Virus record (IMG/VR): IMGVR_UViG_3300028549_003773
Strand: one strand, 5' to 3'
Length of the DNA: 64,000 nt
Source: a virus
Taxonomy: Duplodnaviria > Heunggongvirae > Uroviricota > Caudoviricetes
In this document: positions 1-64,000 of the stretch, one piece after another
Numbering within the stretch: position 1 is the stretch's first letter
How the letters are laid out: every line of letters begins with the position of its first letter
The notes under the pieces: generated by a model
What the model was told of the DNA's origin: nothing
The model's database searches: none
Seen by the model: the letters and a program-made list of their open reading frames with translations, nothing else
Position numbers and translations under genes: made by a program

Positions 1-115
1 TAGCAATTGCTAAGCTGTTTGCGGCCATTAAGAACGGCCAAGTGGCAGCACCCAAAGAAGTATCAACGAAGTAAATACAATTCAACGCCCCCGAAAGGGG
101 GCATAGGAGTAAGCC

Positions 116-517
116 ATGTACGAAAAAGAAATTGAAGCTCAGACCAAGAAAGTCGCAAACTATTTGGAGTTGCTTCAAATTGAAATGGAAAAATTAGCTG
201 CTTGGAAGTGTCAAGCAGCATTAGCATTCATAGCAACACAAAGCAACAGCAAACCTGCTCCTGTACAAGAGCAGACTGCAAAAATGACAAAAACCGTTTT
301 ATTTAAAAAGACAGGTTACACTGTTACTACAGAAAGCCGGAGGCGACAATTCTGTATAAAAATGAAGCTGCATATTAAAAAGGAGGATTTGTCATATGAA
401 GTAGTAAAAAGCCATGTGGTAATATTCGGGCAGAATTACAAAACGTTTGGGTGGTGTAATAAATTGTCAGACACCACAGTCTTTAACCTCTACAAATATT
501 GTAGAGATAACTATTAA
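116..517 (+). CDS. hypothetical protein
   Basis: 133-aa ORF on the + strand in the GC-richer block; RBS-like aggagtaagcc upstream of the ATG; no recognisable motif. Confidence 0.5.
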   Translation: MYEKEIEAQTKKVANYLELLQIEMEKLAAWKCQAALAFIATQSNSKPAPVQEQTAKMTKTVLFKKTGYTVTTESRRRQFCIKMKLHIKKEDLSYEVVKSHVVIFGQNYKTFGWCNKLSDTTVFNLYKYCRDNY

Positions 518-578
518 CTTCAGACTAGTGCCACCCGGCCTGTACTTATACTTGCAGGGTGGCGCTACCATTTTCAAA

Positions 579-600
579 TAGTGGTACAGTTTTTTTGAAG
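579..600 (+). promoter_or_regulatory. conserved intergenic motif TAGTGGTAC + T-run (instance 1), 58 bp upstream of the ORF at 658
   Basis: caaaTAGTGGTACagtttttttgaagg; same 9-mer plus T-run at 1352, 2554, 3902, 5581, 5674, 29377 and 35070, always + orientation and 45-90 bp upstream of a start codon. Confidence 0.4.
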
Positions 601-657
601 GAGTTGGTATTTTGCTGACTCTGTCATAATAAGGCCTAAGGCCGAAGGAGTTTCCAC

Positions 658-1323
658 ATGCAAACTTTTAAATTTGATAACGGGCAAAGGGGAAGTTTTC
701 GTCAAGTTACTGTATCTCCGGAAGGAGTATGCAGAGATGTAGTGAAAGTTATCCGTGGAGAGAAAAGAACAATCCAGGAAGCATTTACTGGTGACTTCCT
801 TTTCAAAGAAGGGAGAGTCTTGGAGACAGTGTCAATCATTTCCGAGAATGGAGTGCCTATTCGCATCTCCAACATTGTGAAAGAAGCGGAAGCTTGGCGC
901 TTTTGCCCGGCGGCATTGCAGCTCTGGCTCTCCGAAGGGAAAACTTCGTCACTGCCTGCAGGATATGGGTGGGATGGTGAGGTTACCAATAAAGAGGCGA
1001 GAAAAATCGCCGCAACACATAAATTCTTCCAGGGGCTTGAGGAGAAAGTGATTGAACAACTGGCGAAAATAGCCAAGTATTCACCTCGCTCAGGAATGCC
1101 CATGGATTGGGCCAAAGTAGGGCGAGATACGCTGCCATCGTCCATCTATATGGATGATGACCCATCCACATCATGGGTAGTGTGGACCTTTGACAACAAA
1201 GTGAAGTTGGTTAATAAGGTCAGCTCCACCAAAAACATTCGGGGCGCAGCTAAATTGCACCTCGGCGCATACAGAAACAGCAAGGGGACCTATGGAGTGA
1301 AGTGGGAACTCTTCCGTAAATAA
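658..1323 (+). CDS. hypothetical protein
   Basis: 221-aa ORF with RBS ggccgaaggag before the ATG; overlapping minus-strand ORFs of the track are treated as spurious. Confidence 0.6.
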   Translation: MQTFKFDNGQRGSFRQVTVSPEGVCRDVVKVIRGEKRTIQEAFTGDFLFKEGRVLETVSIISENGVPIRISNIVKEAEAWRFCPAALQLWLSEGKTSSLPAGYGWDGEVTNKEARKIAATHKFFQGLEEKVIEQLAKIAKYSPRSGMPMDWAKVGRDTLPSSIYMDDDPSTSWVVWTFDNKVKLVNKVSSTKNIRGAAKLHLGAYRNSKGTYGVKWELFRK

Positions 1324-1330
1324 AAAGTCG

Positions 1331-1369
1331 GTACCACTATGTCTGTATGAGTAGTGGTACTGATTTTTT
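1331..1369 (+). terminator. perfect 9-bp inverted repeat (GTACCACTA...TAGTGGTAC) followed by TTTTTT; terminator-like, or hairpin promoter (motif instance 2)
   Basis: gtaccactatgtctgtatgagtagtggtactgatttttt sits directly after the stop of the 658-1323 ORF and 50 bp before the next start. Confidence 0.5.
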
Positions 1370-1417
1370 GAAGCAATAACGCTTCTTAATTCAAAGCCGA
1401 AAGGCAAAGGGGATTCA

Positions 1418-1594
1418 TATGGCAATATCAGCTGAGAAAATAAAAACACTGCAAAGAAGAGTTGTTGATAAAATTTGGAAAAATAACTTTTTTGCAGTAG
1501 AAGTCATCGGATTTGCAATCCGCAAAGGCTACATCAAGTGCAATGATATTCTGACTGAGGAAGAGACAAAAGTATTTATGTGGAAAAAATAATT
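1418..1594 (+). CDS. small hypothetical protein (58 aa)
   Basis: ATG preceded by aaaggcaaagggga; absent from the track because it is under 60 aa; fills an otherwise empty gap. Confidence 0.4.
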
Positions 1595-1621
1595 CAACGC
1601 AGAAATGCAAAGGAGAAACAC

Positions 1622-1918
1622 ATGCAGATAACAGACAGTGACCTCGCATTATTAAAGGAACTGAAACCGAAAGAAGACGAACATATACTCTTGGAAGAAA
1701 CTATAGAAAAAGCCAAGAAAAAACTTAGCGTAGGAAAAACAGTAAGAATAATAGGTACCGGGTACACAGGTATCGTAAAGGGATTTAATGAGAGGCTTGG
1801 CGGATTTTATCCCGGAGTAAGATACCCGATATTCGTAAAAATTATTTACTCAAAAAATGAAAAATTCAAAGAAGCTGAAGGTCAGACATTCGAGTATGGT
1901 ATCGATCAATTAAAATAA
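1622..1918 (+). CDS. hypothetical protein
   Basis: track ORF 1580..1918 starts at GTG; the ATG at 1622 sits at the end of a 34-bp element identical to the one ending in the ATG of the next gene (1949), so 1622 is the likelier start. Confidence 0.55.
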   Translation: MQITDSDLALLKELKPKEDEHILLEETIEKAKKKLSVGKTVRIIGTGYTGIVKGFNERLGGFYPGVRYPIFVKIIYSKNEKFKEAEGQTFEYGIDQLK

Positions 1919-1948
1919 ATTCAACGCAGAAATGCAAAGGAGAAACAC

Positions 1949-2425
1949 ATGTGCAAAAAAAAACTTTTAAATCCTCCGGAAAATAATTACGCGTTTTGGG
2001 AAAACAAAGTAATGAGAAAACTGGGTAAAAAATATGAAAAATATACGTACAAAGAACTTGCTGAACTCTTTGGGAGAACAGTAGGAGCTATTAAAGCACG
2101 TTCCTGTGTATTAAGAATTATTGTGAGGATGGCTCCTTACGCAGATGAATTACTTCCAGTAATGAAATACAAATGCTCTGATTCAGCAAAAAGACGAATA
2201 AATACAGAAGAAGGTAGAAGAACTCATAGTAAAGCTGTAAAAATGGCGCAAAATCCTGAAGTAAAGATGAAAAGATCTGCTTCTTTTAAAGCACAGTTAA
2301 AAACTGAGCAAGGAAAAATAAATCTTGCAAAAGCACACAAAGCAGCGCAGACACAAGAAGCCAATGCTAAAAGAGCAGCAACTATGAAAGCCGTATGGGC
2401 AAAAAGAAAAGCTGATAATAAGTAG
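1949..2425 (+). CDS. HTH protein (sigma-70 region-4-like helix-turn-helix) with basic NUMOD3-like C-terminal repeats
   Basis: YTYKELAELFGRTVGAIKARSCVLR resembles sigma r4/LuxR-type HTH; C-terminus KRRINTEEGRRTHSKAVKMAQNPEVKMKRSASFKAQ is lysine/arginine-rich. Confidence 0.45.
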   Translation: MCKKKLLNPPENNYAFWENKVMRKLGKKYEKYTYKELAELFGRTVGAIKARSCVLRIIVRMAPYADELLPVMKYKCSDSAKRRINTEEGRRTHSKAVKMAQNPEVKMKRSASFKAQLKTEQGKINLAKAHKAAQTQEANAKRAATMKAVWAKRKADNK

Positions 2426-2553
2426 AGATAGCAGCACCCTGCCAAGTAGTTAACGGTGGGGTGCTGCTATCTTTTTTAACACCCTGTAGCTAACTTGGTA
2501 GTAAGTACGTGGGGTCGATTCATATGGGTGATTTGGTAGCGTGGAGGTGGGGG

Positions 2554-2575
2554 TAGTGGTACTGGTTTTTTGGAG
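2554..2575 (+). promoter_or_regulatory. TAGTGGTAC + T-run motif instance 3
   Basis: gggggTAGTGGTACtggttttttggag lies 50 bp upstream of the ATG at 2617. Confidence 0.4.
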
Positions 2576-2616
2576 TAGTGGAGATCCAAAGTTATTAATA
2601 ACAACAAAGGAGATGG

Positions 2617-2876
2617 ATATGAAAAAGTTTGTGAGATTGGCATTGTGTGTTATTGCAGAAGTAATAGTAATATTAGCAGTAGTTCAAACCTTCGCAGCCG
2701 AATTGAGCTACGAAGAAGTGAACTGCGACTGGAATGGAAGTACCCTTATTATACAAGTACCAATGCCAGCGCACTGGACTTGGGAAGATAAGGAAGTAGC
2801 CGCAGAAACAATCTGTGATTCAATTAAGGAGTATGAGGACCAGATTGAAATTTCAACCTGTGAGGAAGAGGAATGA
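2617..2876 (+). CDS. small secreted protein (signal peptide)
   Basis: MDMKKFVRLALCVIAEVIVILAVVQTFAAEL is an N-terminal hydrophobic signal; RBS aaggagatgg precedes the start; the track ORF began at an upstream non-ATG codon. Confidence 0.5.
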
Positions 2877-3071
2877 TTATGTTAATAACAGGAAACTTCC
2901 CATTGTATGATAGGGAAGGCATTCCTACAGGAAAGACGGAATTTGTGGTATCACATGGTATTGATTTAGATACAGGCATACCTGTGATACTACCTAATGA
3001 ACCACCATCTAAATTTCCAGGTGCGTTCTTCTCATTAGAAGCAAACGAGTGGCTTATGCCGGGAGAATAAT

Positions 3072-3899
3072 ATGAAATTTTGGACAGCATCATATGGGTA
3101 TCCAGGACCTTATAGACTGGATATAACTGTAAAAGGTCAAGACCCAATAGGTCGAATATTTGCGCCTACCTGGGGGATGGTGCTTGAATGGAAAGCCTCG
3201 GACAAAGGTCCAGAAGCGCAACAGAAATATATTGCAGAATATCATAAGCTGATGTTGGCAGTATTTGGATCCCAGGAATGGAAAGAGTTACTTTCACGGG
3301 ATTATGTCGTGCTTGTTTGTTTCTGCCCGGCGGAAGCATTTTGCCATAGACATCTACTGGCATATTACTTGAAACACTACGGTGCGACATACTGTGGTGA
3401 AATCGTGGACTTCGGGAAGCAAAAAGACATCCTGGAGTTCAAAGGAGACCATGCGTGGTTATCAAACTTTGCTCCATGTAAATTCACACACCTTGATGTT
3501 GAATATACATCAACTGAAGCGTTCTATCAAGCTTGGAAATTTGATGCAGTTGCTGTGATTCAAATAAAAGATGAAGACAATGACATAGTGTGGGTAAACG
3601 CTAGGGAGTATGTAGCTAAACAACCAGCTAACATAGCCAAGCGCTTAGGAAAAAAAGCAGACCTGTGTTGGAATTGGGACACAATACGCGTTGAAGTAAT
3701 GAAAGTTGCGCTTGAATATAAATTTATTCATAACTTACATTACAGAGCGTTGCTCAAAGCTACGGGCACCGCGAAACTTGTGGAAGGTAACTGGTGGCAC
3801 GATAACTTCTGGGGAGACTGTGGTTGCGCGAAGTGCATTGGAATCCCTGGAGCCAACACACTCGGCAAACTGATAATGGAGCTGAGGGGTGGCTTGTGA
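3072..3899 (+). CDS. DUF488-NADAR fusion protein (candidate ADP-ribose / ADP-ribosyl-DNA hydrolase)
   Basis: N-terminal half ends in VVLVCFCPAEAFCHRHLLAYYL, which matches the DUF488 CHR signature as I recall it; C-terminal half has FLSNF-type WLSNFAP...TSTEAFYQAWKF, resembling the NADAR/YbiA hallmark. Confidence 0.65.
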   Translation: MKFWTASYGYPGPYRLDITVKGQDPIGRIFAPTWGMVLEWKASDKGPEAQQKYIAEYHKLMLAVFGSQEWKELLSRDYVVLVCFCPAEAFCHRHLLAYYLKHYGATYCGEIVDFGKQKDILEFKGDHAWLSNFAPCKFTHLDVEYTSTEAFYQAWKFDAVAVIQIKDEDNDIVWVNAREYVAKQPANIAKRLGKKADLCWNWDTIRVEVMKVALEYKFIHNLHYRALLKATGTAKLVEGNWWHDNFWGDCGCAKCIGIPGANTLGKLIMELRGGL

Positions 3900-3901
3900 A
3901 A

Positions 3902-3931
3902 TAGTGGTACTGCTCCTTCGGGAGTAGTACC
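3902..3931 (+). promoter_or_regulatory. TAGTGGTAC motif instance 4 within an imperfect hairpin (ggtactgctcc ttcg ggagtagtacc)
   Basis: immediately after the stop of the NADAR gene and 46 bp before the ATG at 3958. Confidence 0.4.
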
Positions 3932-3957
3932 ATAACAAACTTAATAGGAGGTATAGT

Positions 3958-5370
3958 ATGAAACAGTTTATTGCCGTAACAGAAACCCTGGTGACGGGAT
4001 TGGAAGTTGTGACCCCACATTTGGCGTGGCTCCTGCGCTGCGCTATCATGGAACATGCAGGGAATGATAACGTGAATGTCATTTCATTCCACAACAAAAT
4101 ACCGAAGAAAGTTTTCGGTATGGCATACCCTGCGGTCAGAGGTATTGCCATCAACTTAGAAGAGCATGTGTATGCTGCTCTTGATAAGTGCATGAAAGAC
4201 GAAAACCGTAATGTGTCCTTAAGAGCATTACTATTGCACGAGCTTCTGGATACGGCTGTGCACGAAGCTGACCATCTCAAAAGTGCCGCAGAAACAGGCG
4301 ATTGGGATAGCACAGAGTTAAACGAAGAGAGAGCAAAGGCCGAAGCAAAGAGGAAGTCTTGGAAAGCTGCAAAGGAATGGGAAGTGGATTTAACCAGCTT
4401 CGGACCATACTTAGAAGCTGAGTTGGAAACCTTCATGACGGCTCTTAAAGAAGATGCCAAGACAAAAACTGACATGTGGAGAGACTTACAAATCTACATG
4501 TGGGATAAAAAATTGGGATACTACGACCCAAGTACAGGTGTAGAACTGGGCATACCTCAGACATTCGAAGCTCTGGCAAAAGATGAAGAGCCTTGGATGA
4601 AAGCGCCTGCAAAATTCATTTCTCAGCTCGGACCTGAAGTATCTGCAAGGCCAGTACCTCCTGCACCAGTTCAGACACCAGTTGTGGCTCCACCACCAGT
4701 ACCTGAAGAGGTTATTGCTCCTGTAGTAGAAGAAGCTTATCAGGATGCTGATAGTTTTATGAACTATTCAGATAATCCGTTTGATATCAAGGAGTATATG
4801 CCTCCTGCGCCAGTGGAAGCTGTTTCAAACCCACCTGAATTACCAGCACAAGTGGATGGGGAGTTCATGACATCAAGCAAAATCCTTGAAGTAGCTGAAA
4901 AAGTATTCAGGACTTTGTTCTGGCATGTGCAGACAAAATGTGAATTCACCACAGACGGTGGATATAACAATTCTGCAGCTGTACTTGAACCAGTGCGCAT
5001 TGACCACATCGAAGGCGCATTAAAGCTGTTCACTCATATGTGTACCTATGACCAAGTAGGTAAAGTATATGAAAACAATCAGCCGACGACGCATGGAATC
5101 AGAGGCATACTAACCAAAGAAGGTTTGCCATCTTACAAACTGTTCATGCGTATGAATGGAACACTGCATTACAGAACACTGCTTCCAGTCAATAACAATA
5201 AGGTAAAAGACGGTGCCTATACGAAATGGGCACAGGAAGCCAGAAATGGTGTTCGCAGAATGTTTATCTGTGAGGAAGATAAGGGAAAGGGTATTAAGGC
5301 ACATATAACCTTACCTGCTGGTCTACCCCTCGGCCAAGAAAAATTCGAAGTCTGGGGTACGAAGAAATGA
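3958..5370 (+). CDS. hypothetical protein with HExxH-like motif and Pro-rich linker
   Basis: 470-aa ORF; AVHEADHL (HExxH) near residue 100; PVPPAPVQTPVVAPPPVPEEVIAPV proline-rich spacer; otherwise unrecognised. Confidence 0.6.
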   Translation: MKQFIAVTETLVTGLEVVTPHLAWLLRCAIMEHAGNDNVNVISFHNKIPKKVFGMAYPAVRGIAINLEEHVYAALDKCMKDENRNVSLRALLLHELLDTAVHEADHLKSAAETGDWDSTELNEERAKAEAKRKSWKAAKEWEVDLTSFGPYLEAELETFMTALKEDAKTKTDMWRDLQIYMWDKKLGYYDPSTGVELGIPQTFEALAKDEEPWMKAPAKFISQLGPEVSARPVPPAPVQTPVVAPPPVPEEVIAPVVEEAYQDADSFMNYSDNPFDIKEYMPPAPVEAVSNPPELPAQVDGEFMTSSKILEVAEKVFRTLFWHVQTKCEFTTDGGYNNSAAVLEPVRIDHIEGALKLFTHMCTYDQVGKVYENNQPTTHGIRGILTKEGLPSYKLFMRMNGTLHYRTLLPVNNNKVKDGAYTKWAQEARNGVRRMFICEEDKGKGIKAHITLPAGLPLGQEKFEVWGTKK

Positions 5371-5580
5371 CAGTATCCACTGGATTTGTACTCAACAGAG
5401 AAACTATTATCACAAAATCTGGTTGTAAAATAGAGTACACCAGTGGGCTCAAAAAAGGGACTAAGATATGGATTCATTACAAAAAAGATGGGTCCATATC
5501 TTATGTCGAAGAGTACATGGAGGATACATATCAATGGTAGGGTTTAGGCCTGTGCAGGCTTGGTAGTCACTGCCGAGAAG

Positions 5581-5703
5581 TAGTGGTACCGTTCTGCGAT
5601 GGGTTGGTAGTAGCTCCTGCTCTCTTCCGCCTTGTGGAAGTGGAGTTGGGGTTGGAGCTGGAGACATGGAGAATAGTGGTACAGCTCTGTGATGGGTTTG
5701 TGG
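5581..5703 (+). promoter_or_regulatory. tandem duplicated TAGTGGTAC(C/A)G..TCTG.GATGGGTT.GT elements (instances 5 and 6)
   Basis: two ~35-bp related copies at 5581 and 5674, upstream of the ATG at 5751. Confidence 0.4.
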
Positions 5704-5750
5704 GTGTTCCCTTACTCATATTTAACTAAATCTTTATTAGGAGAAAACGT

Positions 5751-6686
5751 ATGAGCTCGATTGGAAAATTTGACGCGTCGGTTATGTGTGGTAGAGTGAA
5801 TAAAGTCAAAAACGCAGTAGCCGGTTTTGAGCATGCCGGTGTGTATTATCCTGGGTTCACGAAGCCGGACGGAAATGTCGTCCAAGCTCGATGGGAAGGC
5901 GTCATCTTCATTAACAATCTGCCTTTCACCGGCAAAGACGGAGTGAAGAAAGAGTCCAAGCCGCTGGCTATCAAAGTCACTGCCTGGAACAGCGCCAATT
6001 CAATACCAGGACACGGAATTGCTGACATCTGCGCCAAGTCGCTTTCACCGGGAAAAGAAGTCAGTTGTAAACTCACTGCTTCGTCCTACGAAAAACGCAT
6101 CTACGTGGACGGCATACCGCAAGTTGACCACAAGGGAAATCCCTTGTTCGACAAAAGCGCGGTGTCTTTCACCATGGACGGTCTGCCAATCTTTGGTAAT
6201 GACGCAGACGCGATAATCATGAATGAAATAAACGCTTTCCGCACCAACGGGATAGCTGTGACCTTCGGTGCACGTCCAATATTTTGGAACGTGATTGGTC
6301 ATGCTGACAATCTTGCTTGGCAGAAAATCAAAACTGACCGCAGAGATGCCATGTATGTACCTGGCCAAGCAATGTACGGTTACGCAAAAGTAATAGTCAA
6401 CAGCAATGCGGTACCTGCAGCGAACGCAAATGCAGCCTTGTTGCAGCAAATGGCAGCGATGCAAGCGCAACTTGCCGCTTTGAATCAAACTCCTGCAGCG
6501 CAGCCCACTCCGGTTGCTCCTCCTGTTGCACCAAATCCGACTACTCTCGGTATGGACCCGGTCATGCTTGCTCAGATGATGGAGATGATGAAAACCTTTA
6601 ACCAAACTCCGGTCGTTCCGCAAGCACCGGCTGCTGGCGCAACAACTACAGCTGCCGCCGGACTGTTGAACAACGTTCCGATCTAA
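5751..6686 (+). CDS. hypothetical protein with Q/A/P-rich low-complexity C-terminal tail
   Basis: 311-aa ORF with RBS ttaggagaaaacgt before the ATG; C-terminus LLQQMAAMQAQLAALNQTPAAQPTPVAPPVAP; possible OB-fold-like N-terminal region, not certain. Confidence 0.6.
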   Translation: MSSIGKFDASVMCGRVNKVKNAVAGFEHAGVYYPGFTKPDGNVVQARWEGVIFINNLPFTGKDGVKKESKPLAIKVTAWNSANSIPGHGIADICAKSLSPGKEVSCKLTASSYEKRIYVDGIPQVDHKGNPLFDKSAVSFTMDGLPIFGNDADAIIMNEINAFRTNGIAVTFGARPIFWNVIGHADNLAWQKIKTDRRDAMYVPGQAMYGYAKVIVNSNAVPAANANAALLQQMAAMQAQLAALNQTPAAQPTPVAPPVAPNPTTLGMDPVMLAQMMEMMKTFNQTPVVPQAPAAGATTTAAAGLLNNVPI

Positions 6687-7034
6687 GCTACATACACAGC
6701 CGAGCTGTTTAGCCTGTATGTAGAACAGAGTACCGTATCATCCATTATGGGTGGTACGGTACTTCTTTCTTTTTCAAATGGCTTCGCAGGGTAGGACAAC
6801 TGATGTTGCTGGCTATAGGCCTGGTACAGTTTTTTTTTACTCATGCATTAAATGGAGGGATACATGTCGTTAATCAGGGAATGCATTTCATATCACCGAC
6901 TTTTGGGCCTGGCTGCGCTAATTCAGTTACGGGTAATTTTGGGGTTTAGGAGAGGGATCCGCCGCTGAAATTGTCTCCAGACCGGCGATTAATTCATATC
7001 CAGAGATATTTACAGGTGAGTCTTTTGGGGGTGG

Positions 7035-7079
7035 TGTATAGATTAGTACTACTAATAAATATTAAACTAACCTATACAC
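7035..7079. terminator. 13-bp inverted repeat between convergent genes (bidirectional terminator candidate) at the GC-rich/AT-rich boundary
   Basis: gtgtatagattag ...21 nt... ctaacctatacac with one mismatch; lies between the + block ending at 6686 and the - gene ending at 7083. Confidence 0.45.
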
Positions 7080-7082
7080 GTT

Positions 7083-7745
7083 TTAATTTGTTATTTTTTC
7101 TGCTTCAATAATTTCCTTATCCCATGATGGAGGTGGGGTGGTGTTCTTATAAGTTTCTCTTACAACAAAAAATATTTTTAATAAATCTTCATTTAGAAGT
7201 CCATCTTTTTTTAAAGCGAGACATTGAAATTGATTGCCTATTTTTTTTATAAAATTATAAACTTTTTCTCTGGATATAGATTTAATTAAAATCTCATCTG
7301 AAGGTAAAGCAGATTCTTTTTGAATAAGCAAAGTTTCTAATTTAGATATTTTTAACATCAATTCTTCACTATCTTTCATGGATAAATTAACAATTTCATC
7401 TACTATTTTATTATGTTCTTCTATAGTAATATATTTAGTAGTATCTATAATAGTACCATTAGCTACCATTGGTACATCTAATGGTACTAACTTTTTTTGG
7501 GTACATGTACCCACTTTTTTAGTAGAATCAGACTGGGTACATGTACCCACTTTTTGTGCTCTTTTATATGATTGTCTCAATGTGTTGGCTTGTACAGTAG
7601 CACCATCATTAGTCTTGTTAAAATCTTCTGCTACTTTATCACAAGCTTTTCTAATTGACATACCATCTACTACTAATTTGGTAACAGCATCAAGAGCAGA
7701 TTCACCACAAATGTCTACATTAATTTTTACTTTACATTCACTCAT
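7083..7745 (-). CDS. HTH transcriptional regulator carrying in-frame copies of its own palindromic operator
   Basis: only minus-strand gene in the window; start moved to the ATG at 7745 (MSECKVKINV), preceded by AGGAGGT; region DAVTKLVVDGMSIRKACDKVAEDF looks HTH-like; KVGTCTQ x2 is encoded by palindrome copies at 7499 and 7535. Confidence 0.6.
   Translation of the reverse strand: MSECKVKINVDICGESALDAVTKLVVDGMSIRKACDKVAEDFNKTNDGATVQANTLRQSYKRAQKVGTCTQSDSTKKVGTCTQKKLVPLDVPMVANGTIIDTTKYITIEEHNKIVDEIVNLSMKDSEELMLKISKLETLLIQKESALPSDEILIKSISREKVYNFIKKIGNQFQCLALKKDGLLNEDLLKIFFVVRETYKNTTPPPSWDKEIIEAEKITN
7499..7548. repeat. two copies of the 14-bp perfect palindrome GGGTACATGTACCC (each followed by ACTTTT) inside the regulator coding sequence
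   Basis: exact palindromes at 7499-7512 and 7535-7548. Confidence 0.9.
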
Positions 7746-7768
7746 ATTACCTCCTATTAAAAAATACT

Positions 7769-7816
7769 GGGTACATGTACCCACTTTTATATATTGTAGT
7801 TGCTACATGTAGCAAC
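7769..7816. promoter_or_regulatory. operator-like palindromes in the divergent promoter region: GGGTACATGTACCC and GTTGCTACATGTAGCAAC
   Basis: perfect palindromes at 7769-7782 (25 bp upstream of the regulator ATG) and 7799-7816, between the - regulator and the + gene at 7875. Confidence 0.7.
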
Positions 7817-7874
7817 TTTTATAATATGTATTATACCACATTTAAACTGAAAGTCAACAAAAAAGGAGAAAAAA

Positions 7875-8099
7875 ATGTTCAATGCAATAACAGAAATAGT
7901 ACTAGTAATAATATGTACATCTTTCTTAATTTATAATTTTATAGGCTATTTTAAACTCGAACATAAACATAGGCTTTTTGAATTGACAATGCTGCTAACA
8001 ATAGCTGTACCTTGTGTACTTATTATACTGTACTCAGTGTATTATGTGATTTATTACATGTTCGAAATATTTAATATAAAAATAGTCATAGGATCTTAG
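7875..8099 (+). CDS. small membrane protein
   Basis: 74 aa with two hydrophobic helices; RBS aaaaggagaaaaaa before the ATG. Confidence 0.45.
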   Translation: MFNAITEIVLVIICTSFLIYNFIGYFKLEHKHRLFELTMLLTIAVPCVLIILYSVYYVIYYMFEIFNIKIVIGS

Positions 8100-8429
8100 A
8101 TGAAAACTAACAGTAATGATGAAATTTATAGAAGTGCATTAGATATATTTAAAGAAGTATACCTACCTTCATTTAAAAAAACTACATTAGAAAAAGAAAA
8201 AATCTTATTAGTACACCATCAAAGGCATGTAGAAACTTTTGCTTTTTTTGCAGTATTTAATGTGTTTTTTATCATAATTTTGGCTCTTGATAATGAAGAT
8301 TATCTATATTCAATACTGGTTGCTATGTTTTTCGCTTTATTCAGCCTGAAACATAACCTTTTAGCTGGACAGTACGAAAAGAGTATAGCTGAAAAGAAAG
8401 CTAAATTGCTTGATAGTCTTTATAGATAA
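8100..8429 (+). CDS. small membrane protein
   Basis: 109 aa with a central hydrophobic segment; start abuts the previous stop. Confidence 0.45.
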   Translation: MKTNSNDEIYRSALDIFKEVYLPSFKKTTLEKEKILLVHHQRHVETFAFFAVFNVFFIIILALDNEDYLYSILVAMFFALFSLKHNLLAGQYEKSIAEKKAKLLDSLYR

Positions 8430-8789
8430 CTATATACAGAACAAAAACAAACAAACTGTATCATAGTACTACTATTTTTATAACAAAAATTAAAAATCGC
8501 GCTATAAAATTAACATTTCTATAACAAAAATAAATTATTTTGATAAAGGAAATATATGATAGAAACAACATTACCAGGACTAGTACTAATGTTCTTAGTA
8601 GTATTCTGTATGTATATGGCCATAATGAATTTCATTATCTTTAAATTATTAGATAATCATCCAGATTCAAAAAAACCAAGAAGAAAATTAAATATAAAGA
8701 ATATGAAGGAAGATGGGCAATAGTTATTATAAGAATTGTACTACAGTACTATGGTTGGTGAATTGTACTACTATATTATTACTACTAAG

Positions 8790-8839
8790 GTTGGTACATG
8801 TACCAACTTTTAGGTATTGTACTGGGTACATGTAGCAAC
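8790..8839. promoter_or_regulatory. second operator cluster: GTTGGTACATGTACCAAC and hybrid GGGTACATGTAGCAAC
   Basis: 18-bp perfect palindrome at 8790-8807 and a hybrid of the two half-site types at 8824-8839, each followed by CTTTT; in a 700-bp gene-poor region. Confidence 0.7.
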
Positions 8840-8956
8840 TTTTAAAGTGTGGTACTTTATATTTTTTTGTTTGATTTTTTTATTGACAAAAAAGTGTGAC
8901 TATTATGCACCCATATATCGTAATTACATATTTTTTAGTAGTAATAATATAGTAGT

Positions 8957-9116
8957 ATAGTACAACAATTATAGTAGAAAAGCAGTACAACAATTATAGT
9001 AGAAAAGCAGTACAACAATTATAGTAGAAAAGCAGTACAACAATTATAGTAGAAAAGCAGTACAACAATTATAGTAGAAAAGCAGTACAACAATTATGGT
9101 AGAAAAGCAGTACAAA
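8957..9116. repeat. tandem direct repeats, 25-bp unit AGCAGTACAACAATTATAGTAGAAA x ~6 (iteron-like)
   Basis: exact head-to-tail copies read directly; last copy has one substitution (attatGgtag); array ends 28 bp before the RBS of the ORF at 9145. Confidence 0.9.
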
Positions 9117-9144
9117 AGAAAAAAATAAAAAGAGGAGTGATGCT

Positions 9145-9549
9145 ATGTTCACTACTAGTAAGTTATGTTCTATCTTTAACATTAAATTATGTAAGTTAAG
9201 GATGTGGTTGAATAATGACTACGTTAGGTATTCTGTTGGATCTCCTGGGCAAGGTATGAAGGGGTATTTTGATTATAAAGAACTTCTCATAGCCGCGCTT
9301 TTTATTTATTTAATAGATGAACTGGGTATGTGTAGAGATAATGCCAAAGTTATCACAGGGGATTTGCATTATTACCCGCGAGAATTTTTTGTAGTAGATA
9401 GTACTATATATTATAATAAAGAAGTAGGTATATGGAGTAACAAAACTGCTGTTCATATACCAAAAGAAAATAAAATTGTACTTACTATACCTTTTTATAT
9501 TATAATAAATAAGTACTTAAATGACTATAAGGAGCAATACTATGTCTGA
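9145..9549 (+). CDS. hypothetical protein
   Basis: 134-aa ORF with RBS aagaggagtgatgct before the ATG. Confidence 0.5.
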   Translation: MFTTSKLCSIFNIKLCKLRMWLNNDYVRYSVGSPGQGMKGYFDYKELLIAALFIYLIDELGMCRDNAKVITGDLHYYPREFFVVDSTIYYNKEVGIWSNKTAVHIPKENKIVLTIPFYIIINKYLNDYKEQYYV

Positions 9550-11390
9550 CAAAAGGGAAGTAGATAAATTAGAAGACAACATTAAGTACAAAGCTAAGAT
9601 GGAGATTTCATACTTTTGTAAAAAAGGAGCTCTACTTACTGGTAAATTTATTAAAAAAAATATACCTTTTGATGTATCTCACAGGCAAGGAATAGATGCT
9701 TTTTTCAAGAAGATCGTCAACTGCAAAAAATAAATAATAATAACAACATAGGAGCACAACAATGTCAATAGAAGCAATTATAAAGTTTAAAAAGCAAATT
9801 AGCAAGGTATTGCATGAAGCATCTACTAGCCTATCATACAACGGTTGTAATGATATACCAGATTCTTTTTGGGAGGGACTTACAGAAAAAGATAAATGTT
9901 TTCTTATTAATGAAGCTGTTATGGAAGGCTTAATAGATAAAGATTCTGGTACTTGGATTGCTGATTCTACTGTTGCTGAATTATTTTCTAAATGGTTTAA
10001 AGAGTTAGAGAGTGAATCTGATTCTGTTGAAAATTGGTTAAAACATTTTGATTATTAACTTTTAGCCTGCGCAAATAAAATATAAGGAGAATTATTATGC
10101 CTTTCGCAGATATTGCAATAGGAATATTGATTATATTTTGGTCACTGGGCATGCCTATGCTCATTTACTTGGATACAGACATTAGGGCAGTTATAAAAAA
10201 AATGAGTAGCACTGATCATTTGGCTATGTTTGGTGTTTATCTAATAGTTCCGATCATTTGGTCATGCGTGATATTTATTAAGTAGTAATACTATTAGCTT
10301 ATAACTATTAAATAATTAATTATGAGAGTATAATGACAACTTTTATATGTGTATTATTATTGTTTTTTCTTTTGAACATACCTTTGTCAGCAGCATTATT
10401 ACAGTACTGTAAGTATACCACTAATACTTTCATTAAGTTTATTTTTGTATTATTTTTTATAGGTATTCAATATTTAGCTTTTACAGTTTTTTCTGAAGCT
10501 TATTTAAAATATGTTCATTAACACTTTTCCAGCCAGCACAAATAAAATTAGTACAAAAGGAGCATGCATATGAACACACGTTCTGATACATATCTTAATG
10601 CTTGTGAAATTAAAAAGAGGTTTGGTGTTGCTGTTATACGTAAATGTTTATGTACTTCTATTAGACTTAATGATAGTTATTGGATTAAAGTTTATTCTAT
10701 TGCTTTAAATATTAGATAACATTCTGGTCGTTATTCCTCGCCCGCGCAAAAATTATAAGGAGAACTATTATGCTTCTACAAACTAAATACAACATAGGTG
10801 AAACTATAAAGTTTCATCCGTTTGGAAAAATGGGCCTTACAAAAACATATTGATCAGTTAGGTGATTTTTTAACCAGAGAAGAAGCTATGAAAATTGCTA
10901 TCACCGCCGGGCAAAAAGTTGATATAGAACGAGGTTGTGGTGGATTATCACACATGTTATTCAGTGAAGGACTTTATTAAAATAATACTTGAGAGGTGAA
11001 ATATGCTAATTTCTACAGCTACAAAAAATGAGCACACTAGAGGTAAGTACCCATGTTTAATGATAACTACTGATGGTTTAATAGTATTATTCTCAGACAA
11101 GGGAAAAGGTACAGTAGTGCATACAGAATCGAATACAAATTATATTTTAGGTACCTATGGTTCATATTGGTCCATGGAAGCATTTAAACCATATAGTGGA
11201 AGAGTAACTATAGAATAAATAGTAATTAATTAGTAGTAAATTACCATTAATTAGTAGTAGTAATATAAACCAGTTGTAAAGTACCATAATTCTGCATCAA
11301 AAATACTGTTGTTACACATAGTTACATACTTGTTACATAACTGTAAAAAATTGCATAGTAATAAACAAATATCTTAAAAAGGAATTTACA

Positions 11391-12062
11391 ATGAGTGAAA
11401 TTGATTTTTGCAATCGGCCTAGAAAAAGAAATATTGAGACATATAATGCTTCTTTAGTAACTTCAACTGGTGGTTGGTTTGGCTTGACTGCAAACAATGA
11501 TGAATGGCATTATGATACATACAAAAGAATTCTTAGAAAAGATTCACCTTTTGTAATAGTAGATAAAGATCCAGTAATAGTTAAAGGCATTAATGAACGT
11601 GCTAAAATAAGTCAGACAGATATTACAACACATTGTGGAGATCTTTTTGAAGTATTAAGATCATTAGAACGACCGGAAGTTAGAGTACCATTATTTACTT
11701 ATGGACATTTTGATTTTTGTTCAGCTGCATCATCCATGCAACATAATGCTAAATTAGAGCAACATATTTGGTGGCTCGCGCAATGGAATGACCTTAAAGA
11801 TACATTCTTCTTTGATATGACATTTTGTACGAGAAGGGATTTGTACAGAGGTTATGAAACCATTATGGACAAAACAATACCTCAAGCTTTTGGATCTTGT
11901 GGGTGGGATGTGTATAACCCAAAAACACCATATGCGATAAATGGTGGTATAAACCCACTTAAATTAACACAAGACCACGTATCTTTTATACGTAGATATG
12001 CAGACGGTAGTCCAATGGTAAATGCAATGTATAAAGTTGTAAGGAAATATAGCAATAAATAA
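11391..12062 (+). CDS. hypothetical protein
   Basis: 223-aa ORF with RBS aaaaggaatttaca before the ATG; no motif recognised. Confidence 0.55.
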   Translation: MSEIDFCNRPRKRNIETYNASLVTSTGGWFGLTANNDEWHYDTYKRILRKDSPFVIVDKDPVIVKGINERAKISQTDITTHCGDLFEVLRSLERPEVRVPLFTYGHFDFCSAASSMQHNAKLEQHIWWLAQWNDLKDTFFFDMTFCTRRDLYRGYETIMDKTIPQAFGSCGWDVYNPKTPYAINGGINPLKLTQDHVSFIRRYADGSPMVNAMYKVVRKYSNK

Positions 12063-12294
12063 TCACTTTTAAAAATAAAATGGTGAATTATAATGAACAA
12101 AAGATGGATACCTATACGAATTGCTGAACTTGATGGGTCTATAACGCAATATACTGTTTTAGCTAACTCTGATACAATTTCAATGGAAGAAGCTAAAAAA
12201 CTTATTCGTGATTGTGCGACTTTAGATGCTTTATTCCAGCTGCCAAAAAATTCCTTAATCAATTAAATAAATTATATAAATTAGGAGAATTATT

Positions 12295-12894
12295 ATGAAT
12301 ATTGCACCACGTGTAAATGATGTACTTGACCAATTTATGCTCGACCATTGCGTAGGTTCTTACAATGTAAGCAAGCCTGAGTTTAAAGTAAGAGCAAAAA
12401 GGTTAAAACTTCTATGTGACAAGTATCGTAAAGAACCAGAACCAGGAGATACGTTAATAAGTGCTGAACTGACTCTTAATGGTGGTTCATTCAATTTTCA
12501 TGTAATGGAAGAATTAACGCATGCATCAAAAGAAAATGAATGTCGTCATCATTTTCTAGCAGCGTCGTCAAAATCAGTTTTCATTGAACCACTGGATTAT
12601 CCAAATATTGAACCATATAATAGACAACCTCCTTATTATATTGGGTTAGGATACGCTCAGTTTGAAGAACCAGTATCATCAGAAACTTTAAGAGTGTACA
12701 TTCAAAAAGGAAATTACGAAGTTTCTTTATATACATCATTTGATGAGTATTATTTTAATGATTTCTGGTCTAATGTAACTATAGGTCTGGCAATCAAAAA
12801 AGAAGACATAGAAAGCTTCCTATTAAAACTTGGTAAAGTTTTAAATTTTGATGTAGTTATTATGGAACAAATAATTAACTTGTCCGAAAAATAA
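12295..12894 (+). CDS. hypothetical protein
   Basis: 199-aa ORF with RBS ttaggagaattatt before the ATG. Confidence 0.55.
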   Translation: MNIAPRVNDVLDQFMLDHCVGSYNVSKPEFKVRAKRLKLLCDKYRKEPEPGDTLISAELTLNGGSFNFHVMEELTHASKENECRHHFLAASSKSVFIEPLDYPNIEPYNRQPPYYIGLGYAQFEEPVSSETLRVYIQKGNYEVSLYTSFDEYYFNDFWSNVTIGLAIKKEDIESFLLKLGKVLNFDVVIMEQIINLSEK

Positions 12895-12905
12895 AAGGAG
12901 CACTC

Positions 12906-13130
12906 ATGAAAAAAATTAGTTTATTAATATTAAGTTTAGTTTTGTTTACATTAGTTGGTTGTAAAGATGATGATTTTCACACACCTGGCATACAAAAAGA
13001 AAATTTTAAAACTGTTTGTTTAGATGGTGTAACTTATTATATGTTTTGTGATGGTCAAGGTTACGTAGGTTATGGGTACATGAGTGTTAAACTCGATAGA
13101 AATAGCAAGATAGTACCTTGTTCAAATTAG
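12906..13130 (+). CDS. small lipoprotein (lipobox LVGC)
   Basis: MKKISLLILSLVLFTLVGCKDD has a signal peptide plus lipobox; RBS aaaaggagcactc. Confidence 0.5.
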   Translation: MKKISLLILSLVLFTLVGCKDDDFHTPGIQKENFKTVCLDGVTYYMFCDGQGYVGYGYMSVKLDRNSKIVPCSN

Positions 13131-14047
13131 TACAACTTATTAAAAACTAAAAAAATAGGTGACTATTATGCTTATTGGTTTTGTTATTGTTTTAAAAGTT
13201 AATAAGGATACTTTTGACTACTTTGCAATTGATCATACTAGTGGTGGTTATCCTTATTGGACACGTTTAGTTAAAAATGCTAAAATTTTTGAAACAAAAG
13301 AAGATGCTGAAAAAGAATTAACATCAGATGCGTTTACTAAAAATAGTATAATGACTGACGGTACTATGCTTCCTCCAAGTATGGTACAAAGTGGTGCAAA
13401 TATAAATTATAGAAAAAAATCAGGTACAGCAGAAATTGCAATTTCAAAACTTGAAGTAGTATTAGGTAATTGTATAGAATTTTTTGGAGAAATTAAAAAA
13501 CCAACAGGAATCACTTATGATAAAATTTATTTAATCTAATCTTTTATATTTCTTTAACCTGGTAACTATATGAATCTGTATAAAAAAGAACAGGCAGAGC
13601 TTAAGAAGAAAGAGTTAGTTGTTAAATGTACAGAAGATTTTGCTAAAGGCAATACTGTTAGAGCAATAAGAAATTATTGTGATGGTAATTCAACATCAAC
13701 ATTGGACGCTTTTAAATTACTTAGAACACTTTCTAAAATTAAAAAATGAGGTGTACCGTGTCTAATATGTATACTCAAAAAAATACCAATGTCGAAGCAA
13801 GGCAAGTAACTGCTGATAATTTAGAAGAAATTGAATTATGGTGCCTAGGTAGTATTAAGGGCACCATGTTACCAAGAGAGCAGAGAGCAATTGACATCTG
13901 GTGCCAGTATGCTGATTCAGAGTTTAGAGCGGAAGTAGGAGATTATATTTTACATGATAAAGACTATGATTTATGGTCAGTAATGAGTAAACGTCTGTTT
14001 AATAGATTATATTCTAAAGTTTCTTAAAAGCTGAAATGATTGATTAG

Positions 14048-14245
14048 TTGATAGGAGCAGATATGTCGGCATTCAAAAAAAGAAAACAGGAACGAAAAGA
14101 TTATTTTGATAAGTTTGTGTTTGGTTGGAAAGAACGGCCATGTACAGCTTGTAATGGATCTGGATACTATGACCATAATGGTAGCCCTCGTTGTGGTTCC
14201 TGCGACGGAACAGGAAAGGAAAAATACAAACCAAATGATGAATAA
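14048..14245 (+). CDS. small protein with DnaJ-type CxxCxGxG zinc-finger repeats
   Basis: CTACNGSG ... CGSCDGTG. Confidence 0.45.
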   Translation: MIGADMSAFKKRKQERKDYFDKFVFGWKERPCTACNGSGYYDHNGSPRCGSCDGTGKEKYKPNDE

Positions 14246-15365
14246 GCAAGAGTTTGATGCACTTGAAGTTAAGCCTCAACGTGAGGGGTTTTATCTCGTT
14301 ACAATGTTTCAGTTTGCTAAATTGAAGACTGAACATCCTGATTATATTAAGGATTGGCTTCAATTTAAAGAAGAAGAATGGGATTACGGCGGTTACGCTG
14401 GTAATTGCTACGTATGTTTCATACATGCAAGAGATGGTATATAATAGTTTAATTATTGCACAGCCTTCCAGGCGTCAAATTTATTTACTTGTTATACTGG
14501 AGAAAACAAAATGAGTAAAACAATGCAGCGCAAAATATCAGCACGAAATGAAAAGCACAGAAGATTTTTACACGGAGCGAAACAAGCGAAAGCACAACTC
14601 GAACTTTGTAAAGATGAGTTATTTGGTTGCTCATTAGAATGGTATCCAAGGTGTATGGCATGGCGAGCAGGCTTTTTGAAGAATGGTGGAAAAAAGTTTT
14701 GGTAGTATAACGTGCGAATAACCTGTAACTATTTTTTAAAAGGAGATACATGATGTGGAAATTTACTTGCTACAATGGCACTGTTTGGACAAGCGGACAT
14801 GTTTTTCTGTTTGAAGCTATTGAATCGTTCATGCATGCAACTAATTTGCATACTATGGATATTAAAAAGATAGAAAATTTAACACAATAGGTAAAGTATA
14901 TGCCAGAACAAATATTTAAGTATGCCGTAATATCACACAAAAGAGTTTTCTATAGTCTATGCACAAATGAAAAGCAAGCATTAGAACTTATTGAAAAAGA
15001 AGTACATAAGGGTTATATAGTGAATGACTTCACAATACTCTATGCCGAACATGGTTTAAGGTCATTAAATTGCTCAATGACACCAAAAATTGAACAACCA
15101 TAATATACTTATGAATCATTTAATAAACATCTCATTTACATACGAAGGAGTTAGGTATAGTTCTAATCATCAAGTAGTGCGTCTTAGTGAAGACAACAAG
15201 CCAAGGTCTAAAGATCATGAGGATGATTTAAAGTTTTCTATGTATCGTAGATTAACTAATGTTGGGGCTTTACTGCCGGAGCATAGAGGTTTAGATAAAT
15301 GTCAAGCATGTCTTCTTATAGAAAACTTTCAAATAACAATAAAAATATAATAACTTGGTGAGACT

Positions 15366-15782
15366 ATGAAACGTATTGTGGTTATTCTAATGTTTATTTT
15401 TGCTTTTTCTGCTATTAGTGCTCAAGCAAATTGGATAAGTAATTTTTATAAAACTTACACAGGGAAAGGTATTGATTACGCAGTAGGCGATGCTTTAAAA
15501 GAAGGCAAAAGTCCAGAAGAAATTGTTAAAATAGGTATAATAATTGATGGTCTTAGTTCTCAGGAATTAATAAGGGCACTCTACTGTGAAGGAGCTAAAG
15601 GGGATGATATTAGAGCCGCAGCCAAAAAGTTTGATATATCTGAAAAGACTTTAGTAACAGGTTATAAAAAAAATATCGATGAATGTTATAAAAAAACCAG
15701 CGAAAGTATAAGCAAAACATACAGTAGTGTTTATGCTGGAAGAAATTTACCAAATGTGAGTCCATCTAAGTTCAAAGAATAA
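15366..15782 (+). CDS. secreted hypothetical protein
   Basis: MKRIVVILMFIFAFSAISAQA is a signal peptide. Confidence 0.5.
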   Translation: MKRIVVILMFIFAFSAISAQANWISNFYKTYTGKGIDYAVGDALKEGKSPEEIVKIGIIIDGLSSQELIRALYCEGAKGDDIRAAAKKFDISEKTLVTGYKKNIDECYKKTSESISKTYSSVYAGRNLPNVSPSKFKE

Positions 15783-18738
15783 ACACATTTATAAATTTTG
15801 TTAAATGAAGGAGTAAGTAATGAACAAGAAAAGTAGAAAAAAGAAGAAAACTAAAATTATAACCTGTAGAATACCCTTACCACCTTTAACAAAATTTCAT
15901 AGTCCTGAAAAAAAGAAATATAAACGGATTAAAAATATAAAACCGGAGGATGATTAAATGTATGAACTGTTGATATTAGGAACATTAAAAATATTTACAA
16001 TAGTCGTATTTGTTTTGTTAGTAATGTTTATACTTGAACTTAACCTTTTAAACAATATAAACAAGTCAAGTACATACATACCAGTTTGGTACAAAGATAC
16101 TAAAATGTACTATAAATGGTTTAAAGAGAATGGTAATACAGCTTTATATGTAAAGATTTTTAAAAGATATTATAGAATTTCAAGGGAGTTTAAAACAACT
16201 TTAATAGCTGATTTAGAAAACAACATAGACAAAAAAAGTATAAAATTGTATGTATTTTATATCTTATATGACCTCTTAAAAAATAATTTATATACTAAGG
16301 TAAAATAAATGAAACCAATAAAAATAATTTTTTATTTATTGAAGATGTTTATACTGGGTATATTTAAAAAGCAGAAAAAGAAATATACATTAGATAATTT
16401 GTATGAATTAAACGGTACTAAACTTCAGTATGTTTCAACAGATTTATGCATGCCAGTTTATATAGCACAAATTAGTAAGGAAGGCATATCTTTAGCTGGT
16501 AGATGGTATGATAAATATGACAAAAAATATGAAGATAAAGACTCATTAATTTTTTGTATCAATAATAAAAATCATATCGCAGCAAATACTTTTAATGAAA
16601 AGATATACTTAGAAAAAATAAATTATGTAGTTAACACAGGGGTATTATTCTTTAATAACGCAACAATTAAAAATAGTTATTTTTTAAGTACTATAGATCA
16701 TTTATGTGCTTTTAAATAAAGTATTATTTTGTAAAATAATAAACAGGAGAATATTATGAATAATGAAGAATATTTTGGCCCAAGCCTAGTCGATATTGCT
16801 TATGAAATTATCAATATGCAAAAAGAAATAAACACTTTAAGGGCGGAAAACAAGAGATTATTACAAATAGAAAAAAAATACGATGAGTTATTAGCATCCA
16901 GTCTTAAACACAGTCAAACAATGGCTGGTAATATGCTTAAGTGCCTTCTTACTCCTGGAGTTACTAAGAGTCTTGCAGAAAATGGTACATTCACAAGTTA
17001 ACTTATTAAGTATTACTATTCTTTTAGAAGAATATGAGAAAGAAGGCAAACCTCATTTAAGATTAGGTCAATATTTTGTAGGAAATTATGTTAAATATTC
17101 TTGGCCTGAATTGTTTTATGAAACAAATCAAGAAAAAGCATTAGAGTCAATTTCTTCATATCTAAATCATTATCAATATACTGATGTTCTTCCACAAAAA
17201 ATACAATATTAAGGAGTATAGTATGAGTATAGGTATAGTTTCAGCAATACTTTTAGTACTGCTTGTTTTATCAAATTTATGGTGGTTATTTTATTACACA
17301 AATATTAATAATTATTGGCCTGCTGCTCCTTTAATTGTTATTTCTGTTACTGGTACATTGGTGGCTGTTGTTAGTATGTTTTATCATTTAATCACATTTA
17401 TTTATAAACACTGGTGATAAGAAGTATTTAACATGAAAATTTATAATATTAGAAGGTATGAAGAACCTTCCATGAGTTTTGAAACAAAATTTTATTCAAG
17501 TGAGTATGAATGGTCGTTCCCTGCAACAGATAAATTATCTGAAATAGTACAACGTATAGAAGGATACTATCCAAATGTTACATTACAGTATTCTTCAGGA
17601 GGTTTTAATGTTTTATCTGAAGGATCACATATTGGTACAATAAAACCAACTTATGCTAACAATAATAAAATAACTAACCTTCATAAACTATTCGCTAATG
17701 GGTGATTAGAATGAAAAAACTAATTCCAGGTTTTATTTTATGTTTACTGCTTTTTGCAATAATAGTATGTTTCTCAGTGTTTCATACAATTAGTAAACAT
17801 AGAAATGAAGAATTTAATAAGAAGTTAGCAGATATGATTCCAGGACAAGTATGGTTATGGACATATAAATATGATAAAAAAAACCCTTTTGAAGAAGAAA
17901 CTGTTGTAAAGTTTGTAGTTTTAGAAACTAAAGAAGGTTATGTAAAATATACATATACGTCAAATGTGTTAGACAATTGTACTCTTAAGAGTAAAGATTT
18001 TACTTTTTCAAAAGGAATACAAGATTTTGTTAGAAATAGTGTATCGTTTGAAAAACTTCCATGCAATTCTATACAATAATTTAAATATAGACTATAGGTG
18101 ATATTAAAATGAATACCTCAATTACTTTTGGTAGTGTAATTAAACTTAAGTTTCGTGGAAGAAAGCAACCATTTAGAATCCTTAAAGCTACAGACGTAAT
18201 AAAAGAAGGTGATGCTTGTACCAGCCCATTATTACTTCATAATCCTTTGTGTTACGAAGAAACATTGAAAAAATTTATTGAAAGAATGAGTAGTCTAAAC
18301 TGGGATCTTACTAATACAGGTAGATTTATGATGTCTTCCCAATCAATTGGTGAAACTCCTTCAGATGAACACACAGCGCGCATTTATATTAGACCACTTT
18401 ACAAATAAGGAACATGAGCATGTCTAAAGTAAAATTTAAAGAGTTGCAACTGATAGCATTTTGGAAGCATGATAAATTTCCATTTTGCTTGTACGGAAAA
18501 GTAACAGAAATAGACGAACGTGGGTACGTACAAACGATTGAATACGGCCCTGGAAGGTGTTTTAAACCAGTAATTATACTTCCTATAGTTGTAGCAGAAG
18601 CAGTAATTGGCAACTTGAAAAAGCTTGAAGATGAATATAACAAAGCACGTTCAGAAGTTGATAAGGAGTTTCGTATTACACTTTTAAAAACAATTCCATT
18701 CATGACTGATGTGTTAAAATAAAAACTTTGATTAAAAG

Positions 18739-19311
18739 GTGATATTCATGGAAACTCGTTATGATTCTTACTACGAAAAAGAAATTCCTTATAAAATGTC
18801 ATTAGAAGAATTATTAGCTATTGATTACAAACGTGCAGAAGATTTCTTAGCTTATTTTAGATACATAGGTATTGAAAATGTAAGGGTTATTGTACCAGCC
18901 ACTGCACAAAGAAACATACACAAATCTCCTTTTTTAGGAGTCGCCATGTGTTCTGGAGATAGGGTTGATACTATTTGTAAAATGGTTAATAATGAAAATG
19001 ATTTATATAATCCTTTAATAGAAAAAGGATGCTTAATTCACCCTGGCCATTGGTATCACGCCTATAAAATCGAATTTACTCCTGTAGAATATGAAGGAGT
19101 TATTGAAAGATTTTACATGACAGATTTTTGTGCTATGTTAAATTCTGGACGTGCAAAAATAGTGAGAACCCTACCATTAGCCATAGAACAAGCACAAATT
19201 GAAGAGACACAAAGATTATACGACAACAATATTTGTTTAATTTGTTATACACAACACAACTCAAAGCAAGAAATGCTTAATTGTGATTGTATTGAACATA
19301 AATTACTCTAA
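18739..19311 (+). CDS. hypothetical protein with C-terminal CxxC...QH...CxC motif
   Basis: C-terminus CLICYTQHNSKQEMLNCDC; the next gene shares the same C-terminal pattern. Confidence 0.5.
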   Translation: MIFMETRYDSYYEKEIPYKMSLEELLAIDYKRAEDFLAYFRYIGIENVRVIVPATAQRNIHKSPFLGVAMCSGDRVDTICKMVNNENDLYNPLIEKGCLIHPGHWYHAYKIEFTPVEYEGVIERFYMTDFCAMLNSGRAKIVRTLPLAIEQAQIEETQRLYDNNICLICYTQHNSKQEMLNCDCIEHKLL

Positions 19312-19333
19312 TAAATCTTAAGGAGAAATAGTC

Positions 19334-19819
19334 ATGTATACAAATACTGACAAAATGAAACAAGAAGATAATCTTATATATAATCTTAAGGAATACAGAG
19401 ATAAGTACGGTAGTGGTGTTGAAAATGATATTAGTATTAAAGTAAATCATTCTAAAAATATGAATAATGAAGAAAAACAAGCGCTTATTGTTTGTATACT
19501 AGAGGCTGTAAACAAACATTTAGATGCTACTAATAAAACAGTAACTCCGCTTGATTCATTGAAAAGTACAGGAAAAATACCAGCACATACAGAATGTCCA
19601 GTAAAACATATTTGTGATAAAAAATGTTTGCATTCTGGAAAAAAGCATCTTGTTGATTATAATTGTAAACTTGCCTTAGTACTAGTGTCAACAATGATGA
19701 CATTCGAAGAACACACAAAGTTCTTATTGAAACATTCAATTTGCCCTGTTTGCAACCAGCAGCACAAAACATATGATAATGCAGTTCATTGTAGTTGTTT
19801 GAATATGGAGATAGTATAA
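19334..19819 (+). CDS. hypothetical protein, paralog-like C-terminal CxxC...QH...CxC motif
   Basis: C-terminus CPVCNQQHKTYDNAVHCSC; RBS taaggagaaatagtc. Confidence 0.5.
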   Translation: MYTNTDKMKQEDNLIYNLKEYRDKYGSGVENDISIKVNHSKNMNNEEKQALIVCILEAVNKHLDATNKTVTPLDSLKSTGKIPAHTECPVKHICDKKCLHSGKKHLVDYNCKLALVLVSTMMTFEEHTKFLLKHSICPVCNQQHKTYDNAVHCSCLNMEIV

Positions 19820-19841
19820 TCAATACTAAGGAAACTACTTA

Positions 19842-20378
19842 ATGTGCACTTCAATAAATGATACTGATGTACTTTTAAAAAGAATGTCCGACTTAGAGGC
19901 GGCTAACCAAGCACTTAAAATGCAACTAAGATCAGCTAAAAAAGAAATATTTGATTTGAAGAAAGGAAAAACTACAACAAACGTTAAACATGTAAAATCA
20001 AGAGGAGGATACGAAAAATTTAAAAAGCTTACCATAGACGAAGTACTACCACATATTGGTGCCGGTGGTAAGCTGTTAGTTGGTATTATTGAAGGAGTAA
20101 AAATATATGTCAATACTTCGAGTGTGAGGTTGCAAACTTTTAAAAAGAACTTAGTGTGTGTAGGTTGTGGCATTCAAGGTCTTTATTTCTGGGCCGAATG
20201 CAATCCTGGATGCTTTAACTATCACCTAAACCTTTATGGAGTTAACGAGGCTGGTGACGAAGTACTAATGACAAGAGATCACATAATACCAAGGTCAAAG
20301 AATGGTGCGGACACTATTGGCAACATGCAAACAATGTGTCATAAATGTAACAATAAAAAAGGCAATAAAATACTTTAA
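19842..20378 (+). CDS. HNH endonuclease
   Basis: DHIIPRSKNGADTIGNMQTMCHKCNNKKG is a canonical HNH motif (D-H...N...H/C-x2-C-N); upstream CVGCG pair gives a Cys4 zinc site. Confidence 0.75.
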   Translation: MCTSINDTDVLLKRMSDLEAANQALKMQLRSAKKEIFDLKKGKTTTNVKHVKSRGGYEKFKKLTIDEVLPHIGAGGKLLVGIIEGVKIYVNTSSVRLQTFKKNLVCVGCGIQGLYFWAECNPGCFNYHLNLYGVNEAGDEVLMTRDHIIPRSKNGADTIGNMQTMCHKCNNKKGNKIL

Positions 20379-20616
20379 GGAGATTATCATGATTACTAAA
20401 AACGCTAAGATAATTATACCTAAAAATATTAATAAGTCAGATTACCTCGACTATGCCGCTAAGCAATTAAAAGAAGAGTGCGATAAAGGTTGGAAGATTG
20501 GTGGTATAATTTACTCCACAACAGAAGACAAAACTGTTGTTCTCTACATCTAATAAATTCAAAATTTAATTGGTATAAAAAATTAATAATTAAAAAAACT
20601 AAATAAGGAAAATATC

Positions 20617-21276
20617 ATGAAAAATATTATAAAAATAAGAGCTTTTGTTGCTATATGTGTAATTTTTGTATTATCGCTGGCTATGCTAAATACAGCAAAT
20701 GCTACAAATATCACAGTAGATTGGGATAAAGTTACAAATGTAACAACAACAAGTAAAGGTACATTAGGTACAACGGAGTTTGAATTAACAGTTGACTCTT
20801 CTGGAGTTTCTGTATATGGATACTGTATAGATCCATCACAAAGTATTAACAAAGGTAATTATGATTTTACTTTATCGTTATTGTCCGACCAAGGCGCAAA
20901 AGCTCCTCTATATTATAAAGCTGCTTGGCTATTGGATTCTTACGCCCCGGCTGGGAATGATGTGAGTAATAAAAAGGAAAAAAGCGCTGCAATACAAGGT
21001 GTACTCTGGACATTGTTAAATAACCCAGGGTATGCTTTGACAAATACAGGGTTAATAGGAAGCTATTTTAGCACTTATTGGGCAGCTGTGTCAGCAGTTA
21101 CTTTGAATTCATCAACAATTAATTATCTTAATACTCATTTTCTTGTTGCAAGAAACAGTAAAATACAAGATCTACTTGTATCTGATCCTAACCCAGTGCC
21201 TGAGCCAGCAACAATGCTTCTATTTGGTACCGGTATTTGTTTGTTATCGAGAATAAGAAGAAAAAATAGGAGTTAA
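20617..21276 (+). CDS. PEP-CTERM sorting-domain secreted protein
   Basis: N-terminal signal peptide; C-terminus PVPEPATMLLFGTGICLLSRIRRKNRS = PEP + TM helix + Arg-rich tail. Confidence 0.7.
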   Translation: MKNIIKIRAFVAICVIFVLSLAMLNTANATNITVDWDKVTNVTTTSKGTLGTTEFELTVDSSGVSVYGYCIDPSQSINKGNYDFTLSLLSDQGAKAPLYYKAAWLLDSYAPAGNDVSNKKEKSAAIQGVLWTLLNNPGYALTNTGLIGSYFSTYWAAVSAVTLNSSTINYLNTHFLVARNSKIQDLLVSDPNPVPEPATMLLFGTGICLLSRIRRKNRS

Positions 21277-21281
21277 ATAAT

Positions 21282-22067
21282 ATGCGATGGTTAAGTATTA
21301 TACTATTACTATTGTTATCTTTAGTATTTACTTTTGTAATTACTAAAGATAATAATGATGGTCTTCTATCAATAAGTGAACAGTCTACTGAAATTTCTGA
21401 TTTAAACATTAATGATTCACCTATAGATGTAGAACAGCTTGAAAGTATAGATAATAGTACAAGTAGTTATAACAATCGTTGGGTTGGGTTGTGTCCAAAA
21501 GATAGTATAAAATCAATTTACGATTTCAGGCAAACTGTAGAAAAAGACCCAACATTACAAAATCATTTTCAAGATTTCAAATGGGAAGAAGCGAAAATTA
21601 ATATTTTAAATAGTACAACTTACGCAAAAGTATCCCATAGATCTGGCTCTATAATAAAAGAAACAAAGAAAAGTATAACTTTACCTAAAGGAGATAAAAT
21701 TATAACTGATGGTAATAGAACAGTAAGATTTTTCTGTTGTAATGATGTTATTATACCAAAAGCTACATTGCCAGCTCCACCAAAGAAAATCAACAAGCCT
21801 ATGATAGCTGTGGAAATTCCAGAAAATAGCCTTGATGTAGTAAACGTAAATGCATATAATGACCAACCCTCCCTTAAAACATACTACAATTATCAACCAG
21901 AATATGTTTACAAAAGTCCAAGTAGTTTTATCGGTGGTAGTTCCTCTTCAGGGTTTTATCCTAAATTTTCACAGCCAACTGAGCCAACAGCAACACCAGA
22001 ACCATCAACATGGATGCTACTAGGAAGTGGTGCTCTATTGCTAAGATTTTTAAAGAAAAAATCCTAA
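21282..22067 (+). CDS. PEP-CTERM-like secreted protein
   Basis: N-terminal hydrophobic segment; C-terminus TATPEPSTWMLLGSGALLLRFLKKKS. Confidence 0.6.
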   Translation: MRWLSIILLLLLSLVFTFVITKDNNDGLLSISEQSTEISDLNINDSPIDVEQLESIDNSTSSYNNRWVGLCPKDSIKSIYDFRQTVEKDPTLQNHFQDFKWEEAKINILNSTTYAKVSHRSGSIIKETKKSITLPKGDKIITDGNRTVRFFCCNDVIIPKATLPAPPKKINKPMIAVEIPENSLDVVNVNAYNDQPSLKTYYNYQPEYVYKSPSSFIGGSSSSGFYPKFSQPTEPTATPEPSTWMLLGSGALLLRFLKKKS

Positions 22068-22660
22068 TTTTAAATAATTATTACTTTGAGGTGTTATTAT
22101 GAATATTCTTAAGAAAAAAGTAATGTCGGAAGAAGACATGATTAGTATGTTGTCTAAGCATAATAAACAAAAAGTAGTACCAGGAAAAAGTTATATATTT
22201 ACGGTAACAAGAAACAATACAAGAGTTGTTTTTTCTAAAAATCATTGGAAGTTCTGTAACAAAGATATAACTGTGTTTGATGACGCAGAAGTCCATGGTT
22301 ACGATTGTACAAGTACAATATTTGAAAATGGAGCTTCTTTAATGTGGGTTAAAGAATGGTTCACATACTTGTAATAATTTTACAAAGGGTAAAAAGATGG
22401 CACTAAAAAAATGTACACTGTCACTTATAACACCGTTAGGAACATTCACAGGCATAACTAAAGAACTTACAGAAGAAGAAATAAAAGATTTGAGGTTGTA
22501 CATGCAAATATTAGCCTCTGGAGAGTATGAAAATTCTAAGTTAGCATATATAAGTAGAAAAATCCTCCCTATGCAATTAGGGGACGGTAGTTATATAGTG
22601 ACTAATAATAAGATTATGGAACAGTCTGTTCTACACTTAAAAATAGAAAAGGAGATTTAA

Positions 22661-22837
22661 ATGGAAAATAAAGATAACAATCCTGTTACAGTAATTAAAA
22701 AGCCTTATTCAACCCCTAAAATTACTAATTACGGAGATGTAAGAGAGATCACTCTAAGTGCAGGTAATCATCACAATCATCATAAACATTGTGGTTGTCA
22801 TCATAATGGGCCATGCCCTCACGACTGTTTTTCGTAA
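22661..22837 (+). CDS. small His/Cys-rich peptide (58 aa)
   Basis: MENKDNNPVTVIKKPYSTPKITNYGDVREITLSAGNHHNHHKHCGCHHNGPCPHDCFS; abuts the stop of the preceding gene; RBS ggagatttaa. Confidence 0.4.
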   Translation: MENKDNNPVTVIKKPYSTPKITNYGDVREITLSAGNHHNHHKHCGCHHNGPCPHDCFS

Positions 22838-22980
22838 CTAATTTATGCTGAAAAAGATTAAAAAAGAACTTTTTTGTATAGTATTATTTCTAGTAAGCAT
22901 GTTTTTATACATAGTTTTTATGATTACACCTTATATTTATGGATTTACTTTTATTAAAATTATAAAAAATTGGTGACTAA

Positions 22981-23487
22981 ATGGGTACTGTGATTGTTGT
23001 CTTCTTTGCTATTGTTGTTATGATATGTTTTTATAAGGGTGTGTGTAATTTTTTTGAATATTACATAAAGAATGAGGCAGAGGTACCTCTTAACGAAAAT
23101 ATAGAAAAAGAAATTAAAAAAAATACGTTAGAGATAGATAGACTTAATAAAGAAGAAAGAGCAGAGCGCAAAAAAATCATAAAAGAAAATTATACGCACT
23201 ACTTAAAATCAGTTGAAGAGGAAAGATTAAAACTACAAGAACAAATAAAAAGGAACAACATACTTGCACAAAAACGTAGAAAAGAAGATCGTAGGAAAAA
23301 AGATGATACTTTTGATGATATAGCAGAATCTGTAATTATGTCTTCTGAGATATTTTCAACTACCAGTACGCAAGAAGATGAGTCAGCAAAAATCTTTAAC
23401 AATACACCAGACGGTTCTTTCGGTGGAGGCGGTTCTACCGGTTCTTGGGAATCATCTGACAGTTCAACTTCAAGCAGTAGTGATTAA
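22981..23487 (+). CDS. membrane-anchored charged coiled-coil protein with Ser-rich tail
   Basis: N-terminal TM helix; KEERAERKKIIKEN...RRKEDRRKKDD; C-terminal GGGGSTGSWESSDSSTSSSSD. Confidence 0.45.
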   Translation: MGTVIVVFFAIVVMICFYKGVCNFFEYYIKNEAEVPLNENIEKEIKKNTLEIDRLNKEERAERKKIIKENYTHYLKSVEEERLKLQEQIKRNNILAQKRRKEDRRKKDDTFDDIAESVIMSSEIFSTTSTQEDESAKIFNNTPDGSFGGGGSTGSWESSDSSTSSSSD

Positions 23488-23524
23488 TAATTAAATTTTA
23501 ATTCAATAGTTATGGTATAATATT

Positions 23525-23887
23525 ATGGACGTTAAAGATGGACAATGCCCAATATGTAGAAATAAAGACAAATTATTCGACGAAGGAAAAATTGGACTAC
23601 GCTTCTATTGGTTGTTGCAACAATTAGAAGAAAGATTACCAGGCGTTAGTAAAACCTTAAATTTTAGTGCGCAACCTCCAGAACTTATTCTGATTAATGC
23701 TCTTGATGCTCATCTTGAAAACATGTCAGAAGAACGCGATAAGGTTGAAAAATTGGTTGCAGGATATGAAGATTTACTTAAAAAAGTTTCAAACAGTCAT
23801 AACGTTTCTTTATATGCAATAAGAGAAATTAATGAAAATATTAGAGTACTTGATAACTTCATAAGTAAAATGGGAAAACACATTTAA
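23525..23887 (+). CDS. hypothetical protein
   Basis: 120-aa ORF on the + strand. Confidence 0.45.
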   Translation: MDVKDGQCPICRNKDKLFDEGKIGLRFYWLLQQLEERLPGVSKTLNFSAQPPELILINALDAHLENMSEERDKVEKLVAGYEDLLKKVSNSHNVSLYAIREINENIRVLDNFISKMGKHI

Positions 23888-24420
23888 ATACAAGAAAATA
23901 ACTAAGCATACTAGGAGAATATATGTTCAAGGTTAAAAGATTCATGTTTTGGAATAATCGCGCAGTAGAATTACCAGGATATGTTGATTTCTCTGTAGAT
24001 TTTATTGAGTGGTCTAAAAAAGAATATGGTATAGCCATATGCAGAAAATATGATGGAAAACTTATACCGATACCTGAATTCGCACTTGAAGGTTTTAATC
24101 CTGCTAAATACCCAATACAAGACATAAATTTAAAAAAAGAAGATTAACTATAATATAAATCATATTATTTCTTAAAAGGCTAATTATTATGTATAGATTA
24201 TTATCTGAAGCAGAAGCGATGAGAGTTATTTGTCCGTTTACTATACCTTCAGGTGAACGTAGATTTTGTTTAGGGTCTTCTTGTTTTAGTTGGATAAATA
24301 TAGAAAATCCTAAAGAAAAAGAAGGTCCTATTAATTCTAATAATGTAGGTACATGTATTAAATTAATTCGTAAGAAAGAGTAACAAAATAACTATGGTAC
24401 ATGGTTAGAGTAATGTAGGA

Positions 24421-25137
24421 TTGGTGCTGTTTGGACAGGTGAAAAAAATAAAGGAGAAGGTCATGAGTGTACCTCAAGAAATCGACTTATCAAAATGTAT
24501 TAAAGGTCAAAAACTACAAAGAAGAGACGGTGTTGTAGCTCATTTTGTAAAAACGATAAATTTTGATAATGATTATGATGTGTATATCAGAGCTAACGAT
24601 ATAAAAACAGTCAGTTATAAAAAAGATGGGAGTTATTTAATCTATGGAGAAAAGTCTGAGTTTGATATAGTTAAAATACTTCCTATTGAAACAGATGTTG
24701 AGGTAATGAATAAACAAGACCCAAACCAGAGACAAGGAATGGGCTTTAGCGCAGCTATTGCCGATAAGTACGAATATGCTGCTAAAGACACCAACAGTAA
24801 GTGGTTTGTATATGAAAATAAACCAATTTTAGATAAGGATCGTTGGGTAGTGTCTAAAGGGAATTATGTAGATGTTACTAAATTAATATCTTTTTCAAAT
24901 GTTCCTTGGAAACAATCATTGCATATACGTTTAGGCAAAATTTTTCTGCCTTACTTTGAAAAAGATGAAAAGGTTGAAGTACGTTTTGTAGGAGAAAGCA
25001 GATTTAAACCAGCGCATTTTAGTAATTATACCATTCATGAAGACACACTACTAATCTGGGTATATTCTTCTGGAAGAACATCACATACTTCTTTAGGTTT
25101 AATATTTGTAGAAAAAATAAGACGTTCAAGTAAATAA
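24421..25137 (+). CDS. hypothetical protein
   Basis: 238-aa ORF immediately upstream of rtcB. Confidence 0.5.
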   Translation: MVLFGQVKKIKEKVMSVPQEIDLSKCIKGQKLQRRDGVVAHFVKTINFDNDYDVYIRANDIKTVSYKKDGSYLIYGEKSEFDIVKILPIETDVEVMNKQDPNQRQGMGFSAAIADKYEYAAKDTNSKWFVYENKPILDKDRWVVSKGNYVDVTKLISFSNVPWKQSLHIRLGKIFLPYFEKDEKVEVRFVGESRFKPAHFSNYTIHEDTLLIWVYSSGRTSHTSLGLIFVEKIRRSSK

Positions 25138-25175
25138 ATTTTATAACCAATAATTTGACAAGACTAAATAATACC

Positions 25176-26291
25176 ATGATTTTAAAAATAGAAAAACCGT
25201 GTAATATTTACGCAGAAGTAATTGAATCAGGCGCTTTAGATCAATTTAAAGACGTTATGTCTAAAGATTGGGTATTACGTGGTGCTCTCATGCCTGACGT
25301 TCATCAAGGATACACAATGCCTATAGGAGGTGTAGTTCAAACCTTAGGTATGATAAGCCCTGTTTTTGTGGGATATGATATTGGATGTGGAGTCTGCGCT
25401 CAACTTACCACCTTTAATAAAGAAGAGGTATTTCAACTACGATACAAGTTGAAAGAAAAACTATATAATAACATTCCAGTAGGTCAAAATCATCACAATC
25501 GACCACAAATTTGGAAAGAATATCACACAATTCCTAAAACAGATTGGTATAATAAAATGTTCTGGGAAGACAAAGGGTTACACCAATTAGGCACTCTTGG
25601 TTCTGGTAATCATTTTTTAGAAATAGCTTATGATGAAAAAGATCGTGTATGGGTTACAGTACATTCAGGTTCTCGTCATATAGGGCATTCAACAGCAAGT
25701 TATTATATCCGTTTGGCACATCCTCAAGGAACGTTAGCAGAAGGAGCATATGCTCTTGATGTAACTACTCAAGCAGGCAAGGATTACATTCTTGACCTTA
25801 ATGCCTCATTAGCTTTCGCCCTTGAAAATCGTAAACAAATAGTAACAGCCACAATAGCTACTATCAATCAATTTGTAAAAGGGGAATCAGCAGGAGAATT
25901 AATTAACAGGAATCATAACCACGCCGAATCAAAGGATGGCATTCATTGGATACATCGAAAAGGAGCAACTCATGCCGAAGAAGGTATGATTGGTGTAATT
26001 CCAGGTAATATGAGAGATGGATCTTTTATTGTTATGGGTAAAGGAAATCCAGATTCATTGTTCTCTTCATCCCATGGTGCAGGGAGAGTTTACTCAAGAA
26101 AGAAAGCAAAGACTTTGTTTACTGTAGAAGAAGTCGAGCTAGAGATGGGAGATATTGCTGCAAACATTAATGCTGGTATGCTTGATGAATCTCCTGGTTC
26201 TTATAAAAACATATTTGAAGTGATGGAATTACAGAAAGATTTGGTAGAAATAATTCATCACGTCAAACCTATCATTTGTATAAAAGGATAA
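25176..26291 (+). CDS. rtcB: RtcB-family RNA 3'-phosphate/2',3'-cyclic-phosphate ligase
   Basis: MPDVHQGY, GYDIGCGV, GSGNHFLEI, HSGSRHIGH, NRNHNHAE, HRKGAT and SSSHGAGRVYSR match RtcB active-site motifs; track start 25155 is TTG, first ATG is 25176. Confidence 0.8.
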   Translation: MILKIEKPCNIYAEVIESGALDQFKDVMSKDWVLRGALMPDVHQGYTMPIGGVVQTLGMISPVFVGYDIGCGVCAQLTTFNKEEVFQLRYKLKEKLYNNIPVGQNHHNRPQIWKEYHTIPKTDWYNKMFWEDKGLHQLGTLGSGNHFLEIAYDEKDRVWVTVHSGSRHIGHSTASYYIRLAHPQGTLAEGAYALDVTTQAGKDYILDLNASLAFALENRKQIVTATIATINQFVKGESAGELINRNHNHAESKDGIHWIHRKGATHAEEGMIGVIPGNMRDGSFIVMGKGNPDSLFSSSHGAGRVYSRKKAKTLFTVEEVELEMGDIAANINAGMLDESPGSYKNIFEVMELQKDLVEIIHHVKPIICIKG

Positions 26292-26298
26292 CATTCAA

Positions 26299-26613
26299 AT
26301 GAATTTGCTACCTGTAAAAAGCACTAATATTATTCCTGAAAGTCTAAAAAGTATTACTAAAAATTCATCAGAATTTGATAAGTATAATGCTTTTTTAAAA
26401 GAAGCTTTACAAAGATGTGCTAATTTAGAAACACCTTACGATAGAGTAACTGAAGTACCAATAACACCAGAGGAATTAGAAAAATTTTGTGATGCTGCTG
26501 CTGAATTGGGGCTTCCTGTTACTTATGTTGGGTATAACACTGATGACACTACTGGTTTTTACGCAGGCTATCCTACTTGGGATATGTTAAATGAAGTAGA
26601 AAGTTGTAGATAA
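26299..26613 (+). CDS. hypothetical protein
   Basis: 104-aa ORF. Confidence 0.45.
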   Translation: MNLLPVKSTNIIPESLKSITKNSSEFDKYNAFLKEALQRCANLETPYDRVTEVPITPEELEKFCDAAAELGLPVTYVGYNTDDTTGFYAGYPTWDMLNEVESCR

Positions 26614-26876
26614 AATAATAATATTTTAAATATGCTTGTACAATTATCAAATAAAACTTTAAACGGTAAGAATAAAATCAACACCGCTGCAGTAAAGGGC
26701 GGTGTTGGTATTTGGAAAGTAATAGAAAAACAAGATAATGTATTATTTAGTCAAGAGAAAGGTCCCTGGCTTAAGATAGTTCCTTTAGATAGTAGTAGTA
26801 AAGAATTAAAGTATCTAATGAGATGGGTACATTTAAATAACGACAAAGATTTTGAAGTTATTATTAAGGACTAAAT

Positions 26877-27296
26877 ATGAAAAGTAATCTAACATACGAT
26901 GTTTTACGTTATGACAAACATTTTGGAAAACAACTTATAAATTTTAGCATAAGTTCCAGAATGAATGGTAAATATCAAGCCGTGTCAATGTATTGGCATG
27001 TTGTAAAAAATAAAGATGGTATGTATGGTATTGTTGGTGGAGGTGGTAATAATATAGGAAGTTTTGTTGGTTGGTGTACTGGTCTAACAGGCTGGTGTTT
27101 TAATCCGCTTAATTTAGAAGAATACGTATGGAGCAAAATTAACAACGCCTTCATAACAAAAACCTTCCCATTTTTAAGAGATGTACGTATTATACCTAAC
27201 GAATTTTATTATTATCAAAAAGATAGTAACAATGAGATTATAGAATTTTATACTGAAGAAAATTGTTTTGATAAAGTTATGCTGTGGTGTAAATAG
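26877..27296 (+). CDS. hypothetical protein
   Basis: 139-aa ORF. Confidence 0.45.
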   Translation: MKSNLTYDVLRYDKHFGKQLINFSISSRMNGKYQAVSMYWHVVKNKDGMYGIVGGGGNNIGSFVGWCTGLTGWCFNPLNLEEYVWSKINNAFITKTFPFLRDVRIIPNEFYYYQKDSNNEIIEFYTEENCFDKVMLWCK

Positions 27297-27768
27297 GATG
27301 TGCGCATTAAATAATACAGAATTAGGATTACCGTGTGTGGGTACAGATGACAAATTACATGTGTACTTACCTTTAGAAGACAAAACAAAATGTGGTATAG
27401 ACATAAGAAATAAAAATGTTACACTAAAAGACATTTTAAGTAAATTTTCATGTCACATATGTTCATACTGCACAACAACATAATAAATAAAAATTAAGAG
27501 AGGTTTAAAAATGAAATTCATTCCTGTAAATAATATGTCGAATTTAAAATTGCCAGAAGGATATACTACAGAATTTGATAATACTGGTGATTGTATAAGA
27601 TGTAGTTTTTGCGATGATAATGAAGATTGTGTACATCCAGCTGGAGCATCTAATTGCGGATGTATGCAATACGATGTAGTATTTGTTAAAGAAGGATAGT
27701 TATTACTGTTGCCCATATTAATGTAGTCTTGAAAATTCAGTAATAAAATTTCTAATAAGGGATTAATC

Positions 27769-28164
27769 ATGAGTGATTTTAAAACTGGCGATTTAATTAT
27801 TGTGAGCGACTGGTACCCAGTATTACCTACCAGTACAAGAATGAAGTACCTTTGTACTATTAATAGTACGAAACATCTGTGTGTTTCACCTATGGAATGG
27901 GAAGAAGGAGATTTTAGTAATATTATTGAATACAAATTTATTGACAAACCGCGTACAGTACTCAAAGTACGTAAAGCTTCTGATATAGTTAAGTGGCTTG
28001 AAGATAATGGTTATCGACCTACAATGCGAGGTAGCTGGCTTTCAATGAAAGAACGTCACTTACTATTTGATAAAAGTATGTTCATCGAATGCGGCAAAAA
28101 TTTTGGCGATGTAAAAAATCAAGACTGTTTCATGGATGCTTGGTTAGAAGAAGTAGAGCTTTGA
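27769..28164 (+). CDS. hypothetical protein
   Basis: 131-aa ORF. Confidence 0.45.
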   Translation: MSDFKTGDLIIVSDWYPVLPTSTRMKYLCTINSTKHLCVSPMEWEEGDFSNIIEYKFIDKPRTVLKVRKASDIVKWLEDNGYRPTMRGSWLSMKERHLLFDKSMFIECGKNFGDVKNQDCFMDAWLEEVEL

Positions 28165-28174
28165 CAGGAGAGTT

Positions 28175-28510
28175 ATGGGAGATGGCGCTGATATGGCATT
28201 AGACAATGCCTGGGATGATTGGGAACAAAGAGAAGAGTGGATTAATAAAGGACGTAATCCAGTAGAAGGATATGAATTAGGTATACTTAATGAGCTTGGT
28301 GGAGAAGAAGCCGATTCAAGATTACCTTCAAGGTCAAAAAAATCCCTTTATACAAAAACAGATAAGCGAAAGGCTACCAGTGTTGAATGTAAATATTGTG
28401 GTAAGAAAAACTTGAATTGGCAGAATATTAGAGGTAAATGGCGCTTGTATGATGAAAAAATTATGCATATGTGTGCAAATTACAACAAGATCAATTATGA
28501 AAAAAATTAG
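28175..28510 (+). CDS. hypothetical protein with C-terminal zinc-ribbon-like CxxC...HMC
   Basis: CKYCGKK...HMCANY. Confidence 0.45.
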   Translation: MGDGADMALDNAWDDWEQREEWINKGRNPVEGYELGILNELGGEEADSRLPSRSKKSLYTKTDKRKATSVECKYCGKKNLNWQNIRGKWRLYDEKIMHMCANYNKINYEKN

Positions 28511-29357
28511 TTTAATATTATTATTATTATTATTATTTATTTTTTGCTTATTCTTTACAAGTTGTATGTTTCTACCTTTCAACAAGATGATGAGGGCCCC
28601 TCATGCTAATTATGGCTCTTGTGCTGAATGTCATAGTACAATATTTTTATTAAAAAACGCAGAGTCTAAGAATTAATTATTTACAAAGGAGTAAAGTATG
28701 GAAGAAGATATTAGTAATTATTTTGACATTTTCGAAGAATTTTCTCAAGAATTAATTGATGAATGTAGAGATGATTGCGGAAACGCCGAAAAAGAAATTG
28801 AATGGAGTTACATTTAAGGAGTATTTATGAAAGAAGAAAAATCTTTGTTACAAACATACGTATGGTTATTTATAGATTGGGTAAAAACTTTTCTATATTT
28901 TATTCCAATAATTAGTAAAAGAACACCTGAGATTTGTGCGGACTTGTATACATACCATAAACATTGGTTGGGTGTACAGGTAGGTATAAGAAAAGAACGT
29001 GCTTTAAAAAGAAAAACTAAAGTGTATTAAATTATGAAAGAAGAAAAAGTAATAAGTGCTGATGTTATATGCTACAAAGTAACATATACCCTATGGGGCA
29101 GAATATATGAACAAGAAATGGATATTGCTATTTCCGATTATAAAGATAAAACCACTGAAGCAAGGTTAAAAAATGATTTCGAAGAAGCAATATACGTTAT
29201 GAATTCTGAGTATATAGCAGAAGAAGTACCAAAAGAAGTGCAAAACCCTATTAAAATAGATTCTTACATTAGAATAACTAACAAGGGAGAAGCGCTTCAG
29301 TAATTCTGTATATATTTAGATATCTGTAAATACATATGAATTTAGCAGTTGGTGCTT

Positions 29358-29415
29358 GGTGGTGGGGCTTGGGGAGTAGTGGTACTGGCTTTTTGGGCTG
29401 GTGCTTTCTACTCAT
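29358..29415 (+). promoter_or_regulatory. GC-rich ~50-bp element containing TAGTGGTAC (instance 7); near-identical copy at 35052
   Basis: ggtggggcttggggagTAGTGGTACtggctttttgggctggtgc; a GC island in an AT-rich intergenic region. Confidence 0.45.
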
Positions 29416-29559
29416 TTATATAATATTATCCTTAGGGTAGTATAAATGGAAGTAAAAAGAAAATTTTGTACATTCAAAAAGAATGCAGTAGACATCTGTC
29501 TTGTGTTACTTTTATCTATCTATTTTGTAATACTCAAATTCAAATATCTATTAAAACTA

Positions 29560-29870
29560 TGAAAAAATCAAAAAAGTTTGGTGGCACTATAAAGGATTGG
29601 CAGATACACACATTAAGTGTAACAAAAGAATGGCTTGATACAGTATGCACAGAAAAAGGTCTCCAACCTATGATATTAACAGGCACGGTTGTTGAGGATA
29701 AATTAGGTAGATGGCTGCCTGGTTTTCATATGAGGTCAACATTAATTAAAAAGATAGATAGAGAAAAAGGAGAAGTTGAAACTCAAAATACTATCTATAA
29801 GCTTGAAGGTAAAGAAGGTGGTGATATCTTTAAAGATTTAGGAGATAATGTATTTAAAATATTTTATTAA
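29560..29870 (+). CDS. hypothetical protein
   Basis: likely start MKKSKKFGG inside track ORF 29466..29870. Confidence 0.45.
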
Positions 29871-30147
29871 GTATAAATAAAAGTATTTAAATAACATTAT
29901 GTGAGAATACAAATGAGTACAGATGACGACACACTAATTATACACAATGTTGATCTTAATTTATTAGAAAATCAACGGCGACAATTTAATAATATGCTTA
30001 GTATGGACAAGATTATGGGTTTTATGTCAATTAAGCAAAGAGAATCATTAGTTGGTCTTGGGAATATGTTAGACAAATGGTCAGATGATAAGTATTTTCA
30101 AAAGCAAACTAAGAGAGATTAATAAAATTATATAAGGAATTGACATC

Positions 30148-30861
30148 ATGTCTTTACATGTCTGTGGTGACACACATTGTCCTAGGGATATCCATAAATT
30201 GAATACCACAGAATGGCCAGAGCAAAGATCGCTAAATAAAAATGATATACTTGTTATATTAGGTGATTGTGGCTTGATATGGGATCCTGATTGGTCAAGA
30301 GAAGAATTGCATTGGGCTAATTGGCTTGCTAACAAAAAATTTACAGTTTGTTTTATTGATGGTAATCACGAAAATTTCGCAAGATTAAATAAATTTGGTA
30401 CAGTTCCTTTTTACGGAGGAACTGCAGGAGTTGTGTTTGAAAATGAAAATGGTGTAGTATATCATCTAAAAAGAGGAGAAGTATACACCATTGAAAACAA
30501 AACAATATTTACCTTCGGGGGTGCTCAATCCACTGATAAAGAACGTAGAATTATTGGACGTAGTTGGTGGCCTGAGGAAGTTCCAAACTTCGCAGAAATT
30601 AATCATGGATTAGAAAATCTAGAAAAACATCACAATTGTGTTGATTTTATATTAACACATACTGCACCAACAAGTATTATTACTCACTTTAATTTTATAG
30701 ACGCAGCTATGAGAATTGATGATCCTACTTCTAGATTTTTAGAAGAAGTGGATAAAATTACACAATTTAAACAGTGGCATTTCGGCCATTTCCACACCAG
30801 CCAGCATAAAGACATGAAATATATTTGTCATTATAACTGGTATCCCTATAAATTATTTTAA
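30148..30861 (+). CDS. calcineurin-like metallophosphoesterase
   Basis: GDCGLIWD (GDxxDRG-like) and CFIDGNHENF (GNHE) motifs. Confidence 0.7.
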   Translation: MSLHVCGDTHCPRDIHKLNTTEWPEQRSLNKNDILVILGDCGLIWDPDWSREELHWANWLANKKFTVCFIDGNHENFARLNKFGTVPFYGGTAGVVFENENGVVYHLKRGEVYTIENKTIFTFGGAQSTDKERRIIGRSWWPEEVPNFAEINHGLENLEKHHNCVDFILTHTAPTSIITHFNFIDAAMRIDDPTSRFLEEVDKITQFKQWHFGHFHTSQHKDMKYICHYNWYPYKLF

Positions 30862-30869
30862 GGATCTTC

Positions 30870-31388
30870 ATGAAAACAAATTATAGAAAGTATCTTTCCG
30901 AACTTGATGAGTCTTTTCTTGAACAATGTGGTCTTACACGTAACTCTACTGTAGATGAAATTATAAGTAAACTTCAATGGAGTACTTACGGTCCAAATGC
31001 CGATACCAAAAAATTCAAATGGATAAAACTTCGTGACTGCACATCTGTACATTTACGTAAGATAAGAGCGTTACCCGATGTTTATAAGATTCATATGATT
31101 GCCATTGATATAATTTTAAGTATACGTCAATTAAAAACCAGATCAAATGCTCTGGTAGGTACTAATTGGTGTCGTAATGAACCTTATGACCCGGCAAAAG
31201 GGCCCTATAATACCTATACAGTACTTTTTGTAACGAATACGGATAATATACATAAAAAGCACGCATGCCAAGTAGTTTATTATGGAGATAACGGCAGACA
31301 CTGGAGTTTACCCCTTAGTAAATGGCCTGGAAATTTAGTACAAATAGATTATAAGACCGCTAACAAATTAAAAAATAAAAGTAAATAA
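30870..31388 (+). CDS. hypothetical protein
   Basis: 172-aa ORF. Confidence 0.45.
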   Translation: MKTNYRKYLSELDESFLEQCGLTRNSTVDEIISKLQWSTYGPNADTKKFKWIKLRDCTSVHLRKIRALPDVYKIHMIAIDIILSIRQLKTRSNALVGTNWCRNEPYDPAKGPYNTYTVLFVTNTDNIHKKHACQVVYYGDNGRHWSLPLSKWPGNLVQIDYKTANKLKNKSK

Positions 31389-31396
31389 GGAAGACT

Positions 31397-31588
31397 ATGC
31401 AAAAGTTTTTAAAGGTGTACAGTAGTGTAATTATATTAGTAGTACTTGCAGTATTTTTATTCGGGTTCGTAATACCTGTGCTAATATCAGCTAAAAGTAC
31501 TGAATTAGTTGTATTGGGTTTTTTGGCGGTGCTGGTATCAGTACCATTTTATATTTTGAGTATTTATAAAATTTATAAAGGAATTTAA
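31397..31588 (+). CDS. small two-TM membrane protein (NfeD-like partner?)
   Basis: 63 aa with two hydrophobic helices, directly upstream of the SPFH gene. Confidence 0.45.
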   Translation: MQKFLKVYSSVIILVVLAVFLFGFVIPVLISAKSTELVVLGFLAVLVSVPFYILSIYKIYKGI

Positions 31589-31592
31589 AAAA

Positions 31593-32444
31593 ATGAAATT
31601 TATGAAAAACTTTGTTTTTGTTGTATTGGCCCTTTTGATGACCTCAGCATGTTCTAAAGTTCCTGCTGGTTATGTTGGTATTAAAGTATACCTCCTTGGA
31701 GGAGAAAAGGGTGTAGAATCTGAGCAACTAGGAGTAGGTAGATACTATATTGGTATGAATGAGGATTTGTTCTTGTTTCCAACATTTACACAAAACGCTG
31801 TATGGACAGCCGATAAACGTGAAGGTAGCCCAGACGACGAATCTATTACCTTTCAAACAGTAGAAGGTATGAGCGTAAATGCTGACATCGGCATTTCTTA
31901 TGCCGTTATTCCTGACAAAGTGCCTATGATTTTTCAAAAATATAGGAAACAAATTGACGAAATTACAGATATTTATTTACGCAACATGGTTAGAGATGCT
32001 TTTGTAGCTATTGCAGCTTCTCAGCCTATTGAAAACGTGTATGGCGCTGGAAAAGCCGAATTGTTGAAACAAGTAGAGGAATCTGTGAGAAAGCAATGTG
32101 GAGATATGTTTATCATTGAACGTATTTATTTGATTTCTGACCTAAGACTTCCTAACGAAGTAGTAACCTCTATTAATAAGAAATTGGAAGCTACACAAAA
32201 AGCTCAGCAACGAGAAAATGAGGTTAGAGAAGCGAAGGCAGAAGCAGAAAAAGTAGTAGCCAAAGCCGAAGGAGAGGCGCGATCAATTGCTGTAGTAGCA
32301 GAAGCACAAGCTAAGGCAAACATAACGATAGCTAAATCAGTAACGCCTGAGCTTATTTCTTACAACGCAATCAAAACTTGGAATGGGCAACTACCTACTA
32401 CGATGATACCAGGAAGTGCCGTACCTTTTGTAAATGTTAAATAA
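31593..32444 (+). CDS. SPFH/band-7 (prohibitin/HflC-like) lipoprotein
   Basis: signal peptide plus lipobox LMTSAC; EAKAEAEKVVAKAEGEARSIAVVAEAQAKAN is a typical SPFH C-terminal coiled-coil. Confidence 0.65.
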   Translation: MKFMKNFVFVVLALLMTSACSKVPAGYVGIKVYLLGGEKGVESEQLGVGRYYIGMNEDLFLFPTFTQNAVWTADKREGSPDDESITFQTVEGMSVNADIGISYAVIPDKVPMIFQKYRKQIDEITDIYLRNMVRDAFVAIAASQPIENVYGAGKAELLKQVEESVRKQCGDMFIIERIYLISDLRLPNEVVTSINKKLEATQKAQQRENEVREAKAEAEKVVAKAEGEARSIAVVAEAQAKANITIAKSVTPELISYNAIKTWNGQLPTTMIPGSAVPFVNVK

Positions 32445-32839
32445 GTAATTTGAAACCTACTACCTCTTTTCAAGGGGGTAGTAGGTACAACGCAAAGAGG
32501 AGAAGCAGCGAAAGCAGGGCTTTTAGTGTTCGGTGGCCACCCCACTAAGTAGATTCGATTACTACCTCTTCTGAATAATAAACTAAAGGTAATACATGGA
32601 GAATAAACCTATTTGTTTTGATAAATACATTTGTTTACCAATGCCACATAACCCACCAATGCAAGATCTATTTTACAGACTACAATCTGTAGGAGATCTA
32701 AGCTTTAATAAATTTAGTAAAGGTTATAAAATATCTTTAGTACGATATGAAGATTCAATAACTATGACTGAAATTGTAGATACTTTTTATACTGGTCTTT
32801 ATAGACTATGGAGAAGAGTACAAATAATAAGGAAGCAAA

Positions 32840-34171
32840 ATGAATGAATTAGAACTTTTAATCATCGACCGATTAGCTAACAACAATTTCGAAGTTTTCC
32901 TTGTAGGTGGTGCCGTAAGAGATAAAATTCTAGGACTACCCTATGAAGATATAGATTTTGCTACAAATGCTCGTCCTGAGCAAATCATCAATCTTTTTCC
33001 AGACAAACACATAGGTGTTGTAGGTAAAAGTTTCAAAGTAGTATATGTAGAAGGTGTTCAAATTGCTACTTATCGTAAGGATATTCAAAAAAAATTCTTC
33101 AGTGCTAAATATTGTGAACCAGTATACGCAGATAGTATATACGAAGATTTATGTCGTAGAGATTTGACTATCAACGCAATGGCAATCAACGCAATAACAA
33201 AAGAATTCATCGACACGCAGAATGGGGAAGTTGACTTACGTAATGGTGTTATACGTCTTGTAGGAGATCCTATTCAACGACTATGGCAAGATCCTAATAG
33301 GATAGTTAGAGCGTGCAGATTTGTAGCCAAAACAGAAGGGCATTTTCATAGGAAAACCTATGTTGCCTTATGTGAGTGTGCAGTATTTATTAAACGTCAC
33401 GTAGAGGCTGAAAGAATTCAAGAAGAGATAATGAAAGCTATGAAAGTTAATACACCTTCAATATTTTTTAGTTCACTACAATCAATTGGTGCTTTAAAAT
33501 ATATATTCCCAGCTATGGCTCGTTCTTTTGAACAAACAGGTGGTGAGTTTCATAAAGAGACAGTAGGTGAGCATTTGATGCTTGCTGGCGATGGAATACA
33601 TAAAAAATTTCCTGTGTTAAGACTAGCAGCTTTTCTTCATGACATTGGTAAACCAAAAGCTTTTCTTAAAGAAGATGATGGTAGTTTTAAAGCTCATGAA
33701 GCATACGGTGCCAAAATAGCTAAAAAGTATCTTACTGATTTGAAATTCCCTTCGGCAGTGATAAATGAAGTACATGGCCTTATTAATTCACACATGAGGA
33801 TCTGTAGAGGTTTAACACCTAAAGGTATAAGGAGACTACGTAAGCACTTATCTGACGATGGTGTCGATCCTCGCAGCTTTTTGAGGTTAAAACTCGCAGA
33901 TAGGTCAGCAAACTTGTATAGGTCTAGCACAGAGATTCAACCGACAAAAGAGTTAATAATTAATGCAGGTATCAGGTCAGTAGAAGACCCTGTGTTAACA
34001 TTAAAAGACTTAGCCATATCGGGTGGAGATTTAATAAAAGAATTTAATCTACAGCCAGGACCAATTGTTGGTAAAATACACAAAGCTTTGCTTGAGTTTA
34101 TAATAGAAGAAGGTGAAGAGTATAACACTTATCAAATTTTAAAAGATCAAGCCTATAAATTATTAGTTTAA
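32840..34171 (+). CDS. cca: tRNA nucleotidyltransferase (CCA-adding enzyme) with HD phosphohydrolase domain
   Basis: LVGGAVRDKILGLPYEDIDFAT is the Pol-beta head motif; DLTINAMA; HD-domain residues FLHDIGKP ... HEAYGAKIA. Confidence 0.8.
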   Translation: MNELELLIIDRLANNNFEVFLVGGAVRDKILGLPYEDIDFATNARPEQIINLFPDKHIGVVGKSFKVVYVEGVQIATYRKDIQKKFFSAKYCEPVYADSIYEDLCRRDLTINAMAINAITKEFIDTQNGEVDLRNGVIRLVGDPIQRLWQDPNRIVRACRFVAKTEGHFHRKTYVALCECAVFIKRHVEAERIQEEIMKAMKVNTPSIFFSSLQSIGALKYIFPAMARSFEQTGGEFHKETVGEHLMLAGDGIHKKFPVLRLAAFLHDIGKPKAFLKEDDGSFKAHEAYGAKIAKKYLTDLKFPSAVINEVHGLINSHMRICRGLTPKGIRRLRKHLSDDGVDPRSFLRLKLADRSANLYRSSTEIQPTKELIINAGIRSVEDPVLTLKDLAISGGDLIKEFNLQPGPIVGKIHKALLEFIIEEGEEYNTYQILKDQAYKLLV

Positions 34172-34521
34172 ATATACATTAGAAGGATGAAGATGGAACT
34201 TGACACAAGAACATTGAACGAAGCACAATTTGCAACCTTTCAAAATTTTTTGCGAGACTCGGTATCTAAAACATTACATAATTTAGTTACTATATTTGTT
34301 CTCAAAGTTTTGTATGATAAAGCACCAGAGAAAGAACAAGAGATGTTCAAAAATTTTCTAAACACGGCAGTAGATGAAGTTAAAAAAATTCACACCTTAA
34401 AAGCTGCCACTCATTACGATCTTTCTGATAAGCAGAAAGAACTTTTCGAAGAAGATATGAATGAGGTTATAAATAATTGTTTAGACCCAGTAACAAATAT
34501 ACGTAATAAGGAGTAATCTTT

Positions 34522-35040
34522 ATGGTAAATTTTTATTTTAGTGCGGATTGGCATGTCGGACATGATAATATTATAAAATACTCACGTAGACCTTTTAATA
34601 ATGTCGATGAAATGGATCACGCATTAATAACTCGTCATAACGAAGTAGTAACAAACAACGATGTACATGTACATGTTGGTGATTTTACTCTAAAGAATAA
34701 AGATTACGCTACAAGTATTATTAAACAATTAAACGGTCAACAAGTTTTTATAATTGGAAGTCATGATAAATGGCTGAATGATAAAGGAAAACAAATATGG
34801 GAAAAGACAATAGACAATCAAAAGATTGTTTGTTGTCATTACCCAATGTATAGCTGGCCAGAGTCTCACTATGGAAGTTGGCTTCTATACGGACATCATC
34901 ATGGTAGACTAGCAGTTCAATGTAAGGCTATTGATGTTGGTGTAGATACTAATAATTTCTATCCTTATTCATTCGAACAAATAAAAAGTATTATGGAAAG
35001 TAAGCCAGTAACTCCTGGAACGATAACTAAGAAATATTAA
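34522..35040 (+). CDS. calcineurin-like metallophosphoesterase (small, Mre11/Pnkp-phosphatase-like)
   Basis: SADWHVGHD, HVHVGDF, GSHD and GHHH motifs. Confidence 0.7.
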   Translation: MVNFYFSADWHVGHDNIIKYSRRPFNNVDEMDHALITRHNEVVTNNDVHVHVGDFTLKNKDYATSIIKQLNGQQVFIIGSHDKWLNDKGKQIWEKTIDNQKIVCCHYPMYSWPESHYGSWLLYGHHHGRLAVQCKAIDVGVDTNNFYPYSFEQIKSIMESKPVTPGTITKKY

Positions 35041-35051
35041 ATATGATTTTT

Positions 35052-35110
35052 TGGGTGGGGCTTGGGGAGTAGTGGTACTGGCTTTTGGGGCTGGTGCTGG
35101 TGCTGGGTCT
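35052..35110 (+). promoter_or_regulatory. GC-rich ~55-bp element with TAGTGGTAC (instance 8), paralog of 29358
   Basis: tgggtggggcttggggagTAGTGGTACtggcttttggggctggtgctggtgctgggtc; 65 bp upstream of the ATG at 35141. Confidence 0.45.
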
Positions 35111-35140
35111 AAAAACTAAAAAATAAATATTACTAAAATT

Positions 35141-35911
35141 ATGAAAAATAAATTACTTTTACCAAACGAAACAAATTTGATGTATGGTACTTCGCCTTTT
35201 AATATGCAATATGCTTTTGTAGAAAAAGAAGGTGATAATTACAGAATGTGTCATTCATTTAATACATGCAAAGATTACATGCATGAAATTATAGCAAATA
35301 GTATACATAATGAATGTTGCTTTGCCGGTGGGACTGGATTAATGGGTAAAAATCTGGACACTCTGCAAATTGTTTTACTTTTTAACAAGTTATCTGATGA
35401 GGATAAAGAAAATCTATACAGTATAAAAAAGTATATTAGCAACATAGAAGTAAAACACAAATTTCCTAAAACACTAATAAAAGAAATAGATTGCTCTGAA
35501 ATATTGAAAGAGCATAGAACATTCTTGTTGACTTTCAAAAAGCATTATGTGGAATCACCCGTTTTACTACATATGTTTATTGCTATGGTACGAACTTTAA
35601 TATTACTTAAGACAAAAATAGATGGTAAAAATATAATTAAATCTTTAGAAAGTCGTAGCGAAAAAGATAGTTCTATATTAAGACACGCATTAAAACACAA
35701 TGTTATAGATTTACTATTTAAAGAGCATGATACTATAACAAAAGATTTAACTAGTAAGGAAATTTACCCCAAAGAAGATCAAAATGGCTTCAGTTATCAT
35801 AGCGGTTTTGGTTTAGTAGCATTATTATCAAGAAGATTATCTTCAAAAGCTTACTCTGATAACGCATACAAAGTATTAGATAAGCACGGTATACCAAATT
35901 TTAATTATTAA
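35141..35911 (+). CDS. hypothetical protein
   Basis: 256-aa ORF. Confidence 0.5.
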   Translation: MKNKLLLPNETNLMYGTSPFNMQYAFVEKEGDNYRMCHSFNTCKDYMHEIIANSIHNECCFAGGTGLMGKNLDTLQIVLLFNKLSDEDKENLYSIKKYISNIEVKHKFPKTLIKEIDCSEILKEHRTFLLTFKKHYVESPVLLHMFIAMVRTLILLKTKIDGKNIIKSLESRSEKDSSILRHALKHNVIDLLFKEHDTITKDLTSKEIYPKEDQNGFSYHSGFGLVALLSRRLSSKAYSDNAYKVLDKHGIPNFNY

Positions 35912-35928
35912 CTTAACAGGAATAATTT

Positions 35929-36744
35929 ATGCTTTTGAATTTAGAAGAATTTTCTAAGAAAAAAATTAATGATAGTTACTCTGTAAAATACATTCTTTAT
36001 AATAATACAAAGAAAAACAAATGGATTAGTAATCCGTACAAAAAAATAAGTATGGAAGACCTTTTAAAAACACCTGACGTAGTAAAAAGTAGTGAATACG
36101 CAGCATGTTTTTCAAATTTTGTATCAGAAGCAAGGAAAAATAAAGAATGTAATAGACTTACGTATACATTTAAAATATCAAAACATCTAACTACTGAGCA
36201 ATGTTTGCGTTGGTTGATACTAGCACAACAGAATGGTCTACTACCAACATATTGTAATTTAAAAGACGTTGTTACGTATGGATCAATAGCATTGGATTAT
36301 AAGTTATGTTCAAAAAATATGCTGTATATTTATTTGTGTATAGCAAGATACATTGCAGAAGATGCTAATTTTGTAATTAATACATTAATTTTTGTTGATA
36401 AGTATAAAGTACATTATTTGGCAGCTTTGATACTTAGTTCACAAATATGTATTAGAGGCTTTGGTCATTGTTTTTTTCAAGCTAGAAATTCTTACCCAAA
36501 AGCGATTGATAAGGATTCGATATACCTGTCCACCCTTATAGGGTTGAAAAGATACTTAAATACAGGATGTCCTTCAGATATGGATGGTAGTTTCAATTGC
36601 GCAACGTCTGTAAGTAGTTTGTGTAAAATAGACACTACTGCATCGGTTAAAGAATTACAAGAAATAGATAATGTAGAAAAAGTTATAAACACAACTACAG
36701 ATGCTGAAGCTTTGGAAGTAATAAAAGAGGTATGGGAAAAATGA
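35929..36744 (+). CDS. hypothetical protein
   Basis: 271-aa ORF. Confidence 0.5.
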   Translation: MLLNLEEFSKKKINDSYSVKYILYNNTKKNKWISNPYKKISMEDLLKTPDVVKSSEYAACFSNFVSEARKNKECNRLTYTFKISKHLTTEQCLRWLILAQQNGLLPTYCNLKDVVTYGSIALDYKLCSKNMLYIYLCIARYIAEDANFVINTLIFVDKYKVHYLAALILSSQICIRGFGHCFFQARNSYPKAIDKDSIYLSTLIGLKRYLNTGCPSDMDGSFNCATSVSSLCKIDTTASVKELQEIDNVEKVINTTTDAEALEVIKEVWEK

Positions 36745-37193
36745 CACGACAAGAATATAATGATATTTTGCCAGGACAGAGTATGGTAATTTGTCCAAAA
36801 ATTGACCGTAATAATCCAGCAGGTGGTTGGTGCGACAAGATGGACTATATGGTAGGAGTACCTTTTATCGTTCAGTCAAAACATATGGAGAGCATTAGAT
36901 TACAAAATGATGGTGGTACTTTTTCTTTTCATTATAGCATAATAGAAATGTATGACAATACTAATAAAAGAAAAGAAATAGTACTTGAAGGTACAAGATT
37001 TGTTTGTGATGACAAAGTAAGTTTATACTCGCTTCTTAAACATTGTCTTAGAGATGATGCTAATAAAATAAAAAAGTTGTGTAAAGCAAAAGATTATCTA
37101 CCATTAGACCTTAAAACATTAGAAGCTATTCAAGAAACTTGTCCCAGATGTATGGGGATACTATTAAGCAATAATTTTATACAAAGAGTATAA
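36732..37193 (+). CDS. hypothetical protein
   Basis: 153 aa; overlaps the previous stop (translational coupling). Confidence 0.5.
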   Translation: MGKMTRQEYNDILPGQSMVICPKIDRNNPAGGWCDKMDYMVGVPFIVQSKHMESIRLQNDGGTFSFHYSIIEMYDNTNKRKEIVLEGTRFVCDDKVSLYSLLKHCLRDDANKIKKLCKAKDYLPLDLKTLEAIQETCPRCMGILLSNNFIQRV

Positions 37194-37408
37194 ATAAAAT
37201 GGACGATTTTGAAAACAATAAAAATAAATACAACCTAAACAAAAAACTGAAACGTGATGATAATGATAAAAAACGTATAAAAAGCCCTATTAATAAAGGG
37301 AGTGTACGTACACAAAGCAAGGAATCATTACGAAGGTATATCGATACTTATGACAACGAAGACCCAGAAGATTTTGATGATTTTGAGGATTTGTCGGGAG
37401 GATACTAA

Positions 37409-37843
37409 ATGTATACTACATTAAACACAACAGATTTAGAAGAATTTAAAAAATGTAGATTTGTCGTGTTTGATTACGTAGAAAACGAAAATCTTCGAAA
37501 AAATGGTACAGAACAGTTTAACATTTTTGTAGGTAACAACAAAAATGCATTCGTAGATAAGAAAAGACCTTTATTGTCCGGATTCTATTCCGAACAAGAC
37601 CGTATACTAATACTTAAAAATATATTTTCTCCAGTCAAAGACAAATTAGAAGATGATTTAAGTTATTTTAGAGTATTTTGTGATATGGTTATAGAAGAGT
37701 TCATCTTACTTGGAAAATCGAGAAACCTGACTTCATTAATAATTCATACAAATGAAGAGATATTATTAGAGTCTTTGTTTTCGTTCGATTTTAAAATTAA
37801 ATGTATAGGAAATAAATTTTATAAGGCATTTAAATCAATATGA
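37409..37843 (+). CDS. hypothetical protein
   Basis: 144 aa; ATG overlaps the previous stop. Confidence 0.5.
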   Translation: MYTTLNTTDLEEFKKCRFVVFDYVENENLRKNGTEQFNIFVGNNKNAFVDKKRPLLSGFYSEQDRILILKNIFSPVKDKLEDDLSYFRVFCDMVIEEFILLGKSRNLTSLIIHTNEEILLESLFSFDFKIKCIGNKFYKAFKSI

Positions 37844-39420
37844 TTACAAAATCTGCAGTAAAAATAGAAACATTTAAAGCTAAAGATCATTTAGCAGAAA
37901 TTTACGGAAGCCCTCAAATGACTTTTTCTTTCTTGTCAGCTCCAAAAGAAGGTAATAAGCAATGTTGTCTTCCGGTAAGATGCAGAGACTTTTTACAAGA
38001 TGCTATTAGAGCAACTTTAACAAAAAAGCCAGCTTCGATATATGGTTTTAAGTTTGATTATGAAAAGAATCCAAAGCTTGACATTTTAAGAACACGTATG
38101 TTGATTAACATACCGAAAGAAAGAACAGTACTAAAAACGGCAGATAAAATTATTGAAGACGGTTTAAAACTTATTCATTATTACGAAAATTTGGCTGGTA
38201 TAGTAACAAAAACTACTGTAAAAAGCAATGAAGAAGGTTACGTAGTAGTTGGTAGTAACTTTTGGATGTTTTCACCTGCTGTAATATCATTATACACGTT
38301 ACTGTTTAGATTGGGCGAGTATGATCTAAAATTTGAAACAGATAAAGATGACTTAGTAAAAGCATATGAATCTCTAGTAAATAAAAAAGAAACATATTCA
38401 GATTATGCCATAGAGTACCTAAGAGAAGTTTATAAAGTCTTGGAAGATTTTGTAAGATACTATAAACTTTCCATAGATGGGAAAAAATTTGATAATATAT
38501 ACTATGAAGATATCCCAATACGTAGCTTTCATGGTAATTCAGGTATTGTTTCTTTTTGTAATACAAATAAAGACGGTTTGTATAAAGAACAGTATGCAAA
38601 ATTCAAAGATTACATTGAAACTTCTATCAATGTACCAAGTATAGTATTTCCATATGGTGGTTTTGCGTATGTAACAACTCATTATGCTTCTAACAACTTA
38701 TACTTCGGATTGTTAAATGCTGAGGATAAGATTGTAACTGAAAGTTTAGATTCATGCAGAGAAGTAGTGTGTAGTAGATACAGATACCACTTAACTAAGA
38801 ATAAAGGTTTGACAAAAACAAAGTTGTTGGTTACAGCTTCAGGCATTTTAGATATTCCAACTAGAATTAAAAATTTTAAAGAAAAAATATTTTTTGCTAA
38901 AAGATTTGTCAACCATTTTGAAAAACAAGCTAATATACCATTGTCTAAAATATCATTGGTGTTTTTAAAAAGTAATAGTAGTAAAATTAAACAATTTTCA
39001 GCAATATTAACAGGAGATGCTGCGTGGGTTAGTAGTCCTGTAATGTTATCTACTTATATATTTTTGTTAAGAGTATCTTTTAAGACTTACGAAAAATTTG
39101 AAAATAAAGATAATATAACAGATGAAAATATAGCCAAGGCTTTTGATATTGATGTAAAACCAGGACTTTACAAAGTAGTAATAAGTGATCAAGCTATTTT
39201 TAAAGGTTATATAGATCAAATAAAGTTATTAATGGTAGAACGAAAAACTTTGTTCTTGAGTAAAGAACCAGCTATAAACTTTTTGACTCATGCTGATAAT
39301 GTGCCTATGAATAGCAGTAAAGTAGGAGTAGTTTCTTTACTTAAGAAAACAACAATAGATAAAACATTACTAAATAAATACGAGGAGTTGTTAAAAACAT
39401 GTCAAACAGGAGCACAATAG
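37840..39420 (+). CDS. hypothetical protein (526 aa)
   Basis: large ORF, start/stop-coupled to both neighbours; no motif recognised. Confidence 0.55.
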   Translation: MITKSAVKIETFKAKDHLAEIYGSPQMTFSFLSAPKEGNKQCCLPVRCRDFLQDAIRATLTKKPASIYGFKFDYEKNPKLDILRTRMLINIPKERTVLKTADKIIEDGLKLIHYYENLAGIVTKTTVKSNEEGYVVVGSNFWMFSPAVISLYTLLFRLGEYDLKFETDKDDLVKAYESLVNKKETYSDYAIEYLREVYKVLEDFVRYYKLSIDGKKFDNIYYEDIPIRSFHGNSGIVSFCNTNKDGLYKEQYAKFKDYIETSINVPSIVFPYGGFAYVTTHYASNNLYFGLLNAEDKIVTESLDSCREVVCSRYRYHLTKNKGLTKTKLLVTASGILDIPTRIKNFKEKIFFAKRFVNHFEKQANIPLSKISLVFLKSNSSKIKQFSAILTGDAAWVSSPVMLSTYIFLLRVSFKTYEKFENKDNITDENIAKAFDIDVKPGLYKVVISDQAIFKGYIDQIKLLMVERKTLFLSKEPAINFLTHADNVPMNSSKVGVVSLLKKTTIDKTLLNKYEELLKTCQTGAQ

Positions 39421-40310
39421 GTACCGATCCAGAATTTTTTGTAAGAAATAAAGAAGATGGTAAATTTGTAAATGCGGAAACAATGTTTCCAGGAACAAAA
39501 GAGAATCCTCATCTAATGAAAAGTGGTGCTGGACTACAAACCGACAATGTAGCAGTCGAATTTGCAAGCCCTGTAGGAAAAGATGGTAAAGATTTAGTTA
39601 AAAAATTAAGAAAAACATTTAAAGAATTGTTTTTGATTCTTCCTAAAGATAAAATATTGGATCTTTCACCATCGGTGTTATTTCCAGAAGATGAGTTGCA
39701 GACAGAGCAAGCACAATTGTTTGGGTGTTCCCCAAGTTATTGTGCATGGGATTTGGTAGAAAATGAAAAACCTAATGCAAAATTCAGTAACCTTAGAAGT
39801 ATAGGTGCCCATATCCATATTGGTAAATGCGATGGTGATGGTAATGACTTTCTATTGGACCCGTATGGTAAGATAGACACTGTAAGGATGTGCGACTGCT
39901 TGCATGGTATAATAAGCGTAATTTTAGACTCTTCAAAAGAAAGTGTAATGAGAAGAGAATTGTACGGTAAAGCTGGAGAGCATAGACCAAAAGAATATGG
40001 TGTTGAATATAGAACATTGTCACCGTTTTGGATGAAGAGTCCGAATCTGGTAATGCTTATAGACTCATTAACTATGGATGCATTACGATTGGTTAGAGAA
40101 GGAAAAAACAGTGACTTAATAGATGAAATTGGTGGCGCTGATGTTATACGTAATATCATAAATAATGGTGATATAAAATCAGCCGAAACAGTAATAGACA
40201 ATATATTAGTAAAATATATGTCTAAAGACTCAAAGTACTTTTTTGAAGAGTGTAGATCAGCTATTGATACTTATTCTTTCACAGAAGAGTGGCAAATAGC
40301 CACTAAATAA
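39399..40310 (+). CDS. amidoligase, glutamine-synthetase/GCS2-fold carboxylate-amine ligase (copy 1)
   Basis: N-terminal IGTDPEFFVRN resembles the G-x-E-E-E-F-x-L-V-D signature of YbdK/GCS2 ligases; central GAHIHIG; same two landmarks recur in three paralogs downstream. Confidence 0.6.
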   Translation: MSNRSTIGTDPEFFVRNKEDGKFVNAETMFPGTKENPHLMKSGAGLQTDNVAVEFASPVGKDGKDLVKKLRKTFKELFLILPKDKILDLSPSVLFPEDELQTEQAQLFGCSPSYCAWDLVENEKPNAKFSNLRSIGAHIHIGKCDGDGNDFLLDPYGKIDTVRMCDCLHGIISVILDSSKESVMRRELYGKAGEHRPKEYGVEYRTLSPFWMKSPNLVMLIDSLTMDALRLVREGKNSDLIDEIGGADVIRNIINNGDIKSAETVIDNILVKYMSKDSKYFFEECRSAIDTYSFTEEWQIATK

Positions 40311-40338
40311 AAAATCATTAAACATAAGAGAGATAATA

Positions 40339-41121
40339 ATGAAAATTGCAGTACCTATTTTTAGTGGTGACACAAGACTGTCTATTAATACGGCCTATTT
40401 GAACTATGTAAAATCGGCTAATATGGAGCCAATTCTTGTAAATGAGTTTAATAATCTACAAGAAATTGCGCAAGTTTGTGATGGTTTGCTACTACCAGGT
40501 GGAATTGATATTGAACCTACTTGGTATGGTGAAGAGAACGAAGCAAGTGACGGTTGTGACCCTGAAAGAGATGATTTTGAGCGAGCTGTTTTTCATGCTT
40601 TTATAAATAATGAAAAAAAGGTATTCGGAATTTGTAGGGGCTTCCAATTAATGGTAAGAGAATTTCTTAATGAGTACAAAGATGGCTGCAAAGGTTTATA
40701 TTATTGTCAGCATATCAACGGTCATTCATTGGCTTCTTCAAGAAATGCTCGAAGGAGTACACCGACACATAGCGTAAGTATAGTAACTAAAGCACTATAC
40801 AATATTCCAGCTGTTGAAGGAAAAAAGAGTAGTAGAATGTTTGTAAATTCTATGCACCACCAAGCTTTGCTTGCAGAACCACACAGATTTTCGTTTGTTA
40901 TACAGCAAAATGAAGCAAGTTTTCATTGCATTGCCGCCAGTGATGCAGGCATCAGCAAAGAAATGAATATGGCAGTTGTAGAAGCGGCTGACATGATGTT
41001 TCATGGTGTTACTGTAAGAGGTGTTCAGTGGCATCCTGAAGAACTACTTGATGTTGCTCTGCTAACTAATTACTTTACTGGAGCAGTTGCCGATGGAGCC
41101 AAAATCAAGTTACACAGGTAA
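40339..41121 (+). CDS. class-I glutamine amidotransferase-like / gamma-glutamyl hydrolase (C26 peptidase) family
   Basis: LLLPGGIDIEP, GICRGFQLM (nucleophile Cys), VQWHPEE (His-Glu dyad). Confidence 0.7.
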   Translation: MKIAVPIFSGDTRLSINTAYLNYVKSANMEPILVNEFNNLQEIAQVCDGLLLPGGIDIEPTWYGEENEASDGCDPERDDFERAVFHAFINNEKKVFGICRGFQLMVREFLNEYKDGCKGLYYCQHINGHSLASSRNARRSTPTHSVSIVTKALYNIPAVEGKKSSRMFVNSMHHQALLAEPHRFSFVIQQNEASFHCIAASDAGISKEMNMAVVEAADMMFHGVTVRGVQWHPEELLDVALLTNYFTGAVADGAKIKLHR

Positions 41122-41334
41122 GCTATCTTGGACAGTTACTGTAAAAATGACTTCTGGAGTTTCACATATAAGTTCGATTTCGCCACCACAATTGAATGCT
41201 TTTAGGAAAAAATTTCCAGAAAAGCTTGATATGGAAGCCCCAGATATCTTAAACAAATACATATTTCCACTTGTAAAACACGACTACTCATCAGTAGGGA
41301 CAATAGTGTCAATTAATATTAAATCGGGATTTTA

Positions 41335-41715
41335 ATGAGCGAATTAAAAGTTTTTGTTTATGGTACTTTAAAAGTAGGTGGAAAATTTGCTGCCACCTAC
41401 GATAAAGTAAGAAAAAGTGTAAAAGTTGGCAAAATAAAAGGTACATTATATAATTTAGGCTTTTACCCAGGAGTAAAACTCGGTGGTGATAGTGTAGTTA
41501 TTGGGGAAGTACATACTTACACTAATAAAGAAGAAGTTGAAAAGTCATTGGATAGATTGGAAGGATATTACGGAACTGGTAATAAATCAAATCTTTATAA
41601 TAAAGAAACAGTAAAAGTAAGCACAGACGATGGAGATGAAGACTGTCTCGTATATGAGTACAATAACTTTATTGAAAATAATAGAATAATTCCAGAGGGA
41701 GTTTGGAAAGTATGA
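41335..41715 (+). CDS. gamma-glutamyl cyclotransferase (GGCT/AIG2-like)
   Basis: VFVYGTLKVGG ... LYNLGFYPGV ... VIGEVHTY ... LDRLEGYY is a typical GGCT fold signature. Confidence 0.7.
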   Translation: MSELKVFVYGTLKVGGKFAATYDKVRKSVKVGKIKGTLYNLGFYPGVKLGGDSVVIGEVHTYTNKEEVEKSLDRLEGYYGTGNKSNLYNKETVKVSTDDGDEDCLVYEYNNFIENNRIIPEGVWKV

Positions 41716-41971
41716 AAATTAAAAGTATTACACTGAAAGGAAAGGAAGCTTACTTTGAATTAGGAGCAGGTGCCCCAGCGGTGACGAATATAAAATATTT
41801 AGAAGCTTCGATGGATTATGGTCAATTTGGTCATGAACCGATTTATGTAGTAAGGTTTACCGACCCGGCCAGCAGAGTGATTATTCCAGCAAGAAATGTA
41901 TGCATGTTTGAATTAGATACTAAAAAAGATGATGTAGCTGCAAAAGCTATCGAAAAACTTGGAGAGACTGC

Positions 41972-42652
41972 ATGAAAAAACTTATTTTGTTAGTAGCTGG
42001 ATATGGTTATGAGAAACCTTTTAAACAAATGGGTGAATTAGTAGAAGACATCGATTTGTTTATGCAATCGCCTGAAAAGTTCAAACTTGTTGTATTTACC
42101 GGTGGAGAAGATGTACACCCGGCAATGTATGGTCATACTTCACCAAAAGGTCTTTGTTATTTTAATGCGGCAAGGGATGTAAAAGAGCAAATAATTTATG
42201 AATTTGCTAAAGATAACAATATACCAATGACAGGTATCTGTAGAGGAAGTCAATTCCTAAATGTAATGGCCGGTGGTACATTAATGCACCATATAGATCA
42301 TCATGGAACAATGCATTATATTGAAACAATCGATGGTACAGTTATGAAAGTTACTTCAACACATCATCAAATGTGTGTGCCAGCAGAAGATGGCTTTGTT
42401 GTAGCTTGGTCTGAAACTAAAAGATCTGAAAGATATTTTGGCGATAAAGATGCTGAAGTAGCTTACGATGGTAAAGAAGTAGAGGCTATTTATTATCCCG
42501 ACAAGAAAATTTTCGCCGTACAATACCACCCGGAATACATGGATGATAAAAGTATGGGACTTACATGGTATAAGCAAGCTGTTCATGACCTGGTACATTC
42601 TACAACTGCTGAATTTAAGCGTAAGTATTTCAAACAGCAGATGGTAAAATAA
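41972..42652 (+). CDS. class-I glutamine amidotransferase-like / gamma-glutamyl hydrolase (second copy)
   Basis: VVFTGGEDVHP, TGICRGSQFLNV, VQYHPEYM. Confidence 0.7.
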   Translation: MKKLILLVAGYGYEKPFKQMGELVEDIDLFMQSPEKFKLVVFTGGEDVHPAMYGHTSPKGLCYFNAARDVKEQIIYEFAKDNNIPMTGICRGSQFLNVMAGGTLMHHIDHHGTMHYIETIDGTVMKVTSTHHQMCVPAEDGFVVAWSETKRSERYFGDKDAEVAYDGKEVEAIYYPDKKIFAVQYHPEYMDDKSMGLTWYKQAVHDLVHSTTAEFKRKYFKQQMVK

Positions 42653-42710
42653 AATAGGTAGTTAGTTGCTTTCTTAGTAACTAACTACTACAAATACGAG
42701 TGAAAAAAAA

Positions 42711-43238
42711 ATGTTATTTGAAAAAAATGTAGGTAAAGAAATTTTTGTACTTGTTGATGAAAGCAATAACCGTTGTTCTGCTACAATATATGACACAGCA
42801 GATATAGTGTTAAAGGCTTTTGCTAATAGATTGGCAACAAATATATCAGACGTAACTCTATATCATGGAGTACTATCAAAAGCATGCAGTATCCCAGATG
42901 ATGAAATAAGCTCAAACATAGACGTAATAATATTTATACCAGGTAGTGGTAATAGTTGTAAAACAATATCTTGCTTTAGTCTTGAGTATTTACAAAAATT
43001 AATACCTGCTATAGTTGGAAACCCGCCATCTAAACAAGATACCGATTACGTATCTATAATTGATGATACTCATAAAATACCAAAACAAAATATAGATAAT
43101 GTATACATATTTTATGGTTACTCCATAGAGTTACATTACACGTTTTATAAAACAGACTTGGATGAAGAAATTATATCTGGGAGTAAAAAAATTTATGCAA
43201 ACATTTCCTCAACTCAAACATACTCTGACGTATCATGA
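42711..43238 (+). CDS. hypothetical protein
   Basis: 175-aa ORF. Confidence 0.45.
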   Translation: MLFEKNVGKEIFVLVDESNNRCSATIYDTADIVLKAFANRLATNISDVTLYHGVLSKACSIPDDEISSNIDVIIFIPGSGNSCKTISCFSLEYLQKLIPAIVGNPPSKQDTDYVSIIDDTHKIPKQNIDNVYIFYGYSIELHYTFYKTDLDEEIISGSKKIYANISSTQTYSDVS

Positions 43239-43540
43239 TAAGAATTATTTCATATACAGAGGAAAGGCAGTTGGTTATTTAGATAGTAAACAATTCGCAG
43301 CACTAATGGAACATCCTGGAATTATGTCAAGAAAACTAAGTACGATGGAAACTAAAAGTTTTATCGACTTGGCTGATCCAAAGGATGCTATCGGAAATAG
43401 ATTAGTGTTTGTTATACAAGATTCCAAAGAAAGACAAGTAGCAATATCCAGCGTAATAAAAGAAGTTGATAGTTCATTAGATGGACAAGATGGACAATTT
43501 TCTTTCGTAGGTGAAGATCAATGTGAATTTTTCTTAGAGA

Positions 43541-44326
43541 TTGAAGGGGGGGCCTCTAATGATACTGTATAATTTTAAACCAATGCAGAAATTTATAGTT
43601 ACAGATGTACTATCTTCTTTAAAATACTCTATTGGTACTTATGGTCTGATTTATAATGCAGATCCAAGTGACAGTGAAATAAATGCTTCTTTAAGTGTAC
43701 TTGTAATAGGTAATGCTGATGAATTAATGAATAAACCTTTTTTCTCTGCTTTAAAAGTTCCAAACATAATTTGTAAAAGTTTTATGGAACATGGTTTATA
43801 TAATAAGTGTGATGATTCTATTCATAGTGAAGATTTAAAAATCAATTCTCTTCTGGATATACCAGATATAGACTTTTTATTCTTTATGCTTGCTAAAATA
43901 AGACATATAGAAAAGAGTATAAATTCCAGCAGTATGTATAGGGGACACTTGATTAATCATCCAAGATTAAAAAAGTTACTACGTGTGTATAACGATGCTG
44001 GGTCATTGAATGATGCTGCATTGAAACTTTTATATAAGCCACTTAAAGAGAAAAAGTATTTAATAGAAGAATTATTAAGAATGTCATCATTTATAAGCAA
44101 AGATATGGAATTAAGGGAAGAAGAGTACATGACTTCGTCACTAAAAAGTAAGATAGATTTTTGTAAAAGAACCGCAGTGTCCATTGCAGATGCAGCATTA
44201 CTTAAAGAATTAAATGAAATATCTTTAAAAAAATTTATGTCAACCAAAGAGCCGCCAAAAGATATGGAGAATGTGTATGCTGGAATTAGGAACAAAGATA
44301 ATAGTAATTGGTTCTGGCGTAACTAG
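43541..44326 (+). CDS. hypothetical protein
   Basis: 261-aa ORF. Confidence 0.5.
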   Translation: MKGGPLMILYNFKPMQKFIVTDVLSSLKYSIGTYGLIYNADPSDSEINASLSVLVIGNADELMNKPFFSALKVPNIICKSFMEHGLYNKCDDSIHSEDLKINSLLDIPDIDFLFFMLAKIRHIEKSINSSSMYRGHLINHPRLKKLLRVYNDAGSLNDAALKLLYKPLKEKKYLIEELLRMSSFISKDMELREEEYMTSSLKSKIDFCKRTAVSIADAALLKELNEISLKKFMSTKEPPKDMENVYAGIRNKDNSNWFWRN

Positions 44327-45059
44327 AAAAGCTGGGCCTCGTATTGGTAGTATTGGTTACATACTTAATATTGAGAATTTTGGTGAAGATTTAGCAGAAC
44401 ATAATGAGTATATAAAATTTTTCGCATCCGTATTATTTACAAGGTATGGTTTTCAAAAGAAAGAAAGACAAGAAATAAAAAGAGTCTGTTTATTCGTCCC
44501 TAATTTTTTCTGTCAAGATAGTAAAGAAATCCCTTTTAAAGTTCCAAAAATATATAACAACTTACCAGTTGTAGAACTTGCCCCTTTAGCAAGTTCTTTA
44601 GAAGAACACAAATTCATGCAACTTGCTATTAATCTATGCGTTAAAACAAAAACAAATACAAACTTATGTAAAGTAGCTTTTGATATAAGAGACAATGTTT
44701 TTGTAAAACCAGAAGTATTTAAAAACAAGTTAGCTGCTTCAACAATAATAGCATTACGCGACTTGCTATATTCAAAAACAAATATAGCTATCATAAATAA
44801 GTTAAAATCACTGTATAATACAGATAGAAAATCTTATGAAGAGTTATTAAATTTAACAATAGAGTTAAACATTTTATCAGGAAAAAAGATAGAATGTAAA
44901 CAGATACATGAAATACAAATGGTGTATCTAAACAACCTATTTAACGGTTTACCCTTGTATTTTGAACTAAAGTATTTCTCCTACGTAAAAAAAGTAATGC
45001 CGTTCTACAATGCCTTTAAGTATAGTCTGCTAGAAAAAGCAATAAAACTAAATAAATAA
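44271..45059 (+). CDS. hypothetical protein
   Basis: 262-aa ORF overlapping the previous gene by 56 nt. Confidence 0.5.
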   Translation: MCMLELGTKIIVIGSGVTRKAGPRIGSIGYILNIENFGEDLAEHNEYIKFFASVLFTRYGFQKKERQEIKRVCLFVPNFFCQDSKEIPFKVPKIYNNLPVVELAPLASSLEEHKFMQLAINLCVKTKTNTNLCKVAFDIRDNVFVKPEVFKNKLAASTIIALRDLLYSKTNIAIINKLKSLYNTDRKSYEELLNLTIELNILSGKKIECKQIHEIQMVYLNNLFNGLPLYFELKYFSYVKKVMPFYNAFKYSLLEKAIKLNK

Positions 45060-45073
45060 ATATTGGAGATAAA

Positions 45074-48000
45074 ATGCTCAATGCACTAGATATGGTGATT
45101 GGAAATTTCGTTAGTCAATTCAATTCTAGAGTTTTAACAAGAGCAAGTGCTCAAACTTTTTCTGCAGTTTTAGACGTAGTAAATTCAGAAACTGAAGTAA
45201 TTTTTAAAATGAAACGTGATGAAACCCAGCACGTGATATGCATACCAAAACCCTACGTTAGAGATAACGTAGTTTTGGTATCTATCAATGATATTGAAAG
45301 ATCAGTATCAAAGTATTATTGGAAACTTCACAATAGAGTAATGAATTATTGTGATGTTATATATGAAGTACTTTTTGGATTTCCAGTGCATATATTGCCA
45401 GAAAGTATGTTAAAAAGCAATACTTCTGTTATGCAACAATTAAGATACGCCTATGAAAATAATAAGTTAGCTGTAACTACTAGGAGCATTCAGAAGAAAA
45501 TAAATCATATAGTAAATAATCTTCCTATGCATGAAACAAACATGAATTCTTTTATCATGAATCATAGGATAACTATTTTTGATTTAGAATTTGACGTATT
45601 AACAAATCCTGAAGAACAGCATGCTTATCAAGTAAAGAAAAACAAAGAATTTTTTGATACTGGTTGGTCATCTTTAGGCTTGTCTGATGGTTGTTTAGCC
45701 AATAAGAATTATATGTTGGATTATGATTTGAGGAAGCTAACACCATTTGGAAGTAACTTCCATAATCCTCAAAGAAATTTATATTCTACCTTGGGTATGA
45801 AAGGTGATGAAACTCCTCTTGTGCACTCTGAGGAAACTTTTCGCTTAGCCCAAAACGGTTTAACAAGAAAAGGTTGGAATTTATTTACAATATTTGTTGA
45901 TGTACCAGATGTATGGGAAGATCAACTTATGGTAGATATAAGACATTCAAATAAATACATTGAGTATACAAAGAAATGCATGTGCCATGGAAAAGCACTT
46001 GTAAAAGTTGGTGATATATTGTATACTAATGATCCTCTTTATGTAAATAATTCAAAAGAAGTAAAATCCTTTGATGTCCAATGTGACAGTGCAGTAGTAG
46101 AGAAAATAGAGGAAAAAGAAAACAATATAGGTGGTGCACTATTTCCAGTACTTTTGATAACTGTGAAATATAAACGCTATCTTAAAGATGGTACAAAGTT
46201 GACAAATCTCGCGGCTAACAAAGGTGTTATTCGTATGAGAGATTTAGGTTATGCAATTAATCCAGTAACAGGTAAACAACAAAAGATAGACGTGATAGTA
46301 TCAGCTAAAGCAGTACTGAAAAGAAAGAATTATACTCAAGTACTCGAAGCTTTATTGAATAATATCAACGATAACAATGTAGTAGTTATCCCAGAGAATT
46401 TGGTAATAACCGAAGAAGCAATATCCTCAGCATTAGTATCTTCAGGTCATAATGCTGATGGTACTTGGTCTTGTCACACATACTCTGGTGACTTCAGATG
46501 TGTTGCTGGTAATGTATTTTGGGGTGTGACACATGATGCGGATGATACAGTGTGGCGTTCAGGAGCTACACATGTTGAAAATGGTAGAGGTTTAAGAGAA
46601 GCTGGCTTGAAATTTTCTACAATAGAATTTAGAGCGTTGGCTACACGTTTTGGAAGAGATAACGCTTTAGAAAAAGAAATACTATCATACGCCCAAGGAT
46701 ATGCAGATGTAAAAGAATTGCTAAGTATTTTAAATTGTCAACTTGGCAAAAAAGACTTAGCATACACCACCAAGAACATCTTTGATATAGCTCCTCTAAA
46801 TCAAGAAGCTGGTATAATGTTGATGGAAGAAGAGTTAGTTGGTTCTATAGTAGATCCTAATATGGAAGATAATGGTTTCATGTTAAAACTTCCTGTAAAA
46901 TATCAAATAGTCTTAGATAGAAAATCGAACATATTGACATGTGGTTTCCCTGTCAAAGTAGAAGAAAAAGTAGGTAACAAAGCTGTAGGTAAAGTAATAA
47001 TTATTGATTCGTTGTATGTTCCTTATGCGAACCTTAGAAAATGCTGGAAGCATGACATAGGCAAAGTTGGTTTGAATGATATAGGTAACGCATTGAATAC
47101 TATAGTAGTTATGTCACATAGCTATTTGAAAGAAAACAGTAATATAACCTTATCAATGTTGTACTCTGCCATTAGTACTTATTTTTATACAGTATCAAGT
47201 AAATTAAGTACAAAAAATGGTGAGTTAAGTGTACACACTATGGCTGTAAGATACCCACATTCTGTGAAAGGTGTAGCAACTCTTAGTAATACTTTACCAC
47301 GTAATACAGTTAGAATACATAGTGTCATGGCTTCTGAATTAAAATTGGTTGAAGGAGACATAGTACTTGTAGAAAGATTCCCTTGCTTGGGTTTTATGTC
47401 ACTCAGACCCCAAAAAGTTATGATTACTGACGACCCATTGTGTAGATTTTCTATACAAGTAAGTGGAAATAGTTTAGGATCCATGTCTTTGGATTTCGAT
47501 GGTGATGTTATTTATTTGGCAGCTTTCTATTCTGAGGCTTCCAAAAATGCACTCAAGAAAGAGTTAAATACACCTAATGAGCACTGTATAAAATATATAG
47601 AGGCTTTTAATTCAAAAATGGGTGTACCAAGACTTATGGAAATGTCATTACAGGATTACAAAATAGCACCTTTTGATAAGCTGACTTCAGATACACATGC
47701 TGAAATAGTTAGTAAACTTACAGGTGTAAAAAGTAATACTGGTCCAGTTGTTGCTTTGGCTTACAATCTTTTACGTATTATGGAAAATTCGGAATTAGCC
47801 GGAAATCAGGAAATAGAAAGTGGTATAGAAGTTTTTATAGATACTGTAGCTAACTCTGTTTTTAAGCAAAAACATGGTGTTAAGTCTTTACATAAGATCG
47901 TTATGGATGCAGTGTGTTCAGCTGACTTAGAAACTTTAGTTAGTGAAGGATTCGACCAAAAAATATCAGAAATAATATGTAGTAAGATACGCGAAAAAGC

Positions 48001-48337
48001 TGCTCAAATAGGAATTAAGGATGTAAAACAGTATCATAAATTAATTACAGAAGAAGGGGGTAGTAACGTAATTAATAGATTAGTACGTGAACAAAACATA
48101 CTGTACTTTACAAGTAGAGCTAATTTAGATAGTTGTAAGATTGTTAAAAATGTGGCAGATTTTGCAGTAGTGGATATACCAAGCAGTATCTTCACAAAAA
48201 TAATGAGTCTGAATTCAGCATTTGAGAAATCAGACTTGGCGGATTTAAATTCTTTGAAAAATCCTGAAGCATTTCATTATTATACCGGAGCTTTGAAAGA
48301 ACTAAATAGAATAATAAACACAGAAAAAAGTATTTAA
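45074..48337 (+). CDS. divergent multisubunit-type RNA polymerase catalytic (beta-prime-like) subunit
   Basis: ERFPCLGFMSLRPQKVMITDDPLCRFSIQVSGNSLGSMSLDFDGDVIYL aligns by eye with the beta-prime segment [43 protein letters not shown] (R-x-P-x-L ... P-x-x-V/L-x-I ... DFDGD); size 1087 aa. Confidence 0.65.
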   Translation: MLNALDMVIGNFVSQFNSRVLTRASAQTFSAVLDVVNSETEVIFKMKRDETQHVICIPKPYVRDNVVLVSINDIERSVSKYYWKLHNRVMNYCDVIYEVLFGFPVHILPESMLKSNTSVMQQLRYAYENNKLAVTTRSIQKKINHIVNNLPMHETNMNSFIMNHRITIFDLEFDVLTNPEEQHAYQVKKNKEFFDTGWSSLGLSDGCLANKNYMLDYDLRKLTPFGSNFHNPQRNLYSTLGMKGDETPLVHSEETFRLAQNGLTRKGWNLFTIFVDVPDVWEDQLMVDIRHSNKYIEYTKKCMCHGKALVKVGDILYTNDPLYVNNSKEVKSFDVQCDSAVVEKIEEKENNIGGALFPVLLITVKYKRYLKDGTKLTNLAANKGVIRMRDLGYAINPVTGKQQKIDVIVSAKAVLKRKNYTQVLEALLNNINDNNVVVIPENLVITEEAISSALVSSGHNADGTWSCHTYSGDFRCVAGNVFWGVTHDADDTVWRSGATHVENGRGLREAGLKFSTIEFRALATRFGRDNALEKEILSYAQGYADVKELLSILNCQLGKKDLAYTTKNIFDIAPLNQEAGIMLMEEELVGSIVDPNMEDNGFMLKLPVKYQIVLDRKSNILTCGFPVKVEEKVGNKAVGKVIIIDSLYVPYANLRKCWKHDIGKVGLNDIGNALNTIVVMSHSYLKENSNITLSMLYSAISTYFYTVSSKLSTKNGELSVHTMAVRYPHSVKGVATLSNTLPRNTVRIHSVMASELKLVEGDIVLVERFPCLGFMSLRPQKVMITDDPLCRFSIQVSGNSLGSMSLDFDGDVIYLAAFYSEASKNALKKELNTPNEHCIKYIEAFNSKMGVPRLMEMSLQDYKIAPFDKLTSDTHAEIVSKLTGVKSNTGPVVALAYNLLRIMENSELAGNQEIESGIEVFIDTVANSVFKQKHGVKSLHKIVMDAVCSADLETLVSEGFDQKISEIICSKIREKAAQIGIKDVKQYHKLITEEGGSNVINRLVREQNILYFTSRANLDSCKIVKNVADFAVVDIPSSIFTKIMSLNSAFEKSDLADLNSLKNPEAFHYYTGALKELNRIINTEKSI

Positions 48338-48349
48338 AAGGAGAAGTGT

Positions 48350-48706
48350 ATGGCAAAGAATATTGGTCTAAGTTTCAATAGGGTATCTCTTTTAGGAAGA
48401 GTTACAGGAAATCCAGCAGTCAATGGTGAATGGATTACTTTTGATTTGAAAACTACATTACCTAAATTGGTTGATGGTAAGTGGCAAGAAGCAGAAGTAA
48501 TGGTACCTATTTTGACAAACGACCCTAAGAAGGTAGAGACTATCAGCAATTTCGTGCAAAACGAGAGACAGCTTTACGTAGAAGGTTACATTGAAGCTTG
48601 GGAAGGTGGTTGTGGTGTTTTTGTTGGTCTTGTTAAACTTGGGTCAAAAACTATGTATGACCCAGAGCAACAAAATGGTCAACCTGCTGGTAGAAGAACA
48701 CCTTAG
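48350..48706 (+). CDS. SSB-like OB-fold ssDNA-binding protein (short)
   Basis: NRVSLLGRVTGNPAVNGEWITFDL resembles the SSB N-terminal strand pattern (NKV.LIGNLG.DPE); no acidic tail. Confidence 0.45.
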   Translation: MAKNIGLSFNRVSLLGRVTGNPAVNGEWITFDLKTTLPKLVDGKWQEAEVMVPILTNDPKKVETISNFVQNERQLYVEGYIEAWEGGCGVFVGLVKLGSKTMYDPEQQNGQPAGRRTP

Positions 48707-48804
48707 AGATTTTTGAATTAAATACTCGTAATGTGAGATAGCTACTATAGAAGCATACAAACTTTTATAGTAGCTATATAATTCAAAATCTTAAAGGAGA
48801 GTCT

Positions 48805-49206
48805 ATGACATCAAACGTAATACTAAAAAAAGAAGAAGTAATTGAGGTATCTGTAGAAAAACCTGTATCGTATGAAGACAGGTTAAAAGAACTAGAAATA
48901 AAAATGAAATCTATAGCACAAATGTTTTATATGTTCAAAAGAACAGGTATGCCTAAAAAAACTAAAAAAATAGTTGGTAATAACAAAAATGCTGAAGGTT
49001 TAGATTTAAATTCTTGTTTCATAGGTTATGTTGCAAATTCTAATTATCCATATGTATTGATTGTAAATGATGAAGGTTTATACAACATTGGAGAAAAAGA
49101 GTTTAAATCTCTAAAAGAGGCAACAAATTCTGTATTTGGTGACAATGCTGATGGACAAAGCTTGTGGCAAACTTTAGATGGAGTATTCATAAAAGAATTA
49201 ATATAG
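48805..49206 (+). CDS. hypothetical protein
   Basis: 133 aa; RBS taaaggagagtct. Confidence 0.5.
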   Translation: MTSNVILKKEEVIEVSVEKPVSYEDRLKELEIKMKSIAQMFYMFKRTGMPKKTKKIVGNNKNAEGLDLNSCFIGYVANSNYPYVLIVNDEGLYNIGEKEFKSLKEATNSVFGDNADGQSLWQTLDGVFIKELI

Positions 49207-49216
49207 CTGATAAACA

Positions 49217-50602
49217 ATGATTATAAAAGTAAGTAACACATTAACTGTAGATATAAAGGATGATCTACTACTGCAACTTGTAGTAGAAGATTTAACATAT
49301 GATAATCCTCTTTATAAAGAAGCTAAAAAAAGTGGTAGGTCAACAAGAGGACTAACACAGGTACTTAAAAATTTTACCTATGTTAATGGTAGTTACTTAC
49401 TACCTCGTGGATATTTTGAAAGACTTTATATTTTATCAAAAGAACTTGGAATACATGTAGAAATACAAGACGAAAGGTCAATAAGACCATTTGAATATGC
49501 ATATAAACATGATATAACTTTACGGGAATATCAATCAAAAGCTTTAAGAGGGTTAGTAAGTCATTCCGAAGGTGTTTTGTCAGCGCCAGCAGGTAGTGGC
49601 AAAACAATCATAGGTATCGCTGCTATACTTACATGTGGTCAAAAAAGCCTATGGATAACTCATACGAAACAACTTTTGTTTCAATTTGTCGATAGGCTTA
49701 AATCTTTAGTAAATATACCAGAATCAGACATTGGTTTAATATATAACGGAGATTGGGATACAGAAAAACCCATAACAGCCGCATTAGTTCAAACATTAAA
49801 AACAGATAATAAAAAACTTGCCAGTATATCTAATAATTATGGCACTATTATAGCAGATGAAGTTCACCATCAACCAAGTTCAACTTTTACAGAAGTTGTA
49901 ACTATGTTAAATCCATACTACTTGTATGGATTAACAGCAACTCCATTTAGAAGAGATGGTTTAGAAACACTGCTTTTTCAAAATATAGGACCTATTAGAC
50001 ATACAATAGATAGATCCGAAACATCTAGTAATATTATTGTACCAACAGTAATTAAAAGAATGTTAAAAACTTCTAACTTACCAGAAGAATTAACTTATCA
50101 AACCTTGTTAGCATTATTGACAAAAGATGATTACCGAAACAGTATAATATGTGCAGATGTAGTTAGAGAAGCAAAACTTGGTAATATATGCATAGTATTG
50201 ACGGAAAGAGTGTCACATGCAGAAATATTGTATAAGAAAATATTAAAACAATGGGACAAAGTTGGTATTATACATGGTAAACATTCTGACAAGCTAAGAG
50301 AAAAGACACTTACTAGTTTAAATAATGGGGAAATAACTGTATTAACAGCAACTACTCAACTACTCGGCGAAGGTTTTGATCATCCATCGTTAAATAGATT
50401 ATTTTTAGCTCAGCCTATAAGAAATCCAGCCAAGTGTGAACAATTAGTTGGAAGAGTTCAAAGGACAAGCCCTGGTAAAGTTGATGCTTTAATATATGAT
50501 TACATAGATGACCATGGATTAACTAAACACCAGTTTCAAAATTACGGAACAGGGAGTAGTAGATATAATGTTTATAAAAAACTAGGTTGTAATATAAAAT
50601 AA
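49217..50602 (+). CDS. superfamily-2 DEAD/DEAH-box helicase
   Basis: Walker A APAGSGKTIIGI; motif II IIADEVHH; C-terminal helicase domain TATTQLLGEGFD and QLVGRVQR (motif VI). Confidence 0.8.
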   Translation: MIIKVSNTLTVDIKDDLLLQLVVEDLTYDNPLYKEAKKSGRSTRGLTQVLKNFTYVNGSYLLPRGYFERLYILSKELGIHVEIQDERSIRPFEYAYKHDITLREYQSKALRGLVSHSEGVLSAPAGSGKTIIGIAAILTCGQKSLWITHTKQLLFQFVDRLKSLVNIPESDIGLIYNGDWDTEKPITAALVQTLKTDNKKLASISNNYGTIIADEVHHQPSSTFTEVVTMLNPYYLYGLTATPFRRDGLETLLFQNIGPIRHTIDRSETSSNIIVPTVIKRMLKTSNLPEELTYQTLLALLTKDDYRNSIICADVVREAKLGNICIVLTERVSHAEILYKKILKQWDKVGIIHGKHSDKLREKTLTSLNNGEITVLTATTQLLGEGFDHPSLNRLFLAQPIRNPAKCEQLVGRVQRTSPGKVDALIYDYIDDHGLTKHQFQNYGTGSSRYNVYKKLGCNIK

Positions 50603-50668
50603 TTTTTTTATTTACACATTGGTTTGTGTGGTAGTTTCTTTTAGTAATTTTTAAATTAAGGTATAAAT

Positions 50669-51772
50669 ATGGAATTAAAAAAATCTAGTACTATGTCAGC
50701 ATTACCAAGCGAAAATAATACAATTCGTATGTCAGAAGAACTACGAAAAAAAATGAACGTGTCTCCAGGAGATATTCTGGTTGTTAAAGGATTTCCGCTA
50801 CAAGTAAATAAACTTTTTGCAAAAGATATTTGTTCTAAAAACAAAGCATTTGTTTCTGAAAAAGTATTGAAAGAATTAGGTATAGAGACACATGAACTGT
50901 CTGTAGAACAACATGTGTCTATTGGGTGTGACCCAGAATTATTTTTAGTAGATACTACTACTAATAAGTTGTACAATCCAGGATTTATTGTAAAAAAAGA
51001 AGCAACTGTAGGTTACGATGGTATGTTAGCAGAGTTTAGGCCGCCACCAGATGTGGATCCAAAACAGGTGACTTACAATATATGGCAGCTTATAAAATCC
51101 CTAAAAAGTACATTAGAAAGTAAAGATCTTACTAATGTTAGAATGGTATCCAGATCAAGTGGTTGGGGTCTTTTTGCTGGTTTCCATGTACACCTAGGTA
51201 TCCCAAGAAATTTACTAAACCCAACAAAAGAAAATTATTTAAAAATTATACAAATCATAGTAAGTTCCTTAGATTATTACTTAGGTACTTTATCTGTGTT
51301 AGTAGAAAAAGATGATTACGAAAGAAGGTGTTCACCATTTACACCATATGGCAAAGTTGGTGATTTTAGAGCTGATAATCATATAACACTCGAATATAGA
51401 GTTCCTGGTGGGGCTTTGTTGAGTCACCCATATTTAACAGATGGGCTTTTAAATATAGCGTCTCTTATTACACACGATGTTATAGAGAGGGTGCGTATAA
51501 TTACAGATGATTTTCGTGGTGTTATTGATGACGATAAGGCGCTTTTGAAGCATATATACCCTAACATTGTTGAAACTACAAAAATGTATGATATTATATG
51601 TTCGCCAAACACAAACGCAGCAAGTATGGAGCTAGCTACCATACAAAAAGATTTAAGTTGTATGGTAAATTACGACTATTACAAAAAGTCTATAGATAGT
51701 TTTTATAATTTATTAAAAGTTAAAATATCAGATGATATACTAACAAACTGGGATAATACTTATGTACAATGA
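50669..51772 (+). CDS. amidoligase, GS/GCS2-fold carboxylate-amine ligase (copy 2)
   Basis: IGCDPELFLVD ... GMLAEFRPPP ... GFHVHLGIP parallels copies 1 and 4. Confidence 0.55.
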   Translation: MELKKSSTMSALPSENNTIRMSEELRKKMNVSPGDILVVKGFPLQVNKLFAKDICSKNKAFVSEKVLKELGIETHELSVEQHVSIGCDPELFLVDTTTNKLYNPGFIVKKEATVGYDGMLAEFRPPPDVDPKQVTYNIWQLIKSLKSTLESKDLTNVRMVSRSSGWGLFAGFHVHLGIPRNLLNPTKENYLKIIQIIVSSLDYYLGTLSVLVEKDDYERRCSPFTPYGKVGDFRADNHITLEYRVPGGALLSHPYLTDGLLNIASLITHDVIERVRIITDDFRGVIDDDKALLKHIYPNIVETTKMYDIICSPNTNAASMELATIQKDLSCMVNYDYYKKSIDSFYNLLKVKISDDILTNWDNTYVQ

Positions 51773-53378
51773 CAAGTGGAAATTTTTTAACAACTTACCT
51801 GGAAAAGAAGCGTTAAGCTCGGCTGAAGTGCAATATTGGTTAAGTATATTAAATAAAGTATTAAAAACAGGGGTAGAATTCGAGTTCAACTTGAAAGAAC
51901 CAAAAGGTTTTTGTAAAGGTGGAAGTGAAAGTTGTCCCTGCATAAAAATGACAGAAGATAATGATTGTTGGAAAGTATGTCTTTTACAAAATACATGTAA
52001 GAAGAAATTCAAAACACAAGAAGAATTTGAATTAAATTGTCATGGAAAGTTTTGTGTTAGTTTCAAGAGCGCTTGTATTTCCTGTAAATTTTCTAAAATT
52101 GATTGTACAAAATGTAATTATTTATTAGATACAAGTAGCGATCCTGAAAGTATAAGACAACAATTGAAAAATGCCTTTGACCCATCCAAAAGTTACGGCA
52201 ATTTATCTAAAAGTGGTGTACATAGTGTAGTTACCGATGGGTCACTTTTAGGTGGCGAGGGTAAAGAAAAAGGCGTAGAAATAATTACAGTTGGTCGAAG
52301 AATAGATTATTGGGAGTTTTATAACATGTTATCAAACATAACAAAAAACTCTATCAATAAAGGAGCATATGTAAATGAAAGGTGTTCGACACACATACAT
52401 GTTTTAGCTGGTTATTTAGATGCTGTTGAGAACAACAGTAATTTCAGAACAGTAAGTGAGTTAGAAAAACCTATGCCTCAAATAATAGTTGCTAATTTTC
52501 ATCAACTTTGTAGAAGGTACCAAAATGCTATTACTTGGATGTCTATGGGTTTAGATAATCCTGAGCATTTAACAAGATGGGAGAAATATAGAGTTTCAAT
52601 ACTTGATACTTCTCCAGTAACTATGTCTATGGAAGACATAATTCATAAATTAGAAGAAATAAGTTTCAAAAACAGAGGTAAGTACGCTTGGGTAAACTAC
52701 ATGTATTCTAAATCAAAAGGTTCGTCAGCTGAATTAGAGAGATTTCATGTAGAGATGAGAGTATTAGATGGTATGATGTCGGCAAGTGTTGTTGCAGCAA
52801 TGTGTTGTTTATTCCATGCTTTAGTAATAAAAGCTGTAGAAATATCAAGATATGGTTTGCTAGAACTTGGTTCTCTTCCATGGTTTGAACAAACTAAGGA
52901 TATAAAAAGCAGGTTACTAAACAATGCACCAGAAGGATTTAGTGAGAATAGACTTTCAGATACCATGGATTTACTTCCAAAACATCAAGATATATTAAAA
53001 GTTGAATCTTATGACTTACTTAATCAAATAAAACATATACTTATGAGAACTGGACCTGCTTTTGAAGTATTAGAAAAATTGGCAGAAAAACCAGTAGCGT
53101 TTCATAGATGTGAAGGTAAGAACTGGGAAGAGATTGAAAAACATTTTGAAATTTTCAGAGAAGAAGAAACAATACTGGAACAAAAAATTAATGAAATAAT
53201 AGATTTCCGTATTGTTATGCGTTGTGAAAACGACAAAGTATGGAGTGATAAAGTTGCGGCATTACTTGAGAAAGAAGATATAGCTTCAAAAAATCAAATA
53301 CCTGAAATCATTTCAGCTAAGATTAGAAATGGTTTATGTATTTGGTCATCTTCTTTGGGTACTGTGTTGAAAGTATAA
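51762..53378 (+). CDS. Cys-rich N-terminal domain fused to amidoligase-like domain (copy 3)
   Basis: about 10 Cys in residues 50-120 (CKGGSESCPC, CxxC pairs); SVVTDGSLLGGEGKEKGVEII ... RCSTHIHV echoes the ligase GxHIH landmark. Confidence 0.45.
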   Translation: MYNDKWKFFNNLPGKEALSSAEVQYWLSILNKVLKTGVEFEFNLKEPKGFCKGGSESCPCIKMTEDNDCWKVCLLQNTCKKKFKTQEEFELNCHGKFCVSFKSACISCKFSKIDCTKCNYLLDTSSDPESIRQQLKNAFDPSKSYGNLSKSGVHSVVTDGSLLGGEGKEKGVEIITVGRRIDYWEFYNMLSNITKNSINKGAYVNERCSTHIHVLAGYLDAVENNSNFRTVSELEKPMPQIIVANFHQLCRRYQNAITWMSMGLDNPEHLTRWEKYRVSILDTSPVTMSMEDIIHKLEEISFKNRGKYAWVNYMYSKSKGSSAELERFHVEMRVLDGMMSASVVAAMCCLFHALVIKAVEISRYGLLELGSLPWFEQTKDIKSRLLNNAPEGFSENRLSDTMDLLPKHQDILKVESYDLLNQIKHILMRTGPAFEVLEKLAEKPVAFHRCEGKNWEEIEKHFEIFREEETILEQKINEIIDFRIVMRCENDKVWSDKVAALLEKEDIASKNQIPEIISAKIRNGLCIWSSSLGTVLKV

Positions 53379-53421
53379 AATAAAGGGGAGAGAAATACTC
53401 CCCTAAACAATTAGGTAATAT

Positions 53422-54171
53422 ATGGGCGGAATTTTTGGATTAACATTATTAAAGAATAACAAACTAGAGAAAGACAAAATTGGCAAAATTATTAATAGCT
53501 TGCTAAGAAATTTTCTAGGAGAGACAGTTTCAGCCAGTTTGGTGGCTACATCAGAAAGTAGAATAGATGTTATAAAAAGAAATCATAACTTGGCAAAATT
53601 CATAAATTCTCCAGAGTGTATCAAATTTTTAGCTGATGCTAGTGAAACACAAAACTTGTACTCAATTATAGGAAGTTTTAAACGTAGAGCTTTTTTAGTA
53701 AACACTGAAGTGCAGAATAGTATTATGACAAATATTGGTAAAACAGTATGTGTGAATAAAGATGTTTTTTTGTATAATTCTGAATCCACAAGCGAAAAAA
53801 TAGTTACGGTAATTGACAAAGTATTATCTGAAAAACAAAACGAAACACCAAGATTTCATAGTATGTTCGCAGAAGCTGCTAAAGTTGGTAATAACACACA
53901 AATGTACGCTTGTGTTAATGCTTTCTACCCATCATTGACGATTATTACGAAACACACGGTGGACCCATTATACATAAGTTTGTTTGAGGATTGTGGTGTT
54001 GTTGTCTTTTCTTCTCTACGAAATAGTCTTGTTGAATTAAAAGAAACTTTTAATTTGGGAGAAATGAAAGACATTGAAATATGTTCAAAAGAAGCCATGG
54101 TTATATGTGCTAAGAACAATACAATAAAAGAAGTAAACATTTTTGCAGGGTTAATAGGTACTACAATATGA
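53422..54171 (+). CDS. hypothetical protein
   Basis: 249-aa ORF within the ligase cluster. Confidence 0.5.
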   Translation: MGGIFGLTLLKNNKLEKDKIGKIINSLLRNFLGETVSASLVATSESRIDVIKRNHNLAKFINSPECIKFLADASETQNLYSIIGSFKRRAFLVNTEVQNSIMTNIGKTVCVNKDVFLYNSESTSEKIVTVIDKVLSEKQNETPRFHSMFAEAAKVGNNTQMYACVNAFYPSLTIITKHTVDPLYISLFEDCGVVVFSSLRNSLVELKETFNLGEMKDIEICSKEAMVICAKNNTIKEVNIFAGLIGTTI

Positions 54172-55718
54172 TTATCACAGAAAAATTATTCCTACAAGAT
54201 AGAGTTGTTTATGAAGGAGTATTAAAAAGAACTTTACAACCAGTTTTATTTGAAATAGTTGAAGAAAAATATTTATATTATTTCACACAGTTTTCACAAA
54301 ATAGACTAATGTCATCTTGGGAAATTTCAAGTGCGAGATTTAATAATATAGAAAAAACTTCAGATAAACCTATAAGACATAAAGTCTACACTAAAAATGA
54401 AGTAGAATTTTTAAGTAAGTATAAAGAATGCGAAGTAACTTTAGATTTTTTGCTTGAGGAATTTAGTGGAAAAAAAAGATGCTCGTTTGAATTGTCTCCT
54501 GATGATGCCAAAAGTATAGTTGGTGATTTAGTACTTTTTGGTAAAAAATTTAATTATTTTGTTAATGTATATTCACACTCTAATAAAATAACTGTAACAA
54601 AAAATACGTTAGAAAGATATAAAATAGTAATGTCTTTTTTCTCACTAAATACTATAGTACCTAATTTTAAAAAAGCACCTTTAGATGGTATTGGTATTTC
54701 TATAGGGGTGATGGATACAAATGCAAGCAAAAGATATCGTCGCCCAATATTTACAACTGAAGACTCATTAGTAATTACAAATGATAATATATTTTATTTG
54801 GATTGTGTGAAAATTATGAATTATTCAAATCCAAATATAAACAAACTATTAACAATTATAAAAAGTACAGAAGTTGTAAAAGAAGATGATTCTGACAGAG
54901 AAATTGGAGAACTACTTTCACTTTCTAAAGCTGCGTCGGAATGGCAAATCAAAATTAATACAGCGGTAAAAAGAGACGCATCTGCTAGTCGTAAATCTGC
55001 GAAAAAACCAGCAATACCAACAGTACCATTGGCTGATATTGACAGAGTATTTTATGAAGAACGTGCTCCTGTTAATGAGCATGTTGCCGAACTGGTACCA
55101 GTAGAACCGCCTATACCTGAAGGTTGGGCGCAACGTATGGACAATCCTGAACCACCTATGCCAGAAGAAGCACCGCTTGTAATGGAAGAACCTAAATTAT
55201 TCGAGCAATCTTGTAAACTTTCTGAATATAATATTGATGGAATTAGTTGGTCTGGTAAGCCAGAATCAGTACCTTTGGGTCAATACATGTCAAAAGTAAG
55301 GACTTCATTAAAAGTGAAAAATGTTGACAGTTCAAAAATTAAATATTGGAAAAATGAATTCATAGGTGATGACTCAATTTCAAATAAAGTTGTCGCATCT
55401 ACAAAAACATATGCCAATGTTAAAGTACCACAAGATGTAGATGCAAATTGGTTCTCTGATGATGAGGAAGATAAACGAATTAATACTAAATCAACCGAAG
55501 AAACAGGCAAACTAATACGAGAAATTTCTATAGATATGCAGAAAAGGATGGATTCAGAAGTATGTAAAACCGTGACATGTACGTCAGAAGGTTTAATTCC
55601 AAATAAAGAAAATATTTCGTATCCTACAGAAGTTTCAGAAGCTATTGTTAAATGTTCCGCAAGTACAAAAGGACATTCTCCGATTGTACAAAGATACATA
55701 AAGCTAGATGGAATTTAA
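54168..55718 (+). CDS. hypothetical protein (516 aa)
   Basis: start overlaps the previous stop; no motif recognised. Confidence 0.5.
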   Translation: MIITEKLFLQDRVVYEGVLKRTLQPVLFEIVEEKYLYYFTQFSQNRLMSSWEISSARFNNIEKTSDKPIRHKVYTKNEVEFLSKYKECEVTLDFLLEEFSGKKRCSFELSPDDAKSIVGDLVLFGKKFNYFVNVYSHSNKITVTKNTLERYKIVMSFFSLNTIVPNFKKAPLDGIGISIGVMDTNASKRYRRPIFTTEDSLVITNDNIFYLDCVKIMNYSNPNINKLLTIIKSTEVVKEDDSDREIGELLSLSKAASEWQIKINTAVKRDASASRKSAKKPAIPTVPLADIDRVFYEERAPVNEHVAELVPVEPPIPEGWAQRMDNPEPPMPEEAPLVMEEPKLFEQSCKLSEYNIDGISWSGKPESVPLGQYMSKVRTSLKVKNVDSSKIKYWKNEFIGDDSISNKVVASTKTYANVKVPQDVDANWFSDDEEDKRINTKSTEETGKLIREISIDMQKRMDSEVCKTVTCTSEGLIPNKENISYPTEVSEAIVKCSASTKGHSPIVQRYIKLDGI

Positions 55719-55783
55719 TCTATATAAATAAATCTGATAAAGGATATCCTTTAAAAATTATCAAAGCATAAAGGGAAAAATAT

Positions 55784-57640
55784 ATGTGTGGTGTTGTTGG
55801 CGTAGTCGCCCTTGGTAAACAAAAAAGCAAAATAAAAGCAACAATTATGGAGTATCTATTTACAGAAATACTCCAAGCAACCGAAGAAAGAGGTAAGGAT
55901 GCCACAGGAGTTTCAGCACTATTTAGAGATGGTATGTCTATAGTGCAGAAAGGATCTGTGACAGCAGCTGAATTCATAGGAAATTTAGGTAAAGAAGAAA
56001 CTACTTATAATAGTTTCATTAACAATTGTAGAAGTCATGTAGAAGAGGCTGACACTGCTTTGCAGCTTTATATGGGGCATTGCAGAAAAAGTTCTGTAGG
56101 TGGTGCCTTCGATAATGTTAATAATCATCCTATAAAAGTTAATGAAATCGTAGGTGTACATAACGGTACATTGCTAAATCACAACATTATATTTAGAACT
56201 CTTGAAGAAAAAAGAGACGGTGTTGTAGACACAGAAGCTATAATGCAACTACTTAATTATTACACCAATAAATGTAAAGAACCTTTTACACTTGATGGTT
56301 TGACAGAAGTAGCAAGAAGACTTGAGGGGTCTTTTTCAGTGTTGGCCTATAACGCCAATAATCCTTTTCAGATTTGTTTTATGAGAAAGGAAAGACCATT
56401 AGAAATGGCTATGATAAAAGATCTAGGTATATTTTTAATTTCTTCGGATAAAGCATTCTTTACAAGAGCTATATATCAGTATAATAAGTATGCCGCATTG
56501 TATTCCGATGGTTTACCTATTATTAATACCGATGTAGTTGAAGCATATACTTTTCCTTTGGATCATCTTGGAATTTTAGATTTAAATGTAGAGCTTGAAG
56601 AGGATACTGTAATTCTTGATATTATAAAGAAGTCTGATTTCTTTAAGTGTAATAAAATATGGCAAACACCTACAGTGCAAAAAACTACATATGTACAACA
56701 GCACAGTGGTAAAAAAAACGACGCCGAAAAGCCAAAAGAAACTCCAGACACTACAAAGGGGACTTCGACTCAAGAGCTTTCTAAAATTGACGGAACTACT
56801 AGTAAAGGTAAAGTCTTTTGTAGAAAACTAGGTGGCTATGTTCCGGCTGAGTTAGTAAAAAATACAGCTAAACTTGGACCAAGAATTTTTAATATTCGTG
56901 GTGGAGAAATATTAAATATTGACAATAAAACTGTGGATAAAGAAAACTCATCCAAGGAACTTATTGTATATGATAAGAACGTAAGTAATTCTAAAATAAG
57001 TCTTGATAAAGTATCATCATTTCCTATTAAAGCCAATGAAGAAGCTGTGCCTATTTACGTAGATGATAAAAACATTAGTACACCAAAAATAACTCTTGGT
57101 AAAACAATCACAGAGGAAGTACAAGGTCCTCCTCTAAAAATTATGGAAACCACAAAAGCTATTTCAGTTAATGAGGTTAAAGTTGTAGACGATGCTTTGG
57201 TTGAAATAATGAAGGCGGCTGATGAGTATTCAAAGAAAATTCCGTGCTGTTCAAGAGGAATTGAAGCCGCTGAAGTTTTAGGAATAACCAATGTTGACAA
57301 TTTAGACGAAGTACCAGCTCATATTATTGTTAATAAAGCAAGACTTTTAGCGTCATCTGAAGCTTTTACAGAAGGGGCTATGTGGGCTAAAAAGAATTTG
57401 ATAGGCGAGAACATACAAAAAGTAGTTAGAGTGACAAAGCATGTAGTAAGTATTTTTGGTTCTCTGATTACCAAATTAGCAAAAAATGATTCTTCACAAT
57501 ATAAGCCTTTTATGCAGAGTGAGTTAGATAAGCTTGGTAGTGGAGAAATTACGATAAACACAATGCAAAAAGTGTTCTCTAAAGGTAATCTAATAGAAAA
57601 TCCACCATTAAAAGTTCTTGAGGATTTAGTTAATGAATAA
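55784..57640 (+). CDS. class-II (Ntn-hydrolase) glutamine amidotransferase domain protein
   Basis: starts MCGVVGV (Cys2 nucleophile); GHCRKSSVGG, NNHP, VHNGTLLNH and DTEAIMQLL match the GlmS/PurF/AsnB GATase-II N-domain; ~400-aa C-terminal region unrecognised. Confidence 0.75.
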   Translation: MCGVVGVVALGKQKSKIKATIMEYLFTEILQATEERGKDATGVSALFRDGMSIVQKGSVTAAEFIGNLGKEETTYNSFINNCRSHVEEADTALQLYMGHCRKSSVGGAFDNVNNHPIKVNEIVGVHNGTLLNHNIIFRTLEEKRDGVVDTEAIMQLLNYYTNKCKEPFTLDGLTEVARRLEGSFSVLAYNANNPFQICFMRKERPLEMAMIKDLGIFLISSDKAFFTRAIYQYNKYAALYSDGLPIINTDVVEAYTFPLDHLGILDLNVELEEDTVILDIIKKSDFFKCNKIWQTPTVQKTTYVQQHSGKKNDAEKPKETPDTTKGTSTQELSKIDGTTSKGKVFCRKLGGYVPAELVKNTAKLGPRIFNIRGGEILNIDNKTVDKENSSKELIVYDKNVSNSKISLDKVSSFPIKANEEAVPIYVDDKNISTPKITLGKTITEEVQGPPLKIMETTKAISVNEVKVVDDALVEIMKAADEYSKKIPCCSRGIEAAEVLGITNVDNLDEVPAHIIVNKARLLASSEAFTEGAMWAKKNLIGENIQKVVRVTKHVVSIFGSLITKLAKNDSSQYKPFMQSELDKLGSGEITINTMQKVFSKGNLIENPPLKVLEDLVNE

Positions 57641-58931
57641 GTCTTTACTATTAATACCATCAACAGAGATGGATAGTGACCATAAAAAAGAGGATGTCTT
57701 AGTTAGGATGTCTAAGGAAACAAGAGAAACTATAGACTTTGATAAAATTAAAGAAGTTTCTCCTGAAATAAAAGATCTGAATGTTTTCAAAGCATTCACA
57801 AGAGATTTAATAAAAGCCAGACAACTTGTACTTGAAGGTGTACTTGCACACGAAGATTTGAAAAGAGTAGGCTTCGTGTCTTTTAACACCTTCAACAAGC
57901 TTGGTGGGCAAGGATCTTTTATTGACTTAACTAAGCTTCCTCAAGAAGTAAAAGTTGAAGAAAAAATTGTTATTGACAAACTTTTAATAGGTACTGACCC
58001 AGAATTATTGTTAATGTTAAAAGGAGAAGTGTACAACGCCTCTCAAGTAGCAGGTTTAACCAAACAAAGCAAATTTGGATGCGACGGACCAATGGCAGAA
58101 CTAAGACCTGACCCAGCTCTTGATGCTAAAGGTTTAGTTGAAAATATTAGAAGTGTGTTGCAGAATGATGATGTACAAGACAAAATACACAAACTTGATC
58201 TTATTAGCTCTTGTTATCATGAAGATAAGAACAGAGATTATCCTGTTGGTACACACATTCATATAGATAATCCAAAAGAGATAGCAAAATTACCAGCAAC
58301 TGAAAGGTATAATTTATTTGCTGTGACAAATAGGATTATTGATGAACTTTTGACATTACCTATGATACGTCTGGATGGTGATAAGGGTCATAATAGACGA
58401 GCTAAATGCAAAATGAGTATGGCTAATGGCTTTATAGGACAATATGGCAAAGGTTATGGATATTTTGGAGAATGGCGAGAATGTAATGGTAGACTTGAGC
58501 ACAGAAGCTTATCAGGGTTGGTACTATCCAGCCCTGAATTAGCTGAAGCCGTGTTTGGTACGGCTAAAGCTATAGCAGAAGCTGTTTATACTGAAGCTCT
58601 TCAAAAGAAGTTGGATAAGAAATTCATTTTACCTAATAAGTACAATTATAAGAGTATATACACAAGTGATTTTGCGGAGTGGGCTAAGATACCATTGGCA
58701 GCAACTTTTAAATGTGTAGGTCCTTCTAAAGAAATAGCAGATATGATGGATGCAAGTGATAGATCTATAGTAACACAGAAGTATATAAAAGATTGGTTAG
58801 TTAGAATCAGAGAATTATCAACTTATACTAAATTTTCTGAAAACATTGAAGCTTTGGGAGAAATTCTAAGTAGTTCAAACAAATCTCTTGACAGTATCAA
58901 TAAAAATTTAAAACAAACATGGAAGGATTAA
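57633..58931 (+). CDS. amidoligase, GS/GCS2-fold carboxylate-amine ligase (copy 4)
   Basis: LLIGTDPELLLML ... GCDGPMAELRPDPA ... GTHIHIDNP. Confidence 0.55.
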   Translation: MNKSLLLIPSTEMDSDHKKEDVLVRMSKETRETIDFDKIKEVSPEIKDLNVFKAFTRDLIKARQLVLEGVLAHEDLKRVGFVSFNTFNKLGGQGSFIDLTKLPQEVKVEEKIVIDKLLIGTDPELLLMLKGEVYNASQVAGLTKQSKFGCDGPMAELRPDPALDAKGLVENIRSVLQNDDVQDKIHKLDLISSCYHEDKNRDYPVGTHIHIDNPKEIAKLPATERYNLFAVTNRIIDELLTLPMIRLDGDKGHNRRAKCKMSMANGFIGQYGKGYGYFGEWRECNGRLEHRSLSGLVLSSPELAEAVFGTAKAIAEAVYTEALQKKLDKKFILPNKYNYKSIYTSDFAEWAKIPLAATFKCVGPSKEIADMMDASDRSIVTQKYIKDWLVRIRELSTYTKFSENIEALGEILSSSNKSLDSINKNLKQTWKD

Positions 58932-58935
58932 TAAA

Positions 58936-60003
58936 ATGGGACAAGAAACTTATGTGTGGTACTCACCTGCAACTGATGTAACTGGTAAAAAACTTATGGA
59001 AGCACTTGGGGCTTCTGGTGGTACTGCAAAACCAGCAGCAGGAAAAGAAAACGTAGTCTGTTGGGGAACTAAAACTGATGCCGCAGTATTGTTTGGTGCA
59101 GCAACTAAGCTTGTACTAAACCATCCGGATAAAATCAGAGTAAATAGAGACAAAGTAAATGCTCTTACTAAATTGAAGCAAAATCAAGTAAGTGTAGCTC
59201 CTTATACTGAAAATTTTAAATTCGCTGGTACAAAAGATTACCCATTTCCAGTAGTTTGTAGAACAAAATTCCACCAAGGTGGCGCTGGTTTTTGGCTGTG
59301 TCTTAATGAAGTACACATAGCTCAAGCAGTGAAAGAAGGTGCAAATTATTTGCAAAACTATATTAATATTCAAGATGAATATAGATTGCACGTAGTAAAA
59401 AATAAAGTTATTTATGCAGTACGAAAAGTACAACGAGACAATCATGCTGAAGCTTTTGTTGAGCATTACGGCGAACTGGTAACAGCAAAAGCTCTGAAAG
59501 GAGCTGTTAATCTTGATAAAAATACCATGGACTTTGTACTGAAAAAGTTAGCGGCTAAATTTGCTAATGGTACGGATATGATTATCAGATCAAATACGCG
59601 AGGTTGGAAATTTTCCAGAGTAGCAAATGAAAATCTGAATAATACACTTGTTACCGAAGCCGTAAATGCAGTAAAGGCTTTGGGTTTGGACTATGCTGCT
59701 GTAGATTGTTGCTTGGATACGACAGGTAAAGCTTATGTTATTGAATGTAATTCTGGACCTGGTTTGGATGGCAACTCATTTGATTCTTGGGTCGCTGCTT
59801 TTAAAGAACTCTTGGCTCCTCCGGCAGCTAAAAAGGTAGCAGCTGCTCCGGTTGAACAAAAGATAGCAGCACCAAAAGTAGCCGCTAAAGCAGTTGGAGG
59901 TAAAGCCAAACTTCAGGAAAAATTGGCTTTGTTAGCTCAGCTTGCTGATTTGGCAGATGACGATGAAGCAGCAGTTTTGCACAAATTAATCAATAAAATG
60001 TAA
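58936..60003 (+). CDS. ATP-grasp ligase (RimK/glutathione-synthetase-like)
   Basis: PFPVVCRTKFHQGGAGF (ATP-binding loop) and DYAAVDCCLDTTGKAYVIECNSGPGL, the canonical ATP-grasp C-terminal motif. Confidence 0.75.
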   Translation: MGQETYVWYSPATDVTGKKLMEALGASGGTAKPAAGKENVVCWGTKTDAAVLFGAATKLVLNHPDKIRVNRDKVNALTKLKQNQVSVAPYTENFKFAGTKDYPFPVVCRTKFHQGGAGFWLCLNEVHIAQAVKEGANYLQNYINIQDEYRLHVVKNKVIYAVRKVQRDNHAEAFVEHYGELVTAKALKGAVNLDKNTMDFVLKKLAAKFANGTDMIIRSNTRGWKFSRVANENLNNTLVTEAVNAVKALGLDYAAVDCCLDTTGKAYVIECNSGPGLDGNSFDSWVAAFKELLAPPAAKKVAAAPVEQKIAAPKVAAKAVGGKAKLQEKLALLAQLADLADDDEAAVLHKLINKM

Positions 60004-60026
60004 AGTAGTAAAGTAGGAGAGTCAGT

Positions 60027-60461
60027 ATGGAAAAATTTATAACATTAGTGGATAATAAAGTAGTAGCTACACAAATTGCAGAATTAATTAATAAGCATAA
60101 TAATTTAAAAATTATCCATACTGATTCTTCTATATTAGAAAGTGCCGTACAATATATAATTGAACAACGTTATGTAAATGATACTTTAGTAGTGATAGGC
60201 TGCATTGGTATAAAAAAAGACCAAGATAAATTCTGTACAATACAACATTTGTGCGTAAAAGAAGGGTATAGAAACCAAGGTATAGCTACTAAACTACTAA
60301 ACGCGGTGACTGATTATGCAGATGCGGAATATGTAAAAGCTAGCGTTCGTCATGATAATATGGCAAGTCTAAAACTACTTAAAAAATTAAAATTTACAGC
60401 ATATGATTGTCTTGCAAAAGATGATTATTTCATATTAAAAGTATCCAAAAAGTTAAAGTAA
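60027..60461 (+). CDS. GNAT-family N-acetyltransferase
   Basis: IQHLCVKEGYRNQGIATKLL is GNAT motif A (Q/R-x-x-G-x-G/A). Confidence 0.6.
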   Translation: MEKFITLVDNKVVATQIAELINKHNNLKIIHTDSSILESAVQYIIEQRYVNDTLVVIGCIGIKKDQDKFCTIQHLCVKEGYRNQGIATKLLNAVTDYADAEYVKASVRHDNMASLKLLKKLKFTAYDCLAKDDYFILKVSKKLK

Positions 60462-60470
60462 AGGCCAAAA

Positions 60471-61163
60471 ATGGAAAAGAGAATTAAATATATAGAAATA
60501 GGTATAGATCATGCTGGAATAAAAGAAACAGGTCTTCTTCTTCATTATGACCAAAATACAAAAAATATAAAAATAGTTAAAAGTCACAACAATGTGACTT
60601 GGTTTAATTTAGACATCTGCACAATTTGTAGTATTGTAGTACTAAAAGAAACATATTTGGCAGAAAAAGTAATTTTCAAAAATGAAGCACATCAAAAAGA
60701 AGCAATAGAAGAAATTTTAAGGCTGCTTACTGAATTAAAAACAGAAAATAGATGTGATGCTTCAGGATATATTAATTTGTCTTCATATGTTGATTATCCA
60801 GAAAAATATGAAGTACAACAATACAAAGGTAAAGATGACAATAGTGGTGTAGTAGATACTAAAAGGCTGAATGAAAATTATTTCCCAAATAAAGTACCAT
60901 GCAAAATAAAGCCATTTTTTCTAACAACCACAACACATTATTATAGTGTTGGCTTGGGTAACGCTAATAATAAAATAAGAATTTTGAAAAGGTCTTCAGA
61001 ATTACCAAGTGAAAAATCTTTGAAAAGTATGGAAAAAAAGGTAGAACAAGTTATGCTTTCCAATTATAAGTTAAAGGTTGAACCTTTGCCGGAGATTGCT
61101 GCTGATTACGTAGTAGAACGAACTTTTAATCAGCAATATTACGAAAATATGTACGGTATGTAA
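60471..61163 (+). CDS. hypothetical protein
   Basis: 230-aa ORF. Confidence 0.5.
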   Translation: MEKRIKYIEIGIDHAGIKETGLLLHYDQNTKNIKIVKSHNNVTWFNLDICTICSIVVLKETYLAEKVIFKNEAHQKEAIEEILRLLTELKTENRCDASGYINLSSYVDYPEKYEVQQYKGKDDNSGVVDTKRLNENYFPNKVPCKIKPFFLTTTTHYYSVGLGNANNKIRILKRSSELPSEKSLKSMEKKVEQVMLSNYKLKVEPLPEIAADYVVERTFNQQYYENMYGM

Positions 61164-61164
61164 A

Positions 61165-62148
61165 ATGTTAATAGGTAATGATAATATAAAAAAACAACTT
61201 TCTGTTGCATTAACTTCTGCAAAAAAAAGAAATATGGCTCCACCGCATATGTTAATGTCTGGCCATCCTGGATGTGGAAAAACATCTACAGCAAAAGATG
61301 TTGCTGCACAGTTAGGTACTGATTTTATATCACTAATCCCTGAAACTTTAAAAGATCAAAGGTCTATTATAAATTTAATAGATGCTTTGAATTTTTCCGG
61401 CTACGATGAACAAGGAAACAGAGTAGATACGATAAGACCAACTGTGGTTTTTATCGATGAATGTCATAATATACCCATGTTTGGTCAAGAAAAACTGGGT
61501 ATAATAATGGAAAACTTTACAATGGACACCGGTAAAGTAGGGAAAGTCTTTTGGATACCTTACTTTACTGTAATAGGTGCGTCTACTTTAACTGGTAGTA
61601 TGTCTAAGCCATTTCTTGACAGATTTAAACTCAATTTTTTCTTTGAGACATACACTTTAGAAGACTCTATAAAAATTGTGGAGTACCATGCCAAACGTTT
61701 AAAAATTAATATAACAAAACCAGCATGTTTGGATATAGCTAGTAGAGGTAGAGGTGTACCAAGAATAATGGTACGTTATCTGGAACGCTGCAGAGACATG
61801 ATGATTTCAATTGGTTCTGTATGTTTAACAAGTTTTTTGACTAACTTAACTTTCGAAAATTTAGAAATAGACAAAAAAGGATTTAATAAGATTGAACTAA
61901 AAGTATTGAAAGCTTTGTATGACCATGACAAACCAGTATCTCTTGAAAACTTAGTAATGATAACAGGCGAATCAAAACAATCGTTGCAAAATGATATTGA
62001 ATCTTTTCTAGTGAAAAATAATCTTATTATTAGATCTGGAAAGGGTAGAGTAATAACACCGCAAGGCAGGTTATATTTGGAAGAAGAGGGTTATGCGGGC
62101 AATGGTCAGGGAAGAAAAACGATTTCGATGGATTACACAAGAGCTTAG
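61165..62148 (+). CDS. RuvB-like AAA+ ATPase (Holliday-junction branch-migration motor-like)
   Basis: Walker A MSGHPGCGKTSTA; Walker B VVFIDECHNI; C-terminal winged-helix-like LKVLKALYDHDKPVSLENLVMITGE...GRVITPQG resembles the RuvB domain III layout. Confidence 0.65.
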   Translation: MLIGNDNIKKQLSVALTSAKKRNMAPPHMLMSGHPGCGKTSTAKDVAAQLGTDFISLIPETLKDQRSIINLIDALNFSGYDEQGNRVDTIRPTVVFIDECHNIPMFGQEKLGIIMENFTMDTGKVGKVFWIPYFTVIGASTLTGSMSKPFLDRFKLNFFFETYTLEDSIKIVEYHAKRLKINITKPACLDIASRGRGVPRIMVRYLERCRDMMISIGSVCLTSFLTNLTFENLEIDKKGFNKIELKVLKALYDHDKPVSLENLVMITGESKQSLQNDIESFLVKNNLIIRSGKGRVITPQGRLYLEEEGYAGNGQGRKTISMDYTRA

Positions 62149-62673
62149 TGTAGTAGTTTTTAGTATGTAACTTTCCTTCAGTTACACTTGAGCGGTTTGG
62201 AGTTGGTTGGGTTGGGGCGTTCTGAGCCTTAACAAATAACCTATGTTGTATCCTCTGAAGAGTACTATGTAATAATCTTAGTAGAGTTAATTCTTATTAA
62301 CGATGAAAAGTATTGCAAAAAGTACACAAGTATCATTATAGACAAGGTATAGTAATAGAATCTTAAATCCTAGCAGTGGTTAGGTGGGTATTTGGATTTT
62401 CAACCCCCCAAAGGAATGAAATATCCCTCGGCTGCATAAGCTGTGAGAGTCTCACAGATGCTTTTACAGGTCGGACTTGAATATCGTCTTCTTTGTGACG
62501 TTTCTTCTATTGTTAAGAATGAAATGCAAAAGATTCTAGAGAAATGTTCGAATCGTTTCTACTTGTTGGAAAAGTACCTAACAGAATACCCTGCGGGCAG
62601 GGGGAAATTTGCCCGCACTCCATTTTCATAAAATTCAATTATTATTAAAACTAACAACGAGAGGAAAAAAATT

Positions 62674-63153
62674 ATGAACGTACCAGTAGCGCAACAACAA
62701 CAAGAAGAAGAGAACCTGCGAAATTTTAACGATGACATTAAGTACATTTACTTTGGAAGAGCTGAAAAAAATAATAATCACAAGGGTGTAGTTTGTATCG
62801 GCTACAAAGTAGATAAAACAGGCACAGTACTGCGCATGGGTGTAGCATTTTGCAGCCCCGAAGACGTGTTCGCCAAAGAAGAAAGCAGGCGACGTGTGCT
62901 GAAACGTATTGCAAACAATGCTTATGAAGAGTTGGTAAAAGATCCATCCGAAATTTCCGAAGACAACCCGTTGTTTTCCAATATGCGTTACGAAGATGTT
63001 GTAAAGCTTATCGCAATTTCGTTTAATTCCTCTATTCCGGCAGAGTGGAACACCTCCTATAAGTCATACCTGAACAATTCCAAAGAAGTTTATCCTACAT
63101 TTGCTCGTATTAAACTACCTTGGTGGGTAGCAACTCTTGCAATTAGTGCTTGA
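62674..63153 (+). CDS. hypothetical protein
   Basis: 159 aa; RBS gagaggaaaaaaatt before the ATG. Confidence 0.5.
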   Translation: MNVPVAQQQQEEENLRNFNDDIKYIYFGRAEKNNNHKGVVCIGYKVDKTGTVLRMGVAFCSPEDVFAKEESRRRVLKRIANNAYEELVKDPSEISEDNPLFSNMRYEDVVKLIAISFNSSIPAEWNTSYKSYLNNSKEVYPTFARIKLPWWVATLAISA

Positions 63154-63210
63154 CAATAAATATGAAGTGTAGTACTATATAGTATACAATATGTGTAGTA
63201 CTACAACCAA

Positions 63211-63293
63211 GCAAGAGTGGTGGAAATGGCAATACACGAAGGTCTTAGAAGCCTTTGCTTAAATGATTGAGGGTTCGATTCCCTCCTCTTGTA
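63211..63293 (+). tRNA. tRNA-like gene (possible type-II tRNA, anticodon read as TAG/Leu but uncertain)
   Basis: canonical T-arm GAGGG-TTCGATT-CCCTC; 7-bp acceptor GCAAGAG/CTCTTGT with discriminator A; 3-bp D-stem GTG/CAC with a GG-containing loop; anticodon stem AAGGT/GCCTT with loop CTTAGAA; 13-nt variable region that does not fold cleanly. Confidence 0.45.
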
Positions 63294-63324
63294 AATAATA
63301 ATATTAAACAAAAAAGAGAATAAA

Positions 63325-63678
63325 ATGCCTACAGCAGAAAATAAATTTGGGAAACTAAGATTATCAGTTCAAGGAACAAATAATGGTTCCGGGTTTGACA
63401 TATTTTATGATTTTGGTAAAGCTCATAATTTTGCAGAGTTTACATCAAAACACGAGTTTTATTTTATCCAGCCATGGATGCAATTTCCTGCAAAAGAATA
63501 TAGTGATACTTGTAAATTAGTATCTATTGAATTAGTAAAAAGATTTAATCAGTATGATGCCTTAGTAAAAGAAAATGAGAGACTACTGGAATATATTGAA
63601 ACTTTAAAAAATAGGATTAATCATTATGAAGATAATTCAAGCCTTGAAGAAAATAAAACAGCTATCAAGAAAAATTGA
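63325..63678 (+). CDS. hypothetical protein
   Basis: 117-aa ORF. Confidence 0.45.
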   Translation: MPTAENKFGKLRLSVQGTNNGSGFDIFYDFGKAHNFAEFTSKHEFYFIQPWMQFPAKEYSDTCKLVSIELVKRFNQYDALVKENERLLEYIETLKNRINHYEDNSSLEENKTAIKKN

Positions 63679-64000
63679 AACAACTAAAGAAAGAATTAGT
63701 ACATGGTGTTCTTATCAAAGTGATGAAGAACCCCTTTATACAGATATTCAAGGAATGAAGCAATCAGTCTTTGATATGCAAGCTGAAATTGCTAAAATTA
63801 GACACGCTATTCATGTGTTAAATGCCACAACTAAAGTAAATTTTAAAGGTAAAGAAACAACTTTAGATGAACTTTTACTGGAAGCCACAGTTACTATTCC
63901 AAGTAAACTTGCGTTATTATCCAGTTTAAGAAGAAAAGAAAAAAATCGTTACATACAAAATCAAGCTGATGTAAAAATTATTCTACAATATGACCCGCTT
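63626..64000 (+). CDS. hypothetical protein (partial, runs off the window end)
   Basis: open frame from the ATG at 63626 to the window edge, overlapping the previous stop. Confidence 0.4.
   Translation, partial: MKIIQALKKIKQLSRKIETTKERISTWCSYQSDEEPLYTDIQGMKQSVFDMQAEIAKIRHAIHVLNATTKVNFKGKETTLDELLLEATVTIPSKLALLSSLRRKEKNRYIQNQADVKIILQYDPL

Follow-up and report, generated by a model that had tools for sequence, protein, structure and literature searches.

A candidate tRNA-repair set of RtcB, a CCA-adding-type nucleotidyltransferase and metallophosphoesterases in an uncultured tailed phage

The window, i.e. the whole stretch of 64,000 nucleotides that was analysed, derives from a contig of ~85 kb with 31% G+C that stems from an uncultured phage, and covers part of a block of early or auxiliary genes. 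Within this block, all on the + strand and all with intact catalytic residues, lie the genes for an RtcB RNA ligase, a CCA-adding-type tRNA nucleotidyltransferase with an HD domain (CCA/HD enzyme) and two metallophosphoesterases (MPP1 and MPP2). With a probability of roughly 55% we regard them as a set of RNA-end enzymes that provides tRNA repair as counter-defence, MPP1 probably belonging to the same toolkit. Sets of this kind, by which phages keep tRNAs functional when the host attacks them, are familiar and not a new system; they were already described by Iyer, Anantharaman, Krishnan, Burroughs and Aravind (Viruses 2021, PMC7824862, section 3.4.9).

The RtcB gene (25176-26291, +, 371 aa) begins with an ATG at 25176, an alternative in-frame TTG being located upstream at 25155. 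Its product, an RNA 3'-phosphate/2',3'-cyclic-phosphate ligase by family, matched Pfam PF01139 over profile positions 2-426 of 426 (E = 4.4e-85, 286.9 bits vs a cutoff of 27) and phrog_1075 (E = 2e-104). Alignment to the Pyrococcus horikoshii enzyme (PhoRtcB) revealed that all metal-binding, GMP-binding and nucleophile residues are kept (D65, H67, D95, C98, N202, H203, E206, H234, H329, H404 and K480 of PhoRtcB correspond to D41, H43, D68, C71, N145, H146, E149, H163, H247, H300 and K370). The two-metal site (Asp, Cys, three His), the GMP-carrying His and the guanine-binding Glu and Lys are thus all present (D68, C71, H146, H163, H247, H300, E149, K370), and both the assignment and the unambiguous motifs of the preliminary description, which had named absent active-site residues as the weak point to look for, hold. 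The protein stays below the equivalog cutoffs of NF007153 (166 bits vs 407) and of the PrfH-coupled TIGR03073 (130 vs 272); judged by its sequence, it is an RtcB outside both curated bacterial RtcB subfamilies, and it is predicted to be catalytically complete. RtcB joins 3'-phosphate or 2',3'-cyclic phosphate ends straight to 5'-OH ends and requires no end-healing phosphatase; a 3'-phosphatase would therefore destroy its substrate. By family, the window enzyme should perform GTP/Mn-dependent sealing of RNA cut by metal-independent nucleases without prior end healing. For the PrfH-coupled RtcB2, rRNA repair has reportedly been shown.

The CCA/HD enzyme (32840-34171, +, 443 aa) showed Pfam matches to PolyA_pol (4.4e-27, 95 bits vs a cutoff of 23), PolyA_pol_RNAbd (2.6e-7), HD (2.8e-9, 37.7 bits vs 22) and, in its C-terminal segment, tRNA_NucTran2_2 (1.2e-9), as expected from the preliminary description. 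The head domain carries GGAVRD (23-28), the DxD of motif A with both catalytic aspartates (D37-I-D39), the possible lack of which had been raised as an objection, and motif B (RRDLTINA, 106-113). Motif D, which usually has the form EDxxR and acts as amino-acid template in selecting CTP and ATP, reads QDPNR (150-154), with Asp and Arg conserved and Gln in place of Glu. The metal ligands of the HD domain are complete (H...HD...H...D: H245, H267-D268, H286, H318, D354), and the HDIG model TIGR00277 scored 37.4 bits vs 27.6. The best NCBIfam model was tRNA_CCA_actino (TIGR02692; 192 bits vs a cutoff of 439), PcnB reached 151 vs 306, and every equivalog cutoff was missed. The protein is, from its motifs, a complete class-II nucleotidyltransferase fused to an intact HD phosphohydrolase and its family is certain; owing to the sub-cutoff scores and the QDxxR motif, its exact activity may be CCA addition but also A addition, CC addition or poly(A) synthesis. 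Its nearest homologue from cultured phages shares only 38% identity, and those in the relatives described below 71-73%.

MPP1 (30148-30861, +, 237 aa) is a stand-alone metallophosphoesterase of a family with a conserved WWPEE motif and matched Pfam Metallophos (2e-9, 38.6 bits vs a cutoff of 21.5) and phrog_1649 (2.6e-30). MPP2 (34522-35040, +, 172 aa) is a small member of the aq_1665/phrog_547 family. Both display the calcineurin-like motifs DxH, GD, GNH[DE], H and GHxH as well as the corresponding fold, which bears out their initial classification. The suggestion that they process RNA ends like the phosphatase domain of Pnkp was not supported: the folds nearest to MPP1 are Dbr1, PptH and MPPED2, the fold nearest to MPP2 is that of the uncharacterised Aquifex protein aq_1665, RtcB needs no healing, and neither a closest affinity to the Pnkp/lambda-phosphatase clade in structure and sequence nor an association with a polynucleotide kinase was seen.

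The four genes are strung across 10 kb of one co-directional block and do not form a compact operon. MPP1 starts 3.9 kb and 13 small ORFs past RtcB, and the interval between MPP1 and the CCA/HD gene holds an SPFH/Band-7 gene and a small membrane protein. A DUF6957 protein (29466-29870, +; PF22275) is kept 5' of MPP1 in relatives (60-62% identity in L035 and L042). Directly 3' of MPP1 a 172-aa ORF (30870-31388, +) gave no credible Pfam or PHROG match and has 45% identical counterparts at the same place in L035 and L042; the 109-aa ORF in the gap between the CCA/HD gene and MPP2 (34187-34516, +) found no family in Pfam, PHROG or NCBIfam, its counterparts there being 28-29% identical. Consensus scans for promoters and terminators in the block remained at shuffle level and none was mapped. 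PADLOC defence-system models gave no match except a weak likeness of the HD domain to the Cas3 HD domain (E about 5e-4). Among the window ORFs scanned, neither a polynucleotide kinase nor an ATP-grasp RNA ligase was found, nor Rnl1/Rnl2, PNK, RlaP, 2H, KptA or PTH2. A tRNA-like gene noticed at 63211 proved to be a tRNA-Leu(UAG) gene (63211-63293, +; ARAGORN; Rfam RF00005, 50.9 bits). Its proposed link to the repair genes was not sustained: it is situated 28 kb away from them, physically outside the cluster, and with no encoded CCA it offers a housekeeping explanation for the CCA/HD enzyme.

In a 264-kb relative (L361) the same four genes occur in the same order with different genes between them (identities: RtcB, at its syntenic position, 49%; MPP1 60%; CCA/HD 73%; MPP2 70%), and the order is likewise kept, again with differing intervening genes, in a 228-kb relative (L042/L198). 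Furthermore, subsets of the four families recur in varied order in eight or more lineages unrelated to each other, and in several of these the genes adjoin directly. On one strand each, Desulfovibrio phage 7757 carries CCA, MPP1 and RtcB within 9 kb, L349 RtcB followed by an MPP2-MPP1 pair, L093 MPP2, RtcB and MPP1, and L041 RtcB and MPP1. As the order is kept in the 264-kb relative and subsets recur in unrelated phages, tRNA repair by RtcB and the CCA/HD enzyme is supported at family level. The initial term "RNA/tRNA repair module" was right in part: conserved order and recurrent subsets speak for it, and two RNA-end-repair families are represented by intact proteins, RtcB and the CCA/HD enzyme, but the genes are non-contiguous and a service of the phosphoesterases to RtcB is not supported.

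Co-occurrence was counted within ±10 kb in clusters dereplicated at 70% identity and without phylogeny correction. Under these settings, 39 MPP1-centred clusters contained MPP2 in 13, CCA in 4 and RtcB in 2 cases, and 79 RtcB-centred clusters MPP2 in 10, CCA in 4 and MPP1 in 2. Most of these uncorrected rates are low (3-13%; SPFH, as an informal control, 2-5%). Unbiased neighbour clustering ranked MPP2 as the top family beside both RtcB and MPP1; further neighbours were RNA ligase, RlaP and NAPRTase for RtcB, and NADAR, an SAH-like HD_4 protein, dUTPase, RNA ligase and CCA for MPP1. MPP2 thus often accompanies MPP1, directly adjacent in several lineages, and RtcB, from which it lies 3.5-10 kb away in cultured Herelleviridae. 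This recurrent, uncharacterised MPP1/MPP2 pair is a useful lead.

In the proposed mechanism, RtcB would reseal RNA with 2',3'-cyclic phosphate or 3'-phosphate and 5'-OH ends, and the CCA/HD enzyme would restore the 3' CCA of tRNAs. Its HD domain could unblock the 3' end beforehand, because the HD domain of E. coli Cca was reportedly characterised by Yakunin et al. in 2004 as a 2',3'-cyclic phosphodiesterase, nucleotidase and phosphatase. Together, the two enzymes may allow tRNAs to be charged even after host toxins or abortive-infection nucleases have cut them in the anticodon loop or at the acceptor end, and the CCA/HD enzyme may also complete the CCA-less tRNA-Leu of the phage. MPP1, whose motifs suggest an active binuclear metallophosphoesterase, is most likely part of the same counter-defence toolkit directed at RNA ends or nucleotides, since its neighbours across many phages include MPP2, NADAR, SAH-like HD_4, CCA, RNA ligase, RtcB and Thg1. 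As a best guess, its putative substrate would be RNA whose 3' end is blocked by a phosphate or cyclic phosphate, to be removed before the CCA enzyme or an ATP-dependent ligase acts and not before RtcB. The role of MPP2 is the least certain of the set, because it occurs just as readily in DNA-replication modules.

Housekeeping instead of counter-defence would account for part of these data. The CCA/HD enzyme would then mainly mature the phage tRNA(s), instead of or besides repairing damaged ones, RtcB would act on other RNA (rRNA, mRNA, phage RNA or a splicing-like event), and the four genes would not form one pathway. The discriminator A of the tRNA-Leu is indeed followed by AATAAT, the sub-cutoff scores of RtcB leave its substrate class open, RtcB is reported to repair damaged ribosomes (PMC9304027), and RtcB and CCA are 6.5 kb apart in the window, only some 5% of the dereplicated loci of either having the other nearby. 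However, a host with CCA-less tRNA genes already has an essential CCA enzyme, so that a phage copy suggests an additional need, for example after damage; repair of blocked ends is indicated by the intact HD domain; CCA-bearing loci are not enriched in tRNA genes (2/14 have any, the loci not being dereplicated); and in L279 CCA, MPP1, Thg1 and RtcB follow on one strand, with MPP1-Thg1-RtcB adjoining, which is a repair-type context. We consider housekeeping rather unlikely. Also unlikely, in our estimate, is a chance co-location of co-directional, often-exchanged accessory genes. Thirteen unrelated small ORFans and the SPFH pair are interspersed, most pairwise rates are close to those of SPFH, and the relatives have many further genes in common with the window over 26.6-40.3 kb, so that a kept order is expected by common descent. 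On the other hand, the four genes persisted in these relatives while those between them were replaced, and neither the differing subsets in unrelated lineages nor the share of MPP2 in MPP1-centred clusters and its first place in both neighbour lists would be anticipated.

A stronger competitor, which is quite possible, concerns the phosphoesterases only: they may share no more than the accessory region with the repair enzymes and degrade nucleotides or small-molecule immune signals (cyclic oligonucleotides, 2',3'-cNMPs, ADP-ribose derivatives or alarmones), or MPP2 may act in DNA or nucleotide metabolism. The structural neighbours of MPP1 also include Rv0805 and GpdQ, and MPPED2, Rv0805 and GpdQ are cyclic-nucleotide and diester hydrolases, while Dbr1 is a 2'-5' phosphodiesterase. 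NADAR, SAH-like HD_4 and dUTPase next to MPP1, and NAPRTase next to RtcB, are NAD/nucleotide-conflict genes. MPP2 was found in 1,489 phage records, corresponding to about 1,500 genomes of cultured phages, and RtcB in 691, so RtcB cannot explain the presence of MPP2 in most of the phages that carry it. Overall, the genes seen most often beside MPP2 encode RecA, dCMP deaminase, DNA methylase and PolA; in cultured Herelleviridae it resides within DNA-replication and recombination modules, and in Bacillus phage Riley its homologue is flanked by a helicase and SbcCD-like exonucleases. Some calcineurin-like phage phosphodiesterases were also predicted in PMC7824862 to counter nucleotide signals. These points are opposed by direct contacts on one strand, as CCA abuts MPP1 in L085 (MPP2 following 4 kb further) and MPP1 adjoins RtcB in L178 and precedes Thg1 and RtcB in L279, by the fact that no other family neighbours RtcB as often as MPP2 does, and by the contiguity of CCA, the 109-aa ORF and MPP2 in the relatives as well. 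Against the tRNA-repair reading itself we counted the scattering among ORFans, the low co-occurrence, the lack of mapped promoters and terminators, the replication neighbours of MPP2, the independence of RtcB from phosphoesterases, with which a 3'-phosphatase would compete, and the sub-cutoff scores and QDxxR motif of the CCA/HD enzyme.

Among known systems, T4 Pnkp and Rnl1, which restore PrrC-cleaved tRNA-Lys, share the logic that a phage enzyme reseals host-cleaved tRNA. T4 employs 3'-phosphatase and 5'-kinase healing followed by an ATP-dependent ligase, whereas RtcB seals directly; the RtcB route is an alternative and not an elaboration, and the earlier statement that the window is more elaborate than the T4 pair does not apply to this different, simpler way of sealing. 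The bacterial rtcBA operon with RtcR encodes an RtcB with catalytic residues identical to those of the window enzyme but differs by RtcA, RtcR and archease, none of which was found among the window ORFs with Pfam data. E. coli Cca (PRK10885) and the actinobacterial-type enzymes (TIGR02692) share the class-II head and an intact H..HD..H..D HD domain with the CCA/HD enzyme, which scored 118 bits vs 451 against the former and differs from both by its QDPNR motif and the C-terminal tRNA_NucTran2_2 segment. MPP1 and MPP2 share the binuclear metallophosphoesterase superfamily with bacterial Pnkp/Hen1 (C. thermocellum Pnkp phosphatase domain, 4j6o) and lambda phosphatase, and bacterial Pnkp is a precedent for such an enzyme acting on 2',3'-cyclic phosphate and 3'-phosphate ends of RNA. 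In Herelleviridae (Listeria P100-like phage cka11 and Enterococcus phage EFP01) RtcB, one or two MPP2-family genes and an SPFH 'lipoprotein' gene lie within 4-16 kb on one strand; this content is shared with the window without any DNA similarity of the two regions, and, unlike the window, these stretches yielded neither a CCA enzyme nor MPP1. Phage RNA-repair complements of matching composition are catalogued in PMC7824862; like the window, they bring together RtcB, a CCA-adding enzyme, phosphatases of the calcineurin-like and HD types and tRNAs of the phage. The survey deals with jumbo phages, whereas the contig of the window has ~85 kb, though its relatives reach 228-264 kb, and it links the phosphoesterases to ATP-grasp ligases and not to RtcB. 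The complements are sited in early or host-manipulation regions and were read as countering host attack on tRNA.

The four open reading frames proposed in the preliminary description and the tRNA-like gene at 63211 were all recovered: an RtcB ligase (25176–26291, + strand), the metallophosphoesterase MPP1 (30148–30861, + strand), a class-II nucleotidyltransferase of the CCA-adding type with an HD domain (CCA/HD, 32840–34171, + strand) and a second metallophosphoesterase, MPP2 (34522–35040). The tRNA-like gene is a tRNA-Leu(UAG) without encoded CCA (63211–63293) and the sole tRNA of the window, which is phage-like with nearly all genes on the + strand, dense packing and a G+C content of ~31%. 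RtcB and MPP1 are separated by 13 small ORFs (3.9 kb), among which only a DUF6957 protein was assigned to a family. MPP1 is followed by a 172-aa ORF, a small membrane protein, an SPFH/Band-7 protein, an 83-aa ORF overlapping the start of the CCA gene, the CCA gene itself, a 109-aa ORF and MPP2, the gaps between genes being mostly shorter than 30 nt. With other ORFs interspersed in this way, a compact operon of the four genes was discarded; scans for promoter and terminator consensus sequences remained at shuffle level and were uninformative on operon structure. A TGTAGTACTA motif that recurs ahead of the tRNA gene was not enriched in the window. A Bacteroidota host, deduced from the lack of a Shine-Dalgarno sequence upstream of RtcB, was rejected as well, as an SD-like 4-mer precedes 40 of 82 ORFs versus 10% of random positions. 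The membrane-protein/SPFH pair (31397–32444; phrog_1130 and phrog_200, the latter annotated as 'lipoprotein') is missing from the equivalent position in two metagenomic relatives of 228 and 264 kb, and SPFH homologues are found close to RtcB and the MPPs in Enterococcus phage EFP01 and in a cluster of gut phages (L061, order MPP1-RtcB-SPFH).

RtcB (371 aa) was identified by Pfam PF01139 (E = 4.4e-85) and phrog_1075 (2e-104). Alignment to P. horikoshii RtcB revealed that the active-site residues are present: D41, H43, D68, C71, N145, H146, E149, H163, H247, H300 and K370 are kept, comprising all metal ligands, the GMP-accepting His and the guanine-binding Glu and Lys, and the catalytic residues are invariant or almost so among 19 phage RtcBs. 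RtcB seals a 3'-phosphate or 2',3'-cyclic phosphate straight to a 5'-OH and hence needs no phosphoesterase; a 3'-phosphatase would even destroy its substrate. The window gene is uninterrupted. Elsewhere in IMG/VR, RtcB is split into two ORFs ~1 kb apart (L017, L019 and L208) or extends to ~720 codons (L273), which suggests insertion of an intein, an intron or a homing endonuclease.

The CCA enzyme (443 aa) comprises a PolyA_pol head, an RNA-binding domain, an HD domain and tRNA_NucTran2_2. Its head domain carries the catalytic pair D37/D39 together with GGAVRD and RRDLTINA, and motif D (residues 150–154, window 33287–33301) reads QDPNR, the canonical form being EDxxR. The HD domain is intact (H245, H267-D268, H286, H318, D354). 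Since the protein stays under every NCBIfam equivalog cutoff (best tRNA_CCA_actino, 192 bits versus 439), its sequence makes membership of the nucleotidyltransferase family secure, whereas CCA-adding specificity, rather than A-adding or poly(A) addition, is what we infer from it.

MPP1 scores above the Pfam Metallophos threshold, belongs to phrog_1649 and contains the five canonical metallophosphoesterase motifs, which do not vary among 34 homologues; a WWPEE motif is specific to its family. MPP2 possesses the canonical motifs too, but the motif-III Asn is replaced by Ser throughout its family, phrog_547 (G-S-H-D versus GNH[DE]); its structural homologue aq_1665 retains this metal-binding Asn. 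Judged by their residues, RtcB and the nucleotidyltransferase with its HD domain are intact and the two binuclear phosphoesterases look intact. Both MPPs had been likened to the phosphatase domain of Pnkp, a likeness that fell away in the fold comparison, which places neither there, and a BFVD fold search with MPP1 returned matches bearing generic metallophosphatase names only. Both are generic-looking small MPPs.

At the nucleotide level, megablast of 25000–35200 found no relative of the window among 50,697 phage records; the phage has been seen solely in metagenomic data, from JGI and from Logan run SRR21758068, as a contig of ~85 kb. At the protein level, homologues occur in 691 phage records for RtcB (best identity 51%), in 503 for the CCA enzyme (38%, Desulfovibrio phage 7757), in 183 for MPP1 (41%) and in 1,489 for MPP2 (39%). 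The 228- and 264-kb contigs are syntenic with window ~26.6–40.3 kb. In the wider flank of the 264-kb contig the order is RtcB (49% identical), small ORFs, DUF6957, MPP1 (60%), a DNA_ligase_A_M protein, CCA/HD (73%), a 116-aa ORF and MPP2 (70%). As the intervening genes there are unlike those of the window (e.g. an ion channel, NMT1_3 and DUF2491 in place of SPFH), the four genes have been kept in order across considerable divergence. The ligase-like protein of this contig (L361, 13903–15027; 374 aa) has an ATP-dependent ligase adenylation domain (PF01068) with no OB domain detected and lies directly upstream of CCA/HD, where the window carries SPFH and the 83-aa ORF; this protein could join either DNA or RNA ends.

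The four-gene set is thus conserved in relatives, and it also recurs in unrelated phages, in which subsets of the four families stand together on one strand in varying order. Desulfovibrio phage 7757 carries CCA...MPP1...RtcB within 9 kb. In other unrelated contigs, CCA abuts MPP1 with MPP2 4 kb beyond (L085), MPP1 adjoins MPP2 (L313, L338) or RtcB (L178), and the orders RtcB...MPP2-MPP1 (L349), MPP2...RtcB...MPP1 (L093, L208) and RtcB...MPP1 (L041) are found. Among cultured members of the Herelleviridae, 3.5 kb separate RtcB from MPP2 in Listeria phage cka11, a 16-kb stretch of Enterococcus phage EFP01 holds RtcB together with SPFH, a NinI-like phosphatase and two paralogues of MPP2, and in Bacillus phage Riley MPP2 has a helicase on one side and SbcCD-like exonucleases on the other. 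With single sequences as queries, searches of viral contigs yielded 0 loci for CCA and 3 for MPP1, and alignment-based queries were needed. Thg1 is a tRNA 5'-end repair enzyme; a Thg1-family gene (tRNA-His guanylyltransferase-like, a 3'-5' polymerase; Pfam 6e-30) lies at 10988–11821 between MPP1 and RtcB in L279, a 75.7-kb contig binned as Melioribacteraceae with the order CCA...MPP1-Thg1-RtcB; this contig probably represents a phage whose set of tRNA-end repair genes is fuller.

Neighbours were counted within ±10 kb after dereplication at 70% identity, with SPFH as an informal control and with rates uncorrected for phylogeny. Around MPP1 (39 clusters) we found MPP2 in 13, CCA in 4, RtcB in 2 and SPFH in 2; around RtcB (79 clusters) MPP2 in 10, CCA in 4, MPP1 in 2 and SPFH in 3; and around MPP2 (62 clusters) MPP1 in 7, CCA in 3, RtcB in 3 and SPFH in 1. 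In a second approach all neighbouring ORFs were clustered label-free and the top families annotated afterwards. For RtcB and MPP1 alike, MPP2 thereby emerged as the commonest neighbour family, in a blastp-level clustering biased toward compact, conserved families such as MPP2. Further neighbours of RtcB were RecA, DNA ligase, NAPRTase, DnaB, SNF2, RNA ligase, PolA, CCA, clamp loader and RlaP; those of MPP1 were NADAR, dUTPase, an HD_4 protein (small-alarmone-hydrolase-like), CCA and RNA ligase; and the top neighbours of MPP2 were RecA, dCMP deaminase, MPP1, DNA methylase and PolA. Among 46 MPP1 loci that stem from bacteria or MAGs (mostly Bacillota), RtcB again ranked with the top neighbour families (3/46). 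The MPP1–MPP2 link is strong at these phylogeny-uncorrected rates, and the RtcB–CCA link, equally uncorrected, is locally weak (~5%) yet real in several lineages. MPP1 occurs in RNA-repair settings and in settings of NAD or nucleotide conflict; the context of MPP2 is ambiguous between these and DNA metabolism.

With respect to function, RtcB would reseal RNAs cut by metal-independent nucleases, tRNA anticodon loops being the most plausible substrates, and CCA/HD may clear and then rebuild damaged 3' ends and may also complete the phage's own CCA-less tRNA-Leu. MPP1, and perhaps MPP2, could strip blocking phosphates from RNA 3' ends or, alternatively, hydrolyse nucleotide-type immune signals. 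Were RNA ends the substrate of the MPPs, the logical client would be one that needs a 3'-OH, as the CCA enzyme and ATP-dependent ligases both do. MPP1 and MPP2 might form a dedicated RNA 3'-end deblocking pair which, with CCA/HD (in other phages with Thg1 or RtcB), would constitute a hypothetical acceptor-end tRNA repair pathway; we consider this unlikely, at a probability of roughly 0.15. Such a pair would remove a 2',3'-cyclic phosphate, a 3'-phosphate or a 3'-pyrophosphate left by toxSAS/CapRel-type toxins, after which the CCA tail would be rebuilt. If true, the deblocking reading would give a function to the phrog_547 family, found in ~1,500 cultured phage genomes including therapeutic phages of Staphylococcus, Listeria, Enterococcus and Pseudomonas.

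Elsewhere in the window, a large amidoligase-type gene cluster (39399–60461) with several large no-family ORFs interspersed comprises four COOH-NH2 ligase ORFs (PF14395/phrog_3815; 39399–40310, 50669–51772, 57633–58931 and one weaker), two Peptidase_C26/GATase ORFs (40339–41121, 41972–42652), a GATase_6 protein (55784–57640), a RimK-like ATP-grasp protein (58936–60003) and a GNAT protein (60027–60461); it could serve to make a peptide tag, hypermodified DNA or a modified metabolite. Within this range, a 1087-aa ORF (45074–48337) gave no more than a weak, sub-threshold match to RNA polymerase beta/Rpb2 domain 6 (Pfam 20.8 bits versus 23.4; phrog_3295 8e-7) and may encode a subunit of a phage RNA polymerase that has diverged strongly. 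Neither this ORF nor a 470-aa ORF in the first ~8 kb had a tblastn match among the 50,697 phage records. The G+C content is 38–45% in this first part (1–7500) versus 26–37% in the remainder (8000–64000), which may mark a structural/early region boundary or a mosaic junction. Furthermore, an HNH endonuclease (19842–20378, from Pfam hits of the identical Logan contig) and a RuvB-like AAA+ ATPase (61165–62148; RuvB_N, AAA_lid_4 and RuvB_C domains) were annotated.

PADLOC matched the region to no known defence system, and neither the window ORFs scanned (the small ones in part) nor Rfam revealed Rnl, PNK, RtcA, archease, RlaP, PTH2, Thg1, NADAR or Ro/Y RNA; an ATP-grasp-type RNA ligase was likewise not found in the ORFs scanned. 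The region represents neither the Pnkp/Hen1 system nor the T4 type (Pnk+Rnl), of which it had been regarded as a richer version. Iyer et al. 2021 (PMC7824862) described this composition for phages, with calcineurin-like and HD phosphatases and tRNAs alongside RtcB and a CCA-adding enzyme, all amid early or host-manipulation genes, and associate the phosphoesterases with ATP-grasp ligases and not with RtcB; according to a survey of NAD/ADPr systems (PMC9503650), these early regions also house NADAR and genes related to it. Consequently, the region is another instance of a described phage repair set. Genes for RtcB and for CCA-adding enzymes are commonly annotated in phages and already read as answers to tRNA-cleaving immunity, so the present instance adds little. 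The new lead is a modest one, namely the uncharacterised MPP1/MPP2 pair recurrent beside tRNA-end enzymes: both families repeatedly occur next to each other and close to genes for RtcB, CCA, Thg1 and RNA ligase, and one family is carried by very many cultured lytic phages, therapy candidates included.

Follow-up and report, generated by a model that had tools for sequence, protein, structure and literature searches.

A jumbo-phage version of the amidoligase module, split into two blocks and carrying additional ligase domains

The gene cluster described here is not a new kind of system but the form that the amidoligase module of phiEco32-, LUZ24-, PA11-, and crAss-like phages takes in a jumbo phage. 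It lies in a 64,000-nt stretch of the virus IMGVR_UViG_3300028549_003773 (the window, always meant at its full length), an uncultured jumbo phage, and we demonstrate its enzyme families, folds, catalytic motifs, conserved synteny, and homology to the small-phage module. New are the split of the module in two, the N-terminal double-psi barrel of two ligases, the 12-cysteine insert and winged helix of an Amidoligase_2-like ligase, a second, degenerate Ntn paralog (53422), and a family of ~260-residue domains upstream. The best explanation, which we hold tentatively, is that the module builds and trims a glutamyl or amide adduct, with a protein or peptide as its likeliest substrate.

The module was predicted in 2009 (Iyer 2009), and its usual reading is peptidoglycan modification; the proposal that such modules modify host peptidoglycan comes from Iyer 2009 and Hardies 2013, as these are cited in PMC6256558, PMC11945000, and PMC10580990. 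Literature to 2025 still calls its function unknown (PMC10580990, PMC11945000), and a literature search for an experimental test of the amidoligase module found none. The initial annotation of the locus, whose interpretation is partly supported, spoke of a new biochemical system; this was too strong, as the module has been described since 2009 and ligase 39399 has tblastn matches in 316 cultured-phage records, so that the variant alone is new. That annotation was silent on the published peptidoglycan hypothesis.

The module occupies two blocks on the same strand (37840-42652 and 50669-60461), which lie 8 kb apart, separated by an SSB-like gene and the genes of a phage RNA polymerase and a helicase; its flanks are the RNA polymerase, the helicase, and a RuvB-like ATPase. 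The cluster and its adjoining genes are as follows:

35141..35911, + strand: member of a novel ~260-aa family with one domain, paralogous to either half of 37840 (profile of alignment A4, E 1.4e-20)
37840..39420, + strand: 526-aa protein in which the ~260-aa domain occurs twice in tandem (hhalign between its N- and C-halves, probability 90%, E 2e-6)
39399..40310, + strand: COOH-NH2 ligase of the GS/GCS2 superfamily, catalytic domain alone (PF14395 7e-10; PHROG 3815 'COOH.NH2 ligase' 4e-52)
40339..41121, + strand: Peptidase_C26 / class I GATase-fold gamma-glutamyl hydrolase, copy 1 (PF07722 3e-28)
41087..41335, + strand: 82-aa ORF with a TTG start, kept in L017 (33%)
41335..41715, + strand: gamma-glutamyl(amine) cyclotransferase of the AIG2/GGACT family (PF06094 2e-17)
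41703..41975, + strand: 90-aa ORF with a TTG start, kept in L017 (40%)
41972..42652, + strand: Peptidase_C26 / class I GATase, copy 2 (PF07722 6e-24; PF00117 4e-13)
50669..51772, + strand: COOH-NH2 ligase with an N-terminal double-psi beta-barrel (DPBB) domain (PF14395 8e-17; sub-threshold CDC48_N 0.002)
51762..53378, + strand: Amidoligase_2-like GS/GCL-fold ligase (by predicted structure)
53422..54171, + strand: degenerate short Ntn amidotransferase paralog (starts MGGIFG)
54168..55718, + strand: lineage-specific protein of 516 aa, Pro/Glu-rich in its centre (L003 and L009 homologs 27-29% identical)
55784..57640, + strand: class II (Ntn) glutamine amidotransferase (GATase_6 8e-10; GFAT glutaminase domain 4e-7 in a PDB search)
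57633..58931, + strand: COOH-NH2 ligase with an N-terminal DPBB domain, VAT-N/CDC48-N-like (PF14395 4e-16)
58936..60003, + strand: RimK-family ATP-grasp ligase (RimK 1e-9; NCBIfam rimK_fam 2e-9, below cut-off)
60027..60461, + strand: GNAT acetyltransferase (Acetyltransf_1 1e-13; best NCBIfam match rimI 2e-8, below cut-off)
60471..61163, + strand: 230-aa protein encoded after the GNAT and before the RuvB-like ATPase (same-position homologs in L003, L006, and L009)

The start/stop coupling noted earlier for several genes is borne out by their ORF coordinates, with seven gene pairs overlapping by 1-22 nt (37840/39399, 41087/41335, 41335/41703, 41703/41972, 50669/51762, 53422/54168, and 55784/57633). 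The gene order of 50669-61163 is kept in 10/10 related jumbo-phage loci, at protein identities of 20-79%, and the clustering is therefore not due to chance. The block at 37840-42652 was recovered in two lineages, L017 and L020, the latter lacking a counterpart of the cyclotransferase 41335.

All enzymes called by the initial annotation (four GS-fold ligases, two GATase/hydrolase-like enzymes, a gamma-glutamyl cyclotransferase, a Cys-first Ntn amidotransferase, an ATP-grasp ligase, and a GNAT) were reproduced where it had placed them, and the reading as a multi-enzyme amide-bond and gamma-glutamyl system is supported. Ligases 39399, 50669, and 57633 are placed by PF14395, and 51762 by predicted structure, not by Pfam. 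The suggested likeness to predicted phage amidoligase modules also holds: tblastn with the window proteins finds Bruynoghevirus HZ2201, Kuravirus ES17, and crAss cr108_1, the types matched being COOH.NH2 ligase, class I GATase, Ntn GATase, ATP-grasp, and cyclotransferase. Ligase 39399, with GTDPEF and GAHIHIG in its translation, is the nearest relative of the small-phage module ligase and is 34-35% identical to those of cr108_1 and HZ2201. Both C26 enzymes have their catalytic motifs (GICRGFQ...QWHPE in 40339, GICRGSQ...QYHPE in 41972), and 41972 is 36.5% identical to the 'glutamine amidotransferase' gp031 of cr108_1. The cyclotransferase has YGTLK and LEGY and weakly matches its counterparts in ES17 and HZ2201 by tblastn. 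The single Pfam hit of the 82-aa ORF is a sub-threshold DUF5707.

Among solved structures, 40339 is most closely related to PuuD (6e-11, PDB search). The 39399/40339 pair places a GS-fold ligase immediately before a PuuD-like C26 hydrolase, as in PuuA/PuuD, and GCL and gshAB are among the leading fold matches. The module, which has been listed among the auxiliary metabolic gene sets of marine phages (PMC10580990), might accordingly run a Puu-like cycle of gamma-glutamylation and de-glutamylation, or a glutathione- or polyamine-conjugate route, that reshapes the nitrogen, polyamine, or redox pools of the host to serve phage replication or DNA packaging. We consider this very unlikely. Five ligases and a GNAT are more than such a route needs, a PuuB/PuuC-type oxidoreductase, a transporter, and a glutathione synthetase partner are all missing from the Pfam-scanned ORFs, and macromolecule-type accessory domains and fast-evolving partner proteins resemble a conflict system more than a housekeeping pathway.

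In the second block, 50669 and 57633 are paralogous over a region that includes the N-terminal domain (BLASTP 3e-12, alignment A2); 57633 has the GS/GCL fold, and orthologs of 50669, as of the GNAT 60027, occur in 10/10 related loci. Ligase 51762 has no Pfam match and is predicted to adopt the glutamine-synthetase/glutamate-cysteine-ligase fold, and is the fold-level equivalent of the phage Amidoligase_2 proteins; it carries a 12-Cys insert at residues ~51-118, in which the Cys are invariant, and a C-terminal winged-helix domain. The amidotransferase 55784 starts with MCGVVG, followed by HCRKSS, NNHP, HNG, and DTE, so that Cys1 and the Arg/Asn-Gly/Asp motifs of the glutaminase site are present. 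The MCG start of this long Ntn enzyme is found in 10/10 related loci, and its C-terminal half is poorly conserved. The ATP-grasp ligase, which matches the ATP-grasp genes of ES17, HZ2201, and cr108_1 by tblastn, continues into a disordered Ala/Lys/Pro linker and an acidic C-terminal helix, a tail conserved in related loci. The 60471 protein has no Pfam or PHROG match, and its membership in the module is uncertain.

Three proteins had been put forward as substrates. The first, 53422, is instead a degenerate Ntn paralog: Gly replaces its Cys nucleophile, the protein in the same position starts MC[GAS]IFG in 6/10 related loci, and the long Ntn enzyme also matches the 53422 homologs of L010, L013, and L015 at 1e-20 to 1e-25. 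The second, 54168, lacks Pfam and PHROG matches and is fast-evolving, with one homolog among 5.8 billion sequences; its role as substrate is not supported, and it is possibly an adaptor or target. Nothing connects the third, encoded at 5751, to the cluster.

The 37840 protein, whose stop overlaps the start of ligase 39399, is also fast-evolving (35% identity to its L017 counterpart vs 76% for the ligase), and in L020 and L021 it is divided between two genes, of 252 and 210 aa, immediately upstream of the ligase. Its family numbers 697 representatives, mostly ~260 aa, with C48, E116, W142, S150, R157, and G235 invariant; searches of Pfam and PDB found no relatives. The 35141 member, likewise free of Pfam or PHROG matches, is tied to the module by position only. 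In L018 family members adjoin a gene for an SLT lytic transglycosylase, and in L020 they lie ~2.5 kb away from one for a Hydrolase_2 cell-wall hydrolase, which favors the published proposal for homologous modules. According to that proposal, the joint action of ligases, ATP-grasp, and amidotransferase on cytoplasmic precursors would make or modify gamma-glutamyl peptides, for example the stem peptide of peptidoglycan, excluding superinfecting phages or readying the wall for lysis. Small gamma-glutamyl amides are substrates of PuuD-like hydrolases, and the ES17 ATP-grasp weakly matches D-Ala-D-Ala ligase, although the ATP-grasp 58936 is closer to RimK-type enzymes than to Ddl. We regard a cell-wall or small-molecule substrate as possible but doubtful: Pfam detected no Mur-ligase, MraY/MurG-like, flippase, or signal-peptide-bearing component, the module accompanies replication and transcription genes in all lineages examined, and DPBB, winged-helix, and Cys12 additions are unusual in enzymes acting on free metabolites.

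For the adduct-building explanation that we prefer, we infer the chemical steps, enzyme pairings, and substrate as follows. By family chemistry, the four ATP-dependent GS/GCL-fold ligases would convert carboxylates to acyl-phosphates and join these to amines, while the RimK-like ATP-grasp would add alpha-linked glutamate. Glutamyl chemistry agrees with PuuD as the nearest solved relative of 40339 and with the best NCBIfam matches of the cluster proteins, RimK-family alpha-L-glutamate ligases and gamma-glutamyl hydrolases; all NCBIfam matches fall far under the curated cut-offs. The Ntn amidotransferase 55784 would hydrolyze glutamine and, being translationally coupled to ligase 57633, probably hands it the ammonia, so that a carboxylate is amidated. 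The GNAT may acetylate an amine, and the two PuuD-like C26 hydrolases and the GGACT cyclotransferase could remove gamma-glutamyl groups. The net result would be a short glutamyl or amide adduct, built and then trimmed or deprotected in the cytoplasm in early or middle infection.

We weakly prefer a host or phage protein or peptide in the cytoplasm over small-molecule or cell-wall precursors and DNA, because the jumbo-phage ligases have gained what may be macromolecule-recognition parts, namely the VAT-N/CDC48-N-like double-psi barrels, the winged helix, the 12-Cys module, and the docking helix tethered to the ATP-grasp. Glutamylation of ribosomal protein S6 by RimK and protein tagging by PafA/Dop are precedents. 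However, the small-phage ligases and 39399 are bare catalytic domains, so complex assembly, not substrate type, may account for the accessory domains. Moreover, nucleic acid is a common ligand of winged helices and Cys-rich modules, and a search of the cluster and of small-phage modules for a Pup- or ubiquitin-like small protein ending in GG, Q, or E found none. The sole published proposals favor peptidoglycan (PMC6256558, PMC11945000).

The C-terminal winged helix and Cys-rich insert of 51762 also bear on DNA hypermodification, raised by the initial annotation, in which the ligases would append and elaborate amino acids on a modified pyrimidine or other base of phage DNA, with gamma-glutamyl as a removable protection, and render the DNA restriction-resistant. 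The module is always among replication genes, a protect-then-deprotect logic would fit the installation of a free amine, and amidoligase/amidotransferase genes adjoin 5-HMUDK and aGPT-Pplase2 in viral metagenomic contigs (Lee et al. 2021, PMC8989533). We nevertheless judge this unlikely, and DNA of the module-bearing LUZ24-like phage U17 is cut by 11/16 restriction enzymes (PMC11945000). The window ORFs scanned (all 28 plus-strand ORFs of at least 130 aa in 1-36000, one minus-strand ORF, two downstream ORFs, and the cluster with its flanks) contain no domain of a ThyA-like hydroxymethylase, 5-HMUDK (the 5-hmdU DNA kinase), aGPT-Pplase, TET/JBP, DpdA/TGT, or glycosyltransferase, and none of these enzymes shows up among the precomputed Pfam matches given for the called genes of L003-L006 and L020. 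We know of no thymidine hypermodification pathway with GS-fold ligases.

Among known systems, thymidine hypermodification clusters (5-HMUDK, aGPT-Pplase, PLP and radical-SAM enzymes; Lee et al. 2018, 2021) are likewise phage-encoded, multi-enzyme, and located in the replication region, and co-occur with amidoligase/amidotransferase genes in some metagenomic contigs (PMC8989533), but neither the window nor the flanks of its relatives yielded their defining enzymes. The gamma-glutamyl-putrescine pathway PuuA/PuuD shares the GS-fold ligase adjoining a Peptidase_C26 hydrolase, whereas the present locus has many extra ligases, is without the oxidase and dehydrogenase steps, and scores far under the equivalog cut-offs of NCBIfam (48 vs 266 bits). 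The locus differs from the pupylation enzymes PafA and Dop, a GS-fold protein ligase and a deamidase, in that no Pup-like protein was found and proteasome/Mpa genes were not seen in the Pfam-scanned ORFs, in a fold nearer to YbdK-like and GCL enzymes, and in ammonia chemistry that would come from an Ntn glutaminase rather than a Dop-like deamidase. In butirosin biosynthesis, the ATP-grasp ligase BtrJ and the AIG2-type cyclotransferase BtrG put a gamma-glutamyl protecting group on and take it off; acyl carrier protein and aminoglycoside genes are absent here, and the likeness is one of logic only.

The closest system is the phiEco32/LUZ24/PA11/phiRIO-1 module (Iyer et al. 2009; Hardies et al. 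2013), also named for 'peptide-bond synthesis', with its PF14395 ligase, Amidoligase_2-type ligase, Cys1 Ntn amidotransferase, RimK-like ATP-grasp, and AIG2 cyclotransferase and/or class I GATase. Five components are homologous in sequence and a sixth at the level of fold, and both versions lie on a single strand in an early/replication neighbourhood: in HZ2201 and ES17 the module is followed by primase/helicase and DNA polymerase, and in cr108_1 it is flanked by DNA primase and UDG. The jumbo-phage version differs in its two blocks 8 kb apart and its four GS-fold ligases in place of two. Two of these have the N-terminal DPBB domain and gave no tblastn match in cultured phages, and the Amidoligase_2-like enzyme, with its 12-Cys insert and winged helix, escapes the Pfam model. 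A degenerate Ntn paralog, two C26 hydrolases in addition to a cyclotransferase, and an adjoining GNAT extend the set. In small phages two ~320-aa hypothetical proteins precede the ligase; relatives of these were not detectable here, and the ~260-aa domain family takes that position.

The window is AT-rich (~30% GC), has almost all of its coding on the plus strand, and encodes RtcB, a CCA-adding enzyme, a helicase, and a RuvB-like ATPase. Metagenomic contigs of 228–325 kb carry close and distant relatives of its genes, and the window appears to belong to a large phage genome; in a megablast search of 50,697 cultured-phage records, 50669–60461 had no near-identical counterpart. The RtcB ligase (25155–26291), the CCA-adding enzyme with its HD domain (32840–34171), and a tRNA-Leu gene (63211–63293) constitute an RNA-repair/tRNA tool-kit. 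Another gene (3072–3899) encodes a DUF488-type domain fused to a NADAR domain, a type associated with reversal of ADP-ribosylation. Two adjacent proteins (20617–21276, which also has a thioester (TED) domain match, and 21282–22067) both end in PEP-CTERM sorting motifs, uncommon in phages and possibly a sign of an exosortase-bearing host. Positions 1–8000 have a GC content of 39–45%, compared to ~30% elsewhere, and their ORFs include proteins with Ala/Pro/Gln-rich tails (5751–6686 and 3958–5370).

The initial annotation described a multi-enzyme cluster for amide-bond and gamma-glutamyl chemistry, and this cluster is real and was accurately described: Pfam confirms every enzyme family other than that of gene 51762 (genes are named by their start coordinates), and overlapping stop/start codons join most neighbors, the initial annotation having noted such coupling for several genes. 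The genes form two blocks separated by 42711–50602, which contains uncharacterized ORFs, a putative RNA polymerase (RNAP), an SSB-like gene, and a helicase. With plus-strand coding prevailing throughout, the blocks comprise:

First block, 37840–42652
37840–39420: tandem duplication of a ~260-residue domain; its stop overlaps the start of 39399
39399: COOH-NH2 ligase (PF14395)
40339: Peptidase_C26/class I GATase
41335: GGACT/AIG2 cyclotransferase
41972: Peptidase_C26/class I GATase

Second block, 50669–60461
50669: COOH-NH2 ligase (PF14395)
51762: glutamine synthetase (GS)-fold ligase of a separate family
53422–54171: short Ntn amidotransferase paralog
54168: fast-evolving gene
55784: class II (Ntn) amidotransferase (GATase_6)
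57633: COOH-NH2 ligase (PF14395)
58936: ATP-grasp ligase
60027: GNAT

The window encodes four GS-fold ligases belonging to two families. In a Pfam search of the window ORFs, 39399, 50669, and 57633 match PF14395 above the cut-off; 39399 also matches the PHROG COOH-NH2 ligase family (4e-52) and is 34–35% identical by tblastn to ligases of the crAss-like phage cr108_1 and the LUZ24-like Bruynoghevirus HZ2201. The fourth, 51762, has no matches in Pfam, PHROGs, or NCBIfam, but its predicted structure has the GS/GCL fold. This model matches viral proteins labeled "Amidoligase" among predicted viral structures (E down to 1e-7), including those of Pseudomonas phage tf, crAss cr108_1, and Cellulophaga phi14:2. 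A local profile match to the Amidoligase_2 protein of the phiEco32-like Kuravirus ES17 spans TDGSL...E...RCSTHxH (E 0.0014, probability 18%); 51762 resembles the Amidoligase_2 (PF12224) type in fold but not in sequence profile. Its family is well conserved across at least 537 metagenomic proteins, whose invariant positions include the motifs GxEFEF, DGS, E, HxH, and ExR as well as the 12 cysteines of an insert. The earlier count of four GS-fold ligases therefore holds; 51762, which lacks the sequence landmarks cited for the group, forms the second family.

Three of these jumbo-phage ligases carry accessory domains: a double-psi beta-barrel (DPBB), a winged helix, and the Cys12 insert. All are substrate-recognition-type domains, providing clues that are missing from the small-phage versions, and tblastn detects no cultured-phage relatives of 51762 or 57633. 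The N-terminal barrel of 50669 (50669–50800) has a weak BLAST match to residues ~731–770 of the phage's own RNAP (45074–48337), with E values of 0.18 in the window and 0.001 in the related metagenomic locus L006 (L006:2879–2989); this resemblance could reflect shared fold ancestry or chance. In the polymerase candidate, a single polypeptide of 1087 residues, Pfam finds weak matches to the barrels of both beta (Rpb2_6) and beta' (Rpb1_2), and the sequence contains the motif SLDFDGD. Identity to its counterpart in every related jumbo-phage locus is 42–71%, and tblastn finds no match in the 50,697 cultured-phage records. These features suggest a compact RNA polymerase with both barrels on one chain, restricted to this uncultured clade.

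The C26, cyclotransferase, and Ntn enzymes all show their catalytic motifs in the translations. Both C26 proteins contain GICRG(F/S)Q and (W/Y)HPE, and their closest relatives are PuuD, the best PDB match of 40339 (6e-11), and a gamma-glutamyl-CDP-amidate hydrolase; 41972 is 36.5% identical to cr108_1 gp031. The cyclotransferase 41335 contains YGTL and LEGY motifs; GGACT enzymes liberate 5-oxoproline from gamma-glutamyl amines. The long Ntn enzyme, 55784, starts with MCGVVG, carries the Arg, Asn-Gly, and Asp glutamine-site motifs, and matches the Ntn genes of HZ2201, ES17, and cr108_1 by tblastn; its glutaminase site is intact. The short Ntn paralog (53422–54171; orthologs in L003, L006, and L009–L016) instead starts with MGGIFG, compared to MC[GAS]IFG for the protein in the same position in six of ten related loci. 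Because E values of 1e-20 to 1e-25 link proteins in this position to the long Ntn enzyme, we conclude that 53422 has lost its nucleophile. Those six loci keep the Cys, whereas L011 and the subclade that includes the window have Gly or Ser in its place; retention of the gene despite this loss suggests a pseudo-enzyme role.

The ATP-grasp protein 58936 matches RimK (1e-9) in Pfam, has RimK-family alpha-L-glutamate ligases as its best NCBIfam matches, and matches the ATP-grasp genes of ES17, HZ2201, and cr108_1 by tblastn. All of its orthologs end in a disordered Ala/Lys/Pro linker followed by a conserved acidic helix, an arrangement that suggests a docking motif.

The ~260-residue domain duplicated in 37840 occurs a third time at 35141–35911, giving three copies in the window. 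Its family has 697 representatives in a library of 1.8 billion proteins and is fast-evolving, with invariant Cys, Glu, Trp, Ser, Arg, and Gly residues; it has no relative in Pfam or PDB. In a distant relative, two separate genes occupy the position of the tandem protein; in L018, an SLT lytic transglycosylase gene is directly followed by a family member and then by a second copy. The idea that 37840 fuses the pair of ~320-aa proteins encoded ahead of the small-phage ligase is unsupported (hhalign E 0.3–0.8, from thin profiles). For the fast-evolving 54168 of the second block, a search of 5.8 billion sequences turned up a single homolog. The PHROG scan returned nothing for the flanking ORFs. 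The 43-nt gap between 51762 and 53422 contains a GC-rich hairpin, AGGGGAG...CTCCCCT (53384–53404), reported by the terminator scan only as a minus-strand terminator-like site.

Gene order is conserved in all ten jumbo-phage loci compared: helicase, ligase, 51762, short Ntn, variable gene, long Ntn, ligase, ATP-grasp, GNAT, an uncharacterized gene, and the RuvB-like gene. L017 also retains the first block, as does L020 apart from the cyclotransferase. The module is thus a fixed part of the replication/transcription core in a large clade of uncultured jumbo phages. Sigma-70-like promoter matches occur at chance level in both halves of the region, as do terminator-like matches in 34000–48400, while 48300–63300 has 18 terminator-like matches compared to 6.0 in shuffles; these scans yielded no usable operon boundaries in either interval. 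Contigs carrying the 51762 family (L022–L026) are binned in MAGs assigned to Muribaculaceae, Patescibacteria, Woesearchaeota, and Desulfobacteraceae. Since these bins are taxonomically unrelated, they carry no host signal, and the contigs are most likely mis-binned phage DNA.

GS-fold ligases form acyl-phosphates and then amide bonds. As the family chemistry agrees across the ligases, ATP-grasp, C26, GGACT, and Ntn enzymes, we propose an ATP-driven pathway that would build, amidate, acetylate, and then trim a glutamyl-type adduct. The glutaminase 55784 probably supplies ammonia to the translationally coupled ligase 57633. Because the ligases all require ATP and, on visual inspection, no N-terminus resembles an export signal, the chemistry is expected to be cytoplasmic. 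Taken as a whole, the locus is best explained as a jumbo-phage amidoligase module that builds and trims glutamyl adducts, most likely on a protein, a reading we hold tentatively. A macromolecular target, and most likely a protein, is somewhat favored by the DPBB, winged-helix, Cys12, and tail-helix elements and by the fast-evolving neighbors.

One elaboration, on which we place less weight, is a macromolecule-directed machine for amino-acid tagging, resembling pupylation or polyglutamylation. Here the DPBB and winged-helix ligases, the RimK-like ligase, the amidating Ntn glutaminase, and the GNAT would attach a glutamyl or amide mark to a particular protein of the host or phage or, less probably, to phage DNA. 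Erasing or trimming this mark would fall to the C26 hydrolases and cyclotransferase, and the fast-evolving 37840 family and 54168 might serve as adaptors for targets that change in an arms race. Pupylation uses a small disordered tag protein, but no small ORF of the cluster, or of the HZ2201, ES17, and L020 modules, has a Pup/UBact-like C-terminus (GGQ/GGE).

Modification of the phage's DNA bases, which the initial annotation had offered as an alternative to protein tagging, looks improbable. Amidoligase and amidotransferase genes without an assigned role do occur beside thymidine-hypermodification genes in some viral contigs (Lee et al. 2021; PMC8989533), but the enzymes that define such clusters, 5-HMUDK and aGPT-Pplase, are missing from the scanned window ORFs. 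No P-loop kinase of the 5-HMUDK type was detected there by Pfam, and aGPT-Pplase has no Pfam match in the window or among the Pfam hits listed for the called genes of L003–L006 and L020. The 64-kb window, outside which about three quarters of the genome lies, likewise contains no dUMP/dCMP hydroxymethylase or TET/JBP dioxygenase, and none of these four enzyme types is among the Pfam hits listed for the flanks of the relatives. Moreover, the DNA of U17, a LUZ24-like phage that carries the module, is sensitive to 11 of 16 restriction enzymes (PMC11945000).

A small-molecule or peptidoglycan-precursor substrate is possible, at about the level of the tagging machine. The module, described as about seven genes for peptide-bond synthesis, has been suggested to alter the host's peptidoglycan (Iyer 2009 and Hardies 2013, cited via PMC6256558 and PMC11945000). 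However, Pfam detects no Mur_ligase in the window, and 58936 matches RimK and R2K rather than Ddl; a weak Dala_Dala_lig_C match (0.004) occurs only in its ES17 homolog. Least likely is amine or thiol metabolism. The succession of a GS-like ligase (39399) and a PuuD-type C26 hydrolase (40339) is like the Puu pathway, but for the PuuB oxidase and PuuC aldehyde dehydrogenase steps Pfam detects no oxidoreductase domain in or around the cluster.

The proposal that this is a new biochemical system must be revised, as the module had already been predicted. By tblastn, 39399 matches 316 cultured-phage records, most of them from Pseudomonas Bruynoghevirus (LUZ24-like) and Escherichia Kuravirus (phiEco32-like); phages of Vibrio, Aeromonas, Salmonella, Proteus, and Rhizobium and the crAss-like cr108_1 are also represented. 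The module is thus among the more widespread phage enzyme cassettes without a tested function, and its carriers include therapeutic Pseudomonas and E. coli phages as well as gut phages. Full-text searches found no experimental characterization since the 2009 prediction, and a 2023 paper describes its functions as still "to be explored" (PMC10580990). To this the jumbo variant adds the recognition-type domains on three ligases, the putative ATP-grasp docking tail, the probable pseudo-enzyme Ntn, and the rapidly evolving neighbors. A protein or DNA substrate would make this a new class of covalent modification driven by phages, and a cell-wall precursor or metabolite would make it a new host-takeover pathway. 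Either outcome is directly testable in the cultured relatives.

In HZ2201 and ES17, two hypothetical genes are followed by a COOH.NH2 ligase, a ~190–205-aa gene, Amidoligase_2, an Ntn amidotransferase, small ORFs, ATP-grasp, and a cyclotransferase, and then by DNA primase/helicase and DNA polymerase. The stretch of cr108_1 bounded by DNA primase and uracil-DNA glycosylase holds an ATP-grasp, two hypotheticals, a class I GATase, a ligase, an Ntn enzyme, and an amidoligase. Five window proteins directly match counterparts in these loci by tblastn. Like the phiEco32/LUZ24-type module, the window encodes a PF14395 ligase, a Cys-first Ntn amidotransferase, a RimK-like ATP-grasp, a cyclotransferase (41335), and class I GATase-like C26 proteins (40339 and 41972). 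Whereas the phiEco32/LUZ24-type module is one contiguous cassette upstream of replication genes, the window divides it into two blocks while retaining the replication/transcription setting. The locus does not represent a new type of system but a variant form of a module already known from predictions alone.

Follow-up and report, generated by a model that had tools for sequence, protein, structure and literature searches.

A single gene with beta-like and beta'-like halves

At 45074..48337 on the plus strand of the window, the whole 64-kb stretch of DNA analysed here, lies a single open reading frame (ORF) that starts with ATG and encodes 1087 aa plus a stop, a protein of ~125 kDa as estimated from chain length. 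A Shine-Dalgarno-like GGAGA (45065..45069, +) precedes the ATG by 4 nt, and because the preceding ORF stops at 45059, no intergenic room is left for a promoter belonging to the gene itself. The initial annotation read this 1087-aa protein, with its DFDGD motif (aa 807-811, nt 47492-47506), as a highly divergent phage-encoded RNA polymerase (RNAP) of the multisubunit, or two-barrel, type, and our analysis supports that reading. A beta/Rpb2-like module (aa 1 to ~505; 45074..46588, +) and a beta'/Rpb1-like module (aa ~506-1087; 46589..48334, +) are both carried by the one ORF and not by separate core polypeptides, so that the whole gene (1087 codons plus stop) encodes a single-chain two-barrel RNAP.

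In the N-terminal half, a beta-like double-psi beta-barrel spans aa ~265-420 (45866..46333, +), as located by Pfam Rpb2_6, by alignments to RpoB from the PDB and by the strand pattern of the structure model. The strand pattern also shows a beta-rich insert of ~80 aa (aa ~294-370) separating the two halves of the barrel; its position fits the SBHM ('flap') of the cellular-type clade, and it is far shorter than the bacterial flap. The claim that nothing was recognisable outside the DFDGD region proved wrong: Pfam RNA_pol_Rpb2_6 is matched at aa 329-464 (in 39 of the 41 family members, E 2e-10 at best), and aa 343-432 can be aligned with E. coli beta 1034-1121, GxK...NKGVI included. Overall, ~490 residues of this half superpose on beta/Rpb2. 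Residue conservation was counted over an alignment of 41 family members. The segment KLTNLAANK (46196..46222, +) contains K375 and K383, which align with the catalytic lysines K1065 and K1073 of E. coli beta at the same 8-residue spacing and are each present in 41/41 members. R417 (46322..46324, +), also in 41/41, aligns with beta R1106 (Rpb2 R1020), described in the literature as the funnel arginine. The acidic pair E282-D283 (45917..45922, +; E282 in 40/41 and D283 in 41/41) is the putative counterpart of Rpb2 E836-D837, which binds the second metal, with D283 placed by motif (WEDQ against FEDS).

In the C-terminal half, Pfam Rpb1_2 at aa 735-825, the model strands and a local alignment locate a beta'-like double-psi beta-barrel at aa ~722-818 (47237..47527, +). 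All 41 family members match RNA_pol_Rpb1_2, at best with E 9e-7, and none departs from the motif residues. The proposed alignment of R-x-P-x-L ... V-M-I ... DFDGD to beta' holds far beyond chance: aa 731-811 against E. coli beta' 387-464 give z=4.0, a score reached by 1 of 300 shuffles. It pairs R768 and P770 of R768-F-P770 (47375..47383, +) with R425 and P427 (Rpb1 R446 and P448), and D807, D809 and D811 of the metal-binding loop (47492..47506, +; 41/41) with D460, D462 and D464. A full-length profile comparison with E. coli beta' did not pick up the DFDGD region. Upstream, K714...R726-Y-P728...K732 (47213..47290, +; K714, R726 and P728 each in 41/41) resembles beta' KQGR...GKRVDYSGRSVI and is a putative switch-2 counterpart. 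A long helix at aa 912-935 (…VANSVFKQKHG; 47807..47878, +), seen in the model as a helix over aa 912-934 and whose H934 is invariant across the family alignment, is a putative bridge helix. Motif resemblance likewise suggests candidates for the trigger loop and clamp. For the fork-loop and funnel motifs, targeted alignments against E. coli beta and beta' fell short of significance, and both assignments are tentative.

The two double-psi beta-barrels are predicted to form the active site jointly, as in other members of the two-barrel superfamily. In the predicted structure such a barrel surrounds the DFDGD loop, the feature on which the initial annotation had said its reading would stand or fall, with the model least confident at the loop itself (pLDDT <50 at aa 804-806). 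Pfam scores for the window RNAP are below the gathering thresholds (20.8 against 23.4 bits and 18.6 against 25.3 bits). Eight residues are universally invariant in the superfamily, namely DxDxD, Rpb2-D837, Rpb1-R446/P448 and Rpb2-K979/K987, and their counterparts D807, D809, D811, D283, R768, P770, K375 and K383 all occur in 41/41 aligned members. The cellular-type clade is further marked by a Glu beside the beta-barrel Asp (Rpb2-E836), the funnel Arg (Rpb2-R1020) and an SBHM insert in the beta barrel; the family has both the Glu and the Arg. The family's structural similarity to beta/beta' also exceeds that to QDE-1, gp66 or gp64.

Relatives and genomic setting

A tblastn search of the RNAP protein against 50,697 GenBank phage records gave no match even at E 10, nor did a single-sequence scan of IMG/VR; an alignment-based scan of IMG/VR did recover relatives. 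The family comprises at least 400 sequence clusters, and relatives sit on contigs of jumbo-phage size (228-327 kb). An Arcobacteraceae MAG contains a copy with 62% identity. A split, two-gene form occurs only in distant relatives (L025 and L026). Capsid, terminase and tail genes went unrecognised in the window, whose phage nature is therefore judged from its IMG/VR relatives, from PHROG matches and from the organisation of its genes.

The RNAP gene lies within a block of replication and metabolism genes that all run in the same direction, and in 22/22 related loci it is found between amidoligase/GATase genes and a helicase gene. This invariable link to a multi-amidoligase/GATase block could mean either that the RNAP has adapted to a template that is modified or that it undergoes modification itself. 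Directly upstream, in the window as in 13 of the 22 related loci, is a conserved 260-aa gene (44271..45059, +), possibly encoding an accessory factor; the protein has only 6 database homologues, and a structure model built from 6 sequences was unusable (pLDDT 48.8).

Around the RNAP gene, sigma-70-like promoter matches are depleted (63 versus 86 ± 8.6 in shuffles), which may indicate that host RNAP has little role there. Beyond this mild depletion, the scan for sigma-70 promoters and terminators around the gene was uninformative. The analysis as a whole identified neither a promoter-specificity factor nor a promoter. The initial annotation suggested that a phage-encoded RNAP might account for a conserved intergenic motif. 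The motif TAGTGGTAC, considered as a candidate promoter, is enriched and lies within hairpins of varying geometry, at times followed by a U-run; it is not present in the RNAP neighbourhoods of the relatives.

Proposed role and alternative readings

Very probably, the gene encodes a minimal single-chain two-barrel DNA-dependent RNAP, made of cut-down beta and beta' cores, that serves phage transcription apart from the host RNAP as a non-virion enzyme. The N-terminal half would be the reduced beta/Rpb2 core, whose barrel would grip the 3' end of the RNA as well as the incoming NTP through K375 and K383 and bind the second metal through E282-D283. The C-terminal half would be the reduced beta'/Rpb1 core, its barrel contributing R768/P770 and the DFDGD loop, in which D807, D809 and D811 would hold the catalytic Mg2+. 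The enzyme would belong to an uncultivated lineage of large phages, part of whose genome is most likely transcribed independently of host RNAP, presumably with promoter recognition of its own. Because the gene sits in a co-directional replication and metabolism block and lacks promoter space of its own, we infer a non-virion enzyme that would be made after infection and then transcribe middle or late genes; both its non-virion status and this timing are read from gene position.

It is unlikely, yet the most serious alternative, that the same enzyme is packaged in the virion and, once injected, transcribes early genes in the manner of N4 vRNAP, crAss gp66 or P23-45 gp96. Many phage two-barrel RNAPs are virion enzymes, and the rarity of sigma-70-like matches near the gene would suit this reading. 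However, all 22 loci place the gene by amidoligase/GATase and helicase genes, away from structural genes, and the RNAP is not fused to tail or structural domains. Moreover, no second RNAP gene or paralogue that could act as a non-virion partner is present in the window, outside which most of the genome lies.

It is improbable that the enzyme, perhaps with a preference for ssDNA or RNA templates, belongs with the single-chain two-barrel polymerases of the YonO / QDE-1 / crAss gp66 clade. Like the window RNAP, YonO of the SPbeta prophage is a single phage-encoded polypeptide of ~100 kDa and a homologue of multisubunit RNAPs (msRNAPs). In published accounts, both the barrel insert and the Glu of the ED pair are missing from YonO-like proteins, which group with RNA-dependent RNA polymerases. 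Compared with the family, SPbeta YonO reached an hhalign probability of 0.4% and an hmmsearch score of -2.1 bits, with the catalytic regions unaligned in both; we therefore rejected membership of the YonO family, as sequence homology to SPbeta YonO is undetectable.

The initial annotation had further seen a beta'-like subunit that would pair with a separately encoded beta, and had named the ORFs at 37840, 53422 and 54168 as candidates; phiKZ/AR9 jumbo-phage RNAPs are of this kind. Split two-gene relatives do exist, and the closest PHROG families are split jumbo-phage subunits, but this reading is highly improbable given that the same chain holds the beta-like barrel, with its invariant K375, K383 and ED pair, and nearly the whole beta-like core. 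None of the three candidates has a Pfam, PHROG or family-profile match, and 53422 and 54168 are kept only in the closest relatives. The annotation is corrected in this respect: there is no missing beta subunit to seek. Finally, archaeal PolD DP2 has the two-barrel fold too, yet it is scarcely credible that the protein is a two-barrel enzyme of other activity, such as a DNA polymerase resembling PolD, or a structural relic without activity.

The minimal single-chain RNAP proposed here would represent a widespread, apparently unnamed phage enzyme, though it may coincide with one of the 23 in-house single-subunit RNAP families of Drobysheva et al./Chaban et al. (e.g. Cyano_RUMTOR_01356). A cellular-type active site appears to be kept in ~40% of the mass of bacterial beta plus beta'. 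It is conceivable, though on balance doubtful, that the family is the smallest natural cellular-type beta/beta' core (~1,090 aa, without alpha, omega or sigma), that no characterised single-chain two-barrel enzyme comes as close to cellular RNAP in structure, and that with its fused and two-gene forms it marks out a large lineage of jumbo-sized phages not yet described. In that case it would provide a minimal model, and a tractable one, for msRNAP catalysis and a new deep branch from which to reconstruct the fusing, splitting and paring down of two-barrel RNAPs. Potential uses include the study of a minimal msRNAP by structural and biochemical means, biotechnology, as a compact polymerase unrelated to that of T7, and annotation of a 'dark' lineage of large phages.

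Comparison with known systems

To our knowledge, only a few single-chain two-barrel RNAPs have been described: YonO, crAss gp66, P23-45 gp64/gp96 and the killer-plasmid Orf6. Each of these altered views on the evolution of transcription enzymes and on their minimal functional core. Among the closest known systems to the window RNAP are the catalytic subunits of cellular and viral multisubunit RNAPs (bacterial beta and beta'; Rpb2 and Rpb1; those of ASFV and vaccinia), to which it is structurally more similar than to P23-45 gp64/gp96 or phi14:2 gp66. P23-45 gp96 is fused to the tape-measure protein, and the window RNAP has no such fusion.

The suggested likeness to jumbo and crAss-like phage RNAPs was loosely right in that the relatives sit on jumbo-size contigs, but the enzyme is neither of the 4-5-polypeptide phiKZ/AR9 type nor of the ~2,200-aa gp66 type. 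The RNAPs of phiKZ/AR9, virion and non-virion alike, are built from 4-5 separate polypeptides, mostly as two paralogous sets, whereas here there is one gene. The virion protein gp66 of crAss-like phi14:2 has 2,180 aa and DFDID, in contrast to 1087 aa and DFDGD, and the window RNAP does not fit the gp66 type of a virion protein of at least ~2,000 aa with a DFDID-type motif in a virion/injection gene block. In an mReC contig, COG0085 and COG0086 are distinct genes that score 64-103 bits with Pfam, compared with a single gene, present once in the window and scoring 18-21 bits, for the RNAP studied here. Identity with the mReC lineage (Weinheimer and Aylward) was rejected, as mReC contigs carry two sets of separate beta and beta' genes with far higher scores.

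Among predicted viral structures, the best Foldseek matches are uncharacterised proteins of Acinetobacter phage vB_AbaM_ME3 (E 4e-13, 815 aligned columns) and Microcystis phage MaMV-DC (E 6e-10, 944 aligned columns), which both match in fold over most of the chain without BLAST-level similarity. In design, the window RNAP resembles Orf6 of the yeast killer plasmid pGKL2 (Rpb2::Rpb1, 982 aa), as that protein is described in the literature: in both, a chain of ~1,000 aa begins with a beta-like half and ends with a beta'-like one, and in Orf6 about half of each subunit is deleted. Orf6 is encoded by a eukaryotic cytoplasmic plasmid, and the two fusions are likely to be independent.

Two barrel regions in one predicted polymerase

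The open reading frame at 45074..48337 (+) was borne out, with 1087 codons, an ATG start and GGAGA 4 bases upstream. As the preceding ORF ends at 45059, there is no intergenic room for a promoter of its own. The initial annotation read the product as a beta'-like subunit from the segment leading to its DFDGD motif (aa 807-811, nt 47492-47506), and this likeness was reproduced: aa 731-811 align with E. coli beta' 387-464 (z = 4.0), pairing VLVERFPCLG with VLLNRAPTLH and DFDGD with DFDGD, at a score reached by 1 of 300 shuffles. The further statement that nothing is recognisable outside this region did not hold, as Pfam RNA_pol_Rpb2_6, the beta/Rpb2 barrel, matches aa 329-464 of the same protein (E 2.4e-4); RNA_pol_Rpb1_2, the beta'/Rpb1 barrel, matches aa 735-825 (E 2.4e-3), both sub-threshold. 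In PHROGs, a pair of families from jumbo phages, each labelled 'RNA polymerase beta subunit', covers these two regions as well, and phmmer against the PDB returned bacterial RpoB only, with an alignment spanning GDKLAGRHGNKGVI. Among the 41 aligned family members, Rpb1_2 is matched in all (best E 9e-7) and Rpb2_6 in 39 (best E 2e-10). The evidence supports a predicted single-chain, cellular-type two-barrel RNA polymerase (RNAP); the RNAP identity thus stands, and the lone beta' subunit gives way to a beta-beta' fusion. The separate beta partners once proposed at 37840, 53422 and 54168 lack Pfam, PHROG or RNAP-profile signal, and a second DxDxD motif of RNAP type is absent from all other ORFs in the window.

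Ruprich-Robert and Thuriaux describe eight residues invariant across all two-barrel polymerases (the three Asp of DxDxD, Rpb2-D837, Rpb1-R446, Rpb1-P448, Rpb2-K979 and Rpb2-K987), and further residues common to DNA-dependent enzymes (Rpb2-E836, Rpb2-R1020, Rpb1-K332, Rpb1-G750 and Rpb1-K752). By alignment, D807, D809 and D811 correspond to beta' D460, D462 and D464, R768 and P770 to beta' R425 and P427, K375 and K383, spaced by 8, to beta K1065 and K1073, and R417 to beta R1106. E282-D283 (WEDQ) is equated with FEDS of beta by motif only. K714, in a switch-2-like K-x-G...R-Y-P-x-S-x-K, is the putative equivalent of Rpb1-K332, and G884 and K886 (G-V-K) putatively represent the funnel G-x-K. Each of these residues is kept in 41/41 aligned members, the sole exception being E282 (40/41). 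The presence of the funnel Arg and of the ED pair makes the RNAP most probably DNA-dependent. Its active site would be formed between the protein's own two barrels.

Predicted structure, split relatives and family distribution

The AlphaFold2 model built from the 41-sequence alignment has a pLDDT of 87.8 and a pTM of 0.84, its single weak internal stretch being aa 804-806, immediately before the metal loop. A check of the predicted structure showed a barrel around DFDGD, which left the polymerase reading standing. Compared with known chains (two figures each), the model gave 20.0 and 491 for ASFV RPB2, 20.0 and 393 for plastid beta, 19.3 and 480 for NRPD2, 18.7 and 338 for the AR9 nvRNAP beta-like chain, 18.5 and 495 for Xanthomonas beta, and 17.9 and 327 for phiKZ nvRNAP chain C. 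Largest subunits (Pol I A190, vaccinia rpo147, archaeal A' and M. tuberculosis beta') gave 9.5-12.0 and 292-426, P23-45 gp96 10.6 and 323, QDE-1 9.9 and 482, P74 gp62 9.2 and 379, crAss gp66 8.8 and 535, and isolated or designed double-psi beta-barrel domains 8.4-9.0 and 79-81. In a Foldseek search against the whole PDB, all of the 50 top-ranking matches were beta/Rpb2 chains. By its predicted fold, the protein is more similar to subunits of the cellular type than to those single-chain enzymes that have been characterised. When predicted viral structures were searched, uncharacterised proteins from Acinetobacter jumbo phage ME3 and Microcystis phage MaMV-DC gave the best full-length matches.

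In two distant relatives, on independent contigs, the polymerase is encoded by two overlapping ORFs, a beta-like half followed by a beta'-like half. Locus L025 (281-2169) carries a 506-aa beta-like ORF and the beginning of the next, and locus L026 (1-2356) the tail of a beta-like ORF and a 537-aa beta'-like ORF; the downstream ORF opens with GTG or TTG before the upstream one has ended. Both break between profile positions 492 and 520, which locates the beta-like/beta'-like junction near aa 505 in the window protein. The two-ORF versions retain YED, K-x7-K, R-Y-P and DFDGD, and the lineage therefore exists in fused and two-subunit forms.

In a large protein database, the relatives number at least 400 as 90% clusters (1040-1220 aa; 41-70% identity for the best 120), all unnamed or 'hypothetical', on contigs of up to 327 kb. 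When 1.84 billion representatives were searched exhaustively by HMM, 247 matched, among them ~25 full-length 50%-identity clusters. Beyond the full-length family only weak matches were obtained, in three size classes: ~5,000 aa and ~2,000 aa, resembling TMP-fused and crAss-like RNAPs, respectively, as judged by size, and ~450-600 aa, with one half of the RNAP only. IMG/VR viral contigs with family members span 45-298 kb. Further members come from contigs that had been assigned to MAGs of unrelated taxa, with a 62% identical copy in an Arcobacteraceae MAG among them, a scatter that fits mis-binned phage contigs. No member was found among 50,697 GenBank phage records, and no NCBI-sourced member carries a name.

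Gene neighbourhood and repeated elements

By a greedy ORF call, 101 of the 111 genes in the window lie on the + strand. The RNAP gene is flanked by a dense block of peptide/amide-bond enzymes (39399-44326 and 50669-60461). Three phiEco32-type COOH-NH2 ligases (39399, 50669 and 57633), two peptidase-C26 GATases (40339 and 41972), a GGACT-like gene, annotated as such in relatives (41335), a class-II GATase (55784), a RimK-like ATP-grasp enzyme (58936) and a GNAT (60027) were identified. Much of this block is syntenic with the RNAP gene even in distant relatives; its substrate may be a protein or a metabolite, or perhaps DNA. The recognisable genes further include those for RuvB and a superfamily-2 helicase. 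In a set of 22 related loci, the helicase is found with the RNAP gene in all, the amidoligase at 50669 and a 538-aa protein (51762-53378) in 21 each, and the GATase at 55784 in 20; a 526-aa protein (37840-39420) accompanies the RNAP block in 12. Neither the 538-aa nor the 526-aa protein has any family match.

A 260-aa protein (44271-45059) is encoded just before the RNAP gene in 13/22 loci; it has six database homologues only and an AF2 model too poor for use (pLDDT 48.8). Its conserved N-terminal ~75 aa (GTKVxVIxS..K.GPRxGSIGYI...RYGF) look like a small KOW/SH3-type beta-barrel, with a helical C-terminus. The RNAP gene is immediately followed by that of a 118-aa protein (48350-48706), kept downstream in 11/22 loci, which has no Pfam or PHROG match; from its early sequence, ...NRVSLLGRVTGNPAV..., it looks like an SSB-type OB fold.

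Elsewhere, the window holds a set of RNA-repair and NAD-related genes (25155-34171 and 3072-3899), with an RtcB ligase at 25155, a metallophosphoesterase at 30148, a CCA-adding tRNA nucleotidyltransferase at 32840 and a DUF488-NADAR fusion at 3072-3899. There is one tRNA-Leu (63211-63293).

The 9-mer TAGTGGTAC has nine exact copies in the window, at 579, 1352, 2554, 3902, 5581, 5674, 29377 and 35070 on the + strand and at 1331 on the - strand; allowing at most one mismatch gives 31 matches, where 11.6 ± 3.4 would be expected. The copies are mostly intergenic, and six of the eight on the + strand precede the next ORF start on that strand by 56-90 nt; extended, the motif reads roughly GGGGAG-TAGTGGTAC-TGGYTTTTTGG. 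It sits in hairpins of varying geometry; that at 1352, a perfect inverted repeat with a trailing U-run, looks like a terminator. The 9-mer was not found in the RNAP neighbourhoods of related loci, and may be a promoter, a terminator or an RNA element. G+C in the first 8 kb is 0.39-0.45, versus about 0.26-0.37 elsewhere. Seven of the nine exact copies lie in this first segment (1-7000), which may form a module of its own or a block with different expression. A 421-bp intergenic gap contains a tandem array of the 25-bp unit AGTACAACAATTATAGTAGAAAAGC (8959-9115; 6.3 copies, nearly perfect), preceded (7800-8900) by recurring GTACTAC words and by palindromes, GGTACATGTACC and GCTACATGTAGC among them; the region could be origin-like or regulatory. 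Sigma-70-like promoter matches in 34000-51000 number 63, fewer than in dinucleotide-preserving shuffles (86.3 ± 8.6).

Expression and comparison with known polymerases

Since the gene is embedded in a block for replication and metabolism and has no promoter space, the RNAP would be made after infection, and may then take over part of phage transcription; its timing, host-factor independence and promoter are points that we infer. Among known types, the protein is not YonO-like in sequence, the phiKZ/AR9/mReC type is rejected as those enzymes are multi-polypeptide, and the crAss gp66 and P23-45 types are likewise rejected for the window protein. We found no paper describing the family. According to Chaban et al., a cellular-type clade of 23 families includes 'derivatives with fused DPBB domains', and the present family may already have been recognised in-house by these authors. 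In design, the predicted fusion parallels the killer-plasmid Orf6, an Rpb2::Rpb1 fusion.

Follow-up and report, generated by a model that had tools for sequence, protein, structure and literature searches.

This locus raises the question of whether several carboxylate-amine ligase genes clustered in the genome of an uncultured giant phage are copies of one enzyme, and what product they would make together. The window, i.e., the whole 64,000-nucleotide stretch that was analysed, contains four ligase-type ORFs, and all features described here are on the + strand. A first-pass annotation had reported a four-fold amidoligase paralogy at 50669-58931. Ligases A, B, and C were inside this span, and copy 1 (39399-40310) was outside it. 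The four ORFs, all of the glutamine-synthetase/γ-glutamylcysteine-ligase fold, were identified as three PF14395 genes and one distant Amidoligase_2-type gene, so that a four-fold paralogy is an overstatement. The landmarks [D/E]xE, HxH, and ExR are kept in all of them, and their catalytic motifs are intact. No fifth ligase copy was found in the window.

Families of the four ligase genes

Membership of PF14395 (phiEco32-like COOH-NH2 ligase type 2) was assigned to proteins with a whole-protein score of at least the 25-bit gathering score, which was passed by A, C, and copy 1 only. Copy 1 (39399..40310), a stand-alone ligase, scored 38.9 bits and also matched phrog_3815 (4.4e-52). Ligase A (50669..51772) scored 61.7 bits (8e-17) and has an N-terminal extension of ~80 aa; ligase C (57633..58931) scored 59.4 bits (4.1e-16) and has an extension of ~115 aa. 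Pairwise alignment, which had been proposed as the test of the paralogy, was successful in part. In BLASTP, A and C aligned over 304 residues starting at residue 15 (25% identity, E 1.5e-11) and copy 1 and A over 72 residues (E 0.003), but B could not be aligned to A or C. The N-terminal extensions of A and C were found to be homologous by BLASTP and by alignment of the A and C orthologues; judging from their sequences, A and C are true paralogues with a common extra N-terminal domain. A tblastn search with copy 1 matched 319 phage records, LUZ24, tf, and Kuravirus among them, and phmmer matched it to LAh_9 gp058 (6.8e-35). Copy 1 is orthologous to the ligase of the podovirus cassette described below. 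No match in INPHARED was observed for ligase C, for ligase B, or for the region.

Ligase B (51762..53378) is a divergent carboxylate-amine ligase of the Amidoligase_2 type with the GS/GCL fold. Neither BLASTP nor phmmer nor hhalign matched it significantly to A, C, or copy 1, and Pfam gave no match above threshold, as would be expected if the four-fold similarity were coincidental and B were no ligase. No match to PF14395 was observed even at E <= 10, and the score against PF12224 (Amidoligase_2) was 12.9 bits (E 0.1), below the gathering score of 22 bits. Six of 42 homologues of B matched PF12224 weakly (best E 0.0011), and none reached the cut-off. Coincidence is nevertheless extremely improbable. 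B can be linked to Amidoligase_2 through relatives of ~430 aa that are devoid of the cysteines. In profile-profile comparison, this Cys-less branch (A2) matched the Amidoligase_2 alignment (A4) with a probability of 96.6% (E 5e-10, 175 columns) and matched B with E 7.8e-93, whereas direct comparison of alignment A1 with A4 covered only 32 columns, at 71%. The motifs GxExE, DGSL, RCSTHxH, and ExR are common to the B family and Amidoligase_2. The profile link and the common catalytic motifs indicate that B is homologous to PF12224.

Consistent with membership of the glutamine-synthetase/γ-glutamylcysteine-ligase superfamily, the fold of B matched solved members and the metal-/ATP-binding Glu/His/Arg residues are present. 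The best structural match was YbdK/GCS2 (PDB 1tt4), a small-molecule ligase, with 13% identity; B is 180 residues longer than this enzyme and the γ-glutamylcysteine ligases, and no sequence-level match to any PDB chain was found. A C-terminal helical domain of ~170 aa, specific to the B family, extends beyond Amidoligase_2.

The cysteine-rich segment of ligase B

The Cys-rich segment of B (51903..52130; 76 residues, ~48-123) had been described as an N-terminal fusion. The split match of B to the profile of the Cys-less relatives, by which its limits were set, showed that it is an insertion, located after the invariant E39-x-E41 strand (the first catalytic β-strand). The segment contains 12 cysteines rather than the about 10 first counted, all between residues 51 and 118 and all invariant or ≥98% conserved in 121 homologues with 45-68% identity, and the Cys richness itself is real and beyond chance. 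Relatives with 12 (64 sequences) or 16 (45 sequences) cysteines were counted. These counts are multiples of four and suggest three or four Cys4 metal sites; the insertion of B most likely forms three such sites, and that of the 16-Cys relatives four.

In zinc ribbons and treble clefs, a single Zn is bound by CxxC knuckles that are paired and sit on β-hairpins. The insertion was predicted to consist of helices and coil, the model of the isolated module had a pLDDT of 62, and no Foldseek match was obtained in the PDB; the zinc-ribbon/treble-clef module suggested earlier is therefore not supported by the model. Since the model is of low confidence and without structural match, we infer metal binding from the Cys pattern alone. 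The insertion is lineage-specific, and its role is probably a structural one or recognition of the acceptor or a partner protein.

Amidotransferases, neighbouring genes, and relation to known phage cassettes

As noted in the first-pass annotation, A, B, and C are clustered with a class-II glutamine amidotransferase (GAT-II). This gene, G2 (55784..57640), is intact and matched GATase_6 (39.4 bits against a threshold of 27 bits; 7.6e-10), phrog_4736, and the GlmS N-terminal domain (7e-19). Its Cys is residue 2, the N-terminal nucleophile of an Ntn enzyme after removal of Met1, and the motifs MCGVVG, HCRKSS, NNHP, HNGT, and RDG-VDTE are conserved. Behind the GATase domain come a variable linker and then a helical C-terminal region that is conserved; the C-terminal 330 aa had no family match and no recognisable synthase domain in Pfam and NCBIfam. 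By its sequence, G2 may just as well be an EgtC-type γ-glutamyl amidohydrolase instead of an ammonia donor.

A second gene, G1 (53422..54171), is a decayed small paralogue of the class-II GATase. It begins with MGGIFG (Cys1→Gly), which indicates that the Cys nucleophile is lost. Cys1, NNHP, and HNG are absent in the G1 copies of the window and of locus L001, and the former had no Pfam match. The syntenic orthologues in loci L004, L006, and L007 retain Cys1 (MC…), and those of L004 and L006 match GATase_6. G1, the GATase that adjoins B in the window, is catalytically dead. B-type ligases and small GAT-II genes are nevertheless neighbours in the phage clade, and the Cys-less B relatives adjoin GAT-II in locus L014 and in 20 of 22 bacterial loci. 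In locus L015, it is the Cys-less relative that fills the Amidoligase_2 slot, with PF14395, GAT-II, and ATP-grasp as neighbours, and in cable bacteria and other phyla a 157-aa protein, a B-like ligase, and GAT-II form a trio. This adjacency in phages and bacteria supports a functional tie of the Cys-rich ligase type with the class-II GATase.

The earlier gene inventory missed G1 and several other genes. Between G1 and G2 lies X (54168..55718), a fast-evolving protein of 516 aa found at the syntenic position in all loci. Its N-terminal ~245 aa are conserved and its C-terminal half, as seen by alignment and composition, is variable and poor in hydrophobic residues; only one homologue was found. 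Downstream of C are a RimK-like ATP-grasp ligase (58936..60003; PF08443 1.1e-9, phrog_2599 1.2e-31, rimK_fam), also among the genes missed, and a GNAT acyltransferase (60027..60461; PF00583 1.2e-13, nearest NCBIfam RimI), likewise overlooked and syntenic in all loci. Upstream, next to copy 1, the additional genes encode a Peptidase_C26/class-I GATase-like protein, a candidate γ-glutamyl hydrolase (40339..41121; PF07722 3.4e-28), an AIG2/GGACT-like γ-glutamyl(amine) cyclotransferase (41335..41715; PF06094 1.7e-17, phrog_2520), and a second Peptidase_C26/class-I GATase-like protein (41972..42652; PF07722 6.5e-24). The second Peptidase_C26 gene is also upstream of the cluster in loci L001 and L008.

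The order helicase-A-B-G1-X-G2-C-ATP-grasp-GNAT-U-RuvB-like was kept in contigs up to 304 kb, with identity of B down to ~45%, and the module was syntenic in contigs of 230-304 kb. Neighbouring genes overlap by 11 nt (A/B), 4 nt (G1/X), and 8 nt (G2/C), and C is separated from the ATP-grasp gene by 4 nt. The set is split into two sub-clusters about 8 kb apart, and copy 1, the two C26 genes, and the GGACT gene are located about 10 kb upstream; given the distance between the sub-clusters, their cooperation is only assumed. The surroundings consist of transcription, replication, and RNA-repair genes.

That this cluster is a variant of a phage cassette already described had been overlooked. PF14395, an Amidoligase_2-type ligase, GAT-II, ATP-grasp, and GGCT are all in the window, and the same components, with or without GGCT, are present in Kuravirus Paul, Aeromonas phage LAh_9, and the LUZ24-like UFV-P2. 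Copy 1, the ATP-grasp ligase, and G2 matched their counterparts in Paul and LAh_9; for the ATP-grasp ligase, the profile matches were 1e-23 (Paul) and 6e-26 (LAh_9), and it is orthologous to the podovirus protein. In the phiEco32/LUZ24/RIO-1 cassette, as in the window, PF14395, Amidoligase_2-type ligase, class-II GATase, RimK-like ATP-grasp, and GGCT/AIG2 genes share one early/middle-gene neighbourhood. The window differs in having three PF14395 genes, two of them with the new N-terminal domain, two GAT-II genes, one of them dead, and the additional GNAT, X, U, and two C26 genes. Moreover, its Amidoligase_2 slot is taken by a far more divergent family with the C-terminal helical domain and the 12-Cys insertion, its set is split into two sub-clusters, and the genomes are those of jumbo phages (230-304 kb here) instead of podoviruses (45-98 kb). 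The module is probably a jumbo-phage, expanded version of the phiEco32/LUZ24/RIO-1-type amidoligase cassette. The cassette has been known from bioinformatic prediction since 2009, the functional statements in the literature all trace to prediction, and no experimental characterisation of any member was found in the searchable literature.

Possible pathway and its acceptor

Most likely, the genes together serve to assemble and trim a Glu/Gln-rich isopeptide on some acceptor in several ATP-dependent steps. We infer the chemistry and the order of steps as follows. In the cytoplasm of the infected cell, the proteins would together form a short assembly line that works without ribosomes. Each GS-fold ligase would activate a carboxylate, most likely the Glu α- or γ-carboxyl, as an acyl-phosphate and join it to a specific amine; the ATP-grasp ligase would add a further α-linked residue. 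The amidotransferase would hydrolyse glutamine and deliver the ammonia to one of the activated carboxylates, which would thereby become an amide, and B would be its most probable ammonia-receiving partner since genes for B-type ligases and small GAT-II proteins lie side by side in phages as well as in bacteria. The GNAT protein would cap a free amine, and trimming, recycling, or release of γ-glutamyl links would fall to the C26 and GGACT enzymes, with a small Glu/Gln-rich (iso)peptide on the acceptor as the product. Points against this pathway are that B does not align with A or C and scores too low for PF12224, that G1 next to B is dead, and that G2 is devoid of a known acceptor or synthase domain. 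Several sequential, substrate-specific ligations, as already proposed in the first reading of the sequence, fit the gene content, the intact motifs, and the successive ligation steps predicted by others for the related podovirus cassette (PMC4431377, PMC5498523, PMC10580990).

Amidation of a Glu carboxylate by an ATP-dependent ligase and a separate glutaminase occurs in MurT/GatD-type pairs, and formation of iso-Gln by B and G2 would resemble this arrangement of ligase plus separate glutaminase. However, MurT belongs to the Mur-ligases and GatD to the class-I (triad) GATases, whereas the window has a GS-fold ligase and a class-II (Ntn) GATase, the coupling of which is only putative.

Several acceptors are conceivable, each of them individually unlikely. 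Cell-wall precursors are a tentative candidate; their stem peptides would be remodelled via γ-glutamyl, iso-Gln, and D-Ala-type links, so that the surface is changed and superinfection blocked. It is established that a set of γ-glutamyl ligases, ATP-grasp, and amidotransferase suits the bond types of stem peptides. The podovirus cassette has been named the 'peptidoglycan modification cassette' (PMC5498523), and the cell wall is the standing hypothesis for it in PMC5498523, PMC10580990, and PMC11318856, all of which cite Iyer et al. 2009 and/or Hardies et al. 2013. However, the searchable literature offered no experimental support for it, and neither in the cluster nor beside it was a Mur-ligase, peptidoglycan-binding, lipid-II, or export-related domain detected. 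The cluster is surrounded by the information-processing genes listed above, and the bacterial B-like/GAT-II modules are in signalling, not cell-wall, neighbourhoods.

An equally tentative candidate is a host or phage protein, modified by RimK- or PafA/Dop-like peptide tagging or glutamylation. Target recognition would be the task of the N-terminal domains of A and C together with the Cys module of B, and C26/GGACT would remove the modification. Unlike the PafA/Dop system (pupylation ligase/deamidase), the cluster has no proteasome context and no sequence similarity to it, and no Pup-like gene was seen in its intergenic gaps, which leave no room for an ORF such as a small tag protein ending in GGQ/GGE. 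A bolder form of this proposal, which we put forward as doubtful, is a machine for tagging macromolecules rather than a metabolite or cell-wall pathway: the three Cys4 sites of B would, along with the N-terminal domains of A and C, dock a specific protein (or nucleic acid), five ligases would build an amidated, capped Glu/Gln isopeptide tag, and C26/GGACT would erase it. If true, this would be a phage-encoded reversible modification system, pupylation- or polyglutamylation-like, with the trio of 157-aa protein, B-like ligase, and GAT-II of cable bacteria and other phyla as its cellular relative.

The acceptor may, again doubtfully, be a small amine or free peptide, with γ-glutamyl-amines being made and broken (PuuA/PuuD-like, polyamines) or a capped, amidated di-/tripeptide similar to N-acetylglutaminylglutamine amide being formed, and the metabolite pool adjusted. 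The two Peptidase_C26 genes and the GGACT gene adjoining copy 1, as well as the structural likeness of B to the small-molecule ligase YbdK/GCS2, are in agreement with this. Furthermore, GNAT, ATP-grasp, and class-II GATase are combined as in the NAGGN pathway (Ngg + AsnO), and the weak match of the GNAT protein to TIGR03103 (E 0.0015) is a hint in the same direction only. However, five ligases with extra recognition domains and a scaffold-like conserved X seem excessive for such a product, and no transporter or polyamine-related gene is nearby.

Addition of amino-acid moieties to a modified base of phage DNA or tRNA, with the Cys module as a nucleic-acid-binding metal finger, is very improbable. 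In its favour, the cluster is flanked by genes for a helicase and a RuvB-like ATPase, with RNAP, CCA-adding enzyme, and RtcB nearby, and nucleic-acid binding is common among Cys4 modules. Against it, the ~30 window ORFs scanned included no base-hydroxymethylase, kinase, glycosylase/transglycosylase, or any other enzyme known from hypermodification, and we know of no precedent for GS-fold ligases acting on DNA bases.

Two further genes may belong to the proposed isopeptide assembly system, although their membership is uncertain. An ORF of 526 aa (37840..39420), taken from the ORF list, had no Pfam, PHROG, or NCBIfam match; its last 22 nt coincide with the beginning of copy 1, and it may act as a partner of this ligase. 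U (60471..61163), also without family match in Pfam, PHROG, and NCBIfam, is a protein of 230 aa that synteny and alignment showed to be conserved and always located after the GNAT gene, and its C-terminus forms an acidic/aromatic tail.

Relation of the ligase cluster to the podovirus amidoligase cassette

In the window, the ligase system represents a new and enlarged form of the amidoligase cassette of phiEco32-, LUZ24- and RIO-1-type podoviruses, which is known among phages but uncharacterised. In Kuravirus, Lahexavirus and LUZ24-like phages, the same families are found, namely a PF14395 ligase, an Amidoligase_2 enzyme, a class-II GATase (GAT-II) and a RimK-like ATP-grasp protein, with or without GGCT. 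The stand-alone ligase (copy 1), the ATP-grasp protein and the GATase G2 of the window each matched counterparts in the podovirus-type cassette. New are an uncurated family of ligases (B) with a 12- or 16-Cys insertion, a subfamily of PF14395 ligases (A and C) with an N-terminal domain, a pseudo-GATase, and a ligase-GATase pairing that reaches into bacteria. In three papers (PMC5498523, PMC10580990, PMC11318856), the podovirus cassette is called a peptidoglycan-modification or superinfection-exclusion system, a designation that goes back to what Iyer et al. (2009) and Hardies et al. (2013) had predicted; according to a 2023 paper, its functions remain to be explored (PMC10580990). No experimental test of the cassette was found in the literature; the cassette is widespread, and its annotation has relied on prediction alone for more than 15 years.

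Eight tightly packed genes, all on the plus strand, make up the cluster: ligase A (50669-51772), the Cys-rich ligase B (51762-53378), a small GATase-like gene G1 (53422-54171), a gene X without family assignment (54168-55718), the GATase gene G2 (55784-57640), ligase C (57633-58931), directly downstream of C a RimK-like ATP-grasp gene (58936-60003), and a GNAT gene (60027-60461). The last two lie directly 3' of the region to which the first-pass annotation had assigned the finding (50669-58931), and copy 1, which it had included, is also located beyond this region, at 39399-40310 (plus strand). B and G1 are separated by 43 nt, which contain a G+C-rich hairpin (GGGGAGAG…CTCCCC, 53384-53404) with a T-run on the minus strand, the only sizeable structured spacer within the cluster.

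A and C passed the Pfam gathering score of PF14395, and copy 1 matched this family with 38.9 bits and phrog_3815 at 4e-52. In the window, a PF14395-type profile detected exactly copy 1, A and C, and an Amidoligase_2 profile detected B only. A and C aligned over 304 residues (25% identity, E 1.5e-11); since the alignment spans an N-terminal extension absent from copy 1, they are true paralogues. Copy 1 matched 319 phage records and is the orthologue of the stand-alone ligase in LUZ24-, phiEco32- and LAh_9-like phages. The four-fold paralogy originally proposed really consists of three PF14395 members plus B, which did not align with the others, within one superfamily; all four ligases keep the [D/E]xE, HxH and ExR landmarks.

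Two Peptidase_C26 proteins and a γ-glutamyl(amine) cyclotransferase (GGACT) adjoin copy 1. A 526-aa ORF without family match (37840-39420, plus strand) overlaps the start of copy 1 with its end by 22 nt and may be its partner; podovirus cassettes have two unannotated genes in the same position, 5' of the PF14395 ligase.

Ligase B and its cysteine-rich insertion

No significant similarity of B to A, C or copy 1 was found by BLASTP, phmmer or profile-profile comparison, and B had no Pfam match above threshold (PF12224 only at E 0.1). That B might be a diverged PF14395 copy was rejected, as hhalign of the B profile against the profiles of A, C and A plus C gave nothing. Searching the PDB chains by sequence with the B profile also returned nothing meaningful. 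B belongs to a large, unannotated family with at least 537 members in 90% clusters and at least 241 clusters at 50% identity. The AlphaFold model of B, built with 42 homologues, had a pLDDT of 81 and a pTM of 0.78, and when it was compared with predicted viral structures, the best 10 named matches were all annotated as amidoligases, including those of phages tf, LAh_9, Vp_R1 and CW02.

The family relationship was traced through Cys-less relatives of B, approximately 430 aa in length. Their profile matched B at E 7.8e-93 and the Amidoligase_2 alignment (Kuravirus gp88 homologues) with 96.6% probability (E 5e-10, 175 columns). Direct comparison of the B-family profile with Amidoligase_2 gave a 32-column match only, so these intermediates were needed for the link. 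The invariant motifs GxExE, DGSL, RCSTHxH and ExR are common to the B family and Amidoligase_2. These profile links and shared motifs indicate that B is not a PF14395 paralogue but a ligase of the Amidoligase_2 type that has diverged far and has an additional helical domain at its C-terminus.

The Cys-less profile matched B in two pieces, on either side of residues approximately 48-123, indicating that the Cys segment is a lineage-specific insertion (nt 51903-52130) and not the N-terminal fusion proposed at first; the cysteines follow the strand bearing the invariant E39-x-E41. In 121 homologues, twelve cysteines (C51, 58, 60, 69, 73, 79, 93, 98, 105, 108, 115 and 118), rather than the estimated 10 or so, showed conservation of at least 98% or were invariant. 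Family members have either 12 (64 sequences) or 16 cysteines (45 sequences) in the insertion, the extra block adding exactly four, and no conserved His was present in the insertion in the alignment of B-family homologues. As the cysteine counts are multiples of four, three or four Cys4 metal sites are predicted, for which zinc would be the default guess and Fe-S the alternative.

The segment was modeled weakly (pLDDT 47-86 in the full model of B and 62 in isolation), mostly as helix and coil, and Foldseek found no similar solved structure for the isolated segment; a zinc ribbon or treble clef, as suggested in the first-pass annotation, was therefore rejected as unsupported. Its observation was thus confirmed in part: three PF14395 ligases plus B, the GATase and the Cys richness stand, and the N-terminal zinc-ribbon fusion does not. 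Its interpretation is likewise supported in part. The class-II GATase of the Kuravirus Escherichia phage Paul (gp087; L009, 8935-10623) has a C-terminal extension with several CxxC pairs, suggesting that Cys-rich modules sit on different cassette components in different phages. One viral amidoligase match in BFVD was annotated as LIM-domain-containing.

Amidotransferases and the predicted chemistry

Class-II (Ntn) glutaminases are marked by an N-terminal Cys and by HCR, NNHP, HNG and DTE motifs, all of which G2 carries, in agreement with the initial claim that such a GATase is clustered with the ligases. The GATase domain of G2 is joined by a variable linker to a C-terminal region that is helical and conserved, and Pfam and NCBIfam scans found no known synthase domain in the protein. 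A second small GAT-II, G1, was overlooked in the first reading. In more distant relatives, its orthologues begin with Met-Cys, and those on two related phage contigs (L004 and L006) match GATase_6. In the window and its closest relative, G1 starts with MGGIFG and has lost the other GATase motifs; by these sequence features the G1 of the window is a pseudoenzyme, providing a clear example of the decay of a catalytic partner.

A Cys-less B relative occupies the Amidoligase_2 slot beside PF14395, GAT-II and ATP-grasp genes in one viral contig (L015) and lies beside GAT-II in a second (L014). In bacteria, 20 of 22 loci (L016-L037) contained a conserved trio, in which a Cys-less B-like ligase is accompanied by a 157-aa protein and a small class-II GATase; the loci were from Candidatus Electrothrix, Desulfobacterales, Caldilineaceae and Acidobacteriota MAGs (e.g., L017, 6128-10123). 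On the Electrothrix YB6 chromosome, the trio has three REC-DUF4388 response regulators and a Roadblock/LC7 protein as neighbours. Such adjacency suggests that the B-type ligase and the class-II GATase form an old functional pair, and this pairing in phages and bacteria is the best available support for the earlier idea that the GATase serves a ligase. The uncurated ligase family that the window defines is recognisable by its conserved partnership with a small class-II GATase and by a datable insertion of a 12-/16-Cys module.

By analogy with the chemistry of these families, each GS-fold ligase would activate a carboxylate, probably that of glutamate, as an acyl-phosphate before transfer to an amine, and the ATP-grasp protein would add an α-linked residue. 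G2 may direct glutamine-derived ammonia to amidation of one activated carboxylate, most likely with B; GNAT could cap an amine, and the C26 and GGACT proteins could cut γ-glutamyl links for trimming, release or recycling. The acceptor is comparably likely to be a cell-wall precursor, as suggested in the literature, a protein, or a small amine or peptide, and unlikely to be a nucleic acid. Nothing is overturned by these results; a long-standing unknown is narrowed to testable pairs and residues, the B-family features offering handles on the cassette product in the form of pairs to co-express, residues to mutate and a metal to seek.

Genome setting and conserved gene order

The window is AT-rich (G+C approximately 31%), and the genes examined and almost all long ORFs are on the plus strand; positions 1-6000 have 41-45% G+C versus approximately 31% elsewhere. 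Its phage-like content includes a single-chain β/β'-like RNA polymerase, a ResIII helicase, a RuvB-like ATPase, RtcB, a CCA-adding enzyme and a NADAR protein. Metagenomic contigs carry identical or almost identical copies of its genes, and syntenic relatives lie on contigs of 230-304 kb, indicating that the source is an uncultured jumbo phage. Among 50,697 deposited phage records, megablast found no match to the cluster region at the DNA level, and tblastn found none to B, C, a Cys-less relative or the RNA polymerase-like protein. The latter (45074-48337, 1087 aa) contains a DFDGD motif and matches RNAP β weakly in PHROG; its orthologues on related contigs match Pfam Rpb2_6 and Rpb1_2 weakly. 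The protein resembles a compact single-chain β/β'-type RNA polymerase.

The order helicase-A-B-G1-X-G2-C-ATP-grasp-GNAT-U-RuvB-like was kept in six independent contigs, with identity of B down to approximately 45%. That an entire clade of uncultured jumbo phages has kept this enlarged, strictly syntenic cassette speaks for an important role during infection. X is constant in position in every relative and diverges very fast; a word-indexed search returned a single homologue (85% identity), and its C-terminal half varies in length and has few hydrophobic residues. U (60471-61163, plus strand), a conserved protein without family, always lies 3' of GNAT. Its orthologues have acidic, Tyr/Gly-rich tails (e.g., …YYENMYGM and …YEGMYGGY), and it is pure speculation that the tail might be substrate-like for the neighbouring ATP-grasp protein.

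A link to thymidine or deazaguanine hypermodification was set aside, as no enzyme of such a pathway was present in the ORFs scanned. A scan for sigma-70 promoters remained at chance level (58 found versus 61 expected). In a related contig (L005, 6353-8824), the orthologue of the ResIII/DEAD helicase of the window (49217-50602) is split by an intein with a LAGLIDADG endonuclease. A set of RNA-repair and ADP-ribose-reversal genes, consisting of a NADAR plus DUF488-N3 protein (3072-3899), an RtcB RNA ligase (25155-26291), a CCA-adding enzyme (32840-34171) and one tRNA-Leu (63211-63293), shares a genome arm with the ligase cluster.
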